Position numbers and translations under genes: made by a program | Notes under the pieces: generated by a model | Told to the model about the DNA's origin: nothing | Databases searched by the model: none | The model's input: only the letters and a program-made list of their open reading frames with translations | Source of the DNA: a virus | Taxonomy: Duplodnaviria > Heunggongvirae > Uroviricota > Caudoviricetes | DNA: 15,816 bases | Virus record (IMG/VR): IMGVR_UViG_2711768076_000018 | Direction: 5' to 3' (one strand) | In this document: one piece after another, positions 1 through 15,816 of the stretch | How the letters are laid out: each line of letters opens with the position of its first letter | How positions within the stretch are numbered: position 1 is the stretch's first letter

Positions 1-1236
1 ATGATTACACATTTCCGTCAAGCCATAGAAGAAACGCTACCCTGGCTCTCCTCTTTTGGCGCTGACCCAGCGGGTGGGATGACCCGTTTACTTTATTCGC
101 CGGAATGGCTGGAAACCCAGCAGCAATTTAAAAAAAGAATGGCAGCAAGCGGGCTGGAAACACGTTTCGATGAAGTGGGGAATTTATACGGTCGCCTGAG
201 TGGCACCGAATATCCACAGGAAGTGGTTCTGAGCGGTTCGCATATCGATACCGTGGTTAACGGCGGTAACCTCGACGGGCAATTCGGCGCGCTGGCGGCG
301 TGGCTGGCAATTGACTGGTTGAAAACGCAATACGGCGCGCCGTTACGTACGGTCGAAGTGGTGGCGATGGCAGAAGAAGAAGGCAGCCGCTTCCCGTATG
401 TCTTCTGGGGCAGTAAAAATATCTTTGGGCTGGCGAACCCTGACGACGTGCGGAATATCTGTGATGCCAAAGGAAATAGTTTTGTCGATGCGATGAAGGC
501 TTGCGGATTTACTCTGCCGAACGCCCCACTAACTCCGCGTCAGGATATTAAAGCCTTTGTTGAACTGCATATTGAACAGGGCTGTGTGCTGGAAAGTAAT
601 GGTCAATCAATTGGCGTGGTGAATGCAATTGTCGGGCAGCGTCGCTATACGGTGACGCTGAACGGCGAATCAAACCATGCAGGCACCACGCCGATGGGTT
701 ATCGTCGTGATACGGTTTACGCTTTCAGTCGCATTTGCCATCAGTCGATCGAAAAAGCGAAAAAGATGGGCGATCCGCTGGTTCTGACCTTTGGCAAAGT
801 AGAGCCGCGTCCGAATACGGTGAATGTGGTACCGGGTAAAACCACGTTCACCATTGATTGTCGTCATACCGACGCTGCCGTGCTGCGCGATTTCACCCAA
901 CAGTTAGAAAACGACATGCGGGCGATTTGCGATGAAATGGACATTGGTATTGATATCGATTTATGGATGGACGAAGAACCCGTGCCGATGAATAAGGAGC
1001 TGGTCGCCACCCTGACAGAATTGTGTGAAAGTGAAAAACTGAATTACCGGGTGATGCACAGTGGTGCCGGGCACGACGCGCAAATTTTCGCGCCTCGCGT
1101 ACCAACCTGCATGATTTTCATTCCCAGCATCAATGGGATCAGCCATAACCCGGCGGAACGCACCAATATTACCGACCTTGCCGAAGGGGTCAAAACGTTG
1201 GCACTCATGCTTTATCAACTTGCCTGGCAGAAATAA
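1..1236 (+). CDS. allC: allantoate amidohydrolase (M20 peptidase family)
   Basis: 411-aa ORF starting at window position 1 (MITHFRQAIEETLPWLSSFG ... LYQLAWQK). Recognised from memory as enterobacterial AllC, essentially full length. ATG start, TAA stop at 1234-1236. Confidence 0.9.
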   Translation: MITHFRQAIEETLPWLSSFGADPAGGMTRLLYSPEWLETQQQFKKRMAASGLETRFDEVGNLYGRLSGTEYPQEVVLSGSHIDTVVNGGNLDGQFGALAAWLAIDWLKTQYGAPLRTVEVVAMAEEEGSRFPYVFWGSKNIFGLANPDDVRNICDAKGNSFVDAMKACGFTLPNAPLTPRQDIKAFVELHIEQGCVLESNGQSIGVVNAIVGQRRYTVTLNGESNHAGTTPMGYRRDTVYAFSRICHQSIEKAKKMGDPLVLTFGKVEPRPNTVNVVPGKTTFTIDCRHTDAAVLRDFTQQLENDMRAICDEMDIGIDIDLWMDEEPVPMNKELVATLTELCESEKLNYRVMHSGAGHDAQIFAPRVPTCMIFIPSINGISHNPAERTNITDLAEGVKTLALMLYQLAWQK

Positions 1237-1246
1237 GGAGTCATAA

Positions 1247-1285
1247 ATGGGATATATCTATAACTTATTTTCAATAACGCATTGA
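1247..1285 (+). pseudogene. orphaned gene start: 12-codon ORF (MGYIYNLFSITH) with strong SD, possibly the truncated 5' end of the gene that normally follows allC
   Basis: GGAG at 1237-1240 lies 6 nt upstream of ATG 1247, and the ORF stops after 12 codons. The spacing (10 nt after the allC stop) is typical of a coupled operon gene. From memory, E. coli allE/ylbA begins MGY, but this is not verified. Confidence 0.3.
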
Positions 1286-1329
1286 TTTAATTAAACAATA
1301 TACACTGCAAGAAGTGCCAAAAATCGCAA

Positions 1330-1353
1330 ATTAACTACACCATTAACTACACC
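1330..1353. repeat. perfect tandem direct repeat, 2 x ATTAACTACACC
   Basis: Read directly: 1330-1341 and 1342-1353 are identical 12-mers in a non-coding AT-rich stretch. Confidence 0.6.
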
Positions 1354-1462
1354 GTTCGGTGCACTGTATGAAACAACGTGGAACAAATAGACACAAGAAA
1401 TATACAGGCGGGTCATCTTTCCAGGGAGAAGCACGCCAATTCATGAGGGGCGTTAATGTCGA

Positions 1463-1629
1463 TATGGGGATCCCCATAACGGGGCTACCTGGCTTTTTTC
1501 CGGTTAAATGTCAATCAGGCTGGTGGGTTTTACATACCCTTGATCACCGTAATGATGATCCAGATCTGCACCTTTCCACCAATGGTGGAAAAGCCCACAG
1601 CAGGCCGCCCAGCCTCCCCCAATGGGGGA
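1463..1629. repeat. cluster of three GC-stem hairpins/palindromes in a non-coding region
   Basis: tATGGGGATCCCCATa (1463-1478, perfect palindrome); TTTCCACC-AAT-GGTGGAAA (1573-1591); TCCCCC-AAT-GGGGGA (1615-1629). The last two share an AAT loop. No convincing ORF covers them. Confidence 0.45.
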
Positions 1630-1884
1630 TTGTGGAAGAATCAACGGGTTAGGCCTTACCAGCAAAAAAGCACATCAACTGTAACGGAAATCGTTATGGT
1701 TGCTGGTGGGCTAAATCATCGTTATGGTGATGCAGCCATGTAGACGTTCCGGTCTCCTCAAATTGAGGTTTCCGAAAATATCAGCGGGTTAGCGATTAAA
1801 CTGACCATTAATTAAACTGCGAAAATGTCGTAGTTGTGAGGGGTGTAGCCAACCCATTTTTGGAACGTCGGGAATATCAACCAG

Positions 1885-2178
1885 TTACCGCCGCAACCGC
1901 TCCGGCTTCTTCCAGTGGTAAGTAATTTTTTCTTTCTCCTGGTACATCTCCACGCGGCGACGATATGACAACAACTCCAGAACTCTGGTGCGTATATTGC
2001 GTATATCCACGCCGTTAAGCTCGATACCGTCACGGCGCATCACCTCAGCCACCACACGCGCGTAATTTTTGGCTATCACGCTGTCCGGCTGCGTGGCCTC
2101 CTGTTTGCCTGCTTCCTGGCTGATTCCGGTAACGCGGCGGATTATTTTTAGTAGTTCGGTTTCGCTCATTCTCGTCAT
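1885..2178 (-). CDS. hypothetical protein (97 aa), last gene of packaging operon
   Basis: ATG at 2178 overlaps the TerL stop (ATGA overlap), suggesting translational coupling. No family recognised. Confidence 0.5.
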   Translation of the reverse strand: MTRMSETELLKIIRRVTGISQEAGKQEATQPDSVIAKNYARVVAEVMRRDGIELNGVDIRNIRTRVLELLSYRRRVEMYQEKEKITYHWKKPERLRR

Positions 2179-3836
2179 ACCCCATCAAACGCCGCAAGCC
2201 GCTCTTTGTGGCTGTCGCTCATATCAAATGCAAATTCCTCATGCTCTGCCTGGAATGTGCCAAACGCCATCAGCGCCGCAACGCTCGGGTCTATCTTGTT
2301 GGATGATTTTTTCTTGTTCGGCTTGATATTGGCGTTCGCGTCACTCTGCATCACAACATTACTCATTGACCAGGCCAGCACCGGATCGCCACGATGCACA
2401 ATCACCTTCCGGTTAACAAAAACTTCGAACGATTTCGCCGCCGGACTGAAACGAAGGTATGTTTGCGGGAACGGCTCCACCTCAAATCCTGCCCCCTGTA
2501 GCTGCGTCCTCAGGTGCGTGGCGTTCCATGTATCGAAGCCCACCAGCCTGATATTGAAATTCTCTGCATCCGCCATGATGTCATCACGGATACGGTCATA
2601 ATCAATGCAGTCACCCGGTGTTGTGCGTATCCAGCCCGCCTTTACCCACTGGCGATAGATGGCGCGGTTTTTATTGGCGGGGTTCTGTAGCTGAAATTCC
2701 GGCAGATAGTGACGGGAAACCAGCATAATCTTTTTACCGACCGGAAAGGCATAGCACACGCTGGAAATATCGCTGGTTGATGATAAGTCCAGCCCCGCGT
2801 AGCACTCCTGACCGTATAAATCCGCCTCCGCGAACGTTCCGGCGCACTCCGCCCATGCACCGTTACCCATCCACGGCGTAGCCCCCTGACACCAGATATT
2901 GAATCGCTTGGTGAGCATTTCCACCCACTGCGACGGAATACCCCGCGCTTTCTGGATGGTTGAGGCCAGTTTTTCACGATCGACGGAAACATCGATATTG
3001 GGATTCGCCTTTATCCACATCGCCGGATCGTCAACCTCGCTTTCATCATCCAGCTCGTAAATCAGCACGAACATGGATTCGTTCACCTCTTCACCATCCA
3101 GTATCTGGCAGCAATAGTCATAGTGTTGTTTACAGGCTGAAACAACGTTGCTCCCCGATGTGGTGATGGCAAATAACAGCCCCTCCGGACGCGCCCCCAT
3201 TCCCAGTTCAAGCGCGGAATAAACCCCGTTGTCAGGGTGCAGGTGATATTCATCCACAATGGCAAGACTCGGGTTTGTACCTTCAATGGTTGCCGCTTTT
3301 GCTGCCAGTGGCTTTAACAGGCTGTTGGTTTTCGGGTGTATCACCTTGTGTGCCTGAATATTTACCCGCTTTCGTAACGGTCGGGATAAAAGGCACATCT
3401 GACGCGCATCATCAAACACGATCCGCGCCTGATCACGACTCACGGCGGCGGTGTAAATATCCTGCTGCCCGTTTTCCATAACCAGAAACCAGTTAGCCAG
3501 GATAGCGGCGACCGTGGATTTGGCATTTTTTCGCGGCACTTCAATGAATGCGCTGGTGTATTTGCGCCGTCCGGTGGCCTTAACCTTAAAGCCCAGGATG
3601 CACGCAAAGGCGAACTGCTGCCACGGCTCCAGCTCAATGGGGCTACCGCGCATTGCGCCTTTTACGTGCGGACACACCCTGGAAAAGGCAATAAACCGCT
3701 CCACGACCTCCGGATCGAACGTGTAAAGGGGGTTTTCAAGGTCAGAAAAATACCGTTTAACGGCCTGTTTCAGTCGTTTACAGGCCGTAATTTTGCCGTT
3801 TTTTACGCCTTCTGCGTACTCATGCCAGGCGGTCAA
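2175..3836 (-). CDS. terL: terminase large subunit (HK97-like Terminase_1 family ATPase/nuclease)
   Basis: 553-aa ORF with typical large-terminase length and motifs. The ORF-track start at 3836 is a TTG codon preceded by GAGGA; no in-frame ATG lies nearby. Confidence 0.85.
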   Translation of the reverse strand: MTAWHEYAEGVKNGKITACKRLKQAVKRYFSDLENPLYTFDPEVVERFIAFSRVCPHVKGAMRGSPIELEPWQQFAFACILGFKVKATGRRKYTSAFIEVPRKNAKSTVAAILANWFLVMENGQQDIYTAAVSRDQARIVFDDARQMCLLSRPLRKRVNIQAHKVIHPKTNSLLKPLAAKAATIEGTNPSLAIVDEYHLHPDNGVYSALELGMGARPEGLLFAITTSGSNVVSACKQHYDYCCQILDGEEVNESMFVLIYELDDESEVDDPAMWIKANPNIDVSVDREKLASTIQKARGIPSQWVEMLTKRFNIWCQGATPWMGNGAWAECAGTFAEADLYGQECYAGLDLSSTSDISSVCYAFPVGKKIMLVSRHYLPEFQLQNPANKNRAIYRQWVKAGWIRTTPGDCIDYDRIRDDIMADAENFNIRLVGFDTWNATHLRTQLQGAGFEVEPFPQTYLRFSPAAKSFEVFVNRKVIVHRGDPVLAWSMSNVVMQSDANANIKPNKKKSSNKIDPSVAALMAFGTFQAEHEEFAFDMSDSHKERLAAFDGV

Positions 3837-4176
3837 GCTCGTCCTCTTCCTCTGTTTCCGGTGGATTTCTGCGGCGACTTACCGGGTCAAAACCCAGCAA
3901 AGAAGCCATTTTGATCATTATTCTTTCAGCGTCAGCCTTTGCGCTCAGGGCGGGGTTTCTGCTCTCGCTGCCCTGACTGTTAACAATGCTGAACCCGCGC
4001 GTGGCAAGGTCTTCGACGGCTTTGCGGTATATGGAGTAGTTAACGCAATACAGCTCCAGATTGCTCCAGTCGGCGGGAGTAAGGTCTTCCCGTCCGGAAA
4101 GCTGGCGCGATTTTTCCTTCCACTGCCTGACCGCGATTTCATCCAGGTAAGCGGGGGCTTTTGGTGGTCTTGCCAT
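3820..4176 (-). CDS. terS: terminase small subunit (P27-like family)
   Basis: The C-terminal 119 aa (MARPPKAPAYLDEIAVRQW ...) look like a small terminase. The 47 codons upstream to the ORF-track start (4317) have odd composition and rare codons, so ATG 4176 is preferred. Confidence 0.65.
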   Translation of the reverse strand: MARPPKAPAYLDEIAVRQWKEKSRQLSGREDLTPADWSNLELYCVNYSIYRKAVEDLATRGFSIVNSQGSESRNPALSAKADAERIMIKMASLLGFDPVSRRRNPPETEEEDELDRLA

Positions 4177-4464
4177 GTTCTTTTTTCGCCCAATTATTTT
4201 CAAAAAAATTCCCGTGCACAAAAATTTGAGGAGGCGGTCGGTGTCCGGCAGGGACGGTTTCGTCCTGAAAACCACCCCCACCCCCTCTGACGGCCTCACC
4301 AGCGATTGCGAAAACATTCCATGACCTCGCGGTCACGGTCGGTTAATTGCTTCGCTGTGGTGCGTTCTGTGCGCCCTGTCCTGTTGGCTTTGTGCCCTGT
4401 CTCCTGTGTCTTCCATAAGTCACGCTGCCTTATCAGTCCACGTATCAGCCTGGTTTGCTCCTGT
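4177..4464. other. HNH-TerS intergenic region, candidate cos/packaging site
   Basis: About 290 bp gap containing hairpin GGACGgtttCGTCC (4251-4264) and C-tract CCACCCCCACCCCCTC (about 4272-4287). In HK97-type cos phages the cos site lies between the HNH gene and terS. Confidence 0.3.
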
Positions 4465-4475
4465 TCAGTCATCAT
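4296..4475 (-). CDS. possible small basic protein (about 59 aa) overlapping the HNH 3' end
   Basis: In-frame ATGs at 4481/4475/4472 overlap the last HNH codons (MMTEQEQTRLIRGLIRQRDLWK ...). The SD is weak, so this is speculative. Confidence 0.25.
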   Translation of the reverse strand: MMTEQEQTRLIRGLIRQRDLWKTQETGHKANRTGRTERTTAKQLTDRDREVMECFRNRW

Positions 4476-4905
4476 CGCCATACATCCAGTCGTTACGGTG
4501 TGCTGCCCGTTCTTCCTGTTCGCGATACATGCCCGCCTTACGGTTCGCTTTCGTGGCTGGATCTTCCCGTGTCGTCTTACGGTTGTGGCACGTCTGGCAC
4601 AATGCCTGGTGGTTCCACTCAGGCCAGAAGAGAACATCACCGCCGCCATTGATGGGGATGATGTGATCCACCACAAGAGCTGGCGTATAAATCCCCTTAG
4701 CCAGACAACGCACGCATAACGGGTTTTTGCTCAGGTACAGGGCGCGGTATTTGTCCCACTGTCGGGAATACCCGCGCGCGCGGCGGTGTCCCCGTCTGGC
4801 ATCCTCTGCACGCCATACAGCCCGTCTGTGCTCTTCACACTTGCCGGACTTCACGCGCTTATTACAGCCCGGCTCAGTGCATCGCCTTAATGGTTGCCAC
4901 GGCAT
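4465..4905 (-). CDS. HNH endonuclease (terminase-associated)
   Basis: 146 aa with Cys-rich N-terminus and an HNH motif (DHIIP ... NHQALCQTCHNRKT). ATG 4905 overlaps the stop of the upstream gene (ATGA). Confidence 0.85.
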   Translation of the reverse strand: MPWQPLRRCTEPGCNKRVKSGKCEEHRRAVWRAEDARRGHRRARGYSRQWDKYRALYLSKNPLCVRCLAKGIYTPALVVDHIIPINGGGDVLFWPEWNHQALCQTCHNRKTTREDPATKANRKAGMYREQEERAAHRNDWMYGDDD

Positions 4906-5207
4906 CAGTACACCCCCACATCACGATAAACCGACCAGAGCGCAGAAATAGCCATAGGCAGTTCAGACTGCTCCACTGGTGAAACTGCTTCCCTGTTCTC
5001 GTACAGGAAAGCGATGTACATCAGGCAACCAACACGCATTGCCGGGGTAAATTCCAGCCCGTCTTCAAAACGTTTCCCGATATGCTTCTGGCAGGCTTCC
5101 AGCGCCGCATCGGTATACATTTTCAGAAGTTCGCCTTCACCGGATAAATCATCATCAAGTCGAAGATGTGCCCTGACTTCATCAGGTGTAATTCTGGCTT
5201 CACTCAT
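4905..5207 (-). CDS. head-tail connector / DNA-packaging protein, gp6-like
   Basis: About 100 aa from ATG 5207 (MSEARITPDEV ...) with a strong SD (AGGGAG) just after the portal stop. The ORF-track start at 5270 is GTG and less likely. Confidence 0.65.
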   Translation of the reverse strand: MSEARITPDEVRAHLRLDDDLSGEGELLKMYTDAALEACQKHIGKRFEDGLEFTPAMRVGCLMYIAFLYENREAVSPVEQSELPMAISALWSVYRDVGVY

Positions 5208-6414
5208 CTTTTCTCCCTTTAATTTCCACAGTCTGTTTCCATGCCTGGCTGAACTCATCACCACCTTCACGCGGCGGCATACCCTCGCGTTCGCGAGCTT
5301 CGTTCGGATTCATGATCCCGCTCTTAATCCCTTTCTCATACGTGGCATAACGTTCGGTGGGTGTGGCGCGCAGTAAATCGGCTGAATCAAACTCAACCAG
5401 ATAACGGGTACCAGGTACGGGAGAAGTCACCAGCAAAGCGGCCTTGATTTGCTGTTCGAAGTTCGCCAGCCACGGGCGCATTGTCATGGTCAGAAATGCG
5501 CGGCTCGCCTCACTGAAATTGCTGTAGGTGCTGTTGCTGTATTCCTGAAGAAAAATCGGCGACACGTTGAACATCCTGGCGATGTCTTCAATGGAGAAGC
5601 GACGGGAGGCCAGCCATTCCGCATCCTGGTTACTCATCCCCAGCTGCCTGTAATCCATGCCCCCTTCAAGGATTGGCGTTTTTCCGGCATTTTTCGCCCC
5701 CTTGTAGCGTTCCAGTGCGTCTAATGCCTGTTTACCTTTCACGCCGTCCAGCCATTCACCTGACGTGATAATCCCTGCCGCCATCATGCCATCTTTCATA
5801 ATGCTGGCTCCGTGACGCTGTTGAGCAAGGCCAAGCCCCAGCGCCTCACGGCAAATCGTGACGGGGGAACGCCCCAGAAAGCCATCATCCGAGGCATAGC
5901 GGAGATGCAGAACTTCTTCCTGTAAATACGTGCGCACCGTTCCTGTACAGGGTTCGGTGATGGTATAGCGGTATTTGTGTGTGCCTGTGCGTTCCGGTAC
6001 AACACACCCCGGCGCATAAGGATGAAGTGATTTTGGCTGCCCGTCCCGCCCCCACTCAATAACCGCATAGGCGTTACCGTTCAGCAGGCAGTGACGCATC
6101 ATTGTGCGTTTAAACTGGTAAGGTGTCAGGCACGAATTAGGCTGCTCATTCAGCAGAATATCTACCGGGTGACTGTCCAGCCATTCCCGCGCCTCTCTGC
6201 CCTTATCATTGCGTACCAGATACAGGTAACACGGCATCGTGGCCACCGCCTCAGCGATGACAGAAACCGCGTTCATCACAGCAGGCAATGATTCAGCCGT
6301 CCCGGCAGAAACATATTCTCCGGATCCGGTATTTGGTACACCAGACAACGCCAGAAAATCATCAATGGACAGGTTACGCAGATCGCTTTTTTTACGACTA
6401 AAAGGCCACCACAT
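5200..6414 (-). CDS. portal protein (HK97 family)
   Basis: About 404 aa from ATG 6414 (MWWPFSRKK ...), 1 nt after the protease stop and preceded by a GGGGG SD. The ORF-track start at 6504 is TTG. Size and composition fit a portal. Confidence 0.85.
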   Translation of the reverse strand: MWWPFSRKKSDLRNLSIDDFLALSGVPNTGSGEYVSAGTAESLPAVMNAVSVIAEAVATMPCYLYLVRNDKGREAREWLDSHPVDILLNEQPNSCLTPYQFKRTMMRHCLLNGNAYAVIEWGRDGQPKSLHPYAPGCVVPERTGTHKYRYTITEPCTGTVRTYLQEEVLHLRYASDDGFLGRSPVTICREALGLGLAQQRHGASIMKDGMMAAGIITSGEWLDGVKGKQALDALERYKGAKNAGKTPILEGGMDYRQLGMSNQDAEWLASRRFSIEDIARMFNVSPIFLQEYSNSTYSNFSEASRAFLTMTMRPWLANFEQQIKAALLVTSPVPGTRYLVEFDSADLLRATPTERYATYEKGIKSGIMNPNEAREREGMPPREGGDEFSQAWKQTVEIKGRKDE

Positions 6415-6415
6415 A

Positions 6416-6976
6416 TCACACCCCCGCCAGTTCAGCCCAGCGATGACGATTATTTCCTGCCGGGCGTAATTCAGGGTACTGTGCAAACAACGAACGGTGG
6501 GCAATCTCCACGCCGGATTCGGGATAAGCAGGCATCGATGTTATCGTGATTTCACGGAGTTCTGCTGCGGTTACAGTACGCAGATACGGTTTTTGCGCGA
6601 TATTCCACTCCTCGCATAATGCGCGAAAGCCAAAGCTCATTCCTGTAATATCGCCACGTTCCACCAGCGTAAGCACATCTTTTCCAAGCTGGGTATTTGG
6701 CGGTGTCAGTTCAAAACGTAGCCCGGTGTTATCCTCAGTCAGTACCAGTGAGCCGGATTTGGTACGCCCCAGCAGTTGGGTATAGTCATGCTCATACAGA
6801 CAGCGCACATCATTACCTGCCGCCAGATAGTCAGCAAAAGCCCCCGGCGTGAACTGTTCGCGAAACTCGTCCCAGATAATTTCTGAAAGGCTGTTCCAGC
6901 GAACGGCATAACCCACCAGTTTTTTATCGCTGGCGGTCAGTTCAGATGTACGGATTTCAAAATCGGTGTTTTTCAT
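6416..6976 (-). CDS. prohead maturation protease (HK97 family)
   Basis: 186 aa from ATG 6976 (MKNTDFEIRTSEL ...) with GGAG SD. Conserved GMSFGF-type motif region. The ORF-track N-terminal extension to 7201 overlaps the capsid gene and is unlikely. Confidence 0.85.
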   Translation of the reverse strand: MKNTDFEIRTSELTASDKKLVGYAVRWNSLSEIIWDEFREQFTPGAFADYLAAGNDVRCLYEHDYTQLLGRTKSGSLVLTEDNTGLRFELTPPNTQLGKDVLTLVERGDITGMSFGFRALCEEWNIAQKPYLRTVTAAELREITITSMPAYPESGVEIAHRSLFAQYPELRPAGNNRHRWAELAGV

Positions 6977-6996
6977 CGGTGTACTCCATAAAGCTG

Positions 6997-7020
6997 AAAA
7001 AGGAGGCCGAAGCCCCCTTT
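6997..7020 (-). terminator. intrinsic terminator/attenuator immediately after the capsid gene
   Basis: Minus-strand RNA reads AAAGGGGGC-UUCG-GCCUCCUUUUU: a GC stem with a UUCG tetraloop and a U5 tract, 6 nt downstream of the capsid stop and upstream of the protease SD. Confidence 0.6.
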
Positions 7021-7025
7021 GCTCA

Positions 7026-8171
7026 TTACTTGCCAGCCTGAATTTCCAGAATCTTGATGGCGTTCGAATCCACCACACCACCGCCCAGATATTTCTGGGT
7101 ATAGATGTTAATGAATCCAGGCTCGCTGAAATCCGGACGGGTACGCGTACCGGTTTTATGGTCAACGATGAAATAACCGCGCTTAAAGTCACCGACTGCA
7201 ATCACACCGTCCGGCATAAATTCCAGATATTCAACCGGAAGCCCCAGCAGAGAATCAGGATCACCAGCCTGTAAACGATCGCGCCAGATGTAATCACCAG
7301 TGGCATTTTTCAGTTTTTGTGCGGAGGCGGCTGTATTTGAGTTCATCACCCATACAGCTTTTTTGCGGTACTTATTGCGCAGCGTAAATTTCAGGTCAAT
7401 CAGCATATCGGCGCTGAGACTGCCAGTCACTTTTTTCGTCTGGAGCGTACCGAAAGGACGGGTTTTGTCATTATCCGTAGTGCGCGGGAAAGTCAGGAAA
7501 CCTTTGGCTTTTTTCTCGCCATCACCGGAAACCAGATCCGTTTCTTCGGTATCAACGAAAGTGTCGCCAATTTCAGAAGATAACCAGCCCATAATATCGA
7601 CTTCGGAAAAATCGATAATTTCCTGAGTGGTTTTCGGGTAAGCGTAGATCGGATACAGGCGGATACTGACTTCATTCAGTTTTGGGGTTGCCGTCTGGTT
7701 ACGTGCCGCACCTTCTTCGCCGTGTCCCACGACCGCCCCCCCGGCAGAAACCAGTTGCTTAAATTCATTACTGTGAATGGTTTTAACAGTACAGATTTTA
7801 CGCATCACCGACTCATCAGAAAGCTGACGCATAATTTCTCTGTTCAGTTCCGGGATAACCGTATAACCACCATCAGCCGGAACACTGCCGGACAGGTTGC
7901 GGGTTTCCCCGGTCAGAATGTAAGAGCGTAGCTCATTTTTGGTGATTTTATCTTCGACGGGAACACCAGGCTGGTTACGTTCTTCATCAGCCACAGACTC
8001 GAGGCGGGAAATTTCTGTGTCGAGGGAATCGGCTTTTGCACGCAGTTCATCAAACTGTTTGCCTTCGTCATCGGTTAGACTGCGGTTTTCACTGTCGGCT
8101 TTTTCCAGCAGGGATCGCATCTGGTTTTTCAGGGCGGTTTTTTGCTGGCGGAGTTCGATTAATTTCTTCAT
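7026..8171 (-). CDS. major capsid protein (HK97 fold) with N-terminal coiled-coil delta domain
   Basis: 381 aa, ATG at 8171. The N-terminal 60 aa are coiled-coil-like (MKKLIELRQQKTALKNQ ...), followed by a capsid-shell domain with HK97-like C-terminal motifs. Confidence 0.9.
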   Translation of the reverse strand: MKKLIELRQQKTALKNQMRSLLEKADSENRSLTDDEGKQFDELRAKADSLDTEISRLESVADEERNQPGVPVEDKITKNELRSYILTGETRNLSGSVPADGGYTVIPELNREIMRQLSDESVMRKICTVKTIHSNEFKQLVSAGGAVVGHGEEGAARNQTATPKLNEVSIRLYPIYAYPKTTQEIIDFSEVDIMGWLSSEIGDTFVDTEETDLVSGDGEKKAKGFLTFPRTTDNDKTRPFGTLQTKKVTGSLSADMLIDLKFTLRNKYRKKAVWVMNSNTAASAQKLKNATGDYIWRDRLQAGDPDSLLGLPVEYLEFMPDGVIAVGDFKRGYFIVDHKTGTRTRPDFSEPGFINIYTQKYLGGGVVDSNAIKILEIQAGK

Positions 8172-8354
8172 GAAGGTTTTCTCGCATTGGTTAAGATTCA
8201 GGACGTGAAACCAACACGGGGGGAGCGCCGCCCGACACTCTCGGCATCTCGCAGATCAACCCGGCATCGCGCAGGGGGTCAGGCGGCATTGTGGCGGCTC
8301 ACGTCTGAGTGCCACACGCCAACATATACATAAAAATCAGTATGTAAACATCAA

Positions 8355-8392
8355 CCAGAATCACCGAACAACCTGGAACAACCACGAACAAA
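8355..8392 (-). promoter_or_regulatory. three 10-bp-phased TTGTTC repeats upstream of the capsid operon (candidate activator site)
   Basis: Plus-strand GAACAA at 8366, 8376 and 8386. On the minus strand this reads TTGTTCGTGGTTGTTCCAGGTTGTTCGG. The 18-mer TTGTTCGTGGTTGTTCCA is identical to 14651-14668. Confidence 0.5.
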
Positions 8393-8407
8393 TAATTTAC
8401 AAAACCT

Positions 8408-8440
8408 GAAAAAAGGCCCGGAAAAAATCCGGGCCTTTAT
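8408..8440 (-). terminator. intrinsic terminator after the replication/ProQ operon (bidirectional-capable)
   Basis: GGCCCGGA-loop-TCCGGGCC hairpin. The minus-strand RNA has a U6 tract after the stem. Lies just 3' of the 82-aa ORF and about 240 bp upstream of the capsid start. Confidence 0.7.
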
Positions 8441-8444
8441 CGCT

Positions 8445-8693
8445 TTATTGTTTCACTGGCTCCCGCATTCTGCGTCTTATTTTCCACAAATATTCGATCA
8501 TCGCTTCCACCTGCTCACGGTTGGTTGCGAAAATTTCCCCGGTCAGTGAGCTACGCAGAAAATCATGATGATCCACAAAAAATAACGCATCGGAAGAAAG
8601 CAACCGACGATATTTTTTTGCTGTCGTGGTTTCCAGATCATCAAAACCATGAAGCTTTTTATGTTGCTGAACTTCTTCAAATGTCACTGGCAT
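8445..8693 (-). CDS. hypothetical protein (82 aa)
   Basis: ATG at 8693 overlaps the end of the ProQ/FinO gene by 10 nt. No family recognised. Confidence 0.5.
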   Translation of the reverse strand: MPVTFEEVQQHKKLHGFDDLETTTAKKYRRLLSSDALFFVDHHDFLRSSLTGEIFATNREQVEAMIEYLWKIRRRMREPVKQ

Positions 8694-9214
8694 GTATCCC
8701 CCTTTGCTGCCCGGCGCTGGCGCTTGTGCTTCTCATTCAGCACCATCAGCCGTGTTTCTGCCTCCTGCTGTTCCTGTGGTGTCACTTCCCCACATGGCTG
8801 GCCTTTCAGGTCGTAACGTGCGCCACCAGCTATCAGGGCGCGGTAATAGCGCGGAGACTGCGCATAGGATGCCAGCGTCGCACGTAATACCCCCGGCCCG
8901 AATGCCAGCCCCCTGACGGCGATATCCTGCATCAGGTCGTCGAATATCCCCACCTTAAGCGGCTTCGGTGCTTTATGGCTGAATAAGTCAGGCCACATCT
9001 CAGTGAGGCGGTTAACGCGTCGGCGGTTTTTGCGCTGCCTTTTGGTCATATGCTGCCACGGTGTCGCCCCTGTGGGCTTCTGCTGTGCGTTCTGATTGCC
9101 GGGTATCACTTTATGCGCCGATGTGGTTTTATCCTGCTCTTGCGCCGCCTGCGTCGTTTTCTGCGGCGTGCCGTAAATGCCTTTCGGCTTCCGGTTAATG
9201 GTCAGCGTTGTCAT
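8684..9214 (-). CDS. ProQ/FinO-domain RNA-binding protein
   Basis: 176 aa. The segment PLKVGIFDDLMQDI ... LRATLASYAQSPRYYRALIAGGARYDLKGQPCGEVTPQEQ matches the ProQ N-terminal FinO-like domain from memory (PLKIGIFQDL ... [22 protein letters not shown]). Basic low-complexity N-terminus. ATG 9214 with GGGGAAGG SD. Confidence 0.75.
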   Translation of the reverse strand: MTTLTINRKPKGIYGTPQKTTQAAQEQDKTTSAHKVIPGNQNAQQKPTGATPWQHMTKRQRKNRRRVNRLTEMWPDLFSHKAPKPLKVGIFDDLMQDIAVRGLAFGPGVLRATLASYAQSPRYYRALIAGGARYDLKGQPCGEVTPQEQQEAETRLMVLNEKHKRQRRAAKGDTCQ

Positions 9215-9250
9215 GCCTTCCCCTGTAATTACTCTGTTCGCTGTTGTGAA

Positions 9251-9676
9251 TTAAAACGGTATGTTATCCCCGTACGGGTCATCGTGCTGGCTTGTCTGTT
9301 GTTTTGCCCTGTTCAGTGCGTCAGTGGCCTGGCCCTGTTGACCTTTTTTGCCGCCCGGTCGCGCCGTTCGCGCACTGATTACGCTGTCTGCAATAACCTG
9401 CCAGCCCTGCCGCGTTTCCCCGTTCTGGCCTGTCCACTGGCTCACCTGCATGTTACCCGCCACGCTCACCAGTTCGCCTTTGTGGTGTTTTGCCAGTGCG
9501 TCGGCCTGTCTGCCAAACGCCAGGACAGATAACCACATCGTCGCCGTTCCGTCATCTGCCTGGCTGCACGGCAGGGGAACCGCCATACTCGCCATCGCCA
9601 TTTGTGTCCCTTTGCTGGTGGTCTTTAACTGCGGGTCAGCCACCAGCCGCCCGTAAGCCGCTATCTGTGCTGTCAT
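9251..9676 (-). CDS. ssb: single-stranded DNA-binding protein
   Basis: 141 aa with an OB-fold N-terminus (YGRLVADPQLKTTSKG ...), a Gly/Gln-rich linker and an acidic tip DDPYGDNIPF (compare DDDIPF in E. coli SSB). ATG 9676 overlaps the upstream stop. Confidence 0.85.
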   Translation of the reverse strand: MTAQIAAYGRLVADPQLKTTSKGTQMAMASMAVPLPCSQADDGTATMWLSVLAFGRQADALAKHHKGELVSVAGNMQVSQWTGQNGETRQGWQVIADSVISARTARPGGKKGQQGQATDALNRAKQQTSQHDDPYGDNIPF

Positions 9677-9918
9677 GCTGTCTGCTCTCCGGTTTTAACG
9701 TTGATGGTTGTCACCTGTTCCGCTTCGGCAATCTCCCGTTCTGTCAGCGTGGCAAAGTTTGCCGCTGCCGTGGTCATGAATGCGCTTACCAGTTCGGGAT
9801 GTGCTTTTGCGTACCCTTCTCCCGCGTTGCGGTCGATGATTTTTATCGCCACCCTCAGCCAGTGTTCTGTCAAATCAAGGGCGTGAGATTGTGGTTTTTT
9901 TGCGTGCTTCGTTGTCAC
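9673..9918 (-). CDS. hypothetical protein (81 aa)
   Basis: GTG start at 9918 with GAGGT SD; stop overlaps the ssb start. First gene downstream of the ori. Confidence 0.45.
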   Translation of the reverse strand: MTTKHAKKPQSHALDLTEHWLRVAIKIIDRNAGEGYAKAHPELVSAFMTTAAANFATLTEREIAEAEQVTTINVKTGEQTA

Positions 9919-9963
9919 AGGCTTTACCTCACAGCAATAAAATAAAATTTTTGCATTTTAACC

Positions 9964-10192
9964 CTTCACCTGTTCACCTTTTGAGATTTTCCCTTTTTAT
10001 TCATAATGTTAAGGGGTGAACAGTTTCACAAAAACTATTCACCAACTGTTCACCACTGTTCACCCTTAAAGCTCAATAAATAATCAAAAAGGTGAACAGT
10101 GAATAGTTTGGTGAACAGTTCACAAATAACTGTTCACCCTATAATGTACTGATATAAAAGATATTTATAACAGGGTGAACAGTGGTGAACAG
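9964..10192. repeat. replication origin: iteron array of 9-bp GGTGAACAG / CTGTTCACC repeats flanking AT-rich DNA
   Basis: Perfect copies of GGTGAACAG at 10015, 10091, 10110, 10174 and 10184. Perfect inverse copies CTGTTCACC at 9970, 10046, 10056 and 10130. Degenerate copies at 10035 and 10099. AT-rich stretch at 10140-10170. The array abuts the primase stop at 10206. Confidence 0.75.
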
Positions 10193-10205
10193 TTATTCCA
10201 TAAGT

Positions 10206-12020
10206 TTAATTTTTGCTGTCGTCATTTGTGACCGATGCACATGATGGCATCCAGTCTTCTGAATCCTCTGTCAGTGTCACATTTGAACGCAAACCGTGCT
10301 TCGTTTTCCGTTTTATATACTCCCTGCCATATTCCGCCATTGCCCCCGGCATATCTTTACCGAAGCGCGTCAGTGTTACAGGTTTACCGAATCCGTGTGC
10401 CCTCATATATGCCAGATAGGCGTGATAAAGATACCTGCGCGGACTGAACGGAATAATTTCGGCATTACCCACTAACAGACCATCACACATTACCGACGAC
10501 ATGAGATAGCCACAGAAGTCCACCAGCGAATCGCCCTCGCGTTTTATCACCAGAGCTTCTTCTGATTTCTGCTGCTCATACAGCAGGCGTTTAGCTTCGT
10601 CCTGGTCAGAAAAACGAGTAAGCAGATGGCGAATCACAACCGCCAGCTCTCCTTCTATTTTTTCTGCCAGCATGGGGTCGCGCTCGTTCTCCGGTACAAC
10701 CTCCGAAAAATTGAATATCACCCGACGACGTGAGATCCCCCCGCTGCGGTCACTGAATGACATGGCGTTATTGTTCACCGCCAGCACGACCGCCTGAATG
10801 CGTGTTGAGTAGGGGGCTTTATGCTTCGGGTCGATTGCCACCTTGTCACCGCCTGTAATAGCCTTAATTCCTGCGCCATCACCAGCGTAGCGGGTCATAT
10901 CCGGCATGATAATCAGCGAAAAGCCAACCACTAACGCGCGTTCCCTTGCATCTTCCAGCGCCTTCATGCTTGCCGATACTGTGTTGGCCTTACCCGCCAG
11001 CATGGTGCAAATCTCCGCCATCACGCTTTTACCACTTCCCCCTGGACCTGTTACCTCAATGAATAACTGCCAGTCGTACCGGTTCGCCAGCACCATGAAT
11101 AATGCAGCCAGCACGCGATCCGTCTTGCGGTCATTCTCTGCCACCGAGCAGCGTAACCACTTCCAGAAATTCGGCGCATGTGTTGCCAGCGTTTCCCCCT
11201 CTGCTGGTGGGCTGAAAGGTAATTCACTGGCAATTAACAACCAGTCGTTTTTGTTATGCTCCCGAAAATTACCTGTTCTGGTATCAAATACCCCGTTACT
11301 GAATCCAATCAGGTTACGGGCTGTATTCCCCATTACAGGCAAACTTAACTTCATGGTATCGACCGCCGATTTAATGGCGTTCTGCGAATAGCTGATCTCC
11401 GCATCAATGAAAATCTGCGCCATAGCACGCTGTAACTCTTTATCCTGAATCGGCTCCCATACAACGCCGTTGTAATGGTGAACAGTGTCAGAGTCGGCAT
11501 GAATCGCCAGTTCACCGCCATAATGTGCCAGGAGAACTTCGCCGCGCTGGCTTGCTCCCATCTGGTTAAGCGCCAGTGGTGCGGCGCTGTCTTCTGTTTT
11601 TTTCTTAACAGGAAGCTGAATCACCAGACCATCAGAAAGATTCTGGCGCTCACGGGCCAGATATTCGCGCCAGTTCTGCACCTCCTGGCCGTGCATACCC
11701 TCAGGATAAAAATTTGCATCCTGTACGCCTGCCGCCGCCAGCTTCTGACCAATCGCCTTTATCATTACTGGCGCAAGATATCCGGCCCTGAATATGCGCA
11801 CGGATTTTCTGCCTTCCGGCACAATTTGCAGCTTATCCAGTTCGGATAACTGCTGCTCCCCAAGCCACACAGGAGGCTCATTATCTCCGGCCATACGCGC
11901 GTCATGTTCCTGCCATTGTTTTGCGTGTGACCAGGCATCACTACCCGCAAAAATAATGACTTCTGTTTCTTTGTGTTTTATGCCGCGTGACTGCTGTTTT
12001 ACGTTCGGTGCCAGTTTCAT
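10206..12020 (-). CDS. primase/helicase replication initiator (P4-alpha-like, Walker A NTPase C-terminal domain)
   Basis: 604 aa with Walker A GPGGSGKS in the C-terminal half, of a size typical for satellite or plasmid primase-helicases. ATG 12020 overlaps the upstream stop (ATGA). Confidence 0.85.
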   Translation of the reverse strand: MKLAPNVKQQSRGIKHKETEVIIFAGSDAWSHAKQWQEHDARMAGDNEPPVWLGEQQLSELDKLQIVPEGRKSVRIFRAGYLAPVMIKAIGQKLAAAGVQDANFYPEGMHGQEVQNWREYLARERQNLSDGLVIQLPVKKKTEDSAAPLALNQMGASQRGEVLLAHYGGELAIHADSDTVHHYNGVVWEPIQDKELQRAMAQIFIDAEISYSQNAIKSAVDTMKLSLPVMGNTARNLIGFSNGVFDTRTGNFREHNKNDWLLIASELPFSPPAEGETLATHAPNFWKWLRCSVAENDRKTDRVLAALFMVLANRYDWQLFIEVTGPGGSGKSVMAEICTMLAGKANTVSASMKALEDARERALVVGFSLIIMPDMTRYAGDGAGIKAITGGDKVAIDPKHKAPYSTRIQAVVLAVNNNAMSFSDRSGGISRRRVIFNFSEVVPENERDPMLAEKIEGELAVVIRHLLTRFSDQDEAKRLLYEQQKSEEALVIKREGDSLVDFCGYLMSSVMCDGLLVGNAEIIPFSPRRYLYHAYLAYMRAHGFGKPVTLTRFGKDMPGAMAEYGREYIKRKTKHGLRSNVTLTEDSEDWMPSCASVTNDDSKN

Positions 12021-12316
12021 TTTTTACCCCTGAATCCGTTAATCATGGTTTTCAGCTTCTGGATGTTTGCCCGTGCCCTGGCGTTGCTGGTGGACACGTT
12101 ATGCGGCGCGGTCTGTACCAGAGAAAAATCACGCCGGAACTGATAAACAGGCATCACGCAATCATATTCGTAACCTTCACGGCGGTAGGTTACGCGCCGT
12201 TCTTCCACGCCCTTAATCATTACCGTGCCGCCGTACTGGTCGCGGTAAATATCGCCGCGCGTAAATTTAGGGTGAGTGTTGCCACTGGCAGTTAAGCCAG
12301 AATATTTAAGTTTCAT
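12017..12316 (-). CDS. hypothetical protein (99 aa)
   Basis: ATG 12316; tightly packed in the operon immediately upstream of the primase. Confidence 0.5.
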   Translation of the reverse strand: MKLKYSGLTASGNTHPKFTRGDIYRDQYGGTVMIKGVEERRVTYRREGYEYDCVMPVYQFRRDFSLVQTAPHNVSTSNARARANIQKLKTMINGFRGKK

Positions 12317-12321
12317 TATTT

Positions 12322-12555
12322 TTATTCTCCGGTGTGCTGTTCTTTATATCTGTCGTGCAATAGATCTATTTCTTGCAGTTCCATTATTACAGGCTCAAGA
12401 AGCGTTATTAATGCCGTGGCAATTCTTGATTTTTGTTTGTCGCGTTCATTGTCGCCAAGTGTTTCAAGCCATATGCGCAATATTTCCAGCATGTTTTCAC
12501 TGTGAGAAAGTGCAAGAAATGCGCGGTCTATTGTTTCGTGGTAAATATCACGCAT
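12322..12555 (-). CDS. hypothetical protein (77 aa)
   Basis: ATG 12555 overlaps the upstream stop by 8 nt. Confidence 0.5.
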   Translation of the reverse strand: MRDIYHETIDRAFLALSHSENMLEILRIWLETLGDNERDKQKSRIATALITLLEPVIMELQEIDLLHDRYKEQHTGE

Positions 12556-13012
12556 GGCTTACATCCTCAGGAAATTTTCTTCTATAACGCGCCTCTGCCA
12601 CATATTCCGCATAATCGGCGGCGATATTCAGTACATCAAGCCCCGTTGATTTATATTCTCTCGTGGAAAGTAAGAAAAAAGCCGCTCTAATAAGCTCTGG
12701 CATTGACGAAAGCGCATCAGCCGCATCATCAGGAACGCCGGAAAATTCCTGTTTCAGGGAATTAAAACGATCATCACGCATAACCCCCCCATTTTCACAA
12801 TCAGCAATCAGGATGGCTTTAGCCTCATTCAGCGCCATATCCGCACTAAGTTGCATAACAGCCAGTGAGTGAGGAACGAAAGCCCCGGCATATTCTGTTT
12901 CGCTGGTGGCGCGCTTATGCGCCTTGTCTGCGATAACAGAAATATCAATCAGCGCGTGCATCAGCGTTTTGATGGCTTCGGCGGCTGCGTCCGGACGGGT
13001 GTTATTGCACAT
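12548..13012 (-). CDS. hypothetical protein (154 aa)
   Basis: ATG 13012 overlaps the upstream stop by 11 nt. Confidence 0.5.
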   Translation of the reverse strand: MCNNTRPDAAAEAIKTLMHALIDISVIADKAHKRATSETEYAGAFVPHSLAVMQLSADMALNEAKAILIADCENGGVMRDDRFNSLKQEFSGVPDDAADALSSMPELIRAAFFLLSTREYKSTGLDVLNIAADYAEYVAEARYRRKFPEDVSHA

Positions 13013-13208
13013 GGCGTACCCCCTGACGAATACGGGCAGCGAATACCATCACGCAGCCATCAGGAGATTGCTGACGCGCTTCCTGTTCGCTGGTGGCCTC
13101 AATGGTAATCACGCGCGGTTGTGCCGTGCTCAGGGCGATAAAACGCCAGATGTATTTATTCAGGTTGTACGAGTCCCGCCCTTGCGGGTGTCTGGTATAA
13201 TTTCTCAT
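13002..13208 (-). CDS. hypothetical small protein (68 aa), first gene of the leftward replication operon
   Basis: ATG 13208 with GAGG SD. This is the in-frame C-terminal part of a 374-aa ORF-track call that is itself implausible. Confidence 0.4.
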   Translation of the reverse strand: MRNYTRHPQGRDSYNLNKYIWRFIALSTAQPRVITIEATSEQEARQQSPDGCVMVFAARIRQGVRHVQ

Positions 13209-13407
13209 AGCTGCCTCGATACTTCTGCTATCGTTGGTGGTTAGAAGCCCGTTGGTGTTGGTAGCACCTGCGGGCTTTGTCTTTTCATCGATTACCTTAA
13301 TAAAGGTGTCAGCCACTATACTAGTGACAGGTGTCAGCCACGTCAATAGTGTTTTTCTATTTTCTTGTGTGTATACTGTCAGCCACCTAATAACAAGGAA
13401 ATCAGAT
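13209..13407. promoter_or_regulatory. divergent promoter/operator region with three TGTCAGCCAC repeats
   Basis: TGTCAGCCAC at 13307-13316, 13332-13341 and 13377-13386. The third copy overlaps a TATACT -10-like hexamer upstream of the plus-strand gene at 13408. On the minus strand the repeats read GTGGCTGACA and contain -35-like TGACA. Confidence 0.45.
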
Positions 13408-13587
13408 ATGGCAACGAAAGCAGTTAATGGAAAATCCAAAAAACTTGAGGCACGAGTACCCCATGCAATAGCTGACGCTGTAGAAAATTTAAAGGAAGAA
13501 GGCGAAAGCACTGGGCAATTTATCGTTTCGGCGCTTGAAGGTGAGATCAAACGCCGCCAGCGCCGAAAGGCCAAAGAGCAGGAATAA
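13408..13587 (+). CDS. small ribbon-helix-helix-like DNA-binding protein (59 aa), candidate regulator
   Basis: ATG 13408 with AAGGAA SD. The predicted strand-helix-helix pattern (KLEARVPHAIADAVENLKEEGESTGQFIVSALEGEI) and basic C-tail fit an RHH protein. It is one of only two plus-strand genes in the element and diverges from the replication operon. Confidence 0.55.
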   Translation: MATKAVNGKSKKLEARVPHAIADAVENLKEEGESTGQFIVSALEGEIKRRQRRKAKEQE

Positions 13588-13644
13588 CCATCACCAGCGC
13601 CGTGGTGTAAGGTATTACGGCGCATTGCTATGCAGGACAACACA

Positions 13645-13818
13645 ATGACCGATAAAGAATTGACCAAAACATTATCACCGACACGGAAAAGACGACGCAG
13701 AAAGATAGAGCATGAATCAGAAAGATTCGCGCCATGTGCTTTTGCCCTTGAGCAATTCCTTAAAGAGTACAGGGAAAAGCGCTCATTGCAGGTATGGCAA
13801 CGAACTGAACCAGACTGA
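13645..13818 (+). CDS. hypothetical small basic protein (57 aa)
   Basis: ATG 13645 preceded by AGGA at 7-nt spacing. Followed by a plus-strand terminator at 13885-13913. Confidence 0.35.
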   Translation: MTDKELTKTLSPTRKRRRRKIEHESERFAPCAFALEQFLKEYREKRSLQVWQRTEPD

Positions 13819-13884
13819 TTGCATTGCCCACCAGCCGCAAATGTGGCATTGTTGGTGATGCTTTTGTTTTCCCTTGTTCCCACT

Positions 13885-13913
13885 GGCGACCCTTTTGCGG
13901 TCGCCTTTGTTTT
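13885..13913 (+). terminator. intrinsic terminator for the plus-strand small-gene unit
   Basis: GGCGACC-cttttgc-GGTCGCC hairpin followed by TTTGTTTTGCTT. Confidence 0.65.
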
Positions 13914-13951
13914 GCTTGTTATCCGGCAATAGTGGCGCTTCACCACACGGT

Positions 13952-14038
13952 TGATATAATTCCCCTGCACTGATCCATTTTTTTCGCAGCAGGTTAATTG
14001 TTCAGAAAGGCGGTTCCTTATCGGGGCCGCTTTTTTTA
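13952..14038 (+). ncRNA. candidate small RNA (about 70 nt) from an extended -10 promoter to an intrinsic terminator
   Basis: TGaTATAAT at 13952-13960 is a consensus -10 with extended TG motif; the -35 is poor. Terminator hairpin GCGGTTCC-ttatc-GGGGCCGC plus T7 lies at 14010-14037. No ORF with an RBS lies between. Confidence 0.3.
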
Positions 14039-14150
14039 TGCCTGAAAATACCCGATAACATGGCTTTTTAGTTTCACCAGGACGAACGAAGCCCCGCCCC
14101 TGTTCGGGCGTATATCCAGTATTCATGGTTAGATCTCTGTGTTAGTGGAT

Positions 14151-14175
14151 GGCTGGCGGCGGTGCGCCGCCAGCC
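14151..14175 (-). other. perfect 11-bp GC-rich hairpin 3 nt downstream of the alpA stop
   Basis: GGCTGGCGGCG-gtg-CGCCGCCAGCC with no U-tract on either strand. Possibly a transcript-stabilising or Rho-related structure. Confidence 0.4.
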
Positions 14176-14178
14176 TGA

Positions 14179-14367
14179 TTAGTGAACTGCCTCGCGGCTG
14201 TCCTTCCATGCCAGAACTTCGGATAAAGACCAGCCAACGGAACGACCGCCGAGTTTACGCCGTGATGGGAATTGTCCGGTCTTCTCCAGGCGATACCGAC
14301 ATGAGCGGCTCAGGCCTGTAAGTTGCTGACATTCTTTTTCACGTATAAAGCGATCTGTGCTTAACAC
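14179..14367 (-). CDS. alpA: AlpA-family (Xis-like winged-helix) transcriptional regulator
   Basis: 62 aa with the AlpA signature: a helix-turn-helix around TGLSRS and a downstream GWSLSEV motif (compare VGW in CP4-57 AlpA). GTG start at 14367 with a strong AAAGGGGGAA SD. Sits immediately downstream of int. Confidence 0.8.
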   Translation of the reverse strand: MLSTDRFIREKECQQLTGLSRSCRYRLEKTGQFPSRRKLGGRSVGWSLSEVLAWKDSREAVH

Positions 14368-14410
14368 AATTCCCCCTTTGTTGTTTCTTAAAGAGTCATT
14401 GGGTGGATTA

Positions 14411-14458
14411 TTGGGTTGGGTTGTGTCTGATTGTGTCAGGATGATTCAGAGTTGGCAA
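14411..14458 (-). promoter_or_regulatory. candidate alpA promoter overlapped by 10-bp-phased TTGNGT repeats
   Basis: Minus-strand TTGCCA (plus 14453-14458), a 17-bp spacer, then CACAAT (plus 14430-14435). Plus-strand repeats TTGGGTTGGG / TTGTGTCTGA / TTGTGTCAGG at 14411-14440 have exact 10-bp phase. Confidence 0.3.
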
Positions 14459-14530
14459 ATGTTGAGGCCGTATGGTTTACAGAAAGAGGAACAATCAGGA
14501 TAAAATCATTTAAATTCATGTTAATACAAA

Positions 14531-14560
14531 GGCATAAAATCTCGTTTTATGCCTTTTTTC
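14531..14560 (-). terminator. intrinsic terminator between int and alpA (bidirectional-capable)
   Basis: GGCATAAAA-tctcg-TTTTATGCC hairpin, with TTTTTTC following on the plus strand and TTTGTATT on the minus strand. Confidence 0.6.
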
Positions 14561-14650
14561 TTACGCGTTAAAGCGTTATTCGCTAATGTATAAAAAACCA
14601 GTCACACAAATAAAATCAGTCACTTATAAACCTGTGTACTTTTTCGCCTC

Positions 14651-14700
14651 TTGTTCGTGGTTGTTCCACGTTGTTTCACATTGTTCGCCGTTGTATCTGT
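14651..14700 (+). promoter_or_regulatory. five tandem 10-bp-phased TTGTTC-type repeats just 3' of int
   Basis: TTGTTCGTGG TTGTTCCACG TTGTTTCACA TTGTTCGCCG TTGTATCTGT. The first 18 nt are identical to the array upstream of the capsid operon (8374-8391, opposite strand). Confidence 0.5.
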
Positions 14701-14742
14701 GTGCTTATCCAGTATGCGCATACTGAAAAAACACGAAAAAAA

Positions 14743-15816
14743 TTATTTTCTTCTGGCTGCTGGTAGTGCGGTTACGTTTTCATGTGCTCCCGCCAGTATC
14801 CCTAACCGCTCCGTCCACATATCCAGCGCATTGCGTTTCGCATCCAGATAACGGGAGTGATTATAGACTCGTTGCATCCCTGGCATCTGGTGTCCTGTAA
14901 GCTGCTCCACGACATGCGGATCAACGCCTAAATCGTTCAGCATGGTTGTAAAGGTGCGCCGGATGTCATGCAGTGACCAGTGGGGGTGATTAAGCCTCCT
15001 GTGCGCTAATCTTCCATACTGCGATACGCTGGCCTCCTGTTTCACTTCCCCCAGCAATAAGCCCGTGTGCCTGTTCTGCTCCACCAGCTGCGTGATGAAC
15101 GGCAGTATTGCTTCCGGTATAGGCCGGAATATGGCTACCTTCGTTTTGCTGTGCTCCTTCGGAACGGTCCAGAGCATTTCGGTAAAATCCCACTCGCCGA
15201 TCTCCGATAACCTAAGTTCGACCGTCCGGCATCCGAACACAATCAGGAGGCGGATTAGCGCGATGTAGTAGGGGGAAAATATTTTTTTGTCCAGTGCCTG
15301 CAATAATTCGCCCAGCTCTTTATTGCTTAAGACACGTTCGCTTATATCCGGTTTTTTCCCAACGTCCGCTACGTTCAGATCATCGAGAACGTTACTGATT
15401 GCATAGCGCCGCCTCCGGCAGTACTTAAGCGCCTGTTTGCATGTCTGTAGCACGAATCCGGCAGTAACAGGTGTTCGCTTTGCCACCTGGTCAAAGCAGG
15501 CCAGCCAGTGCCGTAGCTCGCATTTATCCAGCGGCATAGCACCAATTTTGGTGATTATGTTTTTATTGATCCGGCTTTTCAGTGATTCGTAATCTGTGCG
15601 CTTTTCCTTTGCGTACGACTCAAGCCAATAGGTGAGCGCATCGCCAACCGTTACAGGCTTTAACGCTTCCTGCATGGTGTAATTCAGTTCATAGCGTGGA
15701 TTTTTCCCCTCAGCCAGCCATGCGCGACACTGGGCGGCTTTTTCCCTGGCTGCTTTCAGACTCAGATCGGGATAATTTCCCAGCTTAACGCGTTCAGGTT
15801 GTGTCCCTCTTCCCAT
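14743..15816 (-). CDS. int: tyrosine integrase (P4/CP4-57 type), 5'-partial
   Basis: 357 aa visible, with the C-terminal catalytic region (HDIRRTF ... YNHSRY). The region LGNYPDLSLKAAREKAAQCRAWLAEGKNP aligns, from memory, to around residues 55-85 of P4-type integrases, so about 45 N-terminal codons probably lie beyond the window. Confidence 0.85.
   Translation of the reverse strand: MGRGTQPERVKLGNYPDLSLKAAREKAAQCRAWLAEGKNPRYELNYTMQEALKPVTVGDALTYWLESYAKEKRTDYESLKSRINKNIITKIGAMPLDKCELRHWLACFDQVAKRTPVTAGFVLQTCKQALKYCRRRRYAISNVLDDLNVADVGKKPDISERVLSNKELGELLQALDKKIFSPYYIALIRLLIVFGCRTVELRLSEIGEWDFTEMLWTVPKEHSKTKVAIFRPIPEAILPFITQLVEQNRHTGLLLGEVKQEASVSQYGRLAHRRLNHPHWSLHDIRRTFTTMLNDLGVDPHVVEQLTGHQMPGMQRVYNHSRYLDAKRNALDMWTERLGILAGAHENVTALPAARRK

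Follow-up and report, generated by a model that had tools for sequence, protein, structure and literature searches.

The truncated reading frame behind allC

In the DNA analysed here (the window, 15,816 nt, IMG/VR record IMGVR_UViG_2711768076_000018), the allC gene is followed at once by a well-formed gene start that leads into only 12 codons, which raises the question of what became of the next gene of the allantoin operon. Direct reading of the window gives allC as ORF 1-1236 with its stop TAA at 1234-1236, a GGAG Shine-Dalgarno (SD) motif at 1237-1240, and an ATG at 1247-1249, 10 nt past the allC stop. The frame from 1247 (ATG GGA TAT ATC TAT AAC TTA TTT TCA ATA ACG CAT TGA) translates as MGYIYNLFSITH* and ends at TGA 1283-1285; in all of this the window agrees with the initial annotation. 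The features around this start, with the evidence for each, are as follows.

1-1236, + strand: allC (allantoate deiminase), intact over its full length, second in the allD-allC-allE operon (ORF list; annotation in all matching genomes)
1237-1240, + strand: GGAG Shine-Dalgarno motif of allE, stranded on the allC side (identical to the empty-site GGAGTCATAAATG)
1241-1248, no strand: bacterial core-type half-site B, TCATAAAT, left of the crossover and taking in the first two bases of the allE ATG (attL and attR compared with the empty site)
1247-1285, + strand: hybrid 12-codon ORF MGYIYNLFSITH* (reading, Megablast, comparison with empty site and attR)
1249-1255, no strand: GGGATAT, putative 7-bp overlap (crossover) region (identical at attL and attR in four lysogens)
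1256-1263, no strand: element core-type half-site C', ATCTATAA (our reading of the sequences)

The element-free E. coli genome L002 was taken as the reference for the empty site. In this genome the identical SD and ATG start allE, which encodes 261 aa beginning MGYLNNVTGY... (MGYLNNVTGYREDLL...), and GGAGTCATAAATGGGATAT runs on into TTAAATAACGTCACC.... The earlier proposal that the stub is the orphaned start of the gene after allC, as well as the statement that K-12 allE starts MGY, is thereby borne out. A Megablast search with window 1000-1700 found matches in 5,345 of 5,426 complete E. coli genomes, and in approximately 5,300 the match stops at 1255, or at 1264 if three mismatches are allowed, while the window junction is read through in only 11. 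Homology of the element-free genomes to the window breaks off after nt 9 of allE (window 1255), by which the alignment check proposed earlier turns the estimate of "about 9 nt" into an exact figure.

Because the approximately 5,300 element-free genomes match only to 1255 or 1264 and 11 continue, the stub is not a chance ORF. It reads as the first 9 nt of allE joined to 30 nt of the left arm of an inserted element, and it is a recombination by-product and no gene. The strong SD and the ATG would also suit a genuine small gene of the element, such as one for a leader peptide, but allE supplies the SD, the ATG and the 6 nt after it, the remainder is an att arm common to the elements at this site, and sister elements at other sites have a different sequence at the stub position. 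An assembly artefact would have to account for the identical junction in 11 independent complete genomes. Both readings, which we regard as having almost no chance of being right, were rejected on that junction, the attL-attR comparison, and the four lysogens described below. The orphan gene start is instead explained as an attL junction, at which a 7-bp crossover would have taken the start codon from allE.

The far junction and the proposed crossover site

The window stops inside int, and attR was taken from near-identical lysogens that are 99.0-99.5% identical over the element. In strain AST19 (locus L001), which shares 99.4% identity across the whole window, int (409 aa) borders on a 174-bp arm, past which the sequence runs ...CACTATTTGATAAAA GGGATAT TTAAATAACGTCACC..., the remainder of allE, and the far junction in this and the other lysogens reads TTGATAAAA-GGGATAT-TTAAATAAC. 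Written as left half-site, overlap and right half-site, attL is TCATAAAT / GGGATAT / ATCTATAA, attR is TGATAAAA / GGGATAT / TTAAATAA, and the empty site is TCATAAAT / GGGATAT / TTAAATAA. The sole perfectly shared block of the three sites is the 7-bp GGGATAT at window 1249-1255, which corresponds to allE nt 3-9, i.e., the G of ATG plus codons 2-3. It is present at both attL and attR in all four lysogens (AST19, TUM1886, 2012C-4502, and AR_0085), and with it the duplicated att core that the initial annotation had suggested seeking at the other end has been located. In AST19 the two copies are spaced 14,913 bp apart, of which the window contains 14.56 kb.

The most fitting interpretation of GGGATAT is an overlap region within a tyrosine-recombinase core, inside which strand exchange would have taken place. 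The junctions fit recombination between an element site TGATAAAA-GGGATAT-ATCTATAA and a bacterial site TCATAAAT-GGGATAT-TTAAATAA, from which the bacterial attB would be TCATAAATGGGATATTTAAATAAC and the predicted attP of the excised circle TTGATAAAAGGGATATATCTATAAC. Joining the left part of attL with the right part of attR in silico yields the K-12-type sequence exactly. Beyond int, the window's own genome is expected to continue with CACTATTTGATAAAAGGGATATTTAAATAACGTCACC and then an intact allE body. As for the half-sites, B (TCATAAAT) matches the TNATAAAN half-sites of sister elements, while the reverse complement of C', TTATAGAT, agrees with the other half-site TGATAAAA at 5/8 positions, a poor inverted repeat.

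An exact scan of viral contigs with the predicted attP TTGATAAAAGGGATATATCTATAAC gave 0 matches, and a shorter attP gave 2 matches among metagenome contigs, both with unrelated flanks and attributable to chance; no excised form was found in either set. Recombination at the GGGATAT core is what we infer from the junctions alone, and the missing attP is an absence of data and no argument against it.

The arms also show an ordered structure. A repeat search found that the int-proximal arm holds a 79% identical direct copy of the 75-nt left-arm repeat at 1329-1403, and this P' arm repeat is composed of two tandem ATTAACTACACC units followed by GAAACAA-type motifs. The two copies (window 1329-1403; L001 35010-35084) are probable arm-type Int sites. 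An identical 7-bp overlap, flanking core-type sites and a 75-nt arm repeat are together the features of lambda/P4 tyrosine-integrase attachment sites. The arm repeat lies within the following region.

1286-1884, no strand: noncoding left end, conserved in sister PICIs elsewhere (repeat search; sister comparison)

This noncoding left end of approximately 600 bp is conserved between PICIs at different sites (cf. locus L003, 7281-7850), and it may contain the packaging (cos) site of the HNH/terminase system. As well, (G/C)GAACAAC-type repeats occur in four places, namely the left arm (window 1370-1386), upstream of the capsid operon (8365-8391), the int-alpA gap (14649-14690, inverted), and the right arm (L001 35057-35129), and they are candidate binding sites of AlpA (activator/excisionase) or Int. 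Table S1 of PMC6092414 gives the reverse complement of the arm repeat, CGGTGTAGTTAATGGTGTAGTTAATT, as the 'att site core' for EcCIDI14, and for this reason arm repeats, and not crossover sites, may be what some of the published PICI 'cores' represent.

Gene content and identity of the inserted element

In all likelihood, the window carries the attL of a capsid-forming PICI (cf-PICI) of approximately 14.9 kb that sits in the start of allE, splits the gene and probably leaves it silent. The genes and other features of the element are listed below.

1885-2178, - strand: phrog_1561, small conserved gene of unknown function, last of the packaging operon (PHROGs)
2175-3836, - strand: large terminase, TerL (Pfam TerL_ATPase and TerL_nuclease, E 1.8e-52)
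3820-4317, - strand: small terminase of the P27/Terminase_4 type, TerS (Pfam PF05119, E 4e-23)
4465-4905, - strand: HNH endonuclease, packaging cofactor (Pfam PF01844)
4905-5270, - strand: head-tail connector, gp6-type (Pfam PF05135)
5200-6504, - strand: portal protein (Pfam PF04860, E 2e-91)
6416-7201, - strand: prohead serine protease, S78 (Pfam PF04586, E 1e-44)
7026-8171, - strand: HK97-type major capsid protein (Pfam PF05065, E 8e-61)
8684-9676, - strand: ProQ/FinO-family protein (8684-9214) and SSB (9251-9676) (Pfam)
9970-10192, both strands: ten GGTGAACAG iterons, just 3' of the primase gene (repeat search)
10206-12020, - strand: D5-type primase/helicase, PICI pri-rep (Pfam D5_N, DUF5906, Pox_D5)
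14179-14367, - strand: AlpA-family regulator (Pfam PF05930, E 3e-18)
14743-15816, - strand: tyrosine integrase, clipped by the window end (Pfam Arm-DNA-bind_3, Phage_int_M, Phage_integrase)

The capsid, protease, portal, connector, HNH, TerS, and TerL genes follow one another in order on the - strand from 8171 down to 2175, each of the seven with a Pfam match, and the true start of the small terminase is probably near 4177, going by the PGAP call in AST19. Regulatory and replication modules are present as alpA and as pri-rep plus iterons; the iteron cluster at 9970-10192 probably marks the replication origin, in line with other PICIs, and AlpA probably also acts as excision cofactor, judging from PMC6092414. 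A further ORF carries DUF4222 (Pfam), and the others are small PHROGs of unknown function or Icd-like. No tail or lysis genes were detected among the element ORFs of at least 50 aa with Pfam and PHROGs, and an Rfam scan of the window found no known RNA family. No close relative was found among phage records either, the top match showing 76% identity over 35% of the element and being a 16.5-kb 'induced prophage', apparently a satellite as well.

The integrase possesses, according to Pfam, arm-binding, central and catalytic domains and is of the P4/lambda type. Its part in the window, residues 53-409, comprises 357 residues that are 100% identical to the AST19 Int, in which the full-length gene encodes 409 aa; the first 52 int codons, the P arm and attR would occupy approximately 330 bp past the window end. 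The window ends at 15814-15816 on an internal int ATG (Met53), where phoQ- and yifB-type Ints have Thr, and the source annotation probably calls a 357-aa Int lacking most of the arm-binding domain. Another open frame, of 374 aa at window 13002-14126 (-), has homologues only for its last ~92 residues (Icd-like/'repressor' PHROGs), is split in AST19 into 295 aa and 88 aa, and is overlapped by small + strand YlcI/YnfO-like genes; its long N-terminal extension is probably noncoding.

The element matches the proteobacterial cf-PICI definition in size, gene content and order (10.1101/2022.09.08.507074; 10.1101/2025.02.11.637232). With an integrase at one end and 14,913 bp in AST19, it lies within the cf-PICI range of ~10-18 kb. 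The prototype of the cf-PICIs is EcCIEDL933 (Alqurainy et al., 10.1101/2022.09.08.507074), and like the cf-PICIs described there the element is of ~15 kb, has int, alpA, and pri-rep with origin-like iterons, carries its own HK97 capsid, protease, portal and connector and then hnh-terS-terL in the same order, and is devoid of tail genes, lysis genes and a close phage relative. Its integration site may set it apart from them, six attB sites having been reported for E. coli cf-PICIs (10.1101/2022.09.08.507074). As a class, cf-PICIs are also marked by induction through a helper phage, by small capsids of their own to which helper tails are joined, and by attB sites that prophages do not use.

A second point of comparison is EcCICFT073, a classical E. 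coli PICI at ycfD(roxA)-phoQ (Fillol-Salom et al. 2018, PMC6092414). PICIs of this type share the integrase family (90-97% amino-acid identity), the P/P' arms and the core layout with the window element. The published EcCICFT073 core GGACATATTT (Table S1, PMC6092414) is the reverse complement of AAATATGTCC, which is shared at phoQ/roxA, and this agreement validates the approach by which the cores were read here. The EcCICFT073 type differs in the overlap and the adjacent ~35 bp of attP, having TATGTCC-TTTTATCAC... instead of GGGATAT-ATCTATAAC..., and its site is intergenic, whereas the window element targets the inside of a gene start. The allC/allE site is missing from the eight E. coli PICI sites listed in 2018 (Table S1, PMC6092414), a list that the allE start would extend.

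Fate of allE

The gene allE is the last of the AllS-activated, anaerobically expressed allD-allC-allE operon (PMC12535856), and K-12 cells from which it has been deleted show a prolonged lag once they have been starved of nitrogen for 24 h (PMC7417836). The element lies inside this operon, between nt 9 and 10 of allE, so placed that the SD, the ATG and two codons stay beside allC and read into element DNA, giving the 12-codon ORF. The body of allE would have been moved 14.9 kb off to adjoin int as TGA TAA AAG GGA TAT..., devoid of start codon, SD and promoter. This frame, TGA TAA AAG GGA TAT TTA..., was observed at attR in 4/4 lysogens (AST19, TUM1886, 2012C-4502, AR_0085), where AAG, behind two in-frame stops, stands in place of the ATG and the SD is absent, the AT of ATG and the SD having stayed at attL. 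In the same four lysogens the remaining 260 allE codons are intact beyond the element, and 257-259 of 261 residues are identical to the element-free reference, with no decay, which fits a recent insertion and equally fits continued use.

In the displaced gene, the first in-frame ATG/GTG/TTG is GTG codon 87, followed by ATG codon 117. A simple sigma-70 scan of the int-proximal arm found no + strand promoter into allE at attR, its single match being on the - strand upstream of int; this null is weak negative evidence, as a promoter may be missed by such a scan. Nearly all element genes, including int beside allE, are on the strand opposite allE. Since attR offers no start, SD, or promoter, and the element genes point away, allE is most likely null or strongly reduced during integration, and AllE, the (S)-ureidoglycine aminohydrolase, would be absent or very poorly made while the satellite is integrated.

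The initial annotation had suggested that the insertion may inactivate or replace allE. Inactivation is plausible, the ATG, the SD and the link to the allD promoter being lost. The idea that the element replaces allE was rejected, given that the body of 260 codons is kept in all four lysogens and that no AllE-like or cupin gene was found in the element with Pfam and PHROGs. The gene appears to be split from allDC, neither deleted nor replaced, and is probably silent.

Standard annotation hides this damage. PGAP lists the decapitated allE as a normal 247-aa CDS and not as a pseudogene, starting it at CTG codon 15 without an SD (L001 35203-35946; L006 and L007; L008 17164-17907), and gene-presence surveys would miss the disruption because of this call. 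The call also bears on whether the insertion could be physiologically neutral, either with AllE still made from the displaced body by non-canonical initiation (e.g., at CTG codon 15) on a transcript from or through the int-proximal arm, or with AllE dispensable as ureidoglycine breaks down spontaneously. In favor of neutrality are the normal CDS in PGAP and the allE body intact in 4/4 lysogens with different satellites, which probably are independent insertions. Ureidoglycine is also reportedly unstable chemically. Production from the displaced body has against it the sequence CCGGTTACCGCGATGATTTA upstream of the CTG, which contains no SD, the lack of a + strand promoter-like site at attR, and two in-frame stops directly upstream of the body. 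The measurable phenotype of the K-12 deletion, a longer post-starvation lag (PMC7417836), stands against dispensability, and on balance we consider neutrality unlikely.

On sequence logic, the locus also has the anatomy of a switch, as allE is parted from its expression signals in such a way that precise excision restores it. Precise Int/AlpA-mediated excision would rebuild the wild-type allE start exactly, because the left part of attL and the right part of attR together make up the wild-type sequence. SpyCIM1 of S. pyogenes, a phage-like chromosomal island that we regard as a relative of PICIs, blocks mutL by inserting into the 5' end of this gene (PMC4689407, PMC3430984). Its tyrosine integrase likewise inserts it at the 5' end of a downstream operon gene, cutting off the promoter, and precise excision restores the gene. 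In SpyCIM1, however, growth-phase-dependent excision and reintegration were shown experimentally, whereas the window element is known from sequence only; the host belongs to a different phylum, the integrase is unrelated, and the E. coli allE site is by contrast rarely occupied.

A switch at allE would mean that the satellite excises under some condition, restores allDCE and reintegrates as SpyCIM1 does at mutL (PMC4689407, PMC3430984). Besides the exact rebuilding of the start, the spontaneous excision and circularisation of E. coli PICIs (PMC6092414) would suit such a role. It is countered by the attP searches of viral and metagenome contigs, which found no episomal form, by an occupancy of only 0.24% of genomes, and by the presence of the same backbone equally at the intergenic phoQ/roxA site, from which the choice of site appears incidental and not selected for allE control. 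We consider this reading highly improbable, and a switch-like role of the allE insertion is possible but unsupported; the preferred reading remains a split gene that is probably silent during integration.

Regulated excision has been demonstrated for prophages that interrupt a host gene, a state termed 'active lysogeny' (for instance phi10403S in comK of Listeria). As in active lysogeny, the host gene here is split by site-specific integration and could be rebuilt by excision, but for the window element this likeness concerns the anatomy only.

Sister elements and the choice of target

The initial annotation regarded integration at a gene 5' end with int at the far end as unusual, and neither point held. 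Int lies ~170 bp from attR, the normal P4/lambda-type position, and it seems far off only in a window that begins at attL and ends within int. As to the 5' end of a gene, a sister element splits yifB, and SpyCIM1 is found in the mutL 5' end (PMC4689407).

The same cf-PICI backbone occurs at the intergenic phoQ/roxA site in FDAARGOS_1249, where it is 98.5% identical from window 1274 on, and inside yifB in E500002, where it cuts off a 174-bp 5' fragment. The phoQ/roxA core reads TGATAAAA-TATGTCC-TTTTATCA, a perfect inverted repeat about a 7-bp spacer, and the yifB core reads TTATAAAA-ATCCGCT-ATTTATAA, the overlaps of both having the same position and length as GGGATAT. The sister elements share a common layout of a 7-bp spacer between inverted TNATAAAN half-sites, and those at phoQ/roxA and yifB possess nearly the same Int with a different 7-bp overlap. 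The comparison of these elements provides a clean natural data set on how such integrases change target.

A group of substitutions at residues 124-142, in the first part of the central core-binding domain, distinguishes the window Int from the phoQ-type Ints and is present in three of the four allE-site Ints. Since it is missing from the AR_0085 Int, and no single residue separates the Ints by site, residues 124-142 were rejected as setting allE specificity. AR_0085 (L008 15720-17130, allE) and TUM9803 (L011 1501-2941, phoQ/roxA) make the closest case: their Ints differ at 7/409 residues (98.3% identity), their int-proximal arms show 2 SNPs in 174 nt up to TTGATAAAA/overlap, and with GGGATAT-ATCTATAAC in AR_0085 and TATGCCC-TTTTATCAC in TUM9803 the difference in attP is confined to the overlap and the left-arm segment beside it. 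In 4/4 cases it is the overlap together with the ~35 bp of left arm adjoining it (GGGATAT-ATCTATAACTTATTTTCAATAAC) that goes with the site.

Because near-identical Ints and arms are found at two sites with only the core segment differing, the simplest explanation would be that the attP core, for the most part, decides which site this PICI integrase family targets. The difference between AR_0085 and TUM9803 could also stem from mosaic recombination after integration, but that would require a crossover no more than 9 bp away from the overlap. Two bolder readings, which are compatible with each other, are that these elements are retargeted by a swap of the 7-bp overlap plus ~35 bp of attP with the protein unchanged, and that allE is under switch control; we give them a small chance. 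If the first were true, these integrases would be naturally 'programmable', with the allE start as one recently gained target; if the second were true, occupancy of allE would reversibly switch the recovery of nitrogen from allantoin, much as SpyCIM1 acts on mutL.

Occupancy of the allE site

The attR junction is present in 13 of the 5,426 complete E. coli genomes (0.24%), with satellites of at least three types. A cf-PICI with a D5 primase occupies it in the window, in the AST strains, and in the E2xxxxx/100xxx human isolates. TUM1886 has a cf-PICI that carries a RepA helicase and a head-closure gene, 2012C-4502 one that combines the capsid module of the TUM1886 type with a DNA primase, and AR_0085 a classical PICI limited to capsid and decoration genes. 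All four occupants that were opened at allC/allE, from 4 of the 13 genomes, are PICIs, and junction queries of this kind miss elements with unrelated ends. Since the occupants differ in type, the allE start is a real, repeatedly used attachment site. The attL junction gave 0 matches in the GTDB representatives (one genome per species), none being seen outside E. coli there, and in a literature search no paper was found linking ylbA/allE with an integration site. Occupation of the allE start is a rare but ordinary event that does not overturn current understanding.

Occupied strains, ~0.24% of complete E. coli genomes, are predicted to be without AllE while the satellite is integrated, and this loss could affect anaerobic allantoin use and recovery from nitrogen starvation. 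Several of them are presumably clinical, possibly ETEC, isolates, as suggested by strain names and human sources. Two of the four inspected lysogens have further lesions in the allantoin cluster, AST19 an internal stop in the allantoin transporter gene allW (L001 40101-40702) and AR_0085 a deletion fusing fdrA and ylbE (L008 1577-3242), which could reflect relaxed selection on the pathway or coincidence.

Follow-up and report, generated by a model that had tools for sequence, protein, structure and literature searches.

A probable capsid-forming PICI with a one-gene neck inserted at the start of allE in Escherichia coli

Described capsid-forming PICIs and the identity of the element

Capsid-forming PICIs (cf-PICIs) were described as a family in 2022-23 and are reported in 13% of Enterobacteriaceae genomes (PMC10085698). 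They are a recently recognised and abundant means by which genes move from one enterobacterial species to another, and correct identification of a cf-PICI therefore matters for annotation; an element of this kind is otherwise annotated as scattered "phage" genes. The prototype, EcCIEDL933, is located between roxA and phoQ in E. coli O157:H7 EDL933 and has been characterised experimentally. Helper- and alpA-dependent induction, small capsids of the element's own, filled exclusively with island DNA, and reliance on phage tails for transfer have been reported for EcCIEDL933, EcCIGN02175 and KpCIDSM30104 only (10.1101/2022.09.08.507074; 10.1101/2025.02.11.637232). Transfer of EcCIEDL933 required every gene of the packaging module except the hypothetical gene 1792 (10.1101/2022.09.08.507074; 10.1101/2025.02.11.637232). 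In the studied cf-PICIs, the adaptor (head-completion) protein and the connector jointly set tail compatibility (He et al. 2025, on tail piracy), and the adaptor gene is present in all three.

The window analysed here is a stretch of 15,816 nucleotides, and its positions 1256-15816 very probably constitute an integrated, apparently intact cf-PICI of the EcCIEDL933 lineage, with a behaviour that would follow from homology with the prototype. The element carries genes for an integrase, AlpA, a D5-type primase-helicase, SSB, the capsid, an S78 protease, a portal, a gp6-like connector, an HNH endonuclease, TerS and TerL, together with iterons. A previous sequence-only reading had named these same modules and proposed a cf-PICI architecture. 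Profile searches of the window ORFs agree with it: the named modules match Pfam or PHROG profiles over their full length, and all of the named genes are intact and lie on the minus strand. Only two genes of the element, at 13408..13587 and 13630..13818, are on the plus strand. The element is collinear with EcCIEDL933 from end to end: the genes from int through terL, and the hypothetical gene after it, come in an identical order, and the HK97-type HNH/TerS/TerL set is shared. Protein identities in the packaging module are 56-93%, and the size is 14.9 kb compared with 15.4-15.5 kb.

Tail and lysis genes are missing from both elements. Profile scans of the whole window for tail, tape-measure, baseplate, holin and lysin families gave no match among the ORFs or the gaps, of which the largest without an assignment is 629 bp, and the absence of such genes stated in the earlier reading is thus upheld. 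The tail, lysis and immunity-switch modules of a temperate HK97-like prophage are found neither in the window nor in the full element of a second genome, AST19. A PADLOC scan of the unassigned proteins returned zero defence-system matches, so that recognisable immune cargo is absent. An Rfam scan of the whole window revealed no known RNA families, and only sub-threshold hits of miRNA models on the inverted-repeat origin.

The features by which cf-PICIs are recognised are present with one exception. There is an integrase at one end, an AlpA regulator and a primase-replicase with an adjacent origin, followed by the element's own capsid, protease, portal, gp6-like connector, HNH endonuclease, TerS and TerL. 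The AST19 copy is a discrete att-bounded island of 14,913 bp between GGGATAT repeats, within the expected size of about 10-18 kb, and tail, holin and lysis genes are absent from the window, from AST19 and at four other sites. The exception is the second head-tail gene ("adaptor", PF05521), which is also the sole core component of the SatelliteFinder cfPICI model that is missing. By gene content the element has 10 of the 11 components and falls into "Type B", without the forbidden tail and holin components. The model accepts 9-10 of the 11 (Types B and C; PMC10085698), and the quorum is therefore still reached despite the missing head-tail gene. "Type B" accounts for 459 of the 969 elements in de Sousa et al. 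2023 (PMC10085698). The E. coli element is a further member of an already described, common cf-PICI family. Because its genes provide a small head and packaging machinery but no tail, the earlier call was correct but ordinary, and its interest as a novelty was overstated given the publications of 2022-23 and the prevalence quoted above (PMC10085698).

Insertion site and distribution of the lineage

Comparison with the empty K-12 site places the left junction at exactly 1256. Comparison with this unoccupied locus and with the AST19 right junction defines the attL core as GGGATAT (1249..1255), the final 7 nt of ATGGGATAT, which comprises the allE start codon and two codons. Within allE, the insertion point falls among the first three codons. 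The element had been described as located next to allC; the left junction is exact, but the element actually sits inside the 5′ end of allE. This documents an integration site within the allE start that splits the allDCE allantoin operon. A literature search that covered searchable main texts found no PICI at allC/ylbA.

The AST19 copy is 99.4% identical and shows the right end. In this strain allE is the next gene after int, allC and allE border the element, and the 7-bp duplication GGGATAT is present at both ends of the 14,913 bp, the right-junction copy being at 24162-24168 of L001. Extension to the right thus meets allE immediately after int, and no tail or lysis genes lie inside the att-bounded element. 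The tyrosine integrase (14743..15816, minus strand; PF00589/PF13356/PF22022) covers residues 53-409 when aligned with the full 409-aa integrase of AST19, so the truncation by the window edge noticed earlier amounts to the first 52 residues. These N-terminal 52 residues, the attR arm and the core fall beyond the window (~340 nt).

Just inside the left end, the 26-bp sequence AATTAACTACACCATTAACTACACCG, consisting of two tandem 12-mers, is located at 1329..1354 (plus strand). An exact copy with the same orientation lies just inside the right end, at 24009-24034 of L001, and the sequence is also present in the sister element L002. These repeats are putative arm-type sites of the integrase. They are followed by TGAAACAA-like motifs at 1368-1386. 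Excision by crossover at GGGATAT would restore ATGGGATATTTA of allE. The integrase and core site were compared across sites using L002, which is located at phoQ/roxA like EcCIEDL933; its integrase is 91% identical, and the core-flanking sequences differ.

Near-identical copies occupy at least five chromosomal sites: allC/allE, phoQ/roxA, smrA/abgR, clpS/cspD and fis/yhdJ. At every site core genes flank the element directly, and tail genes never do. Some copies in other genomes have annotated frameshifts or deletions, and therefore decay does occur in the lineage. An IMG/VR scan with the portal-connector junction identified 24 contigs, nearly all of them prophage predictions from isolate genomes, and none of the 24 supplied evidence of packaged particles. 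A Megablast search of 50,697 phage records revealed no close relative. The best match shares about 35% of the element at about 76% identity, and this record is a 16.5-kb satellite-sized element; for the connector, true phages get no higher than 34-39%. Such distant phage similarity is what has been reported for the cf-PICI family (10.1101/2022.09.08.507074; 10.1101/2025.02.11.637232).

Replication, head and packaging genes

The integrase is 92% identical to that of EcCIEDL933, and the AlpA regulator (14179..14367, minus strand; PF05930, E 3e-18) is 89% identical. Next come the two plus-strand genes, a small hypothetical protein (13630..13818; phrog_21027, E 2e-15), whose DNA is 98% identical to EcCIEDL933 on the same relative strand, and a YlcI/YnfO family small protein (13408..13587; NF041551, E 4e-17). 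On the minus strand follow an Icd-like protein (13002..13208; NF033153, E 1e-19; PHROG 6196), two hypothetical proteins (12548..13012, phrog_2512, E 5e-88; 12322..12555, phrog_2196, E 8e-42) and a DUF4222 protein (12017..12316; PF13973, E 2e-24). A 374-aa minus-strand ORF at 13002-14126 has the Icd-like sequence as its C terminus, and its 5′ part matches, at 61%, the EcCIEDL933 gene that lies downstream of alpA. A profile search with this ORF gave no family match; the two plus-strand genes, which do have family matches, sit inside it, and the GC skew flips there.

The primase-helicase (10206..12020, minus strand) contains D5_N, DUF5906 and Pox_D5 domains and a P4-alpha-like C terminus. This D5/DUF5906-type replicase differs from the DUF927-type protein of EcCIEDL933, with which only the first 145 residues are in common. 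Directly 3′ of the gene is a candidate replication origin (9970..10192), an AT-rich 223 bp with ten GGTGAACAG iterons in both orientations, nine exact and one with one mismatch. In the whole window GGTGAACAG occurs 16 times compared with about 3.3 expected, and none of 200 shuffles reached 16. The 10001-10500 block, which holds iterons, has a GC content of 0.42. A conserved hypothetical protein (9673..9918, minus strand; phrog_1231, E 2e-49) and the single-stranded DNA-binding protein SSB (9251..9676, minus strand; PF00436, E 4e-16) complete this part.

The remaining genes are all on the minus strand. An accessory ProQ/FinO-domain protein (8684..9214; PF04352, E 1e-23) takes the position of PerC in EcCIEDL933, and a conserved hypothetical protein encoded ahead of the capsid gene (8445..8693; phrog_1957, E 4e-36) is 40% identical to its EcCIEDL933 counterpart. 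The HK97-fold major capsid protein (7026..8171; PF05065, E 8e-61) is 74% identical to that of EcCIEDL933, and its best match among solved structures is the EcCIEDL933 T=4 capsid (PDB 9GYI, E 4e-184). The S78 prohead serine protease (6416..6976; PF04586, E 5e-45) and the portal (5200..6414; PF04860, E 2e-91, profile positions 1-321 of 321) are 62 and 80% identical, respectively. The gp6-like head-tail connector (adaptor Ad1; 4905..5207; PF05135; PHROG 40, E 2e-28) is 56% identical and is the only neck gene, with an 8-nt overlap with the portal stop.

HNH endonucleases are packaging accessories in HK97-type cos systems, and the one encoded here (4465..4905; PF01844, E 9e-10) is 84% identical to that of EcCIEDL933. 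A small hypothetical protein (4296..4481; phrog_3173, E 9e-28) is the homologue of gene 1792, with 78% identity. The interval between this gene and terS (4177..4295) is a candidate cos region with a conserved G-rich motif at 4262-4285. The deposited linear ends of vB_KppS-Ant, an induced 16.5-kb element, fall in the region that matches this interval; its right end aligns to the motif, and EcCIEDL933 conserves this motif as well. The cos site is thus probably situated here. TerS (3820..4176; P27/Terminase_4 type, PF05119, E 2e-23) and TerL (2175..3836; PF03354 and PF20441, E 2e-52) are 88 and 93% identical to the EcCIEDL933 proteins. The last gene of the packaging operon encodes a conserved hypothetical protein (1885..2178; phrog_1561, E 3e-49) that is 73% identical to the product of the post-terL gene of EcCIEDL933.

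Between copies at different sites, dN/dS values are 0.05-0.13 for TerL, HNH, connector, portal and protease. The packaging genes are under purifying selection.

From the homology with EcCIEDL933 we infer a life cycle in which induction, small capsids, cos ends and transfer would follow the prototype. An induced helper prophage would turn on alpA, which in turn would cause Int to excise the element and the long minus-strand operon to be expressed. The primase-helicase and SSB would replicate the circle from the iterons, while capsid, protease and portal would form small HK97-fold heads (T=4, about 47 nm) with a capacity of about 15 kb. TerS, TerL and HNH would cut at cos, and the heads would be filled with island DNA only. 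The gp6-like connector would then cap the portal, and a phage-made tail would join the head.

The one-gene neck and alternative explanations

EcCIEDL933 has a PF05521 head-completion gene between portal and connector, and this gene, whose absence the earlier reading missed, is absent here. The PF05521 profile matches the EcCIEDL933 protein at E 7e-23 and none of the window ORFs, and tblastn of that protein against the window gave nothing. Because the portal and connector genes overlap, there is no room for an intervening gene. The head set had been called complete; its genes are indeed full-length, but completeness was overstated because the head-completion gene of the prototype is lacking. 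EcCIGN02175 and KpCIDSM30104 belong to the same family, and the behaviour predicted for the element is theirs, with tail-less DNA-filled capsids that join free phage tails. As judged by their descriptions, they too differ from the element, having adaptor and connector where only the connector is found here.

The one-gene neck is not confined to this copy. Among 5426 complete E. coli genomes, 145 have it, and their portal and connector proteins are identical; it is also found in relatives from Citrobacter, Erwinia and Enterobacter. This widespread form is represented by none of the three experimental models. In the absence of PF05521, either the helper would supply the connector-tail piece along with the tail, or the connector would dock the tail directly. 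We tentatively propose, at somewhat less than even confidence, that a large conserved subset of cf-PICIs, this element included, does without a head-completion protein of its own, in one of these two ways if its members are mobile. If true, this would concern about one in four elements of the lineage in E. coli, and either alternative would alter the view of tail specificity and of the stability of free tail-less capsids. If the one-gene-neck elements are mobile and the neck is borrowed, "tail piracy" would extend to the neck, and the tail range would be tied to the neck of the helper. The arrangement permits a simple genetic test of whether the head-completion protein of the helper is needed.

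The same absence could mean that the element is a cf-PICI by its genes but crippled, so that heads would be filled without tails being joined and the element would be maintained vertically and, from time to time, by generalised transduction. The requirement for the packaging module in EcCIEDL933, where each mutation outside gene 1792 abolished transfer, is consistent with such a defect, as are the joint role of adaptor and connector in tail compatibility and the frameshifted or deleted copies elsewhere. However, the one-gene neck recurs in the 145 E. coli genomes at at least five integration sites with identical portal and connector, and in the three other genera, and the packaging-gene dN/dS of 0.05-0.13 is not expected of dead genes. 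We consider a crippled element unlikely.

An origin from a larger HK97-like prophage, of which the head and packaging genes survived deletion of the tail and lysis genes, is far less probable still. Every structural gene has phage homologues, and the capsid has an HK97-like fold. HK97, HK106, HK022 and the SfI/SfII/ST64B/phiP27 group share with the element this fold, the S78 protease, the portal, the gp6-type connector and HNH-dependent cos packaging. Nevertheless, the similarity to HK97-like phages is distant (34-39% for the connector), the gene order differs, and about 15 kb without tail, lysis and lysogeny-switch modules compares with about 40 kb. Downstream of an int-alpA-primase module of P4/PICI type, the genes run capsid, protease, portal, connector, HNH, terS and terL, the order of cf-PICIs and not of HK97-like phages. 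In addition, clean att junctions delimit a 14.9-kb unit that recurs at several sites, always without tails, and the phage record that matches it best, the 16.5-kb satellite-sized element, has about 35% of it in common at about 76% identity. The earlier suggestion that the head genes might prove degraded remnants is also not borne out, as they are full-length and under purifying selection.

Least plausible of all, to the point of being negligible, is the reading of the element as a classical satellite, PICI or P4-like, that builds no capsids and instead remodels those of its helper. P4 and classical E. coli PICIs of the EcCICFT073 type do share the P4-family integrase, AlpA, the Icd-like gene and the P4-alpha-like primase C terminus, a module common to both families. 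In contrast to these satellites, which use helper capsid proteins, the element encodes its own capsid, and this capsid, the protease, the portal, the connector and TerL are all forbidden or absent in the PICI and P4 models. Profile scans of the window recognised no sid, psu, delta or rpp-like genes. An intact cf-PICI of the EcCIEDL933 lineage therefore remains the favoured identification. The points that count against it are the missing head-completion gene, the replicase that is unlike the prototype beyond residue 145, and decay in some copies.

Connector length was considered as a predictor of the loss of the head-completion gene and rejected, since the gene accompanies a connector of 100 aa in P0013 but not one of 99 aa in P0020. 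A metagenome contig (P0003) that carries a connector of 96% identity was set aside because its gene calls are too fragmented.

Gene content and relationship to EcCIEDL933

The element adjoins allC (window 1–1236), and from 1256 to the right edge its genes are tightly packed and nearly all on the minus strand. In transcription order, this strand encodes a tyrosine integrase (14743–15816), AlpA (14179–14367), an Icd-like protein with three small unknowns, DUF4222 and a 604-residue D5_N/DUF5906/Pox_D5 primase-helicase (10206–12020). These are followed by a small unknown, SSB, a ProQ/FinO-domain protein (8684–9214), another small unknown and the major capsid protein (7026–8171), and then by the S78 prohead protease, portal, gp6-like connector (4905–5207), HNH protein, a small unknown, TerS, TerL (2175–3836) and a small conserved gene. 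The Pfam match of each named gene spans virtually the entire profile (E 1e-9 to 1e-91), with consistent PHROGs and NCBIfam assignments, so that the integrase, AlpA, replication, head and packaging genes listed in the sequence-only reading are all present. The profile matches gave no sign of truncation or decay, apart from the integrase, which had rightly been described as truncated at the edge: the ATG at 15816 encodes the internal Met53 of a 409-residue protein. No gap ORF in the window matched tail, tape-measure, baseplate, holin or endolysin families, and no defence system was recognised in the element.

The element is collinear end to end with EcCIEDL933, the prototype capsid-forming phage-inducible chromosomal island (cf-PICI), located between roxA and phoQ in EDL933. 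Identities are 93% for TerL, 92% for Int, 89% for AlpA, 88% for TerS, 84% for HNH, 80% for both portal and DUF4222, 74% for the capsid, 69% for SSB, 62% for the protease and 56% for the connector. Among solved structures, the capsid matches 9GYI best (E 4e-184), which He et al. (10.1101/2025.02.11.637232) identify as the T=4 capsid of EcCIEDL933. At residues ~93–100, the N-terminal maturation motif is SGSVPAD in the window, against the SxGxxAD reported for EcCIEDL933 and HK97 (Gly to Ser). Compared with the EcCIEDL933 capsid, three residues are deleted beside the "connector loop" region of the latter. No close relative was found among 50,697 phage records; the best DNA match is a 16.5-kb "induced prophage", likewise satellite-sized, and the connector reaches 34–39% at most with true phages. 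Such distance from phages is the pattern given for cf-PICIs by Alqurainy et al. (10.1101/2022.09.08.507074). The collinearity, the capsid match and the lack of a close phage support the earlier proposal of a cf-PICI, here an additional member of a known family that was described in 2022–23 and reported from 13% of Enterobacteriaceae genomes (PMC10085698).

A one-gene neck

The head and packaging set had been called complete. The genes listed are indeed present and not degraded, but one head-completion gene of EcCIEDL933 is absent, which had been missed. Between portal and HNH, EcCIEDL933 carries two genes, for a PF05521 head-completion protein (E 7e-23) and the gp6-like connector. In contrast, the window has the connector alone, its start overlapping the portal stop. 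No window ORF matched PF05521, and tblastn of the EcCIEDL933 protein against the window found nothing. By gene content, the element has 10 of the 11 SatelliteFinder core components and is thus Type B, which counts as cfPICI and includes many functional elements according to the model's authors (PMC10085698).

The one-gene portal-connector junction occurs in 145 of 5426 complete E. coli genomes, the two-gene form in ~380. Six relatives from other taxa were sampled; the gene is missing from those in Citrobacter portucalensis, Erwinia psidii and Enterobacter roggenkampii, and present in one from Serratia liquefaciens and in two on assembly or metagenome contigs. Because so many genomes and the relatives in other taxa share it, the absence is no single-copy accident. 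Near-alike connectors are found both with and without the head-completion gene, which indicates repeated gain or loss. The "adaptor and connector" genes of cf-PICIs jointly set which phage tails can be joined, and both are present in all three cf-PICIs studied by He et al. (10.1101/2025.02.11.637232); judged from the reported identity levels, their adaptor appears to be the PF05521 protein. The one-gene neck is widespread, yet represented by none of the three experimental models, and is the one lead worth following.

By analogy with the prototype, a helper phage would switch on alpA, Int would excise the element at GGGATAT, and the primase-helicase and SSB would replicate it from the iterons. 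Capsid, protease and portal would build T=4 heads for ~15 kb, TerS, TerL and HNH would cut cos and fill the heads, the connector would seal the portal, and free phage tails would complete the particle. Lambda heads with gpW but without gpFII keep their DNA and can be completed in vitro. This behaviour makes plausible a DNA-stable head that has only the connector and is finished later by a borrowed protein and a tail. We favour the view that the helper would supply the missing neck protein; the alternative is that tails dock directly on the connector.

Candidate replication and packaging sites

Directly 3' of the primase gene, GGTGAACAG occurs ten times in both orientations within 223 bp. About 3.3 matches are expected over the entire window, and the observed total was reached by no shuffle. 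This bears out the iteron origin noted earlier, and the placement and form of the cluster are as expected for a candidate PICI-type origin. The replicase is a mosaic: only the first 145 residues are shared, at 88% identity, with the EcCIEDL933 replicase (DUF927 type; 34038–36170 of its record), and the helicase-type D5_N/DUF5906/Pox_D5 body beyond them is unrelated. Presumably, this body and the iteron origin move together.

"Escherichia phage vB_KppS-Ant" (LR881103.1; 16.5 kb, induced prophage) has cf-PICI gene order. Its 766-residue gene after terL (2036–4333), annotated as "tail length tape measure protein", is probably a misleadingly named accessory gene. The deposited linear ends lie between genes homologous to those bordering window 4177–4295, and the right one aligns with a G-rich motif kept in the window (4262–4285) and in EcCIEDL933. 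This is suggestive of a candidate cos site, probably within 4177–4295.

The ProQ/FinO-domain gene, RNA-chaperone-like, fills the slot of a PerC-family regulator in EcCIEDL933 and in the clpS/cspD copy; a search of Rfam found no cognate RNA. Between icd and alpA (13209–14178), coding is ambiguous. A minus-strand ORF of 374 residues (13002–14126) is without family match, though its 5' part shares 61% identity with the EcCIEDL933 "gene downstream of alpA"; it overlaps two small plus-strand genes with family matches (YlcI/YnfO and phrog_21027). GC skew goes positive in this interval, and sister copies in RefSeq disagree on it, with plus-strand genes in one and a minus-strand pseudogene in others.

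Insertion in allE and spread of the lineage

The insertion point was fixed exactly by comparison with the empty K-12 site, TAA-GGAGTCATAA-ATGGGATAT-TTAAATAAC. At the left junction, ATGGGATAT is followed by element DNA from 1256, confirming the proposed left end. The right junction was found in the E. coli AST19 copy, 99.4% identical over the full window length: the element ends ...GATAAAA, followed by GGGATAT-TTAAATAAC. The 7-bp repeat GGGATAT thus flanks the element at both ends. In AST19, allE directly follows the integrase gene with no more phage genes, so the claim that tail and lysis genes are lacking also holds beyond the window. The element is 14,913 bp long, one core copy included, ends ~340 nt past the window edge and interrupts allE after codon 3 (ATGGGATAT|; window 1237–1292, AST19 locus 24150–24210). 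An identical 26-bp double 12-mer just inside each end (window 1329–1354), with TGAAACA-type motifs, may provide arm sites for the recombinase and accessory proteins. The 629-bp non-coding left arm (1256–1884), partly conserved in EcCIEDL933 (85–93%), also contains two 44-nt repeats with 70% identity (1609–1652 and 1749–1792) as well as short palindromes at 1575 (TCCACCAATGGTGGA) and 1615 (TCCCCCAATGGGGGA).

A 12-codon stub ORF of allE remains at the left junction, and at the right the start codon is AAG with an in-frame TAA before it. The junctions therefore leave allE without its start codon, ribosome-binding site and link to the allDC promoter. In the PGAP annotation, the gene starts at a CTG and is 14 codons shorter. 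The allantoin pathway of the host is probably impaired.

Copies of the lineage, whose portal and connector proteins are often identical, lie at allC/allE (eight complete genomes among the matches listed), phoQ/roxA, smrA/abgR, clpS/cspD and fis/yhdJ. Core genes stand directly at the borders in the copies at all sites, and tail genes are never present at these five sites. Between the window and the clpS/cspD copy, synonymous changes far exceed non-synonymous ones, with dN/dS of 0.05 for portal, 0.08 for TerL and protease, 0.09 for HNH and 0.13 for connector. Some copies elsewhere have frameshifts or partial deletions; the window copy shows none. The spread over several sites and the dN/dS values are evidence that the element is not a remnant but appears to be live and mobile.

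At fis/yhdJ, one relative has decayed (NZ_CP192200.1, 9039–18271): TerL, TerS, HNH, connector and portal remain, but the replication module and the capsid gene are lost, as is half of the protease gene. The sister element at phoQ/roxA is 98.6% identical overall, but its 7-bp core is TATGTCC instead of GGGATAT and the 25–30 bp beside the core are divergent. The two integrases (AST19 locus 22758–23987; sister locus 17466–18695) differ at 38 of 409 residues, 29 of these within residues 51–200 (arm-proximal and core-binding domains). From these comparisons, integration specificity seems to have changed recently between the two.

Follow-up and report, generated by a model that had tools for sequence, protein, structure and literature searches.

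A close described counterpart of the palindrome modules analysed here lies in the roi gene of phage HK022, where the Roi protein reportedly binds a site in its own gene beside an IHF site, and where IHF is said to stabilize the binding. Palindromes beside an IHF site also occur in the RIB/RIP elements, the IHF-binding BIME-1 repeats located at transcription-unit 3' ends in E. coli. For mobile elements that enter cells as linear DNA, Chi-rich phage genomes lacking a RecBCD inhibitor have reportedly been described; to our knowledge, Chi enrichment has not been described for PICI satellites. In HNH-dependent packaging, as in HK97-type phages, the position of cos is the gap between the HNH and terS genes. 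Classical PICIs have their cos immediately before rpp, an arrangement resembling cos-terS. Papers on cf-PICIs and on the PICI cos do not describe the non-coding end that is the subject of this report.

The non-coding end of a capsid-forming satellite

The window, the whole stretch of viral DNA analysed here (15,816 nucleotides), contains at 1463-1709 a part of the non-coding end (629 bp, 1256-1884) of a capsid-forming PICI (cf-PICI) satellite. Alignment with the K-12 allC-allE region and with the other island junction in one relative (L001) placed the insertion point at the allE start codon (ATG 1247-1249), and several other islands begin matching at approximately window positions 1255-1259 (query positions 1-4 of 1256-1884). 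The original prediction had described about 650 bp of ORF-poor DNA between the packaging operon and allC. This description holds: 648 bp separate the allC stop (1236) from the next gene (1885), and the 629 bp are the island's share.

Pfam and PHROG searches identified int, alpA, a primase/replicase, capsid, protease, portal and adaptor genes, HNH, TerS and TerL on the island, and found no tail or lysis families among the island genes scanned. The island also codes for a ProQ/FinO-family protein; no Rha/Roi protein is encoded among the genes scanned. Island DNA extends from 1256 to past 15816, with int as the last gene, in agreement with the size of approximately 10-15 kb expected of a cf-PICI. 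By gene content, size and junction the satellite is thus a cf-PICI, an assignment read here from its genes. PADLOC gave no match for the island proteins without assignment, and a tRNA/tmRNA search of the stretch found none. For the 97-aa protein encoded last in the packaging operon, no homologue was found in the phage collection; a search of genome contigs with this protein returned one locus only and gave no cross-genus sample. A replication origin was considered for the non-coding end and rejected, as iterons (GGTGAACAGT, approximately nine copies) lie instead at 9969-10194, beside the primase gene.

The non-coding end consists of three layers: an attP arm (1256 to ~1403), a conserved block (~1404-1530) and a variable palindrome array (1570-1887). 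Their features are as follows.

1249-1255, strand not applicable: attachment-site core GGGATAT, from the alignment with K-12 allC-allE and the L001 junction; the first island base is 1256
1275-1287, minus: IHF consensus AATCAATGCGTTA, candidate attP IHF site ~25 bp off the core, from a pattern search
1331-1353, plus: TTAACTACACC twice in tandem, putative arm-type sites of the integrase, with a second pair near int in L001
1370-1386, plus: 17-mer GAAACAACGTGGAACAA, candidate AlpA/excisionase-type box, from its recurrence in the window
1404-1530, strand not applicable: satellite-specific, non-coding conserved block, from the alignment of islands
1463-1478, strand not applicable: perfect 16-bp palindrome TATGGGGATCCCCATA, from the sequence and a palindrome scan
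1494-1499, plus: T-run, T6 here and T7 or T8 in other islands, from the island alignment
1519-1526, plus: Chi-1, exact octamer GCTGGTGG, in the conserved block
1529-1556, plus: weak sigma-70-like match (TTTACA, 16 nt, AATGAT), 9/12 by consensus match only
1573-1601, plus: box 1, including hairpin 1 (1573-1591), from its identity to the SSU5 rha-type ant gene
1615-1654, plus: module A, hairpin 2 (1615-1629) and IHF core AATCAACGGGTTA (1639-1651), from phage identity and register
1675-1705, plus: box 3 with palindrome TAACGGAAATCGTTA (1682-1696), from 933W ant identity
1702-1709, plus: Chi-2, exact octamer GCTGGTGG, made where the ant homology ends
1748-1791, plus: module B, palindrome CCTCAAATTGAGG (1756-1768) and IHF-type core TATCAGCGGGTTA (1779-1791), from PhiR49_2 roi identity
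1814-1835, plus: imperfect palindrome AAACTGCGAAAATGTCGTAGTT, from the island alignment
1853-1887, plus: module C, weak palindrome (CCCATTTTTGG) and IHF core TATCAACCAGTTA (1875-1887), from a pattern search and unit alignment
1885-2178, minus: last packaging-operon gene, 97 aa, phrog_1561, from the ORF list and PHROG

A palindrome array related to phage antirepressor genes

Both of the hairpins with AAT loops that had been proposed for this stretch are present (TTTCCACCAATGGTGGAAA at 1573-1591 with a stem of 8 bp, and TCCCCCAATGGGGGA at 1615-1629 with a stem of 6 bp), and they are two of the boxes of the array. We counted perfect palindromes and hairpins in 1256-1884 and obtained 16 entries, compared with 4.3 ± 2.5 in dinucleotide shuffles, none of which (0/500) reached 16. 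Palindromes TAACGGAAATCGTTA and CCTCAAATTGAGG, the IHF-type motifs and the attachment-site features had previously been overlooked. Four of the window's six IHF-pattern matches fall in 1275-1887, compared with 1.1 expected for the whole window; the IHF core of module C overlaps the stop codon of the last packaging-operon gene, and no IHF core is present in box 1 or box 3. The window contains three full modules, in which the palindrome centre lies 16.5-17 bp upstream of the IHF consensus WATCAANNNNTTR; modules A and B share this fixed distance (-16.5 to -17). In some relatives, the counterpart of the imperfect palindrome at 1814-1835 is a perfect 23-bp palindrome, AAACTACGAAAATTTCGTAGTTT.

Four window segments of 28-31 nt showed 96-100% identity to four phage antirepressor genes (SSU5, phi330, 933W and PhiR49_2), all in the sense orientation. 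Box 1 is identical (29/29) to nt 70-98 of the rha-type ant gene of phage SSU5, covering codons FPPMVEKPTA, and tblastn gave a match at 15/18 residues (E = 3e-7). Positions 1627-1654 of module A match the phi330 rha-type gene at 27/28 nt, and a full-length phage rha allele that is 63-65% identical has the module A palindrome CCCCCAATGGGGG at this codon position. In the 933W ant gene, which is of the P22_AR_N type, nt 148-178 match box 3 at 30/31 nt. Positions 1748-1777 of module B match the PhiR49_2 roi gene at 30/30 nt; this module type, the commonest among relatives, also matches the roi genes of HK620, H-19B, HK75 and others. Residues 21-56 of Rha N-domains are the segment to which boxes 1, A and B correspond, whereas box 3 belongs with another protein family.

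Comparison of the other sequence types with phages yielded a match for the roi-type unit alone, and most palindrome types of the relatives had no phage counterpart in the collections searched. L125-type satellites carry three tandem modules, the palindromes of which match the phi330/HK620, L153 and HK022 alleles. On the phage side, the palindrome-plus-IHF register was found in 71/72 IMG/VR roi/rha loci and in HK022 roi, and each palindrome type is accompanied by a different putative recognition-helix sequence. The palindromes in roi/rha genes persist across alleles coding for different amino acids, and satellite palindromes are often more perfect than their phage counterparts. Two other classes of element were considered and rejected: a CRISPR-like array, since the phage-identical pieces of ~30 nt, inspected by eye, have no intervening repeats, and an integron attC site, for which GTTAGGC fits the core-site consensus but the inverse core and an integron integrase are both missing.

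Stems of 4 bp or longer, in a single fixed register, were found in 28 of 36 unique units from 16 sequence types, compared with 0.3 such stems (maximum 3) in 2000 shuffles; these counts refer to a unit set gathered by means of a regular expression into which much of the IHF consensus is built, and the units share descent and are not independent events. At least six unrelated stem sequences occur among the satellite units, which all lie on one strand (1-6 per island). Units that directly abut repeat at a regular spacing of 48 or 54 nt. The non-coding copies retain extra conserved positions beside the core, and the spacer varies. Pairing and the IHF register persist in the units while their sequence changes.

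Because the modules match the module of roi/rha genes, and because HK022 Roi reportedly binds a site beside an IHF site in its own gene, we tentatively propose, at somewhat short of an even chance, that the boxes arrayed in 1570-1887 are DNA-level binding sites for IHF and for phage proteins of the Roi/Rha(/Ant) type. The IHF binding of the modules is predicted from their consensus match. The array would bind host IHF together with helper-phage Roi/Rha and Ant-type proteins, and would work as an operator set copied from several phage alleles, the copies either soaking up phage regulators or reporting an active phage to the satellite. In a more general form, which we regard as unlikely, enterobacterial phage satellites might keep at their non-coding end a decoy-operator panel copied from the self-binding sites of helper-phage regulators of the antirepressor type (Roi/Rha and Ant), which would titrate these regulators or sense which phage is active; each operator would carry the palindrome of another phage allele, most of them paired with an IHF site. 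If this is the case, a satellite array of operators from several regulator alleles would link helper regulators to satellite DNA in an easily testable manner, and would add a new case of molecular mimicry by DNA sequence.

A serious rival, although a somewhat unlikely one, is that the array is recombination debris, that is, a non-functional mosaic arising from repeated antirepressor exchange between satellites and phages together with cargo turnover at the accessory-gene end. Quasi-palindromes can become perfect via template switching without selection, and the palindromes here might likewise persist or be perfected by template-switch repair. The array is indeed highly mosaic (just 17 of 1073 matching E. 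coli genomes contain at least 80% of the stretch), the unit number and inter-unit inserts vary, and the identity to phage genes, although up to 100%, spans only ~30 nt. In addition, long open frames persist on the plus strand, as in recently coding DNA, and stems are degenerate in some units, including module C of the window. However, six copies of one 50-nt segment cannot come from one decayed gene, and debris would not be expected to hold the palindrome register to the IHF core in 28/36 units with unrelated stems, to space abutting units regularly, to conserve positions flanking the core in non-coding copies while the spacer varies, or to carry palindromes frequently more perfect than those of phages. 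The suggestion of the original prediction that the region is the degraded remains of a cargo locus is partly correct in that antirepressor gene pieces are present, but they do not represent one decayed gene, because three of them occupy the same Rha N-domain position, relatives carry up to six copies, and sequence change has left the pairing of the palindromes and their IHF register intact. An antirepressor pseudogene was rejected on similar grounds, as the pieces are not collinear with one parent gene and up to six copies occur in relatives. Even as debris, the array would mark a hotspot of satellite-phage exchange.

A structured RNA, another suggestion made for this region, did not find support. 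Rfam gave no match at gathering score for the whole window and two chance-level matches only at E ≤ 10 for the region. The terminator scan found no T-run after any of the three hairpins on either strand, its single match being at 1882-1899. Among 26 stem mismatches, 7 were G.T, 4 were A.C and 15 were others, with no wobble bias on either strand. We infer from the Rfam, terminator and mismatch results that the array boxes would act on the DNA rather than the RNA level. The fold z-scores of the array against shuffles were -4.4 (plus strand) and -2.2 (minus strand), and these values agree with two RNA-level alternatives.

In the first of these, which is improbable, minus-strand hairpins would make up the packaging operon's 3' UTR and stabilize or end its mRNA; in the excised circle they would shield int, located downstream across attP, from read-through, and they might bind the island's own ProQ/FinO-family protein. 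The array begins where the last operon gene has its stop codon, its last module overlapping the gene end, and the gene order indicates that minus-strand transcription in the circular form would enter int. The missing T-runs and wobble bias argue against this possibility, as does the conserved partner of the hairpin, which is a motif for a double-stranded-DNA-binding protein; moreover, the module lies in sense orientation within phage coding sequences, a setting in which a role for minus-strand RNA would be meaningless. The second alternative, which is very improbable, is a small regulatory RNA transcribed on the plus strand from the promoter-like site at 1529-1556, carrying sense copies of ant/rha mRNA and serving as a decoy for phage antisense regulators. 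The promoter-like match is retained in two sequence types, the hairpin at 1814-1835 varies among A-T, G.T and G-C on the plus strand, and the four phage-identical pieces are all sense. However, the promoter match is weak (9/12), and the region contains 3 sigma-70-like matches compared with 1.6 expected; a terminator, an Rfam match and an overall wobble bias are absent, and the content and length of the array are too variable for one RNA.

Attachment-site arm, conserved block and Chi sites

The first layer, 1256 to ~1403, is by its sequence features one attP arm with a candidate IHF site, arm-type repeats and an AlpA-type box. Within the IHF motif (1275-1287), CATTGATTTAATTAAA is retained in most of the 16 sequence types. 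A second TTAACTACACC pair is located near int, at the opposite island end of L001, inside a 75-nt direct repeat that is 79% identical; arm-type repeats accordingly flank the core on both sides, and the integrase carries an arm DNA-binding domain (Arm-DNA-bind_3). Further copies of the 17-mer GAAACAACGTGGAACAA precede alpA (14661-14677 and 14681-14697) and the capsid operon (8365-8381), giving 4 matches in the window compared with 0.07 expected. The repeat common to both arms stops at 1403, and the conserved block past this position has no counterpart on the other arm. The idea of a recombination signal therefore stands for the left third of the region, which is the attP arm, and for the Chi sites, which are genuine, but the hairpins are not the recombination site.

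The conserved block is almost unchanged in islands from four integration sites, an invariance that is partly by construction, as a 37-mer taken from this block served to retrieve the IMG/VR relatives. No phage match to the block was found, and its RNA fold z-scores were -0.6 and -0.1. The perfect palindrome in the block had been given as 14 bp, which is too short; the 16-bp TATGGGGATCCCCATA is present in every E. coli locus found independently of it. That the region holds no credible ORF of at least 60 aa was borne out, since the mechanical ORFs (97 aa at 1359-1652 and 67 aa at 1540-1743, both on the plus strand) fail on Pfam, stops and indels. Neither these ORFs nor the block had a Pfam match, the plus frame shows a TCA-to-TAA change in 8/16 sequence types, and one sequence type has a 7-nt deletion. 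With stop-codon and indel polymorphisms in both candidate frames of the block, and no Pfam match, protein coding in it was rejected.

A small protein gene in this part of the island, either a 44-aa minus-strand ORF (1343-1477) or a plus-strand ORF from ATG 1368, is extremely improbable: PGAP annotates the latter as a 125-aa hypothetical protein in L005, and the minus-strand frame stays open in most types, but the plus frame carries the TAA and is shifted by the varying T-run length, the minus frame is interrupted by a stop in L012, its start is altered in islands of the L004 type, and its changes, as read from the alignment, are mostly non-synonymous, this minus-strand ORF overlaps the arm-type repeats, and Pfam gives no match. 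The start of the minus-strand ORF lies inside palindrome TATGGGGATCCCCATA.

A packaging signal had also been suggested, and is exceedingly unlikely in the form of a cos cut within the 16-bp palindrome: this perfect palindrome sits in an invariant block, and IHF motifs are known components of lambda-type cosB (PMC9026076), but the stretch is downstream of terL, ~2.5 kb from terS and the HNH-terS gap (4318-4464), and not just upstream of the small terminase gene or in the layout of the classical PICI cos, the block is common to islands with different packaging-gene sets, and both Chi sites point the wrong way for an end made at 1470.

The two same-orientation Chi octamers of the original prediction are exact. 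Chi-1 was found in all 30 family members examined, and Chi-2 is restricted to window-like sequence types. Both are part of an island-wide enrichment, a layer separate from the array: the window contains 14 copies compared with 0.56 expected from shuffles, and Chi density is ~1.0 per kb in 30 relatives, whereas chromosomal flanks totalling 43.5 kb have 0.30 per kb. No Gam-type RecBCD inhibitor was found among the Pfam/PHROG matches of the island genes scanned. Island-wide Chi would blunt RecBCD attack on linear cos-packaged DNA, and the orientation of the sites would suit RecBCD entering at the end of the packaged DNA only with cos located in the HNH-terS gap. This enrichment suggests that, once injected, these satellites depend on the host's recognition of Chi to survive RecBCD.

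Comparison with known systems

The island resembles Chi-rich phages in that a mobile element arriving in the cell in linear form has a Chi density several times that of the host. Its attachment-site arm resembles those of P4/lambda-type tyrosine integrases, with direct arm-type repeats on both sides, an IHF site close to the core and boxes of the excisionase type, and with an arm-binding domain in the integrase. However, the likeness covers 1256 to ~1403 only; the span 1463-1709 lies 210-450 bp off the core, beyond the reach of known arms of this type.

The palindrome array shares with RIB/RIP elements the palindromes beside an IHF site, the repeated occurrence and the position just past an operon end. 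RIB/RIP elements, however, consist of two inverted REP units around the IHF site and have the REP consensus in common, whereas the array units have one short variable palindrome, on the 5' side only, and share sequence with phage genes. Membership in the RIB/RIP (BIME-1) class was accordingly rejected.

The site in HK022 roi is a single coding module inside the gene of its own regulator, whereas the window array comprises several non-coding modules with differing palindromes, on an element without a Rha/Roi gene. In HK022, the centre of a short palindrome lies 17 bp upstream of the IHF consensus (CTGCATTGCAG followed by AATCAATGATTTA); modules A and B of the window share this layout, and module B is identical at 30/30 positions to a roi allele.

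The element and its probable attP arm

The gene set of the window matches that of a capsid-forming phage-inducible chromosomal island (cf-PICI; bioRxiv 10.1101/2022.09.08.507074), and the element is a member of this kind. All island genes lie on the minus strand:

1-1236, plus strand: allC, the first gene of the window
1885-2178, minus strand: 97-aa gene (phrog_1561)
2175-3836, minus strand: TerL
3820-4317, minus strand: TerS
4465-4905, minus strand: HNH nuclease, separated from TerS by a 147-nt gap
after HNH, minus strand: head-tail adaptor, portal, prohead protease and major capsid protein
after the capsid genes, minus strand: ProQ/FinO-family RNA-binding protein (8684-9214) and the adjoining SSB gene
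10206-12020, minus strand: D5-type primase-helicase
after the primase-helicase, minus strand: DUF4222 and several unknowns
14179-14367, minus strand: AlpA
14743 to the window end, minus strand: tyrosine integrase with an arm-binding domain

On the strand of alpA and directly downstream of it, hence at lower coordinates, lies the gene of a 374-aa protein (13002-14126), whose C-terminal 90 residues match phage transcriptional-repressor PHROGs (phrog_6196) and whose remainder has no match. Immediately downstream of the primase-helicase gene stand about nine copies of the iteron GGTGAACAGT, in either orientation (9969-10194), with an IHF consensus at 10142-10154; this region is probably the replication origin of the island.

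Nine E. coli genomes carry near-identical copies of the stretch between allC and allE, and in the best-matching genome these two genes bound the island. Aligning the window with the K-12 allC-allE region and the other island junction placed the crossover at GGGATAT (1249-1255), in the allE start codon region (ATG 1247-1249); therefore, all DNA from 1256 on is island. The insertion splits allC and allE of one operon, and the allE start codon is lost. At the far junction in L001, the closest E. coli genome locus with the island, AAAAGGGATAT stands in place of the ATG (26400-26470), and the allE annotation is 42 nt shorter than in K-12. The L001 allC (14765-16000) carries an internal stop and has a pseudogene annotation; the window allC frame is open over 411 codons.

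The first part of the non-coding island end carries the following candidate sites:

1275-1287, minus strand: IHF consensus match, about 25 bp into the island
1331-1353: two tandem TTAACTACACC repeats, candidate Int arm sites
1370-1386: the 17-mer GAAACAACGTGGAACAA, a candidate AlpA/excisionase-type box

In L001, the TTAACTACACC pair also adjoins int at the far island end, inside a 75-nt direct repeat (79% identical). Two further copies of GAAACAACGTGGAACAA lie upstream of alpA (14661-14697) and one upstream of the capsid operon (8365-8381), giving four matches compared with 0.07 expected; AlpA could bind this box and so link excision with late-gene activation. Read against established knowledge of lambda- and P4-type integrases, the segment from 1256 to about 1403 would form one attP arm that combines an IHF site with Int arm sites and a box of the AlpA/excisionase type. 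On this reading, the left third of the non-coding gap after allC is an attP arm of the ordinary kind.

A conserved block and the Chi sites

The adjacent block (about 1404-1530) contains a palindrome, a variable T-run (1494-1499; T6, T7 or T8 depending on the island) and a Chi site. The palindrome, described in the original prediction as 14 bp long, is present and measures 16 bp (TATGGGGATCCCCATA, 1463-1478). The block is near-invariant among islands at four chromosomal sites (allE, downstream of phoQ, tqsA and yifB) that differ in their packaging modules. The invariance is as strong in 29 IMG/VR loci, partly by construction because a 37-mer taken from this block served to retrieve them. The block had no blastn match in phages, its RNA fold was no better than that of shuffles on either strand (z -0.6 and -0.1), and on sequence grounds it is not coding.

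Both Chi sites reported earlier (GCTGGTGG; 1519-1526 and 1702-1709, plus strand) are real but not special to this stretch; the enrichment is island-wide. The island (1256-15816) holds 14 Chi in 14.6 kb, seven per strand; each of the 30 family members examined, loci L011-L039 included, had a density of about 1 per kb, compared with 0.30 per kb over 43.5 kb of flanking chromosome. The first site occurred in every family member examined; the second is confined to window-like types and arises exactly at the end of the homology to 933W ant. RecBCD recognises Chi from its 3' side, and in HK97-type HNH-dependent packaging cos lies in the HNH-terS gap. RecBCD entering at such a cos and heading to lower coordinates would meet both sites in active orientation, before attP and, on the circular map, int; this reading is conditional because it presumes cos in the HNH-terS gap.

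Anatomy, homology, register and allelic diversity of the array

Hairpin 1 (TTTCCACCAATGGTGGAAA, 1573-1591, 8-bp stem) and hairpin 2 (TCCCCCAATGGGGGA, 1615-1629, 6-bp stem) of the original prediction were both recovered. The palindromes TAACGGAAATCGTTA (1682-1696) and CCTCAAATTGAGG (1756-1768) are additions to its list. In 1256-1884, perfect palindromes numbered 16 entries, compared with 4.3 +/- 2.5 in 500 dinucleotide shuffles, none of which reached 16. The earlier view that no credible ORF lies here holds: the mechanical ORFs of 97 and 67 aa had no Pfam match, and the sequence types differ by a TCA-to-TAA change (8 of 16 types), by the length of the T-run at 1494-1499 and, in one type, by a 7-nt deletion, so that these ORFs are not credible.

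The array (1570-1887) gave short, very strong blastn matches to phage antirepressor genes, all in sense orientation, which local alignment resolved as follows:

1573-1601: SSU5 ant (Rha-like), gene nt 70-98, 29/29
1627-1654: phi330 rha-type gene, gene nt 141-168, 27/28
1675-1705: 933W ant (P22_AR_N family), gene nt 148-178, 30/31
1748-1777: PhiR49_2 roi, gene nt 122-151, 30/30

The IHF-type cores of the array (consensus matches) lie on the plus strand at 1639-1651, 1779-1791 and 1875-1887, the last overlapping the stop codon of the 97-aa gene.

In the SSU5-type gene, hairpin 1 reads as the codons FPPMVEK. Three of the four segments, all but the 933W ant match, fall on one region of the Rha N-terminal domain (about residues 21-56); therefore, the pieces are not collinear with one gene. 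Across the 16 sequence types, the array is built of one to six units per island, all on the plus strand, each a variable GC-stem palindrome followed by a conserved motif fitting the IHF consensus WATCAANNNNTTR; directly abutting units are 48 nt apart. Four of the six IHF-pattern matches in the window fall in 1275-1887, with 1.1 expected in the whole window. In one fixed register (5' arm ending 19 nt ahead of the core, palindrome centre at -16.5 to -17), 28 of 36 unique units had a perfectly paired stem of 4 bp or more, compared with 0.3 in shuffles (maximum 3 in 2000), and at least six unrelated stem sequences occurred (CCTCA, GCGCA, CAGCC, CCCA, TCCCCC and TTCGCC).

The same module was found inside phage genes. 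In 72 IMG/VR roi/rha loci, the palindrome CCTCAAATTGAGG (or CCTCAATTTGAGG) lies within the coding sequence in the array register, followed by an IHF core (AATCAATGGGTTA or AATCAATAACTTA) in all but one; in HK022 roi the palindrome is another one, CTGCATTGCAG, with its centre 17 nt ahead of AATCAATGATTTA. When the hairpin-2 palindrome was sought by pattern in this register, phage contigs of up to 55 kb yielded full-length rha genes (63-65% identity to phi330 Rha) in which CCCCCAATGGGGG encodes PPMG at the module position and is followed by TATCAACAGCTTA. The alleles differ in amino acids at this spot (PQIE, PPALQ, PPMG and PPMVE), and each keeps a palindrome of its own there. The helix-turn-helix region differs with palindrome type (RHDNVKRTIETL, RHSNVKVSIDRL, RHDKVKQSIERL and RHDSVKRTIERL), a pairing that, with four data points, is suggestive only.

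Other satellite types also carry array pieces at their non-coding ends, beside yejO and clpS. In another satellite group of 14 loci (L125, L127 and 12 similar IMG/VR loci), three tandem palindrome-IHF modules are spaced 54 nt apart, with palindromes of the phi330/HK620, L153 and HK022 types in that order, that is, of three phage roi/rha alleles. Four relatives (L010, L014, L023 and L028) carry inside the array an insert of about 250 nt, which the window lacks; the minus strand of the insert has a strong hairpin and then T6 (ATGACGTGGCCAACGTCAT TTTTTT), resembling a terminator for a small cargo transcript.

Interpretation and comparison with known systems

The best explanation is that the array acts as double-stranded DNA, which would bind host IHF and helper-phage Roi/Rha proteins, perhaps Ant too, and may serve as a decoy or sensor. 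Anatomy, homology, register and allelic diversity of the array are shown by the sequences; binding and purpose are inferred. HK022 Roi reportedly binds within its own gene at a position next to an IHF site, with IHF said to stabilise the binding. If so, the palindrome-plus-IHF module is a Roi operator, and the satellite array would be a set of Roi operators with palindromes from several phage alleles. The array-bearing element encodes no Rha/Roi protein of its own.

The main alternative is debris: satellite-phage recombination at the variable end of the island would have left the array behind. Mosaicism (at least 80% of the stretch occurs in only 17 of 1073 matching genomes) and the surviving open frames support this, but it accounts less well for the conserved register and for the even spacing of units that abut. 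Weaker are roles at the RNA level, either as hairpins in the 3' UTR of the packaging operon, which might shield int in the excised circle, or as a plus-strand sRNA from a promoter-like site (1529-1556): although the array fold beats shuffles (z -4.4 on the plus and -2.2 on the minus strand), such roles, like the structured RNA suggested in the original prediction, are disfavoured by the lack of an Rfam family, of T-run terminators and of wobble bias in stems across relatives. Stem mismatches (7 G.T, 4 A.C and 15 other) had no bias to G.T or A.C; therefore, nothing indicates RNA pairing on either strand.

The island-end region goes unmentioned in the cf-PICI and PICI packaging papers examined. 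The array shares its module with the Roi/IHF site of HK022 roi, but is non-coding, multiple and multi-allelic. Like RIB/RIP repeats, it combines palindromes with IHF sites at operon ends; unlike them, it pairs each IHF site with a single variable palindrome and lacks the REP consensus. The array thus belongs to neither class as defined.

Follow-up and report, generated by a model that had tools for sequence, protein, structure and literature searches.

Cohesive-end sites of phages and satellites

In HK97, the small terminase (TerS) binds positions +15 to +29 of the cos site and requires the A/T tract at +24 to +29 (PMC11331095). Cleavage produces a 10-nt 3' overhang and is stimulated by the HNH protein gp74 (PMC11331095; PMC9410871). 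In the phiE125/phi644-2 group of Burkholderia phages, a 10-nt 3' extension of the sequence 5'-CGCCCGCTTC-3' was reported (PMC2920897), and the phi1026b record ends in these same ten bases. The record termini of a further phage, Edwardsiella phage EPP-1, were set with PhageTerm (PMC11043334). The cos site of lambda (cosQ-cosN-cosB) has three parts, namely an upstream termination element (cosQ), the cut site and a downstream region to which the small terminase binds. For Pseudomonas phage D3 and for the Mycobacterium cluster-E phages, represented here by Murphy, we take the overhangs to be 9 nt long.

Satellites are also packaged from cos sites. P4, SaPIbov5 and EcCICFT073 (Rpp) copy or re-target the cos and the terminase of their helpers (10.1101/2022.09.08.507074), whereas the element analysed here encodes its own TerS, TerL and HNH protein beside its own predicted cos. 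The capsid-forming PICIs (cf-PICIs) spread between species and package only their own DNA in their own capsids, and cos would be the signal on which this exclusivity depends. The gene order of cf-PICIs in Proteobacteria is capsid, protease, portal and connectors, followed by hnh-terS-terL (10.1101/2022.09.08.507074; 10.1101/2025.02.11.637232). A cf-PICI is also induced by a helper phage and, packed in small capsids of its own, makes use of helper tails. It was reported that packaged DNA of KpCIDSM30104 forms concatemers via the cohesive ends of its cos sites (10.1101/2025.02.11.637232). In the cf-PICI texts consulted, cohesive ends are mentioned and cos is not mapped to sequence (10.1101/2025.02.11.637232; 10.1101/2022.09.08.507074).

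The element and its packaging genes

The window, i.e., the whole 15.8-kb stretch of DNA that was analysed, is an E. coli cf-PICI. Nearly all of its long ORFs lie on the minus strand, and the genes follow each other in this order:

14743-15816, minus strand: int
10206-12020, minus strand: primase, followed in the listed gene order by SSB-like and ProQ/FinO-like genes
7026-8171, minus strand: major capsid protein, followed in the gene order by the prohead protease
5200-6504, minus strand: portal
4905-5270, minus strand: head-tail connector
4465-4905, minus strand: HNH endonuclease, 146 aa (PF01844, E 8.8e-10; phrog_144, E 7e-45; RefSeq annotation of an identical copy)
4296-4481, minus strand: small conserved gene, 61 aa (phrog_3173, E 9e-28; RefSeq hypothetical protein)
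3820-4176, minus strand: terS, P27-family small terminase, 118 aa (PF05119/TIGR01558)
2175-3836, minus strand: terL, large terminase with ATPase and nuclease domains (PF03354, E 4e-26; PF20441, E 2e-52), followed in the listed gene order by a 97-aa ORF
1-1236: host allantoate-amidohydrolase-like gene

The element has the gene content and size of a cf-PICI, that is, an island within the range of 10-18 kb with int, a replication module, a capsid-protease-portal-connector module and hnh-terS-terL; tail and lysis genes are absent, judging from the ORF list only. RefSeq gives the same annotation to an identical module. The 421-bp region around the site is present in 161 of 5,426 complete E. coli genomes. 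One copy, in NZ_CM129038.1 (strain 700481), has a 100% identical cos region and adjoins a truncated yifB gene. Since the island in the window abuts the allantoate-amidohydrolase-like gene instead, the packaging module is found at differing integration sites.

The HNH gene is the final large gene ahead of cos in the order of packaging, and on the circular map the site lies between HNH and terS-terL, which is the layout of HNH-dependent cos sites. The HNH-terS-terL order matches that of phage records which start at terS and end at HNH, i.e., those of HK97, phi1026b, EPP-1, D3 and Zirinka. The coordinates and sequences given in an earlier note on this DNA were found to be correct. It had described an unusually long gap of about 290 bp between the two genes. 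The HNH stop at 4465 and the terS ATG at 4176 are indeed separated by 288 bp, but most of this is gene: two thirds of the supposed gap is occupied by the 61-aa phrog_3173 ORF, which overlaps the HNH 3' end by 17 nt, and the true non-coding stretch is the 119 bp from 4177 to 4295. Most automatic gene calls in public data give a 165-aa TerS that starts at ATG 4317 (3820-4317, minus strand) and runs through cos. This form is probably a mis-start; RefSeq and the relatives favour the 118-aa form with its start at 4176, and the extension is not conserved, because Ant-like relatives carry an in-frame stop two codons ahead of the ATG.

Organization and conservation of the intergenic region

Upstream regions from IMG/VR loci, an EDL933-type fragment and vB_KppS-Ant were aligned (62 distinct regions, reduced to 19 representatives). 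The following parts, named in the coding direction, were distinguished:

4482-4596: HNH 3' end, for comparison, mean conservation 0.80
4299-4478: small ORF, for comparison, mean conservation 0.76
4270-4291, minus strand: G-box GTCAGAGGGGGTGGGGGTGGTT, whose two G5 runs occupy 4281-4285 and 4275-4279; conservation continues as far as 4262 (…GGTTTTCAGGAC)
4262-4285, minus strand: block A, GGGGTGGGGG.GGTTTTCAGGAC, mean conservation 0.95
4252-4265: hairpin GGACG-gttt-CGTCC, between the G-box and the predicted cut
about 4240-4261, minus strand: variable spacer, mean conservation 0.77, free in sequence and fixed in length
4231-4240, minus strand: predicted cohesive end with the 10-nt 3' overhang CGACCGCCTC, from homology to phage junctions
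4195-4239, minus strand: block B, CC.CCTCAAATTTTT..GCACGG..ATTTTTTTGAAAATAA, mean conservation 0.93
4194-4230 (+1 to +37), minus strand: conserved left-end block CTCAAATTTTTGTGCACGGGAATTTTTTTGAAAATAA, predicted small-terminase binding region
4177-4194, minus strand: variable stretch with the ribosome-binding site, mean conservation 0.80

Blocks A (0.95) and B (0.93) are both non-coding and exceed the flanking coding DNA (0.76-0.80) in conservation. Both are also kept in the Pasteurella element Pmp8, the TerS of which is 61% identical and which is without the small ORF; for the left-end block, the score in Pmp8 was 49 compared with a shuffle maximum of 26.

In positions relative to the predicted cut, the left-end block consists of an A/T stretch at +4 to +11, a GC core at +12 to +20 and a T7 tract at +23 to +29 (4202-4208). 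The same A/T-GC-A/T pattern is found at the left ends of phi1026b, EPP-1 and HK97. By analogy with these phages, the block at 4194-4230 is predicted to be the region to which the small terminase binds. An apparent IHF site, TCAAatttTTG, fits the consensus core and was dropped, since on inspection of the sequences it was absent from phi1026b and EPP-1.

Location of the predicted cut

In the Burkholderia phages phi1026b, phiE125 and phi644-2, which are among the closest known systems, a P27-family TerS marks the left end and HNH the right end, as in the window, and the same holds for EPP-1. The phi1026b record ends with …GGGACCGCCCGCTTC and starts with GTCAAATTTTCACGCCCGCGAAA, so that its junction reads GGGACCGCCCGCTTC/GTCAAATTTTCACGCCCGCGAAA (the slash marks the cut here and below), and it corresponds to GACACCGACCGCCTC/CTCAAATTTTTGTGCACGGGAA in the window. 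When the 45-nt junctions (-15 to +30) of the two phages were slid ungapped along both strands of the whole window, a single best match was obtained at 4231/4230 on the minus strand, with 29/45 identical positions for phi1026b and 27/45 for EPP-1. The joined ends of EPP-1, …CTGCCCGCCTC/CCCCAATTTTTATGACCGCG…, align to …GACCGCCTC/CTCAAATTTTTGTGCACGG… of the window in a local alignment that spans the junction and scores 29, against a maximum of 24 in 2,000 shuffles. phi1026b differs from the window in the overhang sequence and in the A/T tract, and its TerS is ~34% identical over 72% of the length; moreover, it is a full phage and is without the small ORF between HNH and cos.

Right ends alone (last 60 nt) gave a similar result. 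D3 and phi1026b tie for rank 1 of 31,514 positions at 4231/4230, and Murphy matches in 40 of 60 positions at 4232/4231, one base away, with 29 for the next best position. For the other phages, the site ranked 7th (Zirinka), 11th (EPP-1) and 65th (HK97). The right end of D3, …GGGGTGGGGCGGGTCAAAACC…GGACACCGCGCCCCCA/, aligns ungapped to the window, with its terminus at 4231/4230. In Murphy, a 22-mer identical to GTCAGAGGGGGTGGGGGTGGTT is followed by 38 nt to the end of the record, and the terminus aligns at 4232/4231. Murphy has an HNH gene at the right end and a P27-family TerS, but its terS lies ~1 kb in. The left ends of D3 and Murphy are unrelated to block B of the window. For this reason, the D3 junction failed to single out the site once its left end was included.

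Homology at the junction was thus found for EPP-1, phi1026b, D3 and Murphy, but not for HK97, whose cos gave local and global alignments no better than those of shuffles or of other pieces of the window. As this alignment is not significant, HK97 is kept as a likeness in architecture and register only: HNH and terS flank its cos, a G-run lies 42 nt upstream, ACCGCC adjoins the cut, and these are followed by a GC core and a T7 tract at +24 to +30 (+23 to +29 in the window). HK97 gp1 does not belong to PF05119, and BLASTP of the window TerS against it gave no similarity; nor did a TerS profile match anything among PDB sequences. The best structural match of the window TerS model was HK97 TerS, though the Foldseek E-value was ~1 and confidence in the model was only moderate (pLDDT 69). 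Together with the position of the T7 tract, this match would fit a TerS site beside the cut, as predicted from HK97 biochemistry. A model built from 28 close homologues brought no gain (pLDDT 61 compared with 69 from the single sequence).

The locus does not belong to the lambda family of cos sites. Lambda differs in its 12-nt 5' overhang, its gpNu1-type TerS with R sites and IHF and its lack of HNH, whereas the window has a P27-family TerS and an HNH gene. The likeness lies in the three-part layout and in the position of the G-box, which resembles that of cosQ. Lambda cosN contains GGGCGGCG, a sequence akin to the C-rich cut region of the window when read on the other strand.

Another anchor is the record LR881103 (vB_KppS-Ant). 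It was obtained with a Nextera XT library from the DNA of a lysate grown on K. pneumoniae DSM 30104, and it shares >99% identity with part of that host's genome (PMC8006926). LR881103.1 is a 16.5-kb, unit-length linear permutation that runs from terS to HNH and the small ORF, starting 22 nt before terS and ending 37 nt past the small ORF. Between its ends, it lacks 69 nt that are present in its closest relatives, of which 31 nt lie to the right and 38 nt to the left of the predicted cut. Tagmentation libraries typically miss a few tens of bases at physical ends. The assembly of a circular or permuted molecule would be expected to close without such a hole. As read from the sequences, the gap places the ends somewhere inside these 69 nt only. 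From the common host strain, vB_KppS-Ant was inferred to be KpCIDSM30104.

With four independent anchors in agreement (EPP-1, phi1026b, the right ends and the Ant record), the cut of the coding strand is predicted between 4231 and 4230, a position that is probably correct to within one base. The other strand is predicted to be cut between 4241 and 4240. Both the length and the polarity of the predicted 10-nt 3' overhang, CGACCGCCTC, are transferred from the phiE125 group and HK97 by homology. Among the relatives, these ten bases differ (CGACCGCCCC, CACCCGCCCC, CGCCCGCCCC and others). Among IMG/VR and metagenome contigs, none was found to start or end exactly at the predicted cut; the IMG/VR pattern matches are mostly integrated copies or interior positions.

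Records of related elements

EcCIEDL933 and KpCIDSM30104 are elements of the same type with the same hnh-terS-terL module. The EDL933-type fragment and the DSM 30104 element (vB_KppS-Ant) share the G-box, the spacing and block B with the window. They differ in that identity over the region is ~72-75%, the overhangs are CGCCCGCCCC and CACCCGCCCC compared with CGACCGCCTC, and the small ORF is of another subtype.

The public descriptions of several such records do not fit their content. vB_KppS-Ant is titled an Escherichia phage and is called a filamentous ssDNA prophage in its own paper (PMC8006926), yet it is a cf-PICI; its "tape measure" annotation is doubtful. PQ569648.1 (Klebsiella phage P12620-1) is a 106.5-kb "complete genome", the last ~16 kb of which (90.6-106.5 kb) are a cf-PICI joined to an unrelated phage. 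Its satellite part starts at codon 2 of terS and stops inside the small ORF, so that it looks like a chimeric assembly and is only roughly informative on the ends. OR845787.1 (Escherichia phage ECO95 1-6-1) is unverified and 1.6 kb long. It stems from a lysate grown on E. coli ATCC 43895 (EDL933) and represents a terS-cos-HNH fragment of a cf-PICI that is ~72% identical to the window. The GenBank records of vB_KppS-Ant and P12620-1 are mis-described or chimeric for want of knowledge of the cos site, and the predicted site would help to recognise and orient cf-PICIs in genomes and viromes.

The G-box

The earlier note had pointed to a long C/G tract, CCACCCCCACCCCCTC, at 4272-4287. This tract is the G-box on the other strand; it is real, far above chance and the most conserved element of the region. 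The second G-run of the G-box ends 44 nt upstream of the predicted cut. On BLAST searching with the 124-nt intergenic query, the exact 22-mer GTCAGAGGGGGTGGGGGTGGTT was found in 152 Mycobacterium phages (genus Kostyavirus, cluster E), in each of them separated by 38 nt from the right record end. The G-box of the E. coli satellite and that of the cluster-E phages are thus identical in 22/22 positions, though the terminase proteins are barely alignable.

The distance was also conserved in a metagenome scan with the block-B pattern. All of the 29 matches with a downstream P27-family TerS show a G-run whose end lies 43-45 nt upstream of the cut point, compared with 2 of 51 chance matches without TerS; the background rate of a G-run in a 15-nt band is 4%. 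For phages with defined ends, a census was made of every run of at least four G in the last 150 nt. The distance in nt from the end of the run to the right terminus was 42 in HK97, 42 in phi1026b, 44 in EPP-1, 43 in Murphy, 46 in Zirinka, 41 in D4276 and 43 in PhiS63. Later additions gave 44 for D3, 42 for HK022 and 40 for phiC31; these three were chosen afterwards, and HK022 is not independent of HK97. The phages listed are HNH-associated cos phages from three host phyla. In phi1026b, the G-run ends 42 nt before the end of the record as the G-box does 44 nt before the cut in the window.

SfV was the exception among the phages listed, with a G-run 28-33 nt from the terminus. The start of its record (NC_003444) is displaced upstream by ~17 nt relative to the homologous left ends of EPP-1 and phi1026b. 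Either the cut of SfV differs or the boundary of the record is other than the cut.

A loose definition of the G-box (at least 12 G in 16 nt) was not unique, as the coding strand of the window, which is rich in G, gave 4 matches; what counts for the G-box is hence its position and its conservation rather than its composition. The G-box (4272-4288) and the C-rich sequence at the predicted cut (4231-4243) further form an imperfect inverted repeat, with GAGGGGGTGG pairing to CCGCCTCCTC in a single-strand fold. This repeat may be an effect of base composition only.

It is tentatively proposed that the G-box (consensus approximately GAGGGGGTGGGGG) is an unrecognised third component of HNH-dependent cos sites, located 40-46 nt ahead of the cut both in cf-PICIs and in phages of Proteobacteria, Actinobacteria and Firmicutes. 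It could act as a cosQ-like signal or as one that pauses the motor or positions HNH or TerL. No account of such an element was found in the literature searched, and a prior description is possible. If the proposal is true, the cos cut could be predicted from sequence alone across a large class of phages and satellites. A functional G-box at a fixed distance would add an element to the model of the HK97-type cos, which now comprises only the cut site and the downstream TerS site.

Nature of the site and alternative explanations

Taken as a whole, the 119-bp stretch at 4177-4295 is very probably the cos of the cf-PICI, built like the HNH-dependent cos sites of the HK97, phiE125 and D3 type. A packaging site between HNH and terS, as the earlier note had suggested, is supported by the gene order, the similarity of junctions, the break in the Ant record and the two conserved non-coding blocks. 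The class of HNH-dependent 3'-overhang cos sites, to which the locus would belong, is already known, and the fixed-distance G-box may be what is new in it.

The conserved blocks could instead be signals for the expression of terS-terL (a promoter, operator, terminator, anti-terminator or translational element), with cos or pac located elsewhere. Block B is A/T-rich and lies 18-54 nt ahead of the terS start, the coding strand of the region has two weak terminator-like patterns, and regulatory DNA is likewise conserved. However, a search of the region found no sigma-70-like promoter on the coding strand and a search of Rfam gave no match, the same motifs are found at the physical ends of phi1026b, EPP-1, D3 and Murphy, where they are divided between right and left termini, and the Ant record breaks in this region. 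In Murphy, the G-box lies >1 kb from terS and hence does not travel with the terS promoter region. This explanation is considered unlikely, and a dual role of the blocks in expression and in packaging is possible. Headful packaging from a pac site in or near terS, which would leave the intergenic conservation unrelated to DNA ends, has its parallel in the many satellites, e.g., the pac-type SaPIs, for which pairing of the satellite's own TerS with a pac site is described (10.1101/2022.09.08.507074). Nevertheless, fixed cohesive ends accompany a P27-family TerS and its neighbouring HNH in all of the examined phages whose ends are defined, cohesive cos ends are reported for a cf-PICI (10.1101/2025.02.11.637232) and the Ant record is of unit length with one defined break, so that headful packaging appears very unlikely.

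The 5-bp stem hairpin, which the earlier note had listed as a feature of the site, could as a hairpin or cruciform be the structure by which the site is recognised. Its GGACG/CGTCC stem is present at 4252-4265, between the G-box and the predicted cut, where it is contained in the spacer together with the GGAC of the G-box block. Against this, hairpins of this size are expected by chance: the 288 bp contain four perfect 5-bp stems compared with 1.3 ± 1.3 in shuffles, 6% of which do as well, and single-strand folding of the intergenic region does not stand out (z = -1.35). Most relatives are without the hairpin and keep the spacing but not the sequence; it is formed only by the window's own subclade, because its 3' arm falls in the variable segment. 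As a feature of the site, the hairpin therefore does not stand, and a role of it in recognition is the least probable of the readings considered here.

Proposed packaging mechanism

If the stretch is the cos of a cf-PICI, packaging by analogy with the phage systems would proceed as follows. After induction, the island would excise and replicate into concatemers. The P27-family TerS would bind the +1 to +37 block (4230-4194) via the GC core and the T7 tract at +23 to +29. TerL, aided by the HNH protein, would cut the coding strand at 4231/4230 and the other strand ~10 nt upstream, leaving the 3' overhang CGACCGCCTC. Packaging would then start at the terS end and proceed through terL, the attP junction, int, the replication genes and the capsid genes, reaching HNH and the small ORF last. 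Once the following cos arrives, the G-box, kept 44 nt upstream by the spacer of fixed length and free sequence, may position or trigger the terminal cut in the manner of cosQ, which is the most speculative step. As both the overhang and the block with the TerS site are those of the satellite's own lineage, we infer that its own terminase would select satellite over helper DNA. The predicted cut, overhang and TerS-binding block provide a handle for tests of packaging specificity, and the site could be used for cos plasmids that ride in cf-PICI particles.

The small gene between HNH and the predicted cos

The possible small overlapping ORF mentioned in the earlier note turned out to be a real gene of 61 aa (phrog_3173) that is conserved among the relatives. 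Searches of Pfam and NCBIfam gave no match for its product. The frame is open in almost all of the 62 distinct relatives, and it is conserved at the amino-acid level despite strong divergence of the nucleotides. The gene is deleted in two relatives and truncated or interrupted in five, all of which look otherwise intact; on account of these few losses, it may be dispensable. Three or four subtypes of the protein were distinguished, which share the pattern M(T/N)E…RD…RDRE(L/V).ECFRNR; the conserved C-terminus reads ...RDRE(V/L)(M/R)ECFRNR(W).

Follow-up and report, generated by a model that had tools for sequence, protein, structure and literature searches.

The 15,816-nucleotide stretch of DNA analysed here (the window) is an E. 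coli capsid-forming PICI (cf-PICI) of the EcCIEDL933 kind, whose packaging operon opens with the major capsid gene, directly followed by a terminator-type hairpin. Comparison with relatives and phages indicates that this hairpin is inherited from HK97-type phages and is not specific to the satellite. It may plausibly favour capsid expression as a leaky terminator and/or an mRNA stabiliser.

The island and its capsid-first operon

The PICI backbone is present by family matches (int, alpA and a D5 primase), and every gene of the island is co-oriented, on the minus strand (Table 1). E. coli NCCP 13717 carries this island at 99.9% identity. The HK97-type head and packaging module is complete, with Pfam matches for capsid, protease, portal, connector, HNH, TerS and TerL, and no tail-family match was obtained among the island ORFs scanned. 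With the host M20 peptidase gene at 1-1236 and int at the opposite end, the island measures about 14-15 kb, its right-hand att site lying beyond the window. The upstream TTG at 7201, given as the protease start in the ORF list, was rejected; the gene begins at ATG 6976 instead. A second, strong terminator-like hairpin, which lies 7 nt past the stop of an 82-aa ORF (8445-8693), appears to mark the end of the accessory genes ahead of the packaging operon.

Table 1. Features of the island and of its packaging operon in the window
Feature	Coordinates	Strand	Evidence
Tyrosine integrase, cut by window end	14743..15816	-	PF00589, Arm-DNA-bind_3, Phage_int_M
alpA, PICI master regulator / excisionase family	14179..14367	-	PF05930 Phage_AlpA, E 2.7e-18; phrog_2790
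D5-type primase/helicase, island replication gene	10206..12020	-	Pox_D5, D5_N, DUF5906
ProQ/FinO-domain protein, immediately upstream of packaging operon	8684-9214		PF04352
Terminator-like hairpin, 11 bp, -20.3 kcal/mol, U-run	8412..8438	-	Hairpin enumeration
Promoter-like block upstream of capsid gene, family-conserved	8312..8404	-	Promoter scan; upstream-region alignment, 80 loci
-35 TTTACA; -10 TATGTT; conserved TTTTGTAAATTATTTGT box	8348-8343; 8326-8321; 8404-8388	-	
Major capsid protein, HK97 family, first gene of operon	7026..8171	-	PF05065, E 8e-61
Terminator-type hairpin	6997..7020	-	Sequence, folds, covariance model R1, position shared with relatives
Protease Shine-Dalgarno GGAG, 7 nt before ATG, outside hairpin	6984..6987	-	Sequence
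HK97-family prohead serine protease	6416..6976	-	Peptidase_S78, PF04586, E 4.5e-45
Portal	5200..6414	-	PF04860, E 2e-91; ATG 6414 one nt after protease stop (TGAtATG)
Head-tail adaptor/connector; start at internal ATG 5207 inferred	4905..5207	-	PF05135; phrog_40 head-tail adaptor Ad1
HNH endonuclease, HK97-type packaging system	4465..4905	-	PF01844
Small terminase subunit, exact start uncertain	3820..4317	-	PF05119 Terminase_4
Large terminase subunit, last core gene of operon	2175..3836	-	TerL_ATPase, TerL_nuclease

The coordinates and Pfam matches bear out the order capsid-protease-portal that the sequence-only reading had proposed; in full, the window runs capsid, protease, portal, adaptor, HNH, TerS and TerL, as does the O157:H7 island. 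HK97-like phages normally run portal-protease-capsid, as that reading had also stated, and we saw this order in HK97 and in the nearest phages by capsid (24-40% identity). The HK97-fold capsid (PF05065), the S78 protease and the PF04860 portal are thus all found in the window, but not in the canonical order of the HK97 module. The rearranged order had been suspected to be a hallmark of the satellite lineage, and the comparison of related islands with phages agrees: it is kept in 80 of 80 related loci, that is, the related Enterobacterales loci fetched which extend far enough to include the downstream genes, and is absent from the nearest true phages. It is not new, having already been published as the conserved order of Proteobacterial cf-PICIs (Alqurainy et al., 10.1101/2022.09.08.507074).

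The cf-PICI prototype EcCIEDL933 (CP-933C) has the same layout, with int, alpA, primase and SSB, then capsid-protease-portal-connector-HNH-TerS-TerL, all co-oriented and with no tail genes, and a hairpin follows the capsid gene in the O157:H7 island too. However, the window is only about 73% identical in DNA to the EDL933 type (74% for the capsid, 62% for the protease), has one connector gene instead of two, carries a ProQ/FinO-like protein instead of the PerC-like regulator, and is inserted beside an M20 peptidase gene rather than phoQ. Helper-phage induction, small T=4 capsids and transfer by helper tails have been described for EcCIEDL933 only (10.1101/2022.09.08.507074; 10.1101/2025.02.11.637232).

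Anatomy and conservation of the post-capsid hairpin

The capsid-protease gap, of 49 nt, is the sole sizeable intergenic gap of the 6-kb packaging operon, whose genes elsewhere overlap or are separated by 1 nt. Its RNA reads UAA / UGAGCA / AAGGGGGC UUCG GCCUCCUU / UUU CAGCUUUAU GGAG UACACCG / AUG, in which the hairpin described by the sequence-only reading, with a GC stem, a UUCG loop and five U, is seen 6 nt past the capsid stop and ahead of the protease GGAG. Positions 7012-7019 pair with 7000-7007 around the loop at 7008-7011, and the five-U run occupies 6997-7001. The core has six pairs (five G-C and one G.U), which A-U pairs lengthen to a stem of nine, and the protease ATG comes just 20 nt after the hairpin.

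Is this an intrinsic terminator? Its stem and loop are those of one, being GC-rich and within the ranges of 5-14 bp and 3-8 nt, with a folding energy of -13.3 to -13.9 kcal/mol (-13.9 for the centroid hairpin), and its terminator discriminant is +13.8 with an approximate d'Aubenton-Carafa formula. The U-tract, in which five U are followed by CAGCUUU (U at 5 of the first 8 positions), is shorter than the canonical ~7-9 nt. The folding energy of a 36-nt piece is -16.7 kcal/mol (z = -2.8), a value equalled by 3 of 200 shuffles; the 86-nt context, in which the signal is diluted by the flanks, does not reach significance (z = -0.57). The hairpin is absent from the list of a simple terminator scanner, likely because maximal stem extension consumes two or three of the U, and our own hairpin enumerator recovers it (9 bp, -13.3 kcal/mol, tail UUCAGCUU). 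In Rfam, no family matched at its gathering score, and the only matches were to generic terminator ends with E above 0.1. HK97-type cos sites lie near terS. We found nothing in support of a cos or pac role for the hairpin, and the cf-PICI papers give no cos position.

Among the relatives, a post-capsid hairpin of -9 kcal/mol or better occurs at the same position in 58 of 73 loci, and it is kept in about 80% of loci across capsid identities of 64-89%, over which the spacer and the loops have diverged. The 3.8 kb of capsid-protease intergenic sequence is about 23-fold richer in hairpins than the remainder of the operon (0.68 per kb, sense strand). The covariance model R1 finds one site per locus, directly after the capsid gene, and in the window it hits precisely the hairpin site (28.2 bits). 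Within the gap, only the G and C of the stem, the flanking A and U and the Shine-Dalgarno are conserved, the loops varying freely and the GGA of the protease Shine-Dalgarno being nearly invariant in the MAFFT whole-spacer alignment (A2). Since A2 sets 4-nt and 5-nt loops out of register, it is unusable for pair counts, which were taken from loop-anchored slices (A3) and from the covariance model. Pairing is kept in 98.6% of cells, with both sides changed in two of the seven pairs, and one pair changes stepwise from G-C in the family to G.U in the window and A-U in E. coli PEC209. Covariation is nevertheless weak, three of the seven pairs never varying, and hence it is not our main evidence. 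In Proteus, a different 11-bp stem occupies the same place.

The U-run after the GC core is of three or fewer in 33 of 62 relatives, which counts against a terminator, and the discriminant, again approximate, lies below zero in 27 of the 62. With a U-tract weak in about 40% of relatives, it is therefore the hairpin that is the better conserved of the two. The hairpin itself is missing in 11 loci, where the gaps measure 1-19 nt, that of L007 being 18 nt long. These clean losses fall into at least five groups of distinct sequence (L007/L015/L020/L046/L053; L032; L052; L063; L065/L080/L081), most with intact-looking genes. The six loci of the first two groups have a full-length gene set, the TerS match of L080 and L081 is shortened to 117 of 165 residues, and the other three are too short to judge. 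The element is therefore dispensable.

Post-capsid hairpins in canonical-order phages

The sequence-only reading had implied a tie between the hairpin and the rearranged gene order. The phages do not support it, since a hairpin also stands right after the capsid gene in HK97 and in 8 of 11 other phages of canonical order (YeP2, vB_EcoM-720R4, Kp4882-1, vB_PR5, Bcep176, Vibrio K303, Vibrio 104E43.1 and Lilbooboo). Klebsiella phage Kp4882-1 carries the same hairpin (GGGGC-UUCG-GCCCC), and non-homologous stems hold the same place in HK97, YeP2, vB_PR5, Bcep176, two Vibrio phages and a Streptomyces phage. Scanning viral contigs with the capsid of vB_EcoM-720R4 yielded nothing beyond copies of 99-100% identity. 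In HK97, record NC_002167 annotates a 'putative terminator' which, as in the window, is a GC hairpin with a 4-nt loop, placed 6 nt past the capsid (gp5) stop, followed by a U-run and just before the next gene start. The stems differ, GGGCGGG in HK97 against GGGGGC in the window, and so do the genes that follow, which are head-tail connectors and tail genes in HK97 and comparable phages but protease, portal and terminase in the window.

The occurrence of these hairpins in canonical-order phages argues that the element is ancestral and that it travelled with the capsid gene. As the gene order was already published and the hairpin appears to come from HK97-type phages, the finding is real but largely ordinary. 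The late operon of the lambdoid phage HK97 is read by a Q-modified, terminator-resistant polymerase, and the ancestral role of post-capsid hairpins may therefore not have been termination.

Possible roles of the hairpin in the satellite

The best joint explanation, to which we would give an even chance of being correct, is that the cf-PICI operon is expressed from the conserved promoter-like region and that the phage-inherited hairpin acts as a leaky terminator. The attenuator proposed by the sequence-only reading, giving much capsid relative to protease and portal, is thus a plausible reading of the hairpin. Transcription of the packaging operon would start near 8320-8350, and a fraction of the polymerases would stop at the hairpin, yielding a short capsid-only mRNA which the 3' hairpin would also shield from 3' exonucleases. 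The remaining polymerases would read through into the protease, portal, connector and terminase genes, whose products would be needed in far smaller amounts, a T=4 shell containing 12 copies of the portal and some 235 of the capsid protein. The cf-PICI capsid is of T=4 geometry, with 240 MCP positions (10.1101/2025.02.11.637232), and transfer of EcCIEDL933 needs all the packaging genes (10.1101/2022.09.08.507074). If the hairpin terminates, read-through is required, because only those 20 nt precede the protease ATG and the capsid gene contains no promoter-like site on this strand. Leaky terminators are known to balance gene expression in phages (PMC9163698), and the literature on measured post-capsid terminators or on cf-PICI transcription gives general support only. 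What the sequences show is the anatomy of the hairpin, its conserved position and its descent from phages; termination itself, its efficiency and its effect on stoichiometry are what we infer.

Comparable arrangements are known elsewhere. In the pap and fim pilin operons and in the Rhodobacter puf operon, the leading gene encodes the major structural subunit, and a stem-loop behind it leads to an abundant short mRNA; the design logic is the same as in the window, the genes and organisms are unrelated, and the analogy is functional only. The Tphi terminator of T7 is placed after gene 10. With Tphi and with the Pseudomonas phage LUZ7 (PMC9163698), the window shares a terminator-type hairpin in a polycistronic structural operon, after a very highly expressed gene and with obligatory read-through. 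However, termination was measured in T7 and LUZ7 whereas the window hairpin is predicted, and T7 uses its own RNA polymerase.

Must the hairpin terminate at all? It could be only a stabiliser of the mRNA 3' end or a processing boundary, with the polymerase made terminator-resistant (loaded with AlpA or a helper Q-type factor) or the U-tract being too weak; after downstream cleavage, the capsid segment would be protected from 3' exonucleases and the distal mRNA would decay. This would agree with a hairpin much better conserved than its U-tract, with the 27 of 62 relatives whose hairpins are not predicted terminators, and with the same element in HK97, whose late operon is antiterminated. Moreover, the island, with all its genes co-oriented, encodes AlpA, which in P. 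aeruginosa acts as a processive antiterminator and so overrides intrinsic terminators (PMC7969949, PMC9371919), and terminator hairpins raise upstream mRNA stability (PMC11696848). On the other hand, the window hairpin lies in a reasonable A-tract/U5 setting and scores positive as a terminator, our literature search found no paper tying PICI AlpA to antitermination, and no downstream RNase site was identified. We consider stabilisation alone rather unlikely. Conversely, a GC-rich stem, a UUCG loop and U5 could together make for strong termination, making the capsid gene a separate transcription unit and leaving the protease and the genes downstream to a promoter of their own. Such a promoter was rejected, there being 20 nt of room and no promoter match, and the scan of the minus strand from 8171 to 6976 found no promoter-like site. 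The hairpin-less relatives, whose genes are co-transcribed given their gaps of 1-19 nt, also speak against an efficient full terminator, which we regard as extremely improbable.

The hairpin might instead be a vestige that does little or nothing in the satellite, having come in with the capsid gene as the head module was taken over and reordered. Its place after the capsid genes of canonical-order phages, its repeated clean loss and the weak covariation would all suit such a relic, which we nonetheless think quite unlikely: the hairpin persists in most loci despite the diverged spacer and loops, it has undergone stepwise compensatory change within E. coli, in Proteus another, longer hairpin has taken its place, and hairpins are far denser there than in the rest of the operon. 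The ProQ/FinO family recognises terminator-type 3' hairpins, and a gene of this family (PF04352) stands immediately upstream of the operon; the hairpin could then be a site for an RNA-binding protein of this kind, modulating capsid mRNA stability or read-through. This is very unlikely, as none of the 80 other hairpin-bearing loci has the ProQ-like gene, which occupies a variable accessory slot (10.1101/2025.02.11.637232).

The leaky-terminator explanation has a bolder form, which we consider unlikely. The hairpin, moved with the capsid gene to the operon front, would be a one-element transcriptional switch setting the ~20:1 capsid:portal ratio of the T=4 shell, its read-through perhaps tuned by AlpA antitermination (as in Pseudomonas), by a helper factor or by an accessory ProQ/FinO-type RNA binder. 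It would then be a regulated checkpoint between shells and packaging machinery, to which the order reversal would be an adaptation.

In practice, the capsid-hairpin-protease signature is a marker for cf-PICI annotation, and the hairpin an obvious knob for engineering cf-PICI-based delivery particles; this value is modest. The gene order is published, and post-capsid terminators are familiar in HK97-like phages. For the biology of these satellites, if the hairpin attenuates transcription, it would give a simple account of how a 15-kb satellite obtains about 20 times more capsid than portal or terminase from one packaging operon, and a selective explanation for the reversed order of the head genes, which sets cf-PICIs apart from phages.

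Head-gene order and island architecture

The window has the architecture of a capsid-forming phage-inducible chromosomal island (cf-PICI), with all island genes on the minus strand and no tail genes among the island ORFs. Its gene order is identical to that of the O157:H7 island EcCIEDL933/CP-933C. Between portal and HNH the two differ, with one connector gene in the window (4905-5270, -) and two (head closure and connector) in the EDL933-type island (L001 7337-7968); the related loci include examples of each arrangement. Of 5426 complete E. coli genomes, 534 carry the capsid-protease-portal block; the matches fall into several identity bands, with O157:H7 in the one at ~73%.

Features of the window and the basis of their assignment
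Feature	Position	Strand	Basis or remark
Integrase	14743-15816	-	Pfam
AlpA	14179-14367	-	Pfam
D5-type primase/helicase	10206-12020	-	Pfam
SSB	9251-9676	-	Pfam
ProQ/FinO-domain protein	8684-9214	-	PF04352, E 1e-23
Strong terminator-like hairpin	8412-8438	-	hairpin enumeration; 11 bp, -20.3 kcal/mol, then U-run
Promoter-like -35/-10	8348/8321	-	inside block 8312-8404
HK97-family major capsid protein	7026-8171	-	Pfam
S78 prohead protease	6416-6976	-	Pfam
Portal	5200-6414	-	Pfam
Head-tail adaptor	about 4905-5207	-	Pfam
HNH endonuclease	4465-4905	-	Pfam
Small ORF phrog_3173	4296-4470	-	~57 aa, between HNH and TerS
TerS	3820-4317	-	Pfam
TerL	2175-3836	-	Pfam
Host M20 peptidase gene	1-1236	+	Pfam

The sequence-only reading had suggested that the order capsid, protease, portal marks the satellite lineage, and our comparison bears this out. 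Among 80 related loci fetched from species-representative Enterobacterales genomes (capsid identity 64-89%; genera including Citrobacter, Xenorhabdus, Photorhabdus, Proteus, Providencia, Erwinia, Serratia, Pantoea, Kosakonia and Pectobacterium), every locus of sufficient length runs capsid, protease, portal, connector, HNH, TerS, TerL. The bona fide phages nearest by capsid sequence, only 24-40% identical, and HK97 itself run TerS-TerL-portal-protease-capsid (order checked in vB_EcoM-720R4, YeP2, HK97, vB_PR5, K303, Javan107, Bcep176, 104E43.1, Lilbooboo, NatCom_19828 and Kp4882-1). The reversed order is thus a satellite hallmark, but it is already published for cf-PICIs of Proteobacteria (10.1101/2022.09.08.507074) and hence not new.

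The final ~5 kb of PQ569648 ('Klebsiella phage P12620-1', 106 kb; L004 9001-12022) are a block of capsid, protease and portal genes of the cf-PICI type, its capsid sharing 68% identity with that of the window; a chimeric assembly or co-packaged satellite DNA probably accounts for this record. The module is present in many copies in Xenorhabdus genomes (L007-L063), with five loci in X. innexi, five in X. anantnagensis and four in X. mauleonii; the capsid gene is interrupted in several copies (L026, L027, L034, L056, L058, L059) and in one from Shigella flexneri (L035). Inside the phrog_3173 ORF of the window, just 5' of the annotated TerS start, a GC hairpin (4319-4338, -; 8 bp, -12.8 kcal/mol, then AAUGUUUU) may belong to the cos region or act as a second regulatory hairpin.

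On the 5' side of the capsid gene, a block conserved in cf-PICIs of many genera (8312-8404, -) contains a TTTTGTAAATTATTTGT box, GTTGTTC-like repeats and the promoter-like -35/-10, and is probably the packaging-operon promoter with its activator site. The terminator-like hairpin that precedes it, 7 nt 3' of an 82-aa ORF (8445-8693, phrog_1957), forms the boundary between the accessory/replication region and the packaging operon; the latter therefore looks like its own transcription unit.

The post-capsid hairpin in satellites and phages

Since protease and portal are separated by 1 nt and all later junctions overlap, the 49-nt gap between capsid (stop TAA, 7028-7026) and protease (start ATG, 6976) is the sole true intergenic space of the operon. 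It reads UGAGCA-AAGGGGGC-UUCG-GCCUCCUU-UUUCAGCUUUAUGGAGUACACCG and holds a terminator-type hairpin (6997-7020, -) with a core of 6 bp (five G-C, one G.U), or 9 bp when A-U pairs are added, a UUCG loop and five U in a row; the protease GGAG lies outside the stem, 7 nt 5' of the AUG. The original description was accurate. In the centroid structure only the hairpin forms (-13.9 kcal/mol), and folding the 36-nt element gives -16.7 kcal/mol (z = -2.8). A consensus terminator scan of the window did not call it, apparently because a stem prolonged into the A-U pairs leaves fewer U for the tail; separate hairpin enumeration recovers it, and no Rfam family matches it.

The hairpin is a real conserved structure. 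Of 73 usable loci, 58 have a hairpin at least as stable as -9 kcal/mol in the gap between capsid and protease (3.8 kb when all gaps are summed), a ~23-fold enrichment over the 0.68 per kb seen on the sense strand of the remaining operon. A covariance model trained on 21 post-capsid sites gave essentially one match per locus, always directly 3' of the capsid gene, the window hairpin scoring 28.2 bits. The spacer alignment shows conservation of just the stem G and C, the A 5' and U 3' of the stem, and the GGA of the protease, while flanks and loops (UUCG, UGCG, UACG, ACAAC, AUCGC, GAAA, others) vary. Stem pairing is retained in 98.6% of cells, with modest covariation (three of seven pairs invariant, two changed on both sides). 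One position passes from G-C (family consensus) through G.U (window) to A-U in the 94% identical E. coli PEC209 island (L175 2093-2122, GGAGGC-UGCG-GCCUCC), a compensatory change made in steps within E. coli. In Proteus islands another hairpin takes this place (11 bp, U5-6). The hairpin is lost altogether in 11 loci, where the gaps measure 1-19 nt; six of these retain all genes at full length, the TerS match is shortened in two, and the other three are not long enough for a verdict.

The sequence-only reading needs correcting chiefly on one point: this hairpin is not satellite-specific, as 9 of 12 canonical-order phages also have one. The HK97 reference record marks positions 5192-5213 as a 'putative terminator', 6 nt 3' of the gp5 stop (GGGCGGG-GAAA-CCCGCCC-UUUU), with gp6 directly after. 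The others with a directly post-capsid hairpin are vB_EcoM-720R4, YeP2, vB_PR5, Bcep176, Vibrio K303 and 104E43.1, Streptomyces Lilbooboo and Klebsiella Kp4882-1; in Javan107, CJIE4-1 and NatCom_19828 no such hairpin is evident. Kp4882-1 has the canonical order and a capsid only 35-40% identical, yet shares the window's GGGGC-UUCG-GCCCC hairpin, 5 nt 3' of the capsid stop (L173 3401-3434). The structure was thus inherited from phages and did not arise in the satellites. Capsid gene and 3' hairpin accordingly behave as a single inherited unit, moved to the operon front in satellites.

Possible roles of the hairpin

How might the hairpin act? Any termination must be partial, because the downstream packaging genes are needed for cf-PICI transfer (10.1101/2022.09.08.507074), only 20 nt separate the hairpin from the protease ATG, and the promoter scan found no promoter-like site on the minus strand within the capsid gene. 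A full terminator with a separate promoter for the downstream genes is accordingly the least credible reading. The attenuator function first proposed is plausible, and we give an even chance to a leaky terminator that would also stabilise a short capsid mRNA.

Several observations lead us to retain two rivals. In 33 of 62 relatives the U-run 3' of the GC core has no more than three U, and a terminator discriminant is below zero in 27 of 62, mainly Xenorhabdus (rough figures, the discriminant being approximate); to these are added the 11 losses. The late operon of HK97, a lambdoid phage, is transcribed by antiterminated polymerase, which speaks for a role of the ancestral hairpin in RNA stability. 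The island AlpA is in the same family as a Pseudomonas processive antiterminator (PMC7969949, PMC9371919), which would favour bypass of the terminator; our literature search returned no paper tying AlpA antitermination to PICIs. We regard a hairpin that only stabilises RNA, or a terminator that is bypassed, as rather unlikely, and an evolutionary relic as improbable. That the hairpin binds an RNA-binding protein, for example the island's ProQ-like protein, is very improbable. Terminator-type 3' hairpins are targets of ProQ/FinO proteins, which makes a link conceivable; no ProQ/FinO homologue was found in 80 other cf-PICI loci. The gene itself lies immediately 5' of the packaging operon, in an accessory slot whose content varies.

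Leaky termination is documented phage practice (PMC9163698). The T=4 shell of cf-PICIs has 240 positions for capsid protein against 12 portal subunits (10.1101/2025.02.11.637232), and a leaky terminator, stopping part of transcription and stabilising the short capsid mRNA, would suit this demand.

Follow-up and report, generated by a model that had tools for sequence, protein, structure and literature searches.

The island and its gene order

The analyzed stretch of DNA (15,816 nucleotides, hereafter the window) is an Escherichia coli capsid-forming satellite of the PICI type; near-identical islands were found in E. coli chromosomes at the allC/allE, phoQ/roxA, tqsA and smrA/abgR sites. All island genes are carried by the minus strand (Table 1). 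The P4-type integrase gene, which is cut by the window end, comprises 409 codons in its complete form, as seen in a sister island (L001). It is followed in the island order by alpA, the primase gene, the genes of an SSB and a ProQ/FinO-like protein between primase and capsid, and an operon with the order capsid-protease-portal-connector-HNH-TerS-TerL, in which the capsid gene is the first one. The region 13002-14126 forms in the window a single frame of 374 aa, residues 282-373 of which match the PHROG 'transcriptional repressor'; in sister genomes the annotation divides this region into Icd-like, YlcI and pseudogene parts.

Table 1. Positions of the genes and sequence elements discussed in the text; coordinates refer to the window unless another locus is named.
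Feature	Position	Strand	Remarks
allC (host gene)	1-1236
Left att core ATAAATGGGATAT	1244-1256	+	at the allE start codon; empty K-12 site compared with the occupied site
Tandem 12-bp pair, ATTAACTACACC twice	1330-1353	+	GGTGTAGTTAAT when read in the int sense
Third site, two units TTGTTCCACG TTGTTTCATA	1367-1386	-	int-distal (P') att arm
Major capsid gene, HK97-type	7026-8171	-	ATG at 8171
G+C-rich 5' leader of the capsid operon	8172-8320	-	62% G+C
Capsid-operon promoter, weak sigma-70 type (predicted), TTTACA-16-TATGTT	8321-8348	-	consensus scan
Capsid-upstream array, three 10-bp units TTGTTCGTGG TTGTTCCAGG TTGTTCGGTG	8362-8391	-
G+C-rich hairpin with flanking A/T runs	8410-8438		read from the sequence; an equivalent was called by the scan in L008
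D5-type primase gene	10206-12020	-
alpA, 62 aa, Pfam PF05930	14179-14367	-	proposed binder of the arrays
Conserved promoter-like element 5' of alpA, TTGCCA-17-(TG)CACAAT	14430-14458	-
Conserved hairpin, 13-bp stem	14528-14556		separates int-alpA array from alpA promoter
int-alpA array, five 10-bp units TTGTTCGTGG TTGTTCCACG TTGTTTCACA TTGTTCGCCG TTGTATCTGT	14651-14700	+	antisense to int and alpA
P4-type tyrosine integrase gene, N-terminal Arm-DNA-bind_3 domain	14743-15816	-	incomplete at the window end
Pre-alpA GTTCG/CGAAC hairpins	L013 9960-10000; L074 2290-2325; L078 3940-3975; L086 2480-2515; L093 3940-3975		other islands

Phased TTGTTC units in the window

An earlier note, made from the letters of the window, had described an 18-mer, TTGTTCGTGGTTGTTCCA, as common to the capsid-operon upstream region and the int-alpA intergenic region. 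Both exact matches were recovered, at 8374-8391 (-) and 14651-14668 (+), with 0.02 expected and none of 200 shuffles reaching two. The arrangement of repeats reported around them was reproduced as well: upstream of the capsid gene three TTGTTC units at 10-bp spacing start at 8391, 8381 and 8371 of the minus strand, i.e., in the operon orientation and 195-220 bp 5' of the capsid ATG, while between int and alpA the 18-mer heads an array of five units at strict 10-bp spacing. Next to the capsid-upstream array, at 8392-8402, there is a further, fourth unit, TTGTAAATTAT, which is weak. Beyond what had been described, the int-alpA array reads TTGTTC on the plus strand and is thus inverted relative to the capsid array, and the third site (1367-1386, minus strand) has 18 nt in common with positions 14661-14678.

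The enrichment concerns the phased arrangement. The pair TTGTT-N5-TTGTT occurs in the window seven times at an expectation of 0.07, whereas the TTGTTC hexamer by itself is not enriched there (12 observed, 10.9 expected), and the 10-bp register is strict at every array site. Two more phased pairs lie on the plus strand inside the 374-aa frame, at 13864-13883 (TTGTTTTCCC TTGTTCCCAC) and at 13907-13925 (TTGTTTTGCT TTGTTATCCG), and may have arisen by chance.

Island ends and att arms

The true boundary of the island is the att core ATAAATGGGATAT at the allE start codon. A 26-bp direct repeat, AATTAACTACACCATTAACTACACCG, present at 1326-1351 of the window and for the second time 21 bp 5' of the int ATG in L001, was rejected as the att core, its flanks being unchanged at another insertion site and the empty K-12 site showing the shorter core. 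This 26-mer represents the tandem 12-bp repeat pair present in both arms; the second pair is located beyond the window, 21 bp 5' of the int ATG. The 12-bp pairs are presumably the arm-type sites of the integrase, and a conspicuous terminal repeat of such an origin could mislead the calling of island boundaries.

The TTGTTC units of the att arms adjoin these arm-type repeats. In the int-distal arm the third site is separated from the 12-bp pair by 14 bp, and the same arm contains, at 1275-1287 (-), a putative IHF site, AATCAATGCGTTA, which matches the consensus WATCAANNNNTTR. In the int-proximal arm, which is situated beyond the window, the space between the core and the 12-bp pair contains two blocks, each of three to four units, in all sister islands of E. 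coli, and the same layout was found in L013, L015, L074-L093 and L185.

Distribution and conservation of the arrays

The motif search in related islands revealed units at equivalent positions in every E. coli sister island, namely in the int-proximal arm, beside the distal-arm pair (two units) and just 3' of the int stop codon (three to six units), with three additional units 5' of the capsid gene in the capsid-forming ones. The AlpA scan of genome contigs gave three loci and a word-based protein search 19 homologues; the metagenome and viral scans were far more productive, and the census of chains was performed with 160 AlpA-encoding metagenomic and viral loci (975 kb). Chains of at least three units were confined in this set to three kinds of location: the int-alpA interval (106 cases, each of them antisense), the int-proximal arm (31) and origin iterons of one type (30). 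Among 25 distinct array variants and aligned diverged int-alpA spacers, TTGT was fixed in the 10-bp register and the remaining positions varied. Within the TTGTTC core, G and C positions are conserved besides the A/T ones. The invariant phased TTGT is the pattern expected of a protein-binding array. These arrays accompany int-alpA modules into distant, G+C-rich hosts (L015).

Phased direct repeats also form the arm-type integrase sites P'1-P'3 of lambda; the TTGTTC units are phased direct repeats present in both att arms, and the island integrase possesses an N-terminal arm-binding domain, so that the units could be regarded as its own arm-type sites. We consider this highly improbable and rejected the units as integrase arm sites, because it is the 12-bp pair, and not the units, that covaries with the N-terminal domain of the integrase. 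The pair appears as GTAGTTAAT, GTAGTCACT, GTGGTCAGT, GCAGTCAGT, GTATCACAA, TGGTCCAAACT, GGTTGCATGA or TGTATAAACA. The GTAGTCACT variant was found in 24 loci with a diverged integrase N-terminus and AlpA up to 100% identical to that of the window, and the variants from GTGGTCAGT to TGTATAAACA go with more distant integrases, whereas the TGTTC core does not change, whether the integrases are 100% identical or so diverged that no similarity is detected. Moreover, the 12-bp pair matches in position the annotated arm repeats of P4 and the IntS arm sites of KplE1, and the arrays at the capsid promoter and 3' of int lie where a recombination role is absent.

The origin iterons of the window (GGTGAACAG/CTGTTCACC, 9969-10194), which are arranged in both orientations around an A+T-rich stretch, have the TGTTC core in common with the arrays, and some of them are 10 bp apart. 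That the arrays are themselves replication-origin iterons is, nevertheless, scarcely credible: the iteron sequence follows the replicase type, four replicase types being accompanied by four iteron types (GGTGAACAG, TGCGGGTTA, TCCCCAC and GGTAGAC), while the arrays stay constant and do not adjoin the replicase gene. The iteron reading was rejected on these grounds.

The int-alpA intergenic region

The first base of the int-alpA array lies 43 nt past the int stop codon, and the array as a whole is 285-335 bp 5' of the alpA start; its distance to the conserved alpA promoter, from which the conserved hairpin separates it, is about 190-240 bp. No promoter directly adjoining the array in either direction was found by inspection, and none passed the scan. 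The Klebsiella island has its int-alpA array in the sense orientation. Upstream of alpA in this island (L185 7130-7330) there are three distinct adjoining 10-bp tandem arrays, built of CATTCAACAG (four copies), CGACACGTAA (three to four) and TGTTCATCA (five to six). Where an island has an additional ORF separating int from alpA, a hairpin with GTTCG/CGAAC, followed by a T-run, is situated directly before the alpA ATG (Table 1).

The capsid-operon upstream region

With respect to the predicted capsid promoter, the three-unit array would extend from about -77 to -48. Promoters were called solely by their match to the consensus; in the capsid region one promoter passes the scan in the window and none passes the threshold in the EDL933-type island L008. 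In the window, L008, L186 and L187, 22-25 nt separate the start of the third unit from TTTAC(A/C), and five sequence variants with flanks that otherwise differ agree in the spacing of array and TTTACA. The order and the distance of the elements are likewise the same in the EDL933-type islands, and also in L186 and L187, two more variants from E. coli in which the unit flanks, leaders and upstream genes are different. An array at a fixed distance upstream of a -35 element is the arrangement of a class I type activator site, as that of the Cox boxes at P4 PLL. The hairpin at 8410-8438 is probably, to judge by its G+C-rich stem and A/T runs, the terminator of the upstream replication operon; closing that operon, it would leave the capsid operon in need of its own promoter.

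The G+C-rich leader, which the earlier note had placed downstream of the capsid array, is indeed present there: 8172-8320 contains 62% G+C against 51% in the window and 37% in 8321-8445. It starts with a conserved hairpin, GTGGCACTCAGACGTGAGCCGCCAC (8315-8291, minus strand), identical in the Klebsiella capsid-forming island (L185 12150-12174), where the identity of the capsid protein does not exceed about 67%, and also in the E. coli variants L186 and L187; it is apparently a conserved cis or RNA element. The structure of the window leader is not unusual (z=-1.05), and no known RNA family of Rfam was matched in the window. The EDL933-type islands possess a different, strongly structured capsid leader (L008 9788-9960, minus strand; z=-4.8), which closes with a hairpin and U8 directly before the capsid AUG and resembles a leader terminator.

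The capsid-upstream region was matched by 523 of the 5426 E. coli genomes, many of which, e.g., those with O157-type islands, matched it only over a block of 53-58 bp that holds the array. The same block had no matches in 50,697 phage records, and it therefore belongs to the island rather than having been acquired with the phage head module. The capsid array is limited to the E. coli-type capsid-forming islands; in the Klebsiella capsid-forming island it is only degenerate, and the classical PICIs (CFT073 type) have no array before the morphogenesis operon. Another conserved element, TTTCATAAxTTGCAA...TGCAATCATxAT, precedes this operon in the classical PICIs (L007 8058-8325; L012 7080-7280), and its presence implies a regulator different from that of the capsid-forming islands.

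The position of the capsid block, at a junction with differing flanking modules, is what could be expected if the 18-mer were a recombination joint between modules. AA/TT dinucleotides at 10-bp phase bend DNA, and the arrays might equally act by phased AACAA/TTGTT curvature that helps promoters or intasomes; in both cases they would have no sequence-specific partner. We regard this as very unlikely, considering that the conservation noted above extends to the G and C positions of the core, that the core is found again at five places of distinct function as well as in distant taxa, and that bending of the IHF type is already supplied by the IHF-like site.

AlpA as the candidate binder of the arrays

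The AlpA protein of the window matches Pfam AlpA (E=3e-18) and the PHROG 'excisionase and transcriptional regulator'. Its structural model (pLDDT 87) is a winged helix with the best matches to the GIsul2 excisionase (TM 0.83) and RdfS and weaker ones (E about 0.6-0.7) to Xis, TorI and BldC, so that the Xis-like winged helix ascribed to AlpA in the earlier note agrees with the excisionase fold of the model. Excisionase-type winged-helix proteins bind direct repeats head-to-tail. The TGTTC-keeping orthologues (49-100% identity) have in common a putative recognition helix, SR(S/T)xR(Y/W/F); in CP4-57 AlpA and P4 Vis the recognition helix is different, and the phased units there are (G/T)TCCG. The antitermination model of Pseudomonas aeruginosa AlpA, a Q-like antiterminator with a 21Q-like fold of at least eight helices and a single GGGACG element between -35 and -10, was rejected for the island protein, since the two proteins have only the name in common, the 62-aa island protein having an excisionase fold, and the architecture of the elements differs (PMC7969949, PMC9371919).

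AlpA was previously shown to be needed for the induction of EcCICFT073 and EcCIEDL933, and its overexpression resulted in excision and replication of EcCICFT073; AlpA also activates the alpA promoter itself (PMC6092414; 10.1101/2022.09.08.507074). Excision of PICMI is triggered by AlpA alone (PMC10803314). Mapping of the published primers demonstrated that the AlpA-responsive PalpA reporter fragment corresponds to L007 13943-14398 and holds the whole int-alpA array. The Pint reporter, which according to the mapped published primer spans the int-proximal arrays, was unchanged in expression by AlpA (PMC6092414); this null response fits an architectural role of the int-proximal arm, being at the same time mild evidence against AlpA binding. 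No definition of the AlpA DNA-binding site was found in the searchable literature.

Another DNA-binding protein of the island is an unlikely binder of the arrays. The repressor-like C-terminal domain of the 374-aa frame (residues 282-373) and a PerC/YlcI family protein come into consideration, several small regulators being annotated in the sister islands, but the gene content between alpA and the primase gene differs among the islands that share the arrays, and, among the loci examined, the DNA-binding genes shared by every lineage with arrays are int and alpA.

The TGTTC core and the 10-bp adjacency of the units also fit the TorR boxes, hence a host regulator of the OmpR/PhoB family, with TorR or an ArcA-like protein as candidates, could bind the arrays and tie the island to host physiology. 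In the torC promoter of K-12, at torCAD, tor boxes 1 and 2 are TGTTC-core decamers that directly adjoin each other, CTGTTCATAT CTGTTCATAT, as units do in the arrays; in some islands the units read TTGTTCATTG or CTGTTCATCA, and only in some islands does the 3' half of the tor decamer match. Besides, the core is constant across AlpA proteins of 49-100% identity, as a conserved host factor would require. Nevertheless, we judge such a regulator to be improbable. The tor boxes are bound by a host response regulator and have no link to att sites, and their ATAT half is usually absent from the arrays, which sit where recombination directionality factors bind in mapped att sites and travel with int-alpA modules into distant G+C-rich hosts. 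Furthermore, AlpA has to bind within the arms, and no further repeated element is left there for it.

Considering these facts, AlpA is the best remaining candidate, and we find it reasonably probable that the TTGTTC(G/C) units at 10-bp phase are operator sites of the island's own AlpA. The features found are those of an excisionase-site array, i.e., short repeats in 10-bp phase, their location in the att arms beside integrase arm-type sites, and a small winged-helix protein of the excisionase type encoded in the same element. We infer AlpA as the binder, the position of the capsid promoter, and activation rather than repression at this promoter.

The broader claim of the earlier note, that a single protein, likely AlpA, serves both the integration/excision control point and the capsid operon, is thus upheld in part, having withstood all the comparative tests that were run. 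The units in the att arms, the fold of AlpA, the PalpA fragment, the fixed distance to the -35 element and the lack of covariation with integrase or replicase speak for it, while the inverted orientation of the int-alpA array, the unresponsive Pint reporter and the limitation of the capsid array to the E. coli-type capsid-forming islands speak against it. Only tentatively, as a scheme with somewhat less than an even chance of being correct in full, we propose that one switch protein, AlpA, and one operator, TGTTC at 10-bp phase, are put to three uses: excisionase sites in both arms, feedback on alpA itself, and activation of the capsid/packaging operon. With the units as its operators, AlpA bound to the arrays of both att arms, beside the integrase arm pairs and the IHF-like site, would shape the excisive complex; the five-unit array 5' of alpA would mediate the published positive autoregulation; and, in E. 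coli capsid-forming islands, the array of three units before a weak promoter (about -77 to -48) would allow AlpA to switch on the capsid/packaging operon directly, so that one protein could couple excision to head-gene expression.

If the scheme of three uses is true, E. coli capsid-forming satellites have put a phage-derived head module under satellite control by means of a three-unit array of excisionase boxes before a weak promoter. Gram-negative phage-inducible islands have AlpA as their master switch, and the mapped candidate operator makes its DNA target testable; the same holds for its action as an excisionase and a transcription factor in one island, for the turn-on of the head/packaging operon, and for the question why the classical islands regulate morphogenesis differently. 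In addition, the array provides a sequence signature for the annotation of att arms and island boundaries.

Comparison with known systems

The islands of the window's kind belong to the Gram-negative PICIs of Fillol-Salom et al. 2018 (PMC6092414) and Alqurainy et al. (10.1101/2022.09.08.507074), having the same AlpA family and including the same islands, EcCICFT073 (L007) and the EcCIEDL933 type (L008). The published work on AlpA in PICIs defines no binding site in the searchable literature, for which the present arrays are a candidate.

The att arms resemble those of KplE1 (CPS-53), in the attL of which the TorI sites, followed by the IntS arm-type pair just 5' of the intS ATG, were mapped experimentally (Panis et al. 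2010, PMC2951348). In both elements short direct repeats with a GTTC core lie between the att core and the integrase arm pair, and the integrase promoter is embedded in the arm; the cores of the TorI sites are GTTCG, GATCG and GTCCG, and three of these sites are at 10-bp phase and overlap the intS -35. However, TorI is only 26% identical to the island AlpA and falls outside Pfam AlpA, so the comparison is one of analogy and not of a shared family. Also, TorI sites are known only at attL, as a repressor site, whereas the island arrays are found in addition upstream of alpA and of the capsid operon.

The tor boxes (two adjacent CTGTTCATAT; L184 1474-1535, K-12 torC promoter) and the KplE1 TorI sites (GTTCG) have the array core in common. 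TorI is an inhibitor of TorR. The DNA core shared by tor boxes, TorI sites and island arrays may be not coincidental, and the likeness of the proposed operator to both could, if the AlpA reading is true, mean cross-talk of the excisionase with a host two-component regulator.

In the attP of P4 (NC_001609, 'attP arm sequence repeat') 12-bp tandem pairs are present in both arms, one of them about 15 bp 5' of the int ATG, similarly to the GGTGTAGTTAAT pairs of the island. The counterpart of the P4 arm repeats is thus the 12-bp family rather than the TTGTTC units; next to these repeats P4 has phased units of the form (G/T)TCCG.

Small excisionase-type proteins that bind 10-bp phased repeats at att sites and promoters, and in this way join excision with the control of transcription, are represented by P2 Cox (Pe-Pc and attP of P2, PLL of P4), 186 Apl and P4 Vis, and the proposal made here is of the same kind. 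The activation of the capsid operon by AlpA would resemble in particular the action of P2 Cox on the Cox boxes at P4 PLL. In the vis-sid/ori region of P4 the box TTAAAGNCA is present three times in phase; these boxes bear the annotation 'ori type 2 repeats' and correspond to the Cox boxes of PLL. At PLL the protein comes from the helper phage, whereas for the island the satellite's own protein is proposed; the box sequence differs, and the target operon of the island is a complete head and packaging module. The kind of system is therefore known from P2 Cox, 186 Apl, P4 Vis and TorI, and the wiring to head genes proposed here is new.

Follow-up and report, generated by a model that had tools for sequence, protein, structure and literature searches.

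The open reading frame at 8684-9214 on the minus strand of the window, i.e., the whole 15,816-nucleotide stretch of DNA analysed here, very probably encodes a functional FinO-domain protein, predicted to bind RNA, which has FinO-type architecture and is carried as an optional cassette at the distal end of an icd-primase-ssb operon that depends on AlpA, within a capsid-forming PICI (cf-PICI) of E. coli. An antisense RNA predicted to be encoded by the same element, opposite the start of the first gene of this operon, is the most plausible candidate partner of the protein.

Identity and structure of the FinO-like protein

The gene and its parts are located as follows.
8684-9214, minus strand: gene for a FinO/ProQ-family protein of 176 amino acids (open reading frame, PF04352, RefSeq, dN/dS)
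8711-9025, minus strand: FinO domain, residues 64-168 (Pfam envelope, AlphaFold2, Foldseek, residue mapping to ProQ)
9026-9214, minus strand: N-terminal extension, residues 1-63 (alignment, relatives, pLDDT, dN/dS)

The reading frame begins with ATG, specifies 176 amino acids plus a stop codon and is preceded by an SD-like GGGGAAGG. An identical protein is encoded by a RefSeq CDS of E. coli JP538 (WP_000209991.1), where it carries the label 'ProQ/FINO family protein'. A preliminary description of this DNA had recognized a FinO/ProQ domain in the product and had named a failed profile search as one outcome that would speak against it. The Pfam profile search returned PF04352 (ProQ/FINO) at E=1.2e-23 with 83.5 bits (gathering score 27), aligning profile positions 5-108 of 109 (104/109) with residues 64-168, and the match is far beyond chance. 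Comparison with PDB sequences using phmmer matched the protein to the ProQ NTD (5nb9, E=1e-11) and FinO (9e-11), and also to NMB1681 and RocC. The AlphaFold2 model, with pLDDT values of 84-94 across residues 60-170, contains helices at 58-73, 90-101, 107-118, 121-129 and 146-171 and strands at 132-134 and 140-143, and thus combines the helical domain and the β-hairpin forming a concave face that were taken as the mark of the FinO fold. All 26 significant Foldseek matches of this model in the PDB were FinO-domain proteins (FinO, NMB1681, RocC and Lpp ProQ), and FinO itself (1dvo) superimposed with an rmsd of 1.8 Å over 98 columns.

The protein is neither FinO proper, as it scores 65.5 bits against the NCBIfam FinO model NF010317 (cut-off 136), nor ProQ, since the equivalog model NF003434 gives 58.4 bits (cut-off 127) and covers only positions 5-117 of 205. 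Its architecture is of the FinO type, consisting of a conserved basic N-terminal extension and a single FinO domain, and the polypeptide stops 8 residues past this domain, without the linker and the C-terminal Tudor-like domain found in ProQ. The N-terminal extension contains the motif 'LTINRKPKG', which is conserved, a stretch of low complexity for which disorder is predicted, and a Trp that precedes a helix rich in Arg/Lys (residues 52-73). Residues M1, T5, I6 and R8 are invariant in the homologue alignment, and the dN/dS ratio in the N-terminal part is 0.15; residues 1-45 have pLDDT values below 50 in the AlphaFold2 model. The 'LTINRKPKG' motif also occurs in distant relatives, whose N-termini resemble that of FinO.

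The ProQ residues K35, G37, D41, R58, R69, Y70 and R80 are kept as K87, G89, D93, R111, R122, Y123 and R133, respectively. Among 18 homologues, G89 is invariant, Y123 and R133 are nearly so, and R111 is present in 16. ProQ Y70, R80 and R58 are indispensable for RNA binding, and the importance of the Tyr/Arg pocket (Y70/R80) together with R58 and G37 is documented (PMC10168233). Y123 and R133 are predicted to form the corresponding pocket for an RNA 3' end. The ProQ residues K54 and R62, which contact dsRNA, are not kept and correspond to P107 and A115.

A scan of synonymous-site conservation along the gene, meant to reveal any antisense RNA that overlaps it, picked out no segment, with homologues too similar to give the scan power. 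Terminator-like hairpins on the plus strand, antisense to the gene, were seen at 9022-9039 and 9274-9342; they are weak and lie within coding sequence. Searches of the gene and nine neighbouring ones with the PADLOC defence models yielded no match.

Satellite and operon context

The features of the operon are listed in the order of transcription.
13318-13346, minus strand: promoter-like site TTGACG-17-TAGTAT for the icd-to-orf82 operon (sequence)
13002-13208, minus strand: icd-like gene, 68 amino acids, at the head of the operon (NF033153, 70.3 bits, cut-off 25)
10206-12020, minus strand: P4-family primase/helicase (profile matches to D5_N, DUF5906 and Pox_D5)
9958-10207, strand not assigned: replication origin with ~12 GGTGAACAG iterons in both orientations (sequence)
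9251-9676, minus strand: SSB gene, directly upstream of the FinO-like gene (PF00436)
8445-8693, minus strand: orf82 (phrog_1957), last gene before the terminator
8406-8436, minus strand: intrinsic terminator of the replication operon, AGGCCCGGAUUUUUUCCGGGCCU then UUUUUCAG (dG -18.5; z=-4.8)

The cf-PICIs have been defined as elements with PICI-type int, alpA and rep genes, their own genes for capsid, protease, portal, connector, HNH, terS and terL arranged in this order, no tail genes, and a length of ~15 kb (10.1101/2022.09.08.507074). The gene content of the window agrees with this definition, with the integrase cut by the window end, and identifies the element as a cf-PICI of the published layout, which bears out the phage-satellite setting assigned to the gene in the preliminary description. 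Genes for AlpA, an icd-like product, a DUF4222 protein, a P4-type primase, SSB and the FinO-like protein are accompanied by the iterons and a partial integrase gene. From icd to orf82 all genes are co-directional and tightly spaced or overlapping, as where the icd-like stop overlaps the start of orf154, and the run closes at the terminator at 8436-8406; three GTCAGCCAC repeats flank the promoter-like site. Located 3' of primase, origin and ssb, the FinO-like gene belongs by position to the replication operon, as had been proposed. Its stop overlaps the start of orf82 by 10 nt, which suggests translational coupling.

The terminator that closes the operon has A residues upstream that are able to pair with the U tail, and it is a possible 3'-end ligand. 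Binding of the protein at 8436-8406 could keep 3' exonucleases and polyadenylation away from the icd-primase-ssb-FinO-orf82 transcript, in the way that ProQ acts on cspE and further mRNAs, and thereby boost replication functions after induction. The canonical form of the hairpin, the A residues facing the U tail, which follow the pattern of ProQ ligands, and the presence of a terminator directly 3' of the gene in the most divergent homologues (L082-L085) favour such a role, and one report describes ProQ as raising mRNA levels by 3'-end protection (PMC12086684). Nevertheless, the terminator is shared with elements that lack the FinO-like gene and is part of orf82 rather than of the cassette, while in classical PICIs perC and other cargo follow the gene in place of this terminator. 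Positive autoregulation would also leave the dispensability of the cassette unexplained, and protection of its own mRNA is an improbable function for the protein.

The FinO-like gene as an exchangeable cassette

Comparison of 33 cf-PICI loci revealed that the slot between ssb and orf82 holds a FinO-like gene in 15, perC in 12 and nothing in 6. In near-identical FinO+ and PerC+ cf-PICIs, the swap is confined to the interval from the ssb stop codon, which forms the left border of the cassette, to the point where orf82 starts, and there is no further linked difference next to it. A partner RNA gene inherited together with the cassette, at its side, can be dismissed on the basis of this comparison. 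In cf-PICIs with or without the FinO cassette, orf82 lies upstream of the capsid gene. The FinO-like gene is thus an exchangeable accessory cassette and not core replication machinery.

Relatives of the gene are also found in classical PICIs and in CP4-57-like islands, the latter being devoid of PICI functions and holding close relatives, some of them truncated or frameshifted. All 1565 DNA matches in E. coli were chromosomal and situated in PICIs or islands, and DNA-level homologues occur in ~20% of complete E. coli genomes. A search of genome contigs with the single protein as query found one locus only, in E. ruysiae; an alignment query would reach further.

The damaged island copies and the dispensability of the cassette could be taken to mean that the gene is a decaying passenger without current function in the element. 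The reading frame is nonetheless intact in all 72 PICI/cf-PICI loci that contain the whole gene, which represent 50 distinct sequences, and the median dN/dS of 0.25 (46 comparisons) indicates purifying selection, with the still lower value in the N-terminal part. The SD-like sequence, the overlap with orf82, the retention of critical RNA-binding residues and the occurrence of one allele in more than 4000 blocks of the searched collection likewise speak for a gene in use, and decay is an unlikely explanation, to which we give hardly any credence.

A predicted antisense RNA over the icd start

Two features overlap the beginning of the operon on the opposite strand.
13207-13290, plus strand: predicted cis-antisense RNA of ~80 nt (folding, covariation, covariance model R1)
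13193-13201, plus strand: promoter-like motif of the extended -10 type, TGGTATAAT, assigned to the antisense RNA, within the first icd codons

The RNA is complementary to the SD sequence, ATG and leader of icd and is predicted to fold into two stem-loops, the second of which (13244-13279) constitutes a terminator whose apex is hypervariable and which carries a U-rich tail (z=-5.1 for 13207-13290). The RNAalifold consensus is -34.1 kcal/mol for the plus strand and -8.4 kcal/mol for the minus strand, and the plus strand is the stabler one in 24/24 sequences. This difference arises because several invariant pairs are G-U pairs, available on the plus strand only. Together with the weak minus-strand consensus, these pairs led us to reject a sense-strand leader, a C4/CI-like RNA and a DNA operator as explanations of the hairpin. 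The MAFFT alignment contains 8 compensatory pairs and the one fitted to the covariance model 13, values that 0/500 shuffles reach, and 98-99% of cells are paired, compared to 34-55% when partners are slid.

Covariance model R1 scores 84 bits at 13207-13290 and has full-length matches in more than 60 loci. Nearly every PICI locus examined contains the RNA, and in more than 60 PICI and cf-PICI loci, whose replicases differ, it always lies on the strand opposite the operon. Its transcription is predicted from the promoter-like motif, whose TAnnnT element stands at a constant distance in all variants, even where the N-terminus of Icd differs. The terminator hairpin is hypervariable at its apex, whereas the flanks are 90-97% identical, which is the pattern of specificity-determining antisense loops. 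At the terminator's base, A-U/G-U pairs link the upstream sequence to the U tail.

SymR (RF01809) was the best Rfam match, extending over the full model length on the same strand and with the same ends as the predicted RNA; with its score of 23.7 bits (gathering score 61; E=0.015 with 241 nt searched), the RNA is not a member of that family. For the Rfam C4 model, neither the whole window (E<=1) nor 13120-13360 (E<=10) gave a match. Over the whole window, Rfam returned only sub-threshold matches to plant miRNAs, which were discarded as spurious products of the origin iterons.

A possible FinOP-like circuit

The preliminary description had proposed RNA-level control within the element and had mentioned a candidate sRNA ~5 kb away, which came without coordinates and may or may not be the RNA at 13207-13290. 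The proposal itself gains support from the covariation-backed cis-antisense RNA, ~4 kb from the gene and directed at the gene that heads the same operon. An identical allele of this RNA occurs with and without the FinO-like gene.

A FinOP-like circuit, in which the protein binds the 13207-13290 (+) RNA of its own element, is a tentative proposal that falls somewhat short of an even chance. The analysis establishes the domain, fold and conserved residues of the protein, the place of its gene in the operon and its nature as a cassette, and the conservation and structure of the antisense RNA; RNA binding, choice of ligand and regulatory outcome are all things that we infer. The Y123/R133 pocket with R111, on the concave face, would clamp the 3' end and lower stem of a terminator hairpin, and the preferred ligand would be the ~80-nt cis-antisense RNA directed against the icd SD, start codon and leader. 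By stabilizing this RNA, accelerating its pairing, or both, the protein would strengthen translational repression of icd, and this repression would extend, via the overlap of reading frames, to the downstream replication genes. The outcome would be a negative feedback loop, since the operon that the protein would help to repress is also the one that encodes it, at its distal end.

The topology supports this proposal, as the FinO-like gene is distal in the operon and the RNA covers the first translation-initiation region of that operon. Terminator hairpins are bound by FinO-domain proteins, among whose ligands cis-antisense RNAs are enriched (PMC5391140; PMC12001967), and the characterised plasmid-borne members act on an antisense RNA of their own element (PMC9977716). 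In a sample of cf-PICIs assembled by capsid, the gene was found in 11/25 elements with the RNA and 0/13 without it, an association confounded by relatedness. On the other hand, the identical allele in FinO+ and FinO- elements implies that the RNA works without the protein, perhaps using host ProQ, and co-adaptation of the RNA to the presence of FinO is rejected on the same grounds. The A-U/G-U base of the terminator is typical of ProQ ligands, while FinO ligands have a purine-purine mismatch at this position (PMC12001967). Homologues in CP4-57-like islands had no such antisense RNA within 9 kb.

A different role would be that of a moron-like accessory regulator with targets beyond the element, in which the protein would be a promiscuous ProQ-like binder, competing with or supplementing host ProQ on host sRNAs and mRNAs, or on antisense RNAs of the helper phage. 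The satellite would carry it in order to manipulate host or helper, in the same manner as the PerC transcription regulators found in this slot. The slot is exchanged or shared with perC, a known accessory regulator of PICIs (PMC11773190), close relatives reside in islands devoid of PICI functions, and many otherwise identical cf-PICIs lack the gene. The conserved pocket residues are generic to the family, so that nothing confines the protein to a single RNA, and a minimal FinO-domain protein can bind globally, according to one study (PMC7272453). Against this stand the expectation that the operon is induced only with AlpA and helper, leaving little time for host reprogramming, the loss of the dsRNA-contact residues of ProQ, and the narrow, element-encoded targets of the characterised mobile-element proteins FinO and FopA (PMC9977716). 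We consider a role of this kind rather unlikely.

Extended to the population of satellites, the FinOP-like proposal would describe an RNA switch hitherto undescribed in enterobacterial PICIs and cf-PICIs. The gate of the icd-replication operon would be a conserved SymR-like cis-antisense RNA, the apex of its terminator loop, being hypervariable, would set immunity or incompatibility types of satellites, and the FinO cassette would supply the protein arm, with FinOP-like feedback tuning silence or the cross-regulation of co-resident satellites. In this full form the scheme is doubtful, although not far-fetched.

Relation to known RNA-based regulatory systems

The finO gene sits at the far end of a long operon on a mobile element, and F itself is not known to have a functional FinO. 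The satellite protein resembles FinO of F-like plasmids in its single domain after a basic N-terminal extension, in the lack of a Tudor-like C-terminal domain, and in ~35% identity over residues 74-168. The proposed satellite loop has the same topology as FinO/FinP/traJ. In both cases the element encodes an antisense RNA (a predicted one in the satellite) of ~80 nt with two stem-loops, placed over the RBS of the first or regulatory gene of an operon, in which the loops vary by allele, and the protein gene is interchangeable or absent. The satellite gene differs in being chromosomal and in belonging to a phage satellite rather than a conjugative plasmid; no tra genes were found within the window, and the putative target is an icd-like gene that heads a replication operon instead of traJ. 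The protein score below the FinO cut-off and the ProQ-type look of the terminator base of the candidate RNA are further departures from FinO and FinP.

The SymR promoter lies inside its target ORF, and SymR covers the SD sequence and start codon of that target. Both properties are also predicted for the satellite RNA, for which SymR is the closest if sub-threshold Rfam relative, but the target here is icd-like and not SymE. As would hold for the satellite, a small RNA controls whether the icd gene at the head of the c4-icd-ant immunity operon of phage P1 is translated. P1 C4 and P4 CI differ in being sense-strand, trans-acting processed RNAs.

FopA of the IncI plasmid pCol1B9 stabilises Inc, an antisense RNA, and favours its pairing with the repZ mRNA leader (PMC9977716). 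The logic would be the same in the satellite, where a replication operon would be under antisense control exerted at the translation-initiation region of its small leading ORF. The satellite differs from that replicon in its P4-type primase and iteron origin and in the optional nature of the cassette. ProQ, which prefers cis-antisense RNAs such as type I antitoxins and binds at terminators (PMC5391140), shares the FinO domain and the conserved Y70, R80, R58, G37 and K35 with the satellite protein. In contrast to ProQ, which is core chromosomal, the satellite protein is mobile and facultative and lacks K54 and R62 as well as the linker and C-terminal domain.

Implications for satellite biology

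The gene family is already known from RefSeq annotation and from passing mentions in satellite papers. In the papers searched, FinO/ProQ or antisense RNA in PICIs appears in passing annotations only, with no RNA-level layer described and no study of FinO-domain proteins, and control of Gram-negative PICIs is currently described as AlpA plus helper-phage induction. If the protein and the antisense RNA cooperate, phage satellites would join F-like and IncI plasmids as a third kind of mobile element in which a FinO-type chaperone and a cis-antisense RNA throttle the element's own activation; if the target proves to be another, the protein would be one more annotated paralogue of the FinO family. 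Homologues of the protein could also perturb ProQ-dependent regulation in pathogens. Should the proposal be true, the natural FinO, PerC and empty variants of the cassette would provide ready-made isogenic controls.

Genetic Setting of the FinO-Like Gene

The window carries allC followed by a capsid-forming PICI (cf-PICI), a phage satellite of Escherichia coli, on the minus strand.

Gene order of the cf-PICI (transcription from right to left of the window)
First gene: partial integrase
After the integrase: AlpA (PF05930)
13002..13208, minus: icd-like gene (NF033153), after AlpA
After the icd-like gene: orf154, orf77 and a DUF4222 gene
After the DUF4222 gene: P4-type primase
9958-10207: replication origin between primase and orf81, with ~12 GGTGAACAG iterons in both orientations forming long inverted repeats
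After the origin, in this order: orf81, SSB, FinO-like gene, orf82
8684-9214, minus: FinO-like ORF, ATG start, 176 codons plus stop
8436-8406, minus: strong terminator after orf82
8348-8321, minus: promoter-like site after the terminator
End module, in order: major capsid, protease, portal, connector, HNH, TerS, TerL

This order is that of the published cf-PICI organization, in the description of which a ProQ/FinO gene is not mentioned (10.1101/2022.09.08.507074), and the satellite setting proposed in the preliminary description was borne out, with the FinO-like gene following the primase, origin and SSB. At 8300-8440 (minus strand), the terminator gives way to the promoter-like site and a 270-nt untranslated stretch ahead of the capsid gene, an arrangement that suggests that the packaging module is a transcription unit separate from the replication operon. 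Rfam matches of the origin to plant miRNAs were sub-threshold and spurious, being produced by the GGTGAACAG iterons.

Family, Fold, and Conservation of the Protein

The FinO-like ORF has GGGGAAGG a few bases 5' of its ATG, and its last 10 nt are overlapped by the start of orf82. The CDS is 100% identical to RefSeq WP_000209991.1 of E. coli JP538, a "ProQ/FINO family protein"; its family already has a name in RefSeq. The FinO domain noticed earlier was confirmed by the HMM search suggested at that time, which matched PF04352 (ProQ/FINO) to residues 64-168 with 83.5 bits (E=1.2e-23; Pfam cut-off 27). The NCBIfam models for FinO (65.5 bits, cut-off 136) and ProQ (58.4 bits, cut-off 127) scored below threshold, and on its sequence the 176-aa protein is classed as a ProQ/FinO superfamily member outside both named families. 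A PDB sequence search returned the ProQ NTD, FinO, NMB1681, and RocC. The AlphaFold2 model is confident for residues 60-170 and disordered for residues 1-45, and all 26 of its significant Foldseek matches in the PDB are FinO-domain structures, in further agreement with the earlier assignment.

A 63-residue N-terminal extension is present and a C-terminal domain absent, an architecture that resembles FinO and differs from ProQ. Within the extension, the motif LTINRKPKG is invariant across the subfamily and is found again in relatives sharing 30-50% identity, which begin MTEQK..LTIKRKPK, a sequence resembling the N-terminus of FinO. The gene has a dN/dS of 0.25 overall and 0.15 over the N-terminal 60 residues, and it is very unlikely to be a non-functional remnant. 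ProQ residues K35, G37, D41, R58, R69, Y70, and R80 are kept as K87, G89, D93, R111, R122, Y123, and R133, while K54 and R62 are replaced by P107 and A115; substitution of Y70, R80 or R58 abolishes RNA binding by ProQ (PMC10168233).

Distribution and an Exchangeable Slot

Mobile elements are a familiar source of FinO-domain proteins. Passing mentions of ProQ/FinO-like genes exist for an Enterobacter PICI and for Vibrio satellite-plasmids; the literature searched contained no functional study of satellite-borne members. A HMMER search of the full library recovered only nine cluster representatives at E<=1e-30; the subfamily is narrow and enterobacterial, and the superfamily around it numbers 2148 representatives. 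Among 5426 complete E. coli genomes, 1095 have homologues that can be detected at the DNA level; every one is chromosomal, and a single genome has up to nine copies. Phage genomes gave seven weak matches only, and plasmids gave FinO at ~35% identity plus one 60% match.

The gene is invariably located 3' of PICI replication genes, at 80 IMG/VR loci as well as at several loci from genomes, regardless of the replicase (D5_N/DUF5906 variants, DUF927) and of whether SSB is present. In classical PICIs, the perC start overlaps the FinO-like stop (ATGA), and the two genes are adjacent and translationally coupled; perC comes first in one case (L140). The commonest allele, P0046, occurs in >4000 blocks of the collection. 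Classical PICIs with a DUF927 replicase carry it (L142-L144), and there it is followed by three long ORFs of 600-918 aa that lack annotation and may form a defence system. CP4-57-like islands also carry homologues, often truncated or frameshifted. At three such E. coli chromosomal loci (L003-L005), homologues of 63-75% identity, several of them damaged in this way, are stand-alone genes neighboured by YfjJ/"inovirus Gp2," AlpA-like, and zinc-ribbon genes.

Within cf-PICIs, the gene occupies a slot with precise borders, from the ssb stop (9251) to the orf82 start (8693) (loci L089-L129).

Slot content in 33 cf-PICI loci retrieved via the capsid protein
FinO-like gene: 15 loci
perC gene (PF06069): 12 loci
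17-18 nt only: 6 loci

In pairwise comparison, elements 96-99% identical elsewhere differ at this slot and a few short mosaic patches. It follows that a cf-PICI can complete its life cycle without the gene; judged from these pairs, it is an exchangeable accessory cassette. No RNA gene was co-inherited beside the cassette in the near-identical pairs. The protein might be an accessory regulator directed at the host or helper, a reading that we consider unlikely.

A Conserved Predicted Antisense RNA Opposite the icd-Like Gene

A search for intrinsic terminators located a strong one on the plus strand, opposite the start of the icd operon, with a promoter motif upstream.

13244-13287, plus: terminator
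13193-13201, plus: extended -10 motif TGGTATAAT, ~40 nt 5' of the terminator, within the first icd-like codons

The promoter is predicted to sit inside the target ORF. The RNA would run from ~13207-13209 to ~13290 and be complementary to the icd start codon, SD, and leader; the icd-like stop in turn overlaps the start of the next ORF. Conservation of this region exceeds that of neighbouring genes, and the terminator hairpin apex is hypervariable yet still paired. From 24 distinct sequences aligned with MAFFT, RNAalifold predicted two stem-loops with 8 compensatory pairs; 98.9% of cells were paired, compared with 34-55% when partners were slid, and none of 500 shuffles reached the observed covariation. 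The consensus energy was -34.1 kcal/mol on the plus strand vs. -8.4 on the minus strand, and the plus strand, owing to invariant G-U pairs, was the more stable in 24/24 sequences; z for the plus strand was -5.1. The covariance model matched at full length in >60 PICI/cf-PICI loci, always on the strand opposite the operon, with divergent variants at 40-66 bits. In the divergent class, stem-loop I covaries as well, with U-A in place of A-U in ~25 sequences, and a TAnnnT -10 motif keeps a constant distance despite a differing Icd N-terminus. Together, these features predict a conserved, structured plus-strand RNA of ~80 nt with two stem-loops (13207-13290). Its best Rfam match, to SymR, which shares its strand and ends, is sub-threshold (23.7 bits; gathering score 61); C4/CI had no match in the window or this region, and no description of this RNA was found in the literature searched.

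A Possible Link Between Protein and RNA

In terminator hairpins, the parts bound by FinO-domain proteins are the lower stem and the 3' tail (PMC10168233, PMC5391140, PMC12001967). Such binding could protect the 3' end of the protein's own mRNA, which we regard as distinctly improbable. Cis-antisense RNAs are enriched among the ligands (PMC5391140, PMC12001967), and FinO and FopA target antisense RNAs of their own elements (PMC9977716). The cf-PICI shares the topology of the FinOP system (FinO protein, FinP antisense RNA, and traJ mRNA of F-like plasmids), in that the FinO-like gene is distal in its operon and the RNA covers the first translation-initiation region. The gene occurs in 11 of 25 elements with the RNA and 0 of 13 without it, in a capsid-based sample that is not phylogenetically independent. 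A FinOP-like mechanism, in which the protein acts with the element's own antisense RNA, is possible but somewhat doubtful. Against it, the RNA belongs to the backbone of the element and is found whether or not the cassette is there, in one case as the identical allele in both states; its terminator base is ProQ-type, unlike the FinP type (as defined in PMC12001967); and no such RNA was detected within 9 kb of the homologues on CP4-57-like islands. The conserved RNA adds to the interest of the FinO-like gene, since it opens an RNA-level control circuit in PICIs to direct testing.

Other elements lie nearby. Three exact GTCAGCCAC repeats (13308-13386, plus), probably operator sites for a repressor acting on the switch, surround the divergent promoter region between a YlcI/YnfO-family gene (13408-13587, plus) and the icd operon (minus). 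The ylcI-orf62 transcript converges on alpA and ends 3' of orf62 at two successive hairpins, each followed by a T run (13821-13914, plus), which may be the "candidate sRNA" of the preliminary description. Between int and alpA, an AT-rich hairpin with a perfect 13-bp stem, bordered by one run of A and one of T (14528-14556), looks like a bidirectional terminator and could mark the end of the int transcript and/or a short plus-strand RNA.

Follow-up and report, generated by a model that had tools for sequence, protein, structure and literature searches.

What is the role of the dense cluster of short repeats located immediately 3′ of an initiator gene in this stretch of viral DNA, and could it be the site from which replication of the element starts? 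The window (the whole stretch analyzed, 15,816 bp) contains 10 perfect copies of the 9-mer GGTGAACAG (reverse complement CTGTTCACC), nine of which are confined to positions 9970-10192 and one of which lies at 11477, inside the initiator gene. On the plus strand, five of the clustered copies read GGTGAACAG and four read CTGTTCACC. Together with four degenerate sites they occupy positions 9962-10192 (Table 1), in agreement with the first-pass annotation, which had reported nine perfect and several degenerate copies of the motif in both orientations within about 230 bp. In dinucleotide-preserving shuffles of the whole window, the perfect 9-mer occurred 0.11 times on average and at most twice, and 10 copies were reached in no shuffle. 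When up to two mismatches were allowed, 13 sites were found in the 287-bp intergenic region (9919-10205), compared to 1.28 expected from their density elsewhere in the window. The conserved iteron unit is 8-9 bp long, with TGTTCACC as its core octamer, and neighboring iterons are 10-11 bp apart, that is, approximately one helical turn. The GC content of the repeat region is 0.28-0.37 versus ~0.55 in the flanks. Only 13 nt separate the edge of the cluster (10192) from the stop codon of the initiator gene (10206-10208), and the other end of the intergenic gap is marked by the GTG start codon of an 81-aa ORF.

A trivial explanation would be that the repeats are of low complexity and arose by chance, or that they form a structured RNA or DNA hairpin unrelated to replication. 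Indeed, the single-stranded fold of the region is unusually stable (z = -7), and an Rfam search of the repeat region returned hairpin matches. However, all these matches are to eukaryotic miRNA models and lie far below the gathering scores; they occur because the cluster contains inverted repeats, and the stable fold is likewise a trivial result of the inverted iterons. Furthermore, the sites are conserved across genera: in 10 orthologous intergenic regions representing six genera (from E. coli, phage vB_KppS-Ant, Raoultella, Pluralibacter, Citrobacter, Klebsiella, and Kluyvera), 62% of the columns within iterons are invariant versus 33% within spacers (Mann-Whitney p = 2e-8). The shuffles, the conservation, and the Rfam scores thus effectively refute this explanation, leaving it a negligible likelihood.

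The element that carries the cluster is an E. coli phage satellite of the capsid-forming PICI (cf-PICI) type. All genes between 2175 and 15816 are encoded on the minus strand, in the order integrase, Icd-like-domain protein, DUF4222 protein, the 604-aa initiator, the repeats, the 81-aa ORF, SSB, and ProQ/FinO, followed by the major capsid protein, protease, portal, adaptor, HNH, TerS, and TerL. This gene content is as described for cf-PICIs (10.1101/2022.09.08.507074), and the hallmarks of Gram-negative PICIs, namely, an integrase, a unidirectional operon, a length of ~15 kb, and island-specific genes, are all present. The island adjoins allC and is 99.4% identical to an element in E. coli strain AST19; given that the host allC gene occupies the left end of the window, the left boundary of the island must lie between 1237 and 2175. 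The presence of an island-encoded SSB, also pointed out at first pass, was confirmed by the Pfam match, and the C-terminal tail of this protein resembles the C-terminal tip of the host SSB, which suggests that it could plug into the host replisome partners. As for the neighboring genes, the 81-aa ORF preceding the SSB gene is also found in EcCICFT073, ABU 83972, the O157 islands, and Sakai Sp7, and the ProQ/FinO gene is present in the ABU 83972 island, where it is frameshifted. In related islands, the Icd-like protein is encoded by a separate gene of ~67 aa; the 374-aa ORF of the window may represent an over-call or a fusion.

The cluster itself displays a regular organization. The first-pass annotation envisaged iterons surrounding one AT-rich stretch; instead, there are three AT-rich spacers (75-81% A+T), one inside each of two mirror-image units that resemble the ori of satellite phage P4 and one between the units (Table 1). 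Each unit of ~105 bp follows the scheme of two iterons, 35-36 bp of AT-rich DNA, one inverted iteron, ~12 bp, and three iterons, and the two units, which are 68% identical to each other, flank a 26-bp AT-rich center. According to the nearest-neighbor profile, the spacer S3 is the least stable duplex in the cluster and ranks with the least stable 25-mers anywhere in the window; in the alignment, it is the counterpart of the AT-rich spacer in the P4 ori unit.

Table 1 Features of the window and of the iteron cluster (positions in the 15,816-bp window)
Feature	Position	Strand	Remarks
allC (allantoate deiminase, Peptidase_M20), host gene	1-1236	+	Left end of the window
ProQ/FinO-family RNA-binding protein	8684-9214	-	E = 1e-23; flanked by the SSB gene and the capsid module
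SSB	9251-9676	-	141 aa; Pfam SSB, E = 4e-16; C-terminal end DDPYGDNIPF
81-aa ORF	9673-9918	-	Directly after the putative origin; phrog_1231; no Pfam match
Left ori-like unit	9960-10066	+	2 iterons, 36-bp AT spacer, 1 inverted iteron, 3 iterons
Whole iteron cluster (putative origin core)	9962-10192	.	9 perfect + 4 degenerate CTGTTCACC sites; iterons exceed spacers in column conservation (10 orthologous regions)
Degenerate iteron CCCTTCACC	9962-9970	+	2 mismatches
Perfect iteron CTGTTCACC	9970-9978	+	
AT spacer S1	9979-10014	.	36 bp, 75% A+T; inside left unit
Perfect iteron	10015-10023	-	GGTGAACAG on + strand
Degenerate iteron CTATTCACC	10035-10043	+	1 mismatch
Perfect iteron	10046-10054	+	
Perfect iteron	10056-10064	+	10 bp from the 10046-10054 copy
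Central AT spacer S2	10065-10090	.	26 bp, 81% A+T; symmetry center between units
Right ori-like unit	10089-10194	-	Mirror image of left unit; inverted repeats I1, I2
Perfect iteron	10091-10099	-	Best-conserved site across genera
Degenerate iteron CTATTCACT	10098-10106	-	2 mismatches
Perfect iteron	10110-10118	-	
Degenerate overlapping iteron CAGTTCACA	10116-10124	+	2 mismatches
Perfect iteron	10130-10138	+	
AT spacer S3	10139-10173	.	35 bp, 80% A+T; candidate melting site
Perfect iteron	10174-10182	-	
Perfect iteron	10184-10192	-	10 bp from the 10174-10182 copy; pair GGTGAACAGTGGTGAACAG also in P4 ori
Initiator/helicase gene	10206-12020	-	604 aa; P4 alpha-like at aa 137-599; Pfam D5_N, DUF5906, Pox_D5
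Predicted C-terminal winged-helix origin-binding domain	10245-10535	-	aa 496-592; PDB 1KA8, E = 3.3e-24
N-terminal ~135-aa module	11616-12020	-	Where P4 has the primase domain; common to PICI initiators with unrelated helicase parts
374-aa ORF	13002-14126	-	C-terminal (aa 325-368) domain of the Icd-like type (host cell division inhibitor)
Integrase (int)	14743-15816	-	

By homology, the initiator is an SF3-clade, P4 alpha-like self-loading helicase. It is 49% identical to aa 313-776 of P4 alpha over 464 aa, and its ATPase core matches the helicase of SaPI5 PriRep5 (7OLA, E = 2.8e-10). The best indication of its DNA target is the C-terminal part, aa 496-592, which matches the experimentally determined structure of the origin-binding domain of P4 alpha (PDB 1KA8, E = 3.3e-24). 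The DnaG-type Zn-ribbon/Toprim primase domain of P4 is not recognizable in the 604-aa protein, which carries an unrelated module of ~135 aa in its place. Accordingly, of the designation "primase/helicase" given to this gene at first pass, the helicase part is borne out by the Pfam, P4 alpha, and 7OLA matches, whereas the primase part is not, and because the P4 Zn-ribbon/Toprim domain is missing, both "primase" and the accompanying "self-contained replicon" are unproven. By implication, the "DNA primase" annotation of such PICI proteins is without support from a primase domain. The further prediction that the C-terminal domain of the initiator would bind the 9-mer fits the homology of this domain, the PICI-like position and layout of the site, and the nature of the iteron.

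The identity of the iteron provides a direct connection to P4. The octamer TGTTCACC is annotated as "ori type 1 repeat" in the P4 record (NC_001609), where it is present in both ori (9086-9809) and crr, the "cis required region for replication" located directly 3′ of alpha and consisting of two direct 120-bp repeats; ori lies ~4.5 kb away from the gene-proximal crr. P4 and the window have in common not only the iteron core, which is repeated several times and on both strands, but also the 9-mer GGTGAACAG and the pair GGTGAACAGTGGTGAACAG, as well as the architecture of the ~105-bp ori unit, the SF3 helicase core combined with a winged-helix origin-binding domain, and an iteron cluster directly 3′ of the initiator gene. 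The differences are equally clear. P4 is bipartite, with ori and a distant crr, whereas the window has a single compact cluster made up of two units in inverted orientation; alpha contains the Zn-ribbon and Toprim primase domain in place of which the window protein has the unrelated module; and neither the type II repeats of P4 (apart from a single partial match at 10063 in the cluster) nor its t-alpha terminator were found in the window. None of the papers searched states the P4 iteron link for PICIs, and a full-text search for TGTTCACC retrieved only unrelated primer sequences.

Comparison of the units to the two P4 sites revealed that the cluster corresponds to crr in position but is closer to ori in sequence. 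The P4 ori unit is 70% identical to the left unit and 65% identical to the right unit, with z-scores of 20 and 17, respectively, for local alignments relative to shuffles (that of the right unit extending over 104 bp), compared to 47-62% identity between the window units and the two crr repeats. The link to P4 was not made in the first-pass annotation, and it raises a complication, because in P4 the gene-proximal position is that of crr rather than ori. The cluster could therefore be a crr-like auxiliary site, bound by the initiator and required in cis, with DNA synthesis starting elsewhere in the island; consistent with this, positions 9965-10021 can be aligned with the beginning of the 120-bp crr repeat, and the orientation with respect to the gene is the same in both. 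However, both arms of the cluster are nearer to ori than to crr, and the window, which extends from int to TerL and covers nearly the whole island, contains no second cluster but only isolated copies around 10772 and 11477.

A scan of IMG/VR for GGTGAACAGNGGTGAACAG bears on the same alternative. It identified at least 120 loci, 51 of those listed having a single matching pair only. Among the matches listed, pairs are arranged as in the window, on opposite strands and 128 bp apart (mirror128), in 43 loci, and as in P4 ori, on the same strand and 86 bp apart (direct86), in 26 loci. Again among the matches listed, the PICI N-terminal module accompanies 38 of the 43 mirror128 loci and none of the 26 direct86 loci, whereas the P4 Zn-ribbon/Toprim domain is present in 23 of 26 direct86 and 0 of 43 mirror128 loci. 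The mirror128 pairs listed are located 44-65 bp from where the winged-helix coding sequence ends, compared to 4-7 kb from the gene for direct86. Two clusters are usual in the P4-type contigs listed (43 of 59), which would be in line with a crr-like role for the gene-proximal one. In contrast, all 45 PICI-type contigs among the matches listed contain exactly one cluster, directly 3′ of the initiator gene (median of nine exact octamers, 221-bp span), and a distant cluster is found in none of them. Hence, the compact mirror arrangement is a conserved design rather than an accident of the window, and we regard it as very unlikely that the cluster is a mere counterpart of crr.

An origin at this position is consistent with what has been established for other satellites. 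In Gram-negative PICIs, ori has been mapped to the region 3′ of pri-rep, and a plasmid carrying pri-ori of EcCICFT073 replicates, whereas its delta-ori and delta-pri versions do not (PMC6092414). As in the window, the gene order in EcCICFT073 is DUF4222, initiator, an iteron region of ~288 bp, an ORF of ~80 aa, and SSB, the origin being directly 3′ of the initiator, with AT-rich DNA between groups of iterons. The first 140 aa of the EcCICFT073 initiator are ~98% identical to those of the window protein, but beyond this point, in the helicase and DNA-binding part, identity drops to ~45%, and the iteron is CTGTCTACC/GGTAGACAG (locus L006, 6997-7284) rather than TGTTCACC. Given that both iteron and helicase differ, the tested origin is a paralogous cassette and not that of the window. 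That EcCICFT073 itself might carry a window-type origin was ruled out, as it has no copies of TGTTCACC and a different iteron; the CFT073 region at 1.395-1.44 Mb, considered as a candidate for the EcCICFT073 island, proved to be a lambdoid prophage. The island of ABU 83972 that has a window-type origin is a different PICI with another insertion site. In Sakai Sp7/EDL933, the prototype cf-PICI, the iteron is TAACCCGCA/GCGGGTTAT (L080, 6734-7103, O157 Sakai Sp7), and the initiator has only its N-terminal 145 aa in common with the window protein (88%), the helicase part being unrelated. Both comparisons place a recombination breakpoint near codon 140 of the initiator. The paper describing cf-PICIs contains nothing on the origin (10.1101/2022.09.08.507074).

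The Reps of SaPIs are self-loading SF3-clade helicases whose C-terminal winged-helix domain binds iterons 3′ of rep, with the AT-rich center being melted without ATP (PMC9371898). The window conforms to this layout: an SF3-clade ATPase joined to a C-terminal winged-helix domain, for which no loader would be needed; iterons directly 3′ of the gene (6-12 in SaPIs) with AT-rich DNA between the sets; and, on either side, two or more iterons that point in opposite directions. However, SaPI iterons are penta- or hexanucleotides, compared to 8-9 bp in the window, the similarity between the initiators is limited to the ATPase core, and SaPIs carry a recognizable primase, either separate or fused, unlike the window initiator. 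The window differs from the classical iteron origins of theta plasmids (Rep_3/RepA). Those contain one or more DnaA boxes, often with IHF sites or Dam GATC, and their Rep is a dimeric winged-helix protein devoid of helicase activity, whereas the window initiator is an SF3 helicase; scans for DnaA boxes, the IHF consensus, GATC, and 13-mers found none in 9900-10260, which fits a self-loading initiator.

The exchange of iterons together with parts of the initiator extends well beyond these prototypes. At 72 loci drawn from genomes representative of their species, the gene is followed directly on its 3′ side by a repeat cluster whose sequence varies with the C-terminal region of the protein. The iteron TGTTCACC is found in the window, Klebsiella, and Raoultella, accompanying window-like proteins and P4-like alphas; TGTCTACC in EcCICFT073, E. 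ruysiae, Kluyvera georgiana, and Enterobacter; ACTGTCCG (ACTGTCCG/A) in Serratia; CTGTGCAC in Proteus; GGTAGAGA in Symbiopectobacterium; and TAACCCGCA, with a different helicase type, in Sakai Sp7. The repeat signal in Xenorhabdus and Photorhabdus is weaker and does not exceed that in shuffles. Since two different wing sequences both accompany TGTCTACC, we do not claim a simple wing-iteron code. Nevertheless, the C-terminal parts and the iterons change together behind a near-constant N-terminus, indicating that helicase, DNA-binding domain, and iteron travel as one cassette. PICI initiators thus consist of a constant N-terminal module and an exchangeable helicase/DNA-binding-domain/iteron cassette.

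Within E. coli, the window-type cassette is common. A segment of 451 bp spanning the repeats is present in 594 of 5426 complete genomes (~11%) at 90-100% identity, in up to six copies per genome. The same segment also occurs in classical PICIs carrying other packaging modules, from which it follows that the replication module, common to classical and capsid-forming PICIs, is shuffled between island types. With up to six origin/initiator junctions per genome, islands of one origin specificity coexist in one chromosome.

Collectively, these comparisons point to 9962-10192 being the origin of vegetative replication in a capsid-forming PICI of E. coli, operating by a P4 alpha-type mechanism, a reading that is very likely correct and to which we assign a probability of roughly 85%. 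The proposal made at first pass was likewise an iteron-type origin that directly follows the initiator gene, as in other PICIs, and the PICI-like position and layout, the homology to 1KA8, and the P4 type I repeat all concur with it; as iteron origins 3′ of PICI initiators have already been published, that reading is essentially correct and the feature largely expected. What is new here is that the cassette is of the P4 alpha type, with the iteron and unit architecture of P4 ori, that it comprises a single mirror-symmetric site, in contrast to ori plus crr in P4, served by an initiator lacking the P4 primase domain, and that it is distinct from the origins of the studied prototype PICIs. Upon induction, the winged-helix domain of the 604-aa protein would bind the 8-9-bp iterons CTGTTCACC, as judged from homology to P4 alpha and SaPI Reps. 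Alpha itself presumably binds TGTTCACC, as suggested by the annotation of the P4 record and the name of PDB entry 1KA8. Assembly of hexamers would be followed by opening of an AT-rich spacer, for which S3 is a candidate. The mirror symmetry of the units suits two opposed hexamers, and two oppositely oriented helicase hexamers may be loaded on the mirror units, giving rise to bidirectional (theta) replication. As a primase domain is not recognizable in the initiator, priming and elongation would probably be carried out by the host DnaG and Pol III, with assistance from the island SSB, which has the host-like ...IPF tail.

Plasmid iterons commonly have dual roles, and the repeats might likewise serve mainly as a regulatory array for the initiator, either as an operator or roadblock ahead of the 81-aa ORF, SSB, ProQ, and capsid genes or in copy control by "handcuffing". 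The cluster lies within a unidirectional operon, and no terminator or convincing minus-strand promoter was detected in the gap separating the initiator from the ORF that follows, so that a bound protein would obstruct transcription. Such a role is compatible with an additional origin function but, on its own, explains neither the AT-rich spacers and the P4 ori-like architecture of the units nor the published ori function of the equivalent EcCICFT073 region; as the main purpose of the repeats, we consider it improbable.

As a vegetative origin, the cluster is where a cassette present in ~11% of complete E. coli genomes acts in cis, probably through recognition of CTGTTCACC by a winged helix like that of 1KA8, and it provides a defined fragment of ~290 bp that could be used in PICI-based vectors. 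The homology of this cassette to the P4 replicon links two satellite families usually treated as unrelated. More speculatively, PICIs with the window-type cassette and P4-like satellites might share one origin specificity, given the identical iteron and the ~50% identical origin-binding domain, although we put this forward only tentatively. If so, when satellites from the two families reside together, the initiator of one could activate, titrate, or block the origin of the other, resulting in cross-talk or interference at the level of the replicon. In addition, the two mirrored ori units may compactly replace the ori-crr pairing of P4 and allow a double hexamer that lacks a built-in primase to be loaded head to head.

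A few iterons are also found within the initiator gene: a perfect copy at 11477-11485 (minus strand) and near-perfect copies at 11508-11516 and 10771-10779 (both plus strand). The P4 alpha gene, unlike that of the window, contains no exact octamers. The copies at 11477 and 11508 form an inverted pair 22 bp apart, the perfect one encoding T-V-H-H; the intragenic copies could reflect chance or an internal binding site.

Follow-up and report, generated by a model that had tools for sequence, protein, structure and literature searches.

What do the four small open reading frames between the switch region and the primase gene contribute to this satellite, and how is the operon that they head controlled? 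The window, that is, the whole 15,816-nucleotide stretch of DNA that was analysed, is a capsid-forming PICI (cf-PICI) in E. coli, inserted between allC and allE. We identified it from the RefSeq annotation of the AST19 locus (99.4% identical, between allC and allE) and from Pfam matches, which revealed int, alpA, primase, capsid, protease, portal, connector, TerS and TerL, the gene set of a cf-PICI. When a cf-PICI is defined by int, alpA and primase/rep together with its own capsid-packaging genes, all within about 15 kb inserted at an att site of the chromosome, the gene content of the window alone places it in this class. The islands EcCIEDL933 (a cf-PICI) and EcCICFT073 (a classical E. coli PICI) share int, alpA and primase/rep with it, and a full capsid-packaging module is likewise in common. 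The papers on those islands depict the small ORFs that separate alpA from rep as hypothetical. Our preferred reading, to which we assign a probability of roughly 60%, is that the segment makes up the 5′ portion of the early/replication operon and encodes a division inhibitor, an exchangeable cassette and a replicase accessory, all under a two-level gate.

The ORFs of 68, 154, 77 and 99 aa listed in the first-pass annotation were recovered on the minus strand at the following positions:

13002..13208, minus strand: ORF1, 68 aa, Icd-like, first cistron of the operon
12548..13012, minus strand: ORF2, 154 aa, comprising an N-half (12782..13012) and a C-half (12548..12781)
12322..12555, minus strand: ORF3, 77 aa, member of the variable middle cassette
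12017..12316, minus strand: ORF4, 99 aa, DUF4222 protein
10206..12020, minus strand: primase/helicase gene, 604 aa, downstream of the four ORFs
12784..12790, minus strand: homopolymer tract, G7 on the coding strand and C7 on the plus strand, at the junction of the two ORF2 halves

In the mechanical ORF list, ORF1 appears as a 374-aa frame that is open to 14126; we placed its start at the ATG at 13208, which is the RefSeq choice and also the point where conservation sets in. The ORFs had been described as overlapping throughout. Their tight packing was borne out by an 11-nt overlap between ORF1 and ORF2, an 8-nt overlap between ORF2 and ORF3 (ATGCGTGA) and a 4-nt overlap (ATGA) between ORF4 and the primase gene, except that ORF3 and ORF4 are separated by a 5-nt gap (TAAAAATAATG). 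A Shine-Dalgarno-like G-rich stretch lies 7–11 nt 5′ of every start. These overlaps and the short gap would tie the translation of the series together, in the manner of icd-ant in phage P1.

Given their small size, and given that many strains have an interrupted 154-aa frame, some of the ORFs might be suspected of being chance reading frames. We consider this extremely improbable. The dN/dS ratios among related loci were well below 1 for all four (0.23 for ORF1 and ORF2, 0.26 for ORF3 and 0.38 for ORF4), indicating purifying selection; each ORF matched a PHROG family from end to end; hundreds of conserved database clusters exist; and the break in ORF2 coincides exactly with the border between two genes that are each conserved on their own. 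By sequence criteria, the four ORFs are genuine conserved genes with which a satellite replication operon begins, a placement that the first-pass annotation had also made and that the cf-PICI gene set of the island upholds. Some 200 complete E. coli genomes carry annotations for all four. Of 5426 complete E. coli genomes, 200 contained the 1.55-kb block at a coverage of at least 80%, and 1747 contained part of it.

Contrary to the earlier statement that none of the ORFs belongs to a recognizable family, ORF1 is, by sequence, related to Icd, the cell-division inhibitor of phage P1. It is a basic protein (pI 10.4) and matched the Icd-like family NF033153 with 70.3 bits (cut-off 25, E 1e-19). Residues 18-66 aligned with residues 11-56 of P1 Icd (E 6e-8); over this 49-residue stretch the identity is low, at 35%. 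Experiments have mapped the FtsZ-binding core of P1 Icd to residues 12-51, and over-expression of the protein kills the cell (PMC11897509). The ORF1 alignment covers this core. The start is preceded by a Shine-Dalgarno GAGG at 7 nt. ORF1 therefore most likely encodes a product that would be toxic and would arrest host cell division once the satellite is induced, with FtsZ as its putative partner.

For ORF2 and ORF3, the statement held: neither matched anything in Pfam, NCBIfam, PADLOC or PDB. ORF2 is acidic (pI 4.9) and predicted to be all-helical. Its AF2 model had a low mean pLDDT of 59.5, with generic helical bundles as fold matches. In PHROG, ORF2 matched phrog_2512 over its full length, phrog_5146 with its N-half and phrog_24341 with its C-half, and we found stand-alone N-half and C-half proteins with 38-65% identity to the corresponding parts. 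The closest relative, strain E300010 (99.9% identical), and most related loci carry two ORFs in place of ORF2. Whether the frame is fused or split is set by the length of the poly-G tract: among related loci, G7 (n=9) and G10 (n=1, 155 aa) were fused, whereas G8 (n=14) and G9 (n=5) were split. In the G8 alleles, the N-half terminates with GGGYA*, overlapping the ATG of the C-half. Judging from these alignments, ORF2 is an in-frame fusion allele of two ancestral genes of ~77 aa across a variable poly-G tract. ORF3 is also acidic (pI 5.0) and helical; it matched phrog_2196 (E 8e-42) and has 528 near-identical database clusters, every one named as a hypothetical or prophage protein.

In related loci, ORF3 is exchanged for other small ORF families, and the middle ORFs in general are swapped for unrelated families while the replicase stays the same. 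The order of an Icd-like gene, a variable cassette, DUF4222 and then a replicase of either type was seen in more than 80 loci. The replication module is thus, at the level of sequence, a fixed frame (ORF1 and ORF4) with an exchangeable middle. The idea that the four ORFs represent lineage-specific biology accordingly fits the middle cassette, which is variable, and fails for ORF1 and ORF4, which form a module frame conserved across many satellites. The products of ORF2 and ORF3 most likely bind partner proteins, with host, helper or satellite proteins as putative targets.

ORF4 also proved to have a family. This basic protein (pI 10.2) matched DUF4222 (PF13973) with 85.7 bits (cut-off 27) over the full 53-residue domain, and the precomputed Pfam domain of all its homologues is the same. 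The predicted fold is a Tudor/SH3-like β-barrel followed by a C-terminal basic helix, which is a generic fold class. In related loci, the DUF4222 gene always lies directly 5′ of the replicase gene, whichever replicase type is present. From gene order, ORF4 is most likely a translationally coupled accessory or adaptor of the replicase. The primase itself contains the D5_N, DUF5906 and Pox_D5 domains, has a dN/dS of 0.11 and is 49% identical to the C-terminal part of P4 alpha. One could extend such a role to the whole block and regard all four ORFs as routine replication accessories that act in origin binding, helicase loading or copy-number control, as P4 Cnr does ahead of alpha. The position of the ORFs directly before the primase gene would suit this view, as would a basic DUF4222 protein that is invariably coupled to a replicase and belongs to a nucleic-acid/protein-binding fold class. 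However, ORF1 is homologous to Icd, which is no replication protein, the middle ORFs are replaced by unrelated ones without a change of replicase, and none of the four ORFs showed detectable homology to the P4 cI ORF, epsilon, ORF151 or Cnr (for epsilon, ORF151 and Cnr, the best tblastn E was 0.066 and all hhalign probabilities were <2%). We therefore regard this view as quite unlikely for the block as a whole; for DUF4222 alone it is plausible, although we would place it somewhat short of even odds.

How would an operon that opens with a toxic-type gene be held in check? In the P1 immI operon, the icd stop overlaps the ant1 start, and an antisense (c4) RNA is aimed at the icd ribosome-binding site. 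The window shares with immI an Icd-family first cistron, a stop/start overlap and, by prediction, an antisense RNA at the ribosome-binding site. In contrast to P1, it carries small ORFs and a primase gene downstream in place of an antirepressor, and it has no C4 RNA: a search for the C4 family (RF01695) found nothing in the window, whether at the gathering score or with the threshold relaxed to E<=10, while the same scan detected C4 upstream of icd in P1, in P4 and at an E. albertii locus (L005). The P4 left operon has the same order of AlpA/Vis, regulatory RNA, Icd-like region, overlapping small ORFs and P4-type primase, with 49% identity to the window in the primase and 46% in AlpA, and the kil/eta region of P4-type prophages is annotated as Icd-like. 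P4 differs in its C4-family CI RNA; the window, for its part, has its own capsid and packaging genes. In the place of a C4 RNA, we predicted the following elements opposite the start of ORF1:

13208..13288, plus strand: predicted cis-antisense RNA of ~80 nt, opposite the Icd-like 5′UTR and Shine-Dalgarno sequence
13209-13244, plus strand: predicted stem-loop 1
13244-13278, plus strand: predicted GC-rich terminator hairpin, followed by UUUGUCUUUUC
13193..13201, plus strand: extended -10 promoter-like element, TGGTATAAT, within codons 3-6 of the Icd-like gene, read from the sequence

The fold energy of this RNA was -35.9 kcal/mol (z -5.07). In its alignment, 98.4% of cells were paired, and compensatory changes occurred in 8 pairs, a number reached by 0 of 500 shuffles, with slid controls giving 1-2. 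Stem-loop 1 is nearly invariant, so its support consists of G·U pairs only. A covariance model (R1) scored 82.7 bits at the window RNA and also gave equivalently placed matches in loci from Klebsiella, Shigella, E. ruysiae and Tenebrionibacter; of the 80 viral-contig loci that encode close Icd relatives, 79 have the predicted RNA, as do Shigella flexneri, Klebsiella pneumoniae and Tenebrionibacter intestinalis. Homology between E. coli genomes repeatedly ends at the 3′ end of the RNA, at about 13286. Although the codons vary, 80 of the 82 related loci retain the -10 element TGgTAT(A/G)AT, and TATGCT or TATGAT stands at the equivalent spot in four distant loci with differing N-terminal peptides; since the element lies within coding sequence, its conservation could also reflect the protein.

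The strand on which the hairpins act deserves separate consideration, as the RNAs at this position in P1 and P4 are of sense polarity and arise by processing of the leader. Weaker versions of the hairpins can also be folded from the sense strand, where they might serve as an attenuator or as a processed C4/CI-like RNA, with no antisense RNA at all. Yet the plus strand folded better in all 43 unique variants (mean -36.6 vs -22.2). The deficit of the sense strand, 14 kcal/mol, arises because about 17% of the pairs on the other strand are G·U (211 of 1208 on the antisense strand, against 13 of 895 on the sense strand). A U-rich tract 3′ of the hairpin is found on the plus strand only, where it is interrupted in many variants; no match to C4, isrK or c4-a1b1 appeared even at E<=10; and the leader is too short for an RNA together with its targets. 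A sense-strand role is hence rather improbable. An antisense RNA would instead pair with the Shine-Dalgarno region of the Icd-like gene and act as the RNA-level part of the gate.

The Rfam scan of the window returned no family at threshold, and the predicted ~80-nt RNA is previously uncatalogued. We rejected its membership in SymR (RF01809), whose full-length match at the coordinates of the RNA scored 23.7 bits (E 0.097) against a gathering score of 61, and in FinP, which gave no match. In layout, the predicted RNA recalls both families. FinP in the FinP/FinO/traJ system of F-like plasmids and SymR in the SymR/SymE pair of E. coli are two-stem-loop RNAs of ~80 nt opposite the 5′UTR and ribosome-binding site of a first gene, with promoters inside or beside the coding start of the target. 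The likeness to FinP/FinO/traJ extends to a FinO-domain chaperone encoded by the same element, with the window RNA being a prediction; unlike in those systems, which act on traJ or symE, its putative target is an Icd-like gene.

A SymE/SymR-like layout also invites the proposal that the Icd-like gene and the antisense RNA are a type I toxin-antitoxin pair that stabilizes the island in the chromosome. The small, basic ORF1 product belongs to a toxic family, a structured RNA covers its ribosome-binding site, and the sub-threshold SymR match spans the full length. On the other hand, the would-be toxin heads a long coupled operon and does not form a stand-alone pair, operator-like repeats lie at the promoter, and the equivalents in P1 and P4 are immunity RNAs that control the whole operon. 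We judge such a pair unlikely. In the loci that we examined, the C4-type RNA and the new RNA never occurred together at Icd-like genes; L005 is the sole Icd-like locus, among those with upstream sequence, from which the new RNA is absent, and it is absent from P4 too. The predicted antisense RNA appears to guard the Icd-like gene, in place of the C4/CI RNA of P1 and P4.

The second level of the gate would act on the promoter of the first cistron. Four features are relevant here:

13318..13346, minus strand: sigma-70-like operon promoter (TTGACG, 17-nt spacer, TAGTAT), found by consensus scan
13307..13386: three exact direct repeats, TGTCAGCCAC (13307, 13332 and 13377), lying over divergent promoters
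13408..13587, plus strand: divergent YlcI/YnfO-family gene, 59 aa (NF041551, E 4e-17)
8684..9214, minus strand: ProQ/FinO-family RNA chaperone gene (PF04352, E 1.2e-23; RefSeq ProQ/FINO)

The direct repeats overlap the sigma-70-like promoter of the operon and are candidate operators. The YlcI/YnfO gene is the divergent neighbour in 35 of the 48 loci where this could be called and is a candidate regulator of the switch region; its product, read by eye, may adopt a ribbon-helix-helix fold. Together, the repeats and the divergent gene would provide the promoter-level gate. The conserved Icd-like/leader block ends at ~13286, and the sequence upstream of it is mosaic, with other repeat types at other loci. 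The ProQ/FinO protein of the island is a candidate partner that might assist the antisense RNA.

The only experimental phenotype known for this type of operon comes from the ECOR61 locus, a prophage locus for superinfection exclusion and programmed cell death. There, transposon insertions that suppress the death triggered by orf24 hit an Icd-like gene or the two overlapping small ORFs directly behind it (Silas et al., bioRxiv 10.1101/2023.04.06.535777). Rebuilding the effect took all six linked genes, among them the primase gene; it was muted on reconstitution and lost when the Icd-like gene was removed (bioRxiv 10.1101/2023.04.06.535777). ECOR61 shares with the window an Icd-like gene that heads overlapping small ORFs followed by a primase gene. 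Compared by length alone, its ORFs of 186 and 192 nt, with an 8-nt icd overlap, fit the c12 and c22 cassette of a related locus (L031), whose six genes are icd, c12, c22, a 77-aa-family ORF, DUF4222 and primase. The middle ORFs thus differ, with 61 and 63 aa (by length) in ECOR61 against 154 and 77 aa in the window.

Because a locus of the same type is needed for phage-triggered cell death in ECOR61, the anti-phage role that the first-pass annotation had suggested for this position is a fair candidate. In its stronger form, this proposal would make the block mainly an abortive-infection module, in which the small proteins sense a phage product and free the division inhibitor as the effector. 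The ECOR61 genetics, in which the Icd-like gene, the small ORFs and the primase gene are all required, argue for it, and a variable cassette is what an arms race would be expected to produce. However, the cassette of the window, an N-half/C-half fusion, is unlike the one matched to ECOR61, and the link was drawn by lengths only; the reconstituted ECOR61 effect was muted; and neither the four ORFs nor the adjacent genes matched a defence-system model of PADLOC-DB at E<=0.1. We consider abortive infection as the main function possible, at odds well below those of an early/replication operon under a two-level gate. The two readings are compatible. Given that no defence, epsilon, ORF151 or Cnr match was detected for the four ORFs, helper interference or derepression sensing, the other functions suggested earlier, remains conjecture.

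These results assign a family and a likely role to ORF1 and ORF4, while ORF2 and ORF3 stay members of a cassette without assignment. The papers on cf-PICIs and PICIs cited above contain no mention of an Icd-like gene, DUF4222, the repeats, the YlcI/YnfO gene or the RNA; they describe AlpA as the activator and do not decide whether there is a repressor. Likewise, the founding paper on Gram-negative PICIs regarded the existence of a repressor as unclear and called the contrast with Gram-positive islands a mystery. With a toxic-type Icd gene, a predicted RNA, a FinO-domain protein and operator-like repeats, the locus bears on how Gram-negative PICIs stay silent. As Icd-like genes in the loci examined appeared to be guarded by either a C4-type RNA or the new RNA and never by both, first cistrons of this type may generally have to be kept closed. 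We speculate, as a long shot, that the Icd-like gene, the antisense RNA, the ProQ/FinO protein and the YlcI/YnfO gene with its repeats constitute the missing immunity switch of Gram-negative PICIs, with the acidic ORFs as sensors of phage proteins. If this is true, an RNA gate would replace the C4/CI RNAs of P1 and P4, and the acidic-ORF sensors would turn the division inhibitor into an abortive-infection effector.

The four small ORFs that the first-pass annotation had placed ahead of the primase gene are present on the minus strand, in the following arrangement.

13002..13208, minus strand, ORF1, 68 aa, Icd-like
12548..13012, minus strand, ORF2, 154 aa
12322..12555, minus strand, ORF3, 77 aa
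12017..12316, minus strand, ORF4, 99 aa, DUF4222
10206..12020, minus strand, primase

The ORFs had been described as tightly overlapping throughout. We found overlaps of 11, 8 and 4 nt, but the junction between the 77-aa and 99-aa ORFs is a 5-nt gap. A Shine-Dalgarno-like stretch precedes the start of every ORF. All four are real genes, as judged from purifying selection (dN/dS among related loci of 0.23, 0.23, 0.26 and 0.38 for ORF1 to ORF4, and 0.11 for the primase), from PHROG family matches spanning the full length of each, and from recurrence of the block in complete E. coli genomes (at least 80% coverage in 200 of 5426, partial in 1747). The view that none belongs to a recognizable family held for ORF2 and ORF3, which matched nothing in Pfam, NCBIfam, PADLOC or PDB, but not for ORF1 and ORF4. 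ORF2 and ORF3 are lineage-variable; ORF1 and ORF4 are the conserved frame of a module common to many enterobacterial satellites. PADLOC defence models gave no matches, PDB searches by sequence and by profile returned nothing below E 0.3 for any of the four proteins, and the P4 left-operon proteins (the cI ORF, epsilon, ORF151 and Cnr) gave nothing credible against the small ORFs in tblastn or hhalign. A weak match between the N-terminal half of ORF2 and P4 epsilon (E 0.066) was rejected, its profile comparison reaching only 1.7% probability.

Across all of its 15.8 kb, the window is 99.4% identical to part of the E. coli AST19 chromosome, where the RefSeq annotation places the island between allC (window 1..1236) and allE, with these genes in order.

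Minus strand (1), integrase, AlpA-family regulator
Minus strand (2), Icd-like, two hypothetical proteins, DUF4222 protein
Minus strand (3), primase, hypothetical protein, SSB, ProQ/FinO protein
Minus strand (4), major capsid, prohead protease, portal, head-tail connector, HNH, TerS, TerL
8684..9214, minus strand, the ProQ/FinO-domain RNA chaperone gene of the window (PF04352, E 1.2e-23)

The set is that of a capsid-forming PICI and agrees with the published account of EcCIEDL933. Characterization in the EcCIEDL933 study and in the founding PICI paper covers int, alpA, pri/rep and the genes for packaging; the small ORFs located between alpA and rep are hypothetical in both. No PICI role for the ProQ/FinO-domain protein was reported in the literature searched. 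Strain E300010 carries the same replication module as the window, but its island appears truncated: past the ProQ/FinO gene, its annotation lists just a longer capsid gene and one hypothetical gene, and allC beside the insertion site (L001, the E300010 locus, 6587-7822) is a pseudogene with an internal stop. In the window, the alpA stop is directly followed by a GC-rich inverted repeat, perfect over 11 bp (GGCTGGCGGCG / CGCCGCCAGCC, 14151-14175). No conserved gene occupies the next 330 nt or so, a stretch annotated in E300010 as a truncated pseudogene.

The first gene of the operon scored 70.3 bits against the NCBIfam Icd-like model (cut-off 25), and residues 18-66 align with residues 11-56 of P1 Icd at 35% identity (E 6e-8). 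P1 Icd binds FtsZ and thereby blocks Z-ring formation, for which residues 12-51 are sufficient (2025 study, PMC11897509). The P1 immI operon opens with icd, whose stop overlaps the start of ant1 and whose ribosome-binding site is blocked by C4 RNA. The PHROG label of the ORF1 family, 'transcriptional repressor', should not be trusted and probably goes back to an old P4 'cI gene product' annotation. ORF1 starts at the ATG at 13208, where both annotation and conservation begin; therefore, the 374-aa ORF of the mechanical list (13002..14126, minus strand) is not a gene but an open frame that extends across the leader and antisense to ylcI. Such a 374-codon frame can yield over-long annotations elsewhere, of the type 'Icd-like with N-terminal extension'.

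In other E. coli genomes, the region homologous to the Icd-like block repeatedly stops near 13284-13286; upstream of about 13286 the promoter region is mosaic. Within the conserved leader are two hairpins, and their sequence argues for an RNA transcribed from the opposite strand.

13208-13290, plus strand, predicted antisense RNA (-35.9 kcal/mol, z -5.07)
13193-13201, plus strand, extended -10 TGGTATAAT, 7 nt before the predicted 5′ end, within Icd codons 3-6

The plus-strand fold was better than the sense fold in 43 of 43 unique variants (mean -36.6 versus -22.2 kcal/mol) because of its G·U pairs, which make up 211 of 1208 pairs on the plus strand versus 13 of 895 on the sense strand. Compensatory changes occur at 8 pairs of the second hairpin, and in one variant its stem sequence is wholly different; none of 500 shuffles reached this number, and slid controls gave 1-2. 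A U-rich tract follows the hairpin on the plus strand only. The -10 form TGgTAT(A/G)AT is kept in 80 of 82 loci, and TATGCT or TATGAT stands at the equivalent place in four distant loci with differing N-terminal peptides. Trained on 25 variants, a covariance model found the RNA at the same position and strand in loci of E. ruysiae, Shigella, Klebsiella and Tenebrionibacter (36-51 bits). Icd-like protein scans yielded 5 loci in genome contigs and 80 in viral contigs; the model matched 79 of the latter, 24 of them training rows and all 80 close relatives, mostly E. coli-like and thus of limited diversity, and the one miss had no upstream sequence. No Rfam family was found in the window at gathering score, including the int-alpA motif RF02996, which two related satellites carry between int and alpA (L004 617-685 and L008 764-829). 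The leader matched SymR over its full length at a sub-threshold score; we rejected membership and treated the match as a likeness in layout.

We therefore predict a cis-antisense RNA that would pair with the Icd-like transcript at its Shine-Dalgarno region and occupy the place that C4 or CI, the sense-strand RNAs of P1 and P4, holds at such genes. In an Rfam scan, P1, P4 and the E. albertii locus L005 each showed a C4-family RNA on the sense strand ahead of icd, the one in P4 being the CI RNA. Among the Icd-like loci retrieved together with their upstream sequence, L005 alone lacks a covariance-model match; P4 lacks one as well, and no homologue of the 68-aa protein was detected in it. Given this distribution, the C4-type RNA and the new RNA look like alternative guards of one kind of first cistron. 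In the FinP/FinO/traJ system, an antisense RNA of about 80 nt with two hairpins lies over the 5′ UTR, where it is protected, and its pairing promoted, by a FinO-domain chaperone. The island resembles this system, by analogy, in its predicted two-hairpin antisense RNA over a 5′ UTR and its FinO-domain gene.

Farther upstream lies a putative switch between the divergent Icd-like and YlcI/YnfO genes.

13346..13318, minus strand, sigma-70-like operon promoter, overlapped by two of three TGTCAGCCAC repeats
13307-13316, 13332-13341 and 13377-13386, three exact TGTCAGCCAC direct repeats over the divergent promoters

The third repeat is found where the divergent transcript begins. In other loci the repeats or palindromes here are of different types, and such change from locus to locus is like that of immunity-specific operators. 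The divergent 59-aa gene belongs to the YlcI/YnfO family, the divergent neighbor in most related loci where one was callable, and its protein is putatively ribbon-helix-helix-like, as read from the sequence. A 16-nt stretch with the YlcI/YnfO gene start (CAGATATGGCAACGAA, 13403-13418) recurs at 94% identity at 13789-13804, near the end of the next small plus-strand ORF.

Gene content between the Icd-like and DUF4222 genes is variable, with unrelated small ORF families replacing ORF2, ORF3 or both elsewhere; ORF2 and ORF3 are thus a variable cassette. Each of the two proteins is acidic, with a pI of about 5. For ORF2, exhaustive searching of 1.8 billion representatives turned up only 52 related clusters, many of them separate proteins of about 75-84 aa matching residues 1-77 or 78-154. 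The junction of these halves carries a homopolymer.

12784-12790, C7 on the plus strand, G7 on the coding strand at the junction of the ORF2 halves

Among related loci, ORF2 was fused with G7 (n=9, as in the window) and with G10 (n=1, 155 aa), and split with G8 (n=14) and G9 (n=5), the stop of the N-terminal half being overlapped by the ATG of the C-terminal half. The closest relative of the window, E300010 (99.9% identical), has the split form. ORF2 is thus a fusion of two small genes and a poly-G-dependent allele; the variation from 7 to 10 G may be slippage-driven or, in part, sequencing error. That the halves are mutual duplicates was rejected when they were compared. They co-occur even with another gene between them, and a low-confidence AF2 model, built like our other AF2 models on a shallower alignment, packs both in one helical bundle; therefore, they may work as a pair.

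The DUF4222 protein is basic (pI 10.2), and its gene directly precedes the replicase in all related loci, whether this is of the primase family, the 468-471-aa RepA-helicase type, DUF927 or DUF5906. This constant position is the sole functional clue, and from gene order we infer a replicase accessory or adaptor. No homology to P4 Cnr was found. Fold searches returned generic Tudor/KOW/SH3-like barrels, uncharacterized phage proteins and DUF1653, and the putative fold class is assigned from these generic barrel matches. An N-terminal SG(L/F)TASG motif, not part of the Pfam domain and disordered in the AF2 model, is retained by every DUF4222 variant, even at 34% identity.

A precedent for the operon type comes from Silas et al. 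(bioRxiv 10.1101/2023.04.06.535777), in which the phage accessory protein orf24 triggers growth arrest of ECOR61. Insertions that suppressed the arrest fell in three genes, an Icd-like gene and the two overlapping small ORFs that immediately follow it. Rebuilding the effect took six linked genes, among them a primase, and removal of the Icd-like gene abolished it. The ORF lengths and the 8-nt overlap agree with the cassette of the related locus L031, whose six genes are icd, two small ORFs of families c12 and c22, an ORF of the 77-aa family, DUF4222 and primase. The ECOR61 locus would thus be of the L031 type, an identification by lengths only, with no ECOR61 record among the matched complete genomes. 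The cassette of the window differs from the one matched there. By analogy with this precedent, an anti-phage role is plausible for the operon type.

Functional statements on the genes, the RNA and the repeats are all drawn from sequence. The first-pass annotation regarded the four ORFs as the best candidates for lineage-specific biology; more of the novel content adjoins them, namely, the predicted cis-antisense RNA, the FinO-domain gene and the operator-like repeats, which would together bear on how Gram-negative PICIs stay silent.

Follow-up and report, generated by a model that had tools for sequence, protein, structure and literature searches.

A predicted ribbon-helix-helix repressor and three operator-like sites as a putative immunity-type switch in a capsid-forming PICI of Escherichia coli

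Among the described systems, the immI region of phage P22 (Mnt, Arc, Pant/Pmnt, sar) is the one that the locus analysed here most resembles. There, a small ribbon-helix-helix (RHH) repressor is encoded divergently from the operon that it silences, its operator lies over the promoter, and a short cis-antisense RNA covers the ribosome-binding site of the first regulated gene. P22 immI has two repressor genes and one operator of 17-21 bp, the operon encodes an antirepressor, and the DNA is read by alternate residues of a strand (i, i+2, i+4) ending in arginine, which are Q9/N11/R13 in Arc and H6/N8/R10 in Mnt. Omega of the inc18 plasmids, with its contiguous heptads, and CopG are likewise RHH repressors on repeated short sites. 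In lambdoid immunity, helix-turn-helix proteins (cI/Cro) act at three operators (OR1-3) between divergent promoters with autoregulation, and the repressor head and the operators are swapped as a cassette between near-identical genomes, giving heteroimmune types. The Stl/Rpr repressors of the SaPIs and other Gram-positive PICIs are also helix-turn-helix proteins, of ~250 aa. They silence phage-inducible islands from a divergent control region (PMC6092414). Their genes run in the same direction as int and away from xis and the replication genes, and proteins of the helper phage inactivate them. P4 immunity (PLE/PLL, Vis, CI RNA, kil/eta) has an AlpA/Vis-type protein upstream of a leftward replication operon, and in P4 and in P1 immI (c4 RNA-icd-ant) an Icd-type first gene is under RNA control. 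On the P4 transcript from the upstream late promoter, translation of the kil/eta ORFs reportedly overrides leader termination, a finding ascribed to Forti et al. in 1999. The CI RNA of P4 is summarised in PMC4825925.

The Gram-negative PICIs have been described as AlpA-activated rather than repressor-controlled, and the original prediction for the present locus, which started from this premise, agrees here with Fillol-Salom et al. The alpA product is the known activator of these islands (PMC6092414; cf-PICI preprint). Over-expression of AlpA alone induces EcCICFT073 (PMC6092414), and alpA mutation abolishes induction (cf-PICI preprint). The founding paper left the question of a PICI repressor open and called the difference from the Gram-positive elements "a mystery" (PMC6092414).

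The window, i.e. the whole stretch of 15,816 bp that was analysed, holds a ~14.5-kb island between allC, which takes up bases 1-1236, and allE. The element has int, alpA and primase in one direction and capsid, portal, protease and terminase genes, all in ~15 kb. Judged by this gene set, which matches the definition of the cf-PICI preprint that we applied, the element is a capsid-forming PICI (cf-PICI). Its main features outside the control region are the following.

2175-8171, minus strand: full HK97-type head module with small and large terminase
10206-12020, minus strand: D5/P4-type primase
13002-13208, minus strand: Icd-like gene, first gene of the leftward operon (NCBIfam NF033153, E 1e-19)
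13630-13818, plus strand: small gene of 62 aa 3' of the RHH gene (PGAP hypothetical, with the PGAP start at 13645)
13885-13915, plus strand: intrinsic terminator of the rightward unit, GGCGACC...GGTCGCC with a T-rich tail (terminator scan)
14010-14037: second hairpin with a T7 run, read from the sequence
14179-14367, minus strand: alpA, 62 aa (Pfam PF05930, E 2.7e-18)
14743-15816, minus strand: tyrosine integrase, cut by the window edge

PGAP names the Icd-like gene "host cell division inhibitor Icd-like protein". Three small minus-strand genes, one of them DUF4222, are listed after it, and genes for SSB and a ProQ/FinO-family protein lie on the minus strand as well. Tail or lysis genes were found neither among the ORFs and family matches of the island nor in the PGAP annotation of a 99.5% identical copy, which also sits between allC and allE. 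The annotation of this copy bears out the claim that the RHH gene and its neighbour are the sole plus-strand genes of the element. The alpA gene is convergent with this rightward unit and co-directional with the leftward operon. Near-full-length copies of the island are present in 22 complete E. coli genomes; among 5,426 complete E. coli genomes, 1,991 contain parts of the island and 1,675 match parts of the control region. RgdR has been reported as a regulator "encoded by all E. coli PICIs", and we considered it as a candidate for the RHH protein. It was rejected, as RgdR is the 99-aa DUF4222 protein (12017-12316, with RGD at residues 20-22).

Between the start of the Icd-like gene (13208, minus strand) and that of the 59-aa RHH gene (13408) there is a gap of 199 bp. 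The predicted elements of the control region, and the gene itself, are these.

13307-13316, plus strand: predicted operator O1, TGTCAGCCAC, in its extended form AGGTGTCAGCCAC from 13304
13318-13346, minus strand: leftward promoter P_L (promoter scan, 9/12 matches)
13332-13341, plus strand: predicted operator O2, TGTCAGCCAC
13372-13377, plus strand: -10 (TATACT) of the rightward promoter P_R, read from the sequence
13377-13386, plus strand: predicted operator O3, TGTCAGCCAC
13408-13587, plus strand: 59-aa YlcI/YnfO-family protein with a predicted RHH fold, the proposed repressor

The 15,816-bp window contains exactly three copies of TGTCAGCCAC, all on the plus strand and none of them outside the gap. 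By chance, ~0.03 exact copies would be expected with both strands counted; copies 1 and 2 extend to AGGTGTCAGCCAC. The original prediction had placed three copies of a 10-bp motif in an intergenic region of about 200 bp, and had put one of them over the -10 of the RHH gene. Both its coordinates, which begin at 13209, the first base of the gap, and its description are correct: the first base of O3 is the last base of TATACT, so that O3 abuts the P_R -10, and it covers the start site.

The leftward promoter is near-consensus, with the -35 TTGACG (13346..13341), a 17-nt spacer and the -10 TAGTAT (13323..13318), and is predicted to drive the operon of Icd-like, primase and capsid genes. O2 occupies the spacer, its last base being one base of the -35, and O1 starts two bases past the -10 of P_L, over the position predicted for the leftward start. 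For P_R no good match to a -35 was found in the sequence. The same arrangement recurs in a survey of 109 distinct control regions, throughout which the position of O2 (-76) is conserved. A leftward -35 of the form TTGAnG touches O2 in the same register in 88 of these regions, most of the others being one base off, and a leftward TAnnnT follows at a spacer of 16-19 in 102. On the rightward side, TAnnnT abuts O3 at a fixed register in 74/109 regions, and TATACT itself stands at the P_R register in 61/109. Such a layout of sites and promoters has the geometry of a repressor that would block the leftward promoter and limit its own synthesis.

We put forward, as the likely reading of the locus, that the 59-aa protein is an RHH repressor which, through three operators, would silence the leftward operon in the manner of an immunity system, beneath the activation by AlpA. 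An alternative, which we hold to be improbable, is that the RHH protein binds these sites but is a fine-tuning or incompatibility factor, or an activator, and that the island is silent for lack of AlpA. The induction of EcCICFT073 by AlpA alone and the loss of induction in alpA mutants are what this alternative would predict, and a role in discrimination would fit both the many specificity classes described below and the occurrence of different classes in two elements of one genome. Against it stand O2 in the spacer and O1 on the start site, which is the geometry of a repressor and is found in ~100 distinct regions. Moreover, a near-consensus P_L that was not repressed would be constitutive, and the putative division inhibitor would be expressed.

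The 59-aa ORF is preceded by an AAGGAA Shine-Dalgarno 8 nt 5' of its start. Its product belongs to NCBIfam NF041551 (YlcI/YnfO; 61.9 bits against a cut-off of 30, E 4.2e-17), and PGAP gives the gene the same YlcI/YnfO name in E. coli genomes. An AlphaFold2 monomer model built from 26 family members (mean pLDDT 88.6) has an extended stretch at residues 11-18 and helices at 19-28 and 35-58, which predicts with confidence a ribbon-helix-helix fold, i.e. an N-terminal strand followed by two helices. K12, E14 and R16 of the strand are predicted to read DNA. The earlier designation as an RHH-type regulator is thus supported by the confidently predicted fold, and by the strand residues, which track the operators (see below). 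Pfam, RHH models included, gave no match to the protein at E <= 0.1, and a PDB sequence search with the family profile gave none at E <= 10; together with the lack of a recognisable -35 in P_R, the missing Pfam RHH match and the missing solved relative by sequence are counterpoints to the repressor reading. The family is small (94 clusters at 50% identity, found at E <= 0.001 among 1.84 billion representatives), and its named members come from Enterobacterales. A tblastn search of 50,697 phage records found no match to the 59-aa protein, which leaves the idea of a close homologue in the helper phage acting as a dominant-negative partner without support.

The 62-aa gene downstream matches phrog_21027 (E 1.5e-15) and is present in 69 of 174 related loci; it appears to be an accessory part of the rightward unit. 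We rejected the reading of the RHH protein as the antitoxin of a type II toxin-antitoxin pair with this gene, in which the repeats would autoregulate the pair only. It is very unlikely, because Pfam, NCBIfam and PHROGs yielded no toxin family for the partner, because 105 of the 174 loci keep the RHH gene and the sites and lack the partner, and because two of the three sites are on the other, leftward promoter.

Comparison with relatives indicates that the sites change with the protein. We assembled ~170 loci encoding relatives (74 distinct proteins) from reference genomes, metagenomes and IMG/VR, in Escherichia, Xenorhabdus, Pectobacterium, Serratia/Rouxiella, Limnobaculum and Pseudocitrobacter. 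Almost all of them have three similar 10-mers at about -101/-76/-31 from the ATG, with the core (G)TG-N5-CAC, in which TG and CAC are constant and the centre changes jointly at all three sites. Within a locus, the three sites are 85% identical to one another; when a given position is compared across RHH classes, the identity is 59%, little above what the five constant bases TG..CAC account for. Residues 11, 12 and 14 form 11 signatures, found with 18 cores, and we take this to mean at least 11 specificity classes. The pairing of residues 11-16 of the strand with the operator is as follows.

KKLEAR: operator TGTCAGCCAC
KKIDVR: operator TGTCAGACAC
KR[FI]D[VA]R: operator TGTC[GC]GACAC
QT[IVFL]AAR: operator TGTTGAACAC
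QALKAR: operator TGTGGCCCAC
QKMSAR: operator TGGCACCCAC
QK[IT]SVR: operator TGACGGACAC
QK[LV]QAR: operator TGGA[TG]TCCAC
QSVTAR: operator TGTCTTACAC
QMTTVR: operator TGAAATACAC
QQLNAR: operator TGAATCGCAC
LQVSVR: operator TGAACACCAC

Mutual information with the core is highest for residue 14 (2.80 of 3.71 bits) and residue 12 (2.34 bits). Arg16 is invariant among the family members compared, and substitutions at the hydrophobic, inward-facing positions 13 and 15 are not accompanied by a different operator. Linkage explains part of the co-variation between adjacent sequences. It is insufficient as an explanation, since three separate sites stay mutually identical while they change, and since the variation is found on the DNA-facing side of the strand. 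By this indirect, comparative route, the expectation that alternate strand residues read the bases of short repeated sites is borne out. With its conserved outer triplets, the 11-bp site is wide for one RHH dimer, which is a counterpoint of its own.

The type of site is coupled to the strand signature of the RHH protein and independent of the alpA, int, icd and primase alleles. Seven RHH classes accompany the icd allele of the window (>= 90% identity), four accompany its alpA allele and three its primase allele; conversely, within the KKLEAR class the identity of the alleles ranges over 48-97% for icd, 46-92% for alpA and 42-100% for primase. A cassette swap points in the same direction. Between the window and one compared locus (L134), identity is 58-70% inside 13240-13545 and 99-100% on both sides. 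The segment exchanged is this one.

13240-13545: exchangeable "immunity cassette" with leader hairpin 2, the three operators, both promoters and codons 1 to ~46 of the RHH gene

Of protein-coding sequence, this swapped ~300-bp cassette holds only that for the first ~46 residues of the RHH protein, and 13240-13545 resembles the interchangeable immunity cassettes of lambdoid phages. The swap and the allele test also bear on the idea that the repeats are bound by AlpA, the integrase, the primase (as iterons) or the Icd-like protein, with the RHH gene a bystander. Repeats near int/alpA or replication genes are commonly arm sites or iterons, which would make the idea natural. It is most unlikely here, as the type of site is uncoupled from the alleles of all four genes and not from the RHH signature, and as nothing coding other than the 46 N-terminal residues is exchanged with the sites; the iteron or AlpA-site reading was rejected on the allele-independence test. 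Taken together, these comparisons of sequence indicate that both the repeats and the RHH-type gene are genuine and conserved, and that the two are coupled in function.

The module is present in other islands as well. In the prototype, EcCICFT073, the interval between alpA and an Icd-like gene holds a YlcI/YnfO gene with its small partner, both on the opposite strand; the signature is QALKAR, and the sites are TGTGGCCCAC (twice) and TGTCCCCCAC. Both genes bear late-numbered PGAP locus tags, which suggests that they were absent from the original annotation and may explain why the module was overlooked. In strain E300010 there is a second, co-resident cf-PICI with a more distant member of the family, similar to YlcI of K-12 (strand KKNIRF), which has the same three-site layout with three sites of the TGTGCGCACA type and belongs to a different class.

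Two further conserved features of the region, neither of them noted in the original prediction, may contribute to its regulation.

13193-13290, plus strand: candidate cis-antisense RNA (extended -10 TGgTATAAT at 13193-13201; RNA ~13208-13290)
13002-14141, minus strand: stop-free frame of 379 codons, in frame with icd

The candidate RNA would form two hairpins (13208-13243 and 13244-13278), the second followed by a U-rich tail, and is the complement of the icd-like mRNA over its 5' UTR, Shine-Dalgarno and start codon. In an alignment of 43 diverse loci (A3), compensatory changes occur in 16 of 23 pairs, G.U pairs number 82 when read on the plus strand against 7 on the minus strand, and 95.2% of the pairs are canonical as plus strand against 86.0% as minus strand. 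The plus-strand RNA 13208-13292 folds at -35.9 kcal/mol (z -4.8), its complement at -21.4. Upstream, within codons 3-5 of the Icd-like gene, the conservation of the T, A and T of TAnnnT is at least 90% even though the encoded N-termini differ. The region thus fits a candidate RNA of ~80 nt, antisense to the 5' UTR and start of the icd-like gene. Rfam returned no family at gathering score for the window, immunity RNAs of the C4/isrK type were not found, and at E <= 5 there was only a weak SymR-like match (E 0.097), which we used for guidance and do not count as evidence. We dropped from consideration a stretch of 12 nt (13225-13236) that is complementary to the start of the RHH gene, as this match is not conserved in other classes.

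The open minus-strand frame spans the antisense of the 62-aa gene, the RHH gene and the control region, with its top ~35 nt past the alpA stop. Over 125 distinct loci, this frame stays open for a median of 329 codons, the corresponding figures for the other two minus frames being 26 and 7, and none of 20,000 shuffles of the window region reached 379. The top of the frame overlaps the alpA stop, or is no more than 60 nt away from it, in 58 of 102 loci. Substitution in this frame is not codon-periodic anywhere outside the plus-strand genes, and hence it is the openness that is conserved, and not a protein sequence. Terminators with T tails face rightward only (plus strand). The open frame and the orientation of the terminators hint at leftward read-through from an AlpA-activated promoter with translation of the transcript. 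That the real gene is instead the minus-strand ORF 13002-14141, with the 59-aa ORF and the "operators" as by-products of its coding, would account for the conserved opening of 379 codons and for the minus-strand pseudogene that PGAP sometimes calls there, and is scarcely credible given the confident RHH model from the family alignment and the curated-family match of the 59-aa protein, the three identical 10-mers at promoter-defined positions, which coding leaves unexplained, the lack of codon-periodic conservation in the control region and the low complexity of the minus-strand translation.

The repressor reading builds on direct findings: repeated sites, a modelled fold, a geometry that is conserved, sites that co-vary with the protein, an exchanged cassette and a minus-strand frame kept open. 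What we infer from them, as set out below, concerns binding, the sign of the regulation, read-through driven by AlpA and the parts that the RNA and the frame would play. The two-stranded sheet of an RHH dimer would enter the major groove of the 11-bp pseudo-palindrome (G)TG-N5-CAC, where the variable centre would be read by residues 12 and 14, and the constant flanks probably by the invariant Arg16. Protein bound to O2 in the spacer and to O1 on the start site would close the leftward promoter of the Icd-like/replication/capsid operon, and occupancy of O3 would restrict synthesis of the repressor itself. Exchange of the operators and the reading head as one cassette would yield many non-cross-reacting types and make it the immunity determinant of the island. 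Induction by a helper phage would proceed via AlpA, the likeliest route being transcription from an AlpA-activated upstream promoter that runs leftward across the repressor gene and the operators into the operon. Translation of the open minus frame may shield this transcript from (Rho) termination, and the short antisense RNA at the icd-like start codon may be a second lock on leaky transcripts. Since AlpA alone induces EcCICFT073 (PMC6092414), the repressor could not be an absolute block.

A wider version of the same reading would make the YlcI/YnfO RHH proteins the global repressors and immunity determinants of enterobacterial PICIs, classical (such as EcCICFT073) and capsid-forming, with at least a dozen heteroimmune specificities that two strand residues would determine, AlpA acting by translated read-through and without classical activation of the operon promoter, and a cis-antisense RNA as a guard of the Icd-like gene. 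We offer this three-layer switch tentatively, as a joint claim that is rather doubtful in its entirety. Such a switch, if true, has not been described for any satellite.

When set against the known systems, the switch would work most like P22 immI and be organised like a lambdoid immunity cassette. It shares with immI a small RHH protein, here a proposed repressor, divergent from the operon, predicted operators over the promoter, and strand residues K12/E14/R16 in the register of Arc and Mnt; the candidate cis-antisense RNA over the ribosome-binding site of the first gene may add to the likeness. The locus differs in that there is no detectable sequence relationship (no Pfam RHH match), in having one repressor gene and three 11-bp sites, in an operon of Icd-like, replication and capsid genes in place of the antirepressor, and in its host element, a satellite with an additional requirement for AlpA. 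No match to the Ant/KilA/Bro families was found among the leading genes of the operon; AntA/AntB are listed, however, for some Enterobacter cf-PICIs in which a YlcI/YnfO gene occurs (PMC13612085). The lambdoid likeness lies in three operators between divergent promoters, in the autoregulation proposed here and in the exchange of head and operators, whereas the protein is RHH and not helix-turn-helix, its 59 aa hold no SOS-cleavable domain, and no second, antagonistic repressor was identified in the locus. To Stl/Rpr, which are larger, the proposed role is alike. The RHH gene is placed differently: it is not co-oriented with int, but opposes int and alpA and is convergent with both, and the known trigger here is AlpA expression. 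In contrast to the contiguous Omega heptads, the sites are 25 and 45 bp apart, and the biological context is also another. From P4 and P1 the locus is set apart by the lack of any detected C4/isrK/CI-type RNA, the candidate being a true cis-antisense RNA, and from P4 in particular in that P4 is not known to have a protein repressor of the RHH kind. YlcI (DLP12) and YnfO (Qin) of E. coli K-12 are the namesakes of NF041551 and members of the same curated family, and the K-12-like subtype KKNIRF occurs in the same three-operator layout in the co-resident cf-PICI. K-12 ylcI itself adjoins nohD near cos in a lambdoid prophage, and a search upstream of it did not find the three-site layout.

The original prediction had seen in the locus the layout of a master-repressor switch, as with Stl or cI/cro. 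As read from the sequence, the layout stands, with divergent promoters, three sites and an RHH protein, while the "master" role and the way in which it would be lifted go beyond it as proposals; and of the systems to which it may be compared, P22 immI (Mnt/Arc with the sar RNA) is closer than Stl or cI.

In the literature open without subscription, we found no description of the RHH protein or its operators in PICIs; a 2026 survey merely names a "YlcI/YnfO family protein" among cf-PICI genes. The kind of switch, an RHH protein with its operators, is familiar, and its setting is a family of elements thought to be without a repressor.

Gram-negative PICIs and cf-PICIs are abundant and carry virulence and defence genes between bacteria. 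If our reading is confirmed, the repressor question would become directly testable, given a defined protein with its operators and a recognition code that can be read, and the YlcI/YnfO family would have its first function. It would also explain how several islands can reside in one cell without cross-talk, and would provide small, orthogonal repressor-operator pairs for engineered PICI-based delivery vehicles.

The operators and the first 46 residues of the RHH protein, the proposed repressor, are swapped together as a cassette (window 13240-13545 vs the compared locus L134) between islands that are otherwise 99-100% identical. Moreover, E300010 carries two islands of different classes, as named by RHH strand residues 11-16, in a single genome: KKLEAR, the class of the window, with TGTCAGCCAC, and KKNIRF with TGTGCGCACA. 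Besides the window and L134, this observation covers L180.

L180 12520-12960: further locus of the cassette and class observation
L179 12243-13053 (E. coli CFT073 NC_004431.1 1380242-1381052): EcCICFT073 module

In EcCICFT073, the experimentally studied prototype, the YlcI/YnfO gene lies on the opposite strand with a small partner gene and three sites, as in the window, and the locus tags that PGAP gives to the genes of the module are late ones (C_RS30120, C_RS30125 and C_RS30800). The K-12 namesake, ylcI of the lambdoid prophage DLP12 (L176 8252-8840), is divergent from nohD and near cos. Upstream of it we found CCACGTCAA, which also stands at operator O2 and the leftward-promoter -35 of the window, and no clear three-site array was found in this upstream region.

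Two genes near the control region are as follows.

13002-13208, minus strand: Icd-like gene, first of the leftward operon
13630-13818, plus strand: 62-aa gene following the RHH gene (phrog_21027, a family without assigned function)

Database labels for the Icd-like gene disagree: it is “host cell division inhibitor Icd-like” in NCBIfam, but PHROGs 6196 and 1743 carry the label “transcriptional repressor” (E 3e-43). For some PHROG families, the stretch that matches this gene forms the C-terminus of a longer protein. The 62-aa product is arginine-rich (RKRRRRK), and its gene is confined to 69 of the 174 related loci.

13002-14141, minus strand: stop-free frame of the Icd-like gene, 379 codons, reaching back to just past alpA
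14150-14175, minus strand: GC-rich inverted repeat with 11-nt arms (GGCTGGCGGCG / CGCCGCCAGCC), immediately past the alpA stop

The long frame starts just beyond the inverted repeat, neither strand of which has a U tail, crosses the control region and is antisense to both plus-strand genes. Its openness (at least 200 codons) is kept in 112 of 125 distinct loci; amino-acid-level conservation is absent outside the plus-strand genes.

13193-13290, plus strand: candidate cis-antisense RNA of ~80 nt, facing the Icd-like gene at its 5' UTR and start codon
8684-9214, minus strand: ProQ/FinO-family protein gene (PGAP name)

The candidate RNA has a conserved -10 (TAnnnT) within the Icd-like coding sequence. 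Its two hairpins covary in a strand-specific manner, its tail is U-rich, and it matches no Rfam family. Since structured antisense RNAs are chaperoned by FinO-type proteins, the island's ProQ/FinO-family protein could be its partner.

12017-12316, minus strand: DUF4222 protein, 99 aa, with RGD at residues 20-22

This protein is the counterpart of RgdR (ECs1581/C1493), which has been reported to activate the genes for LEE type III secretion (PMC3378721).
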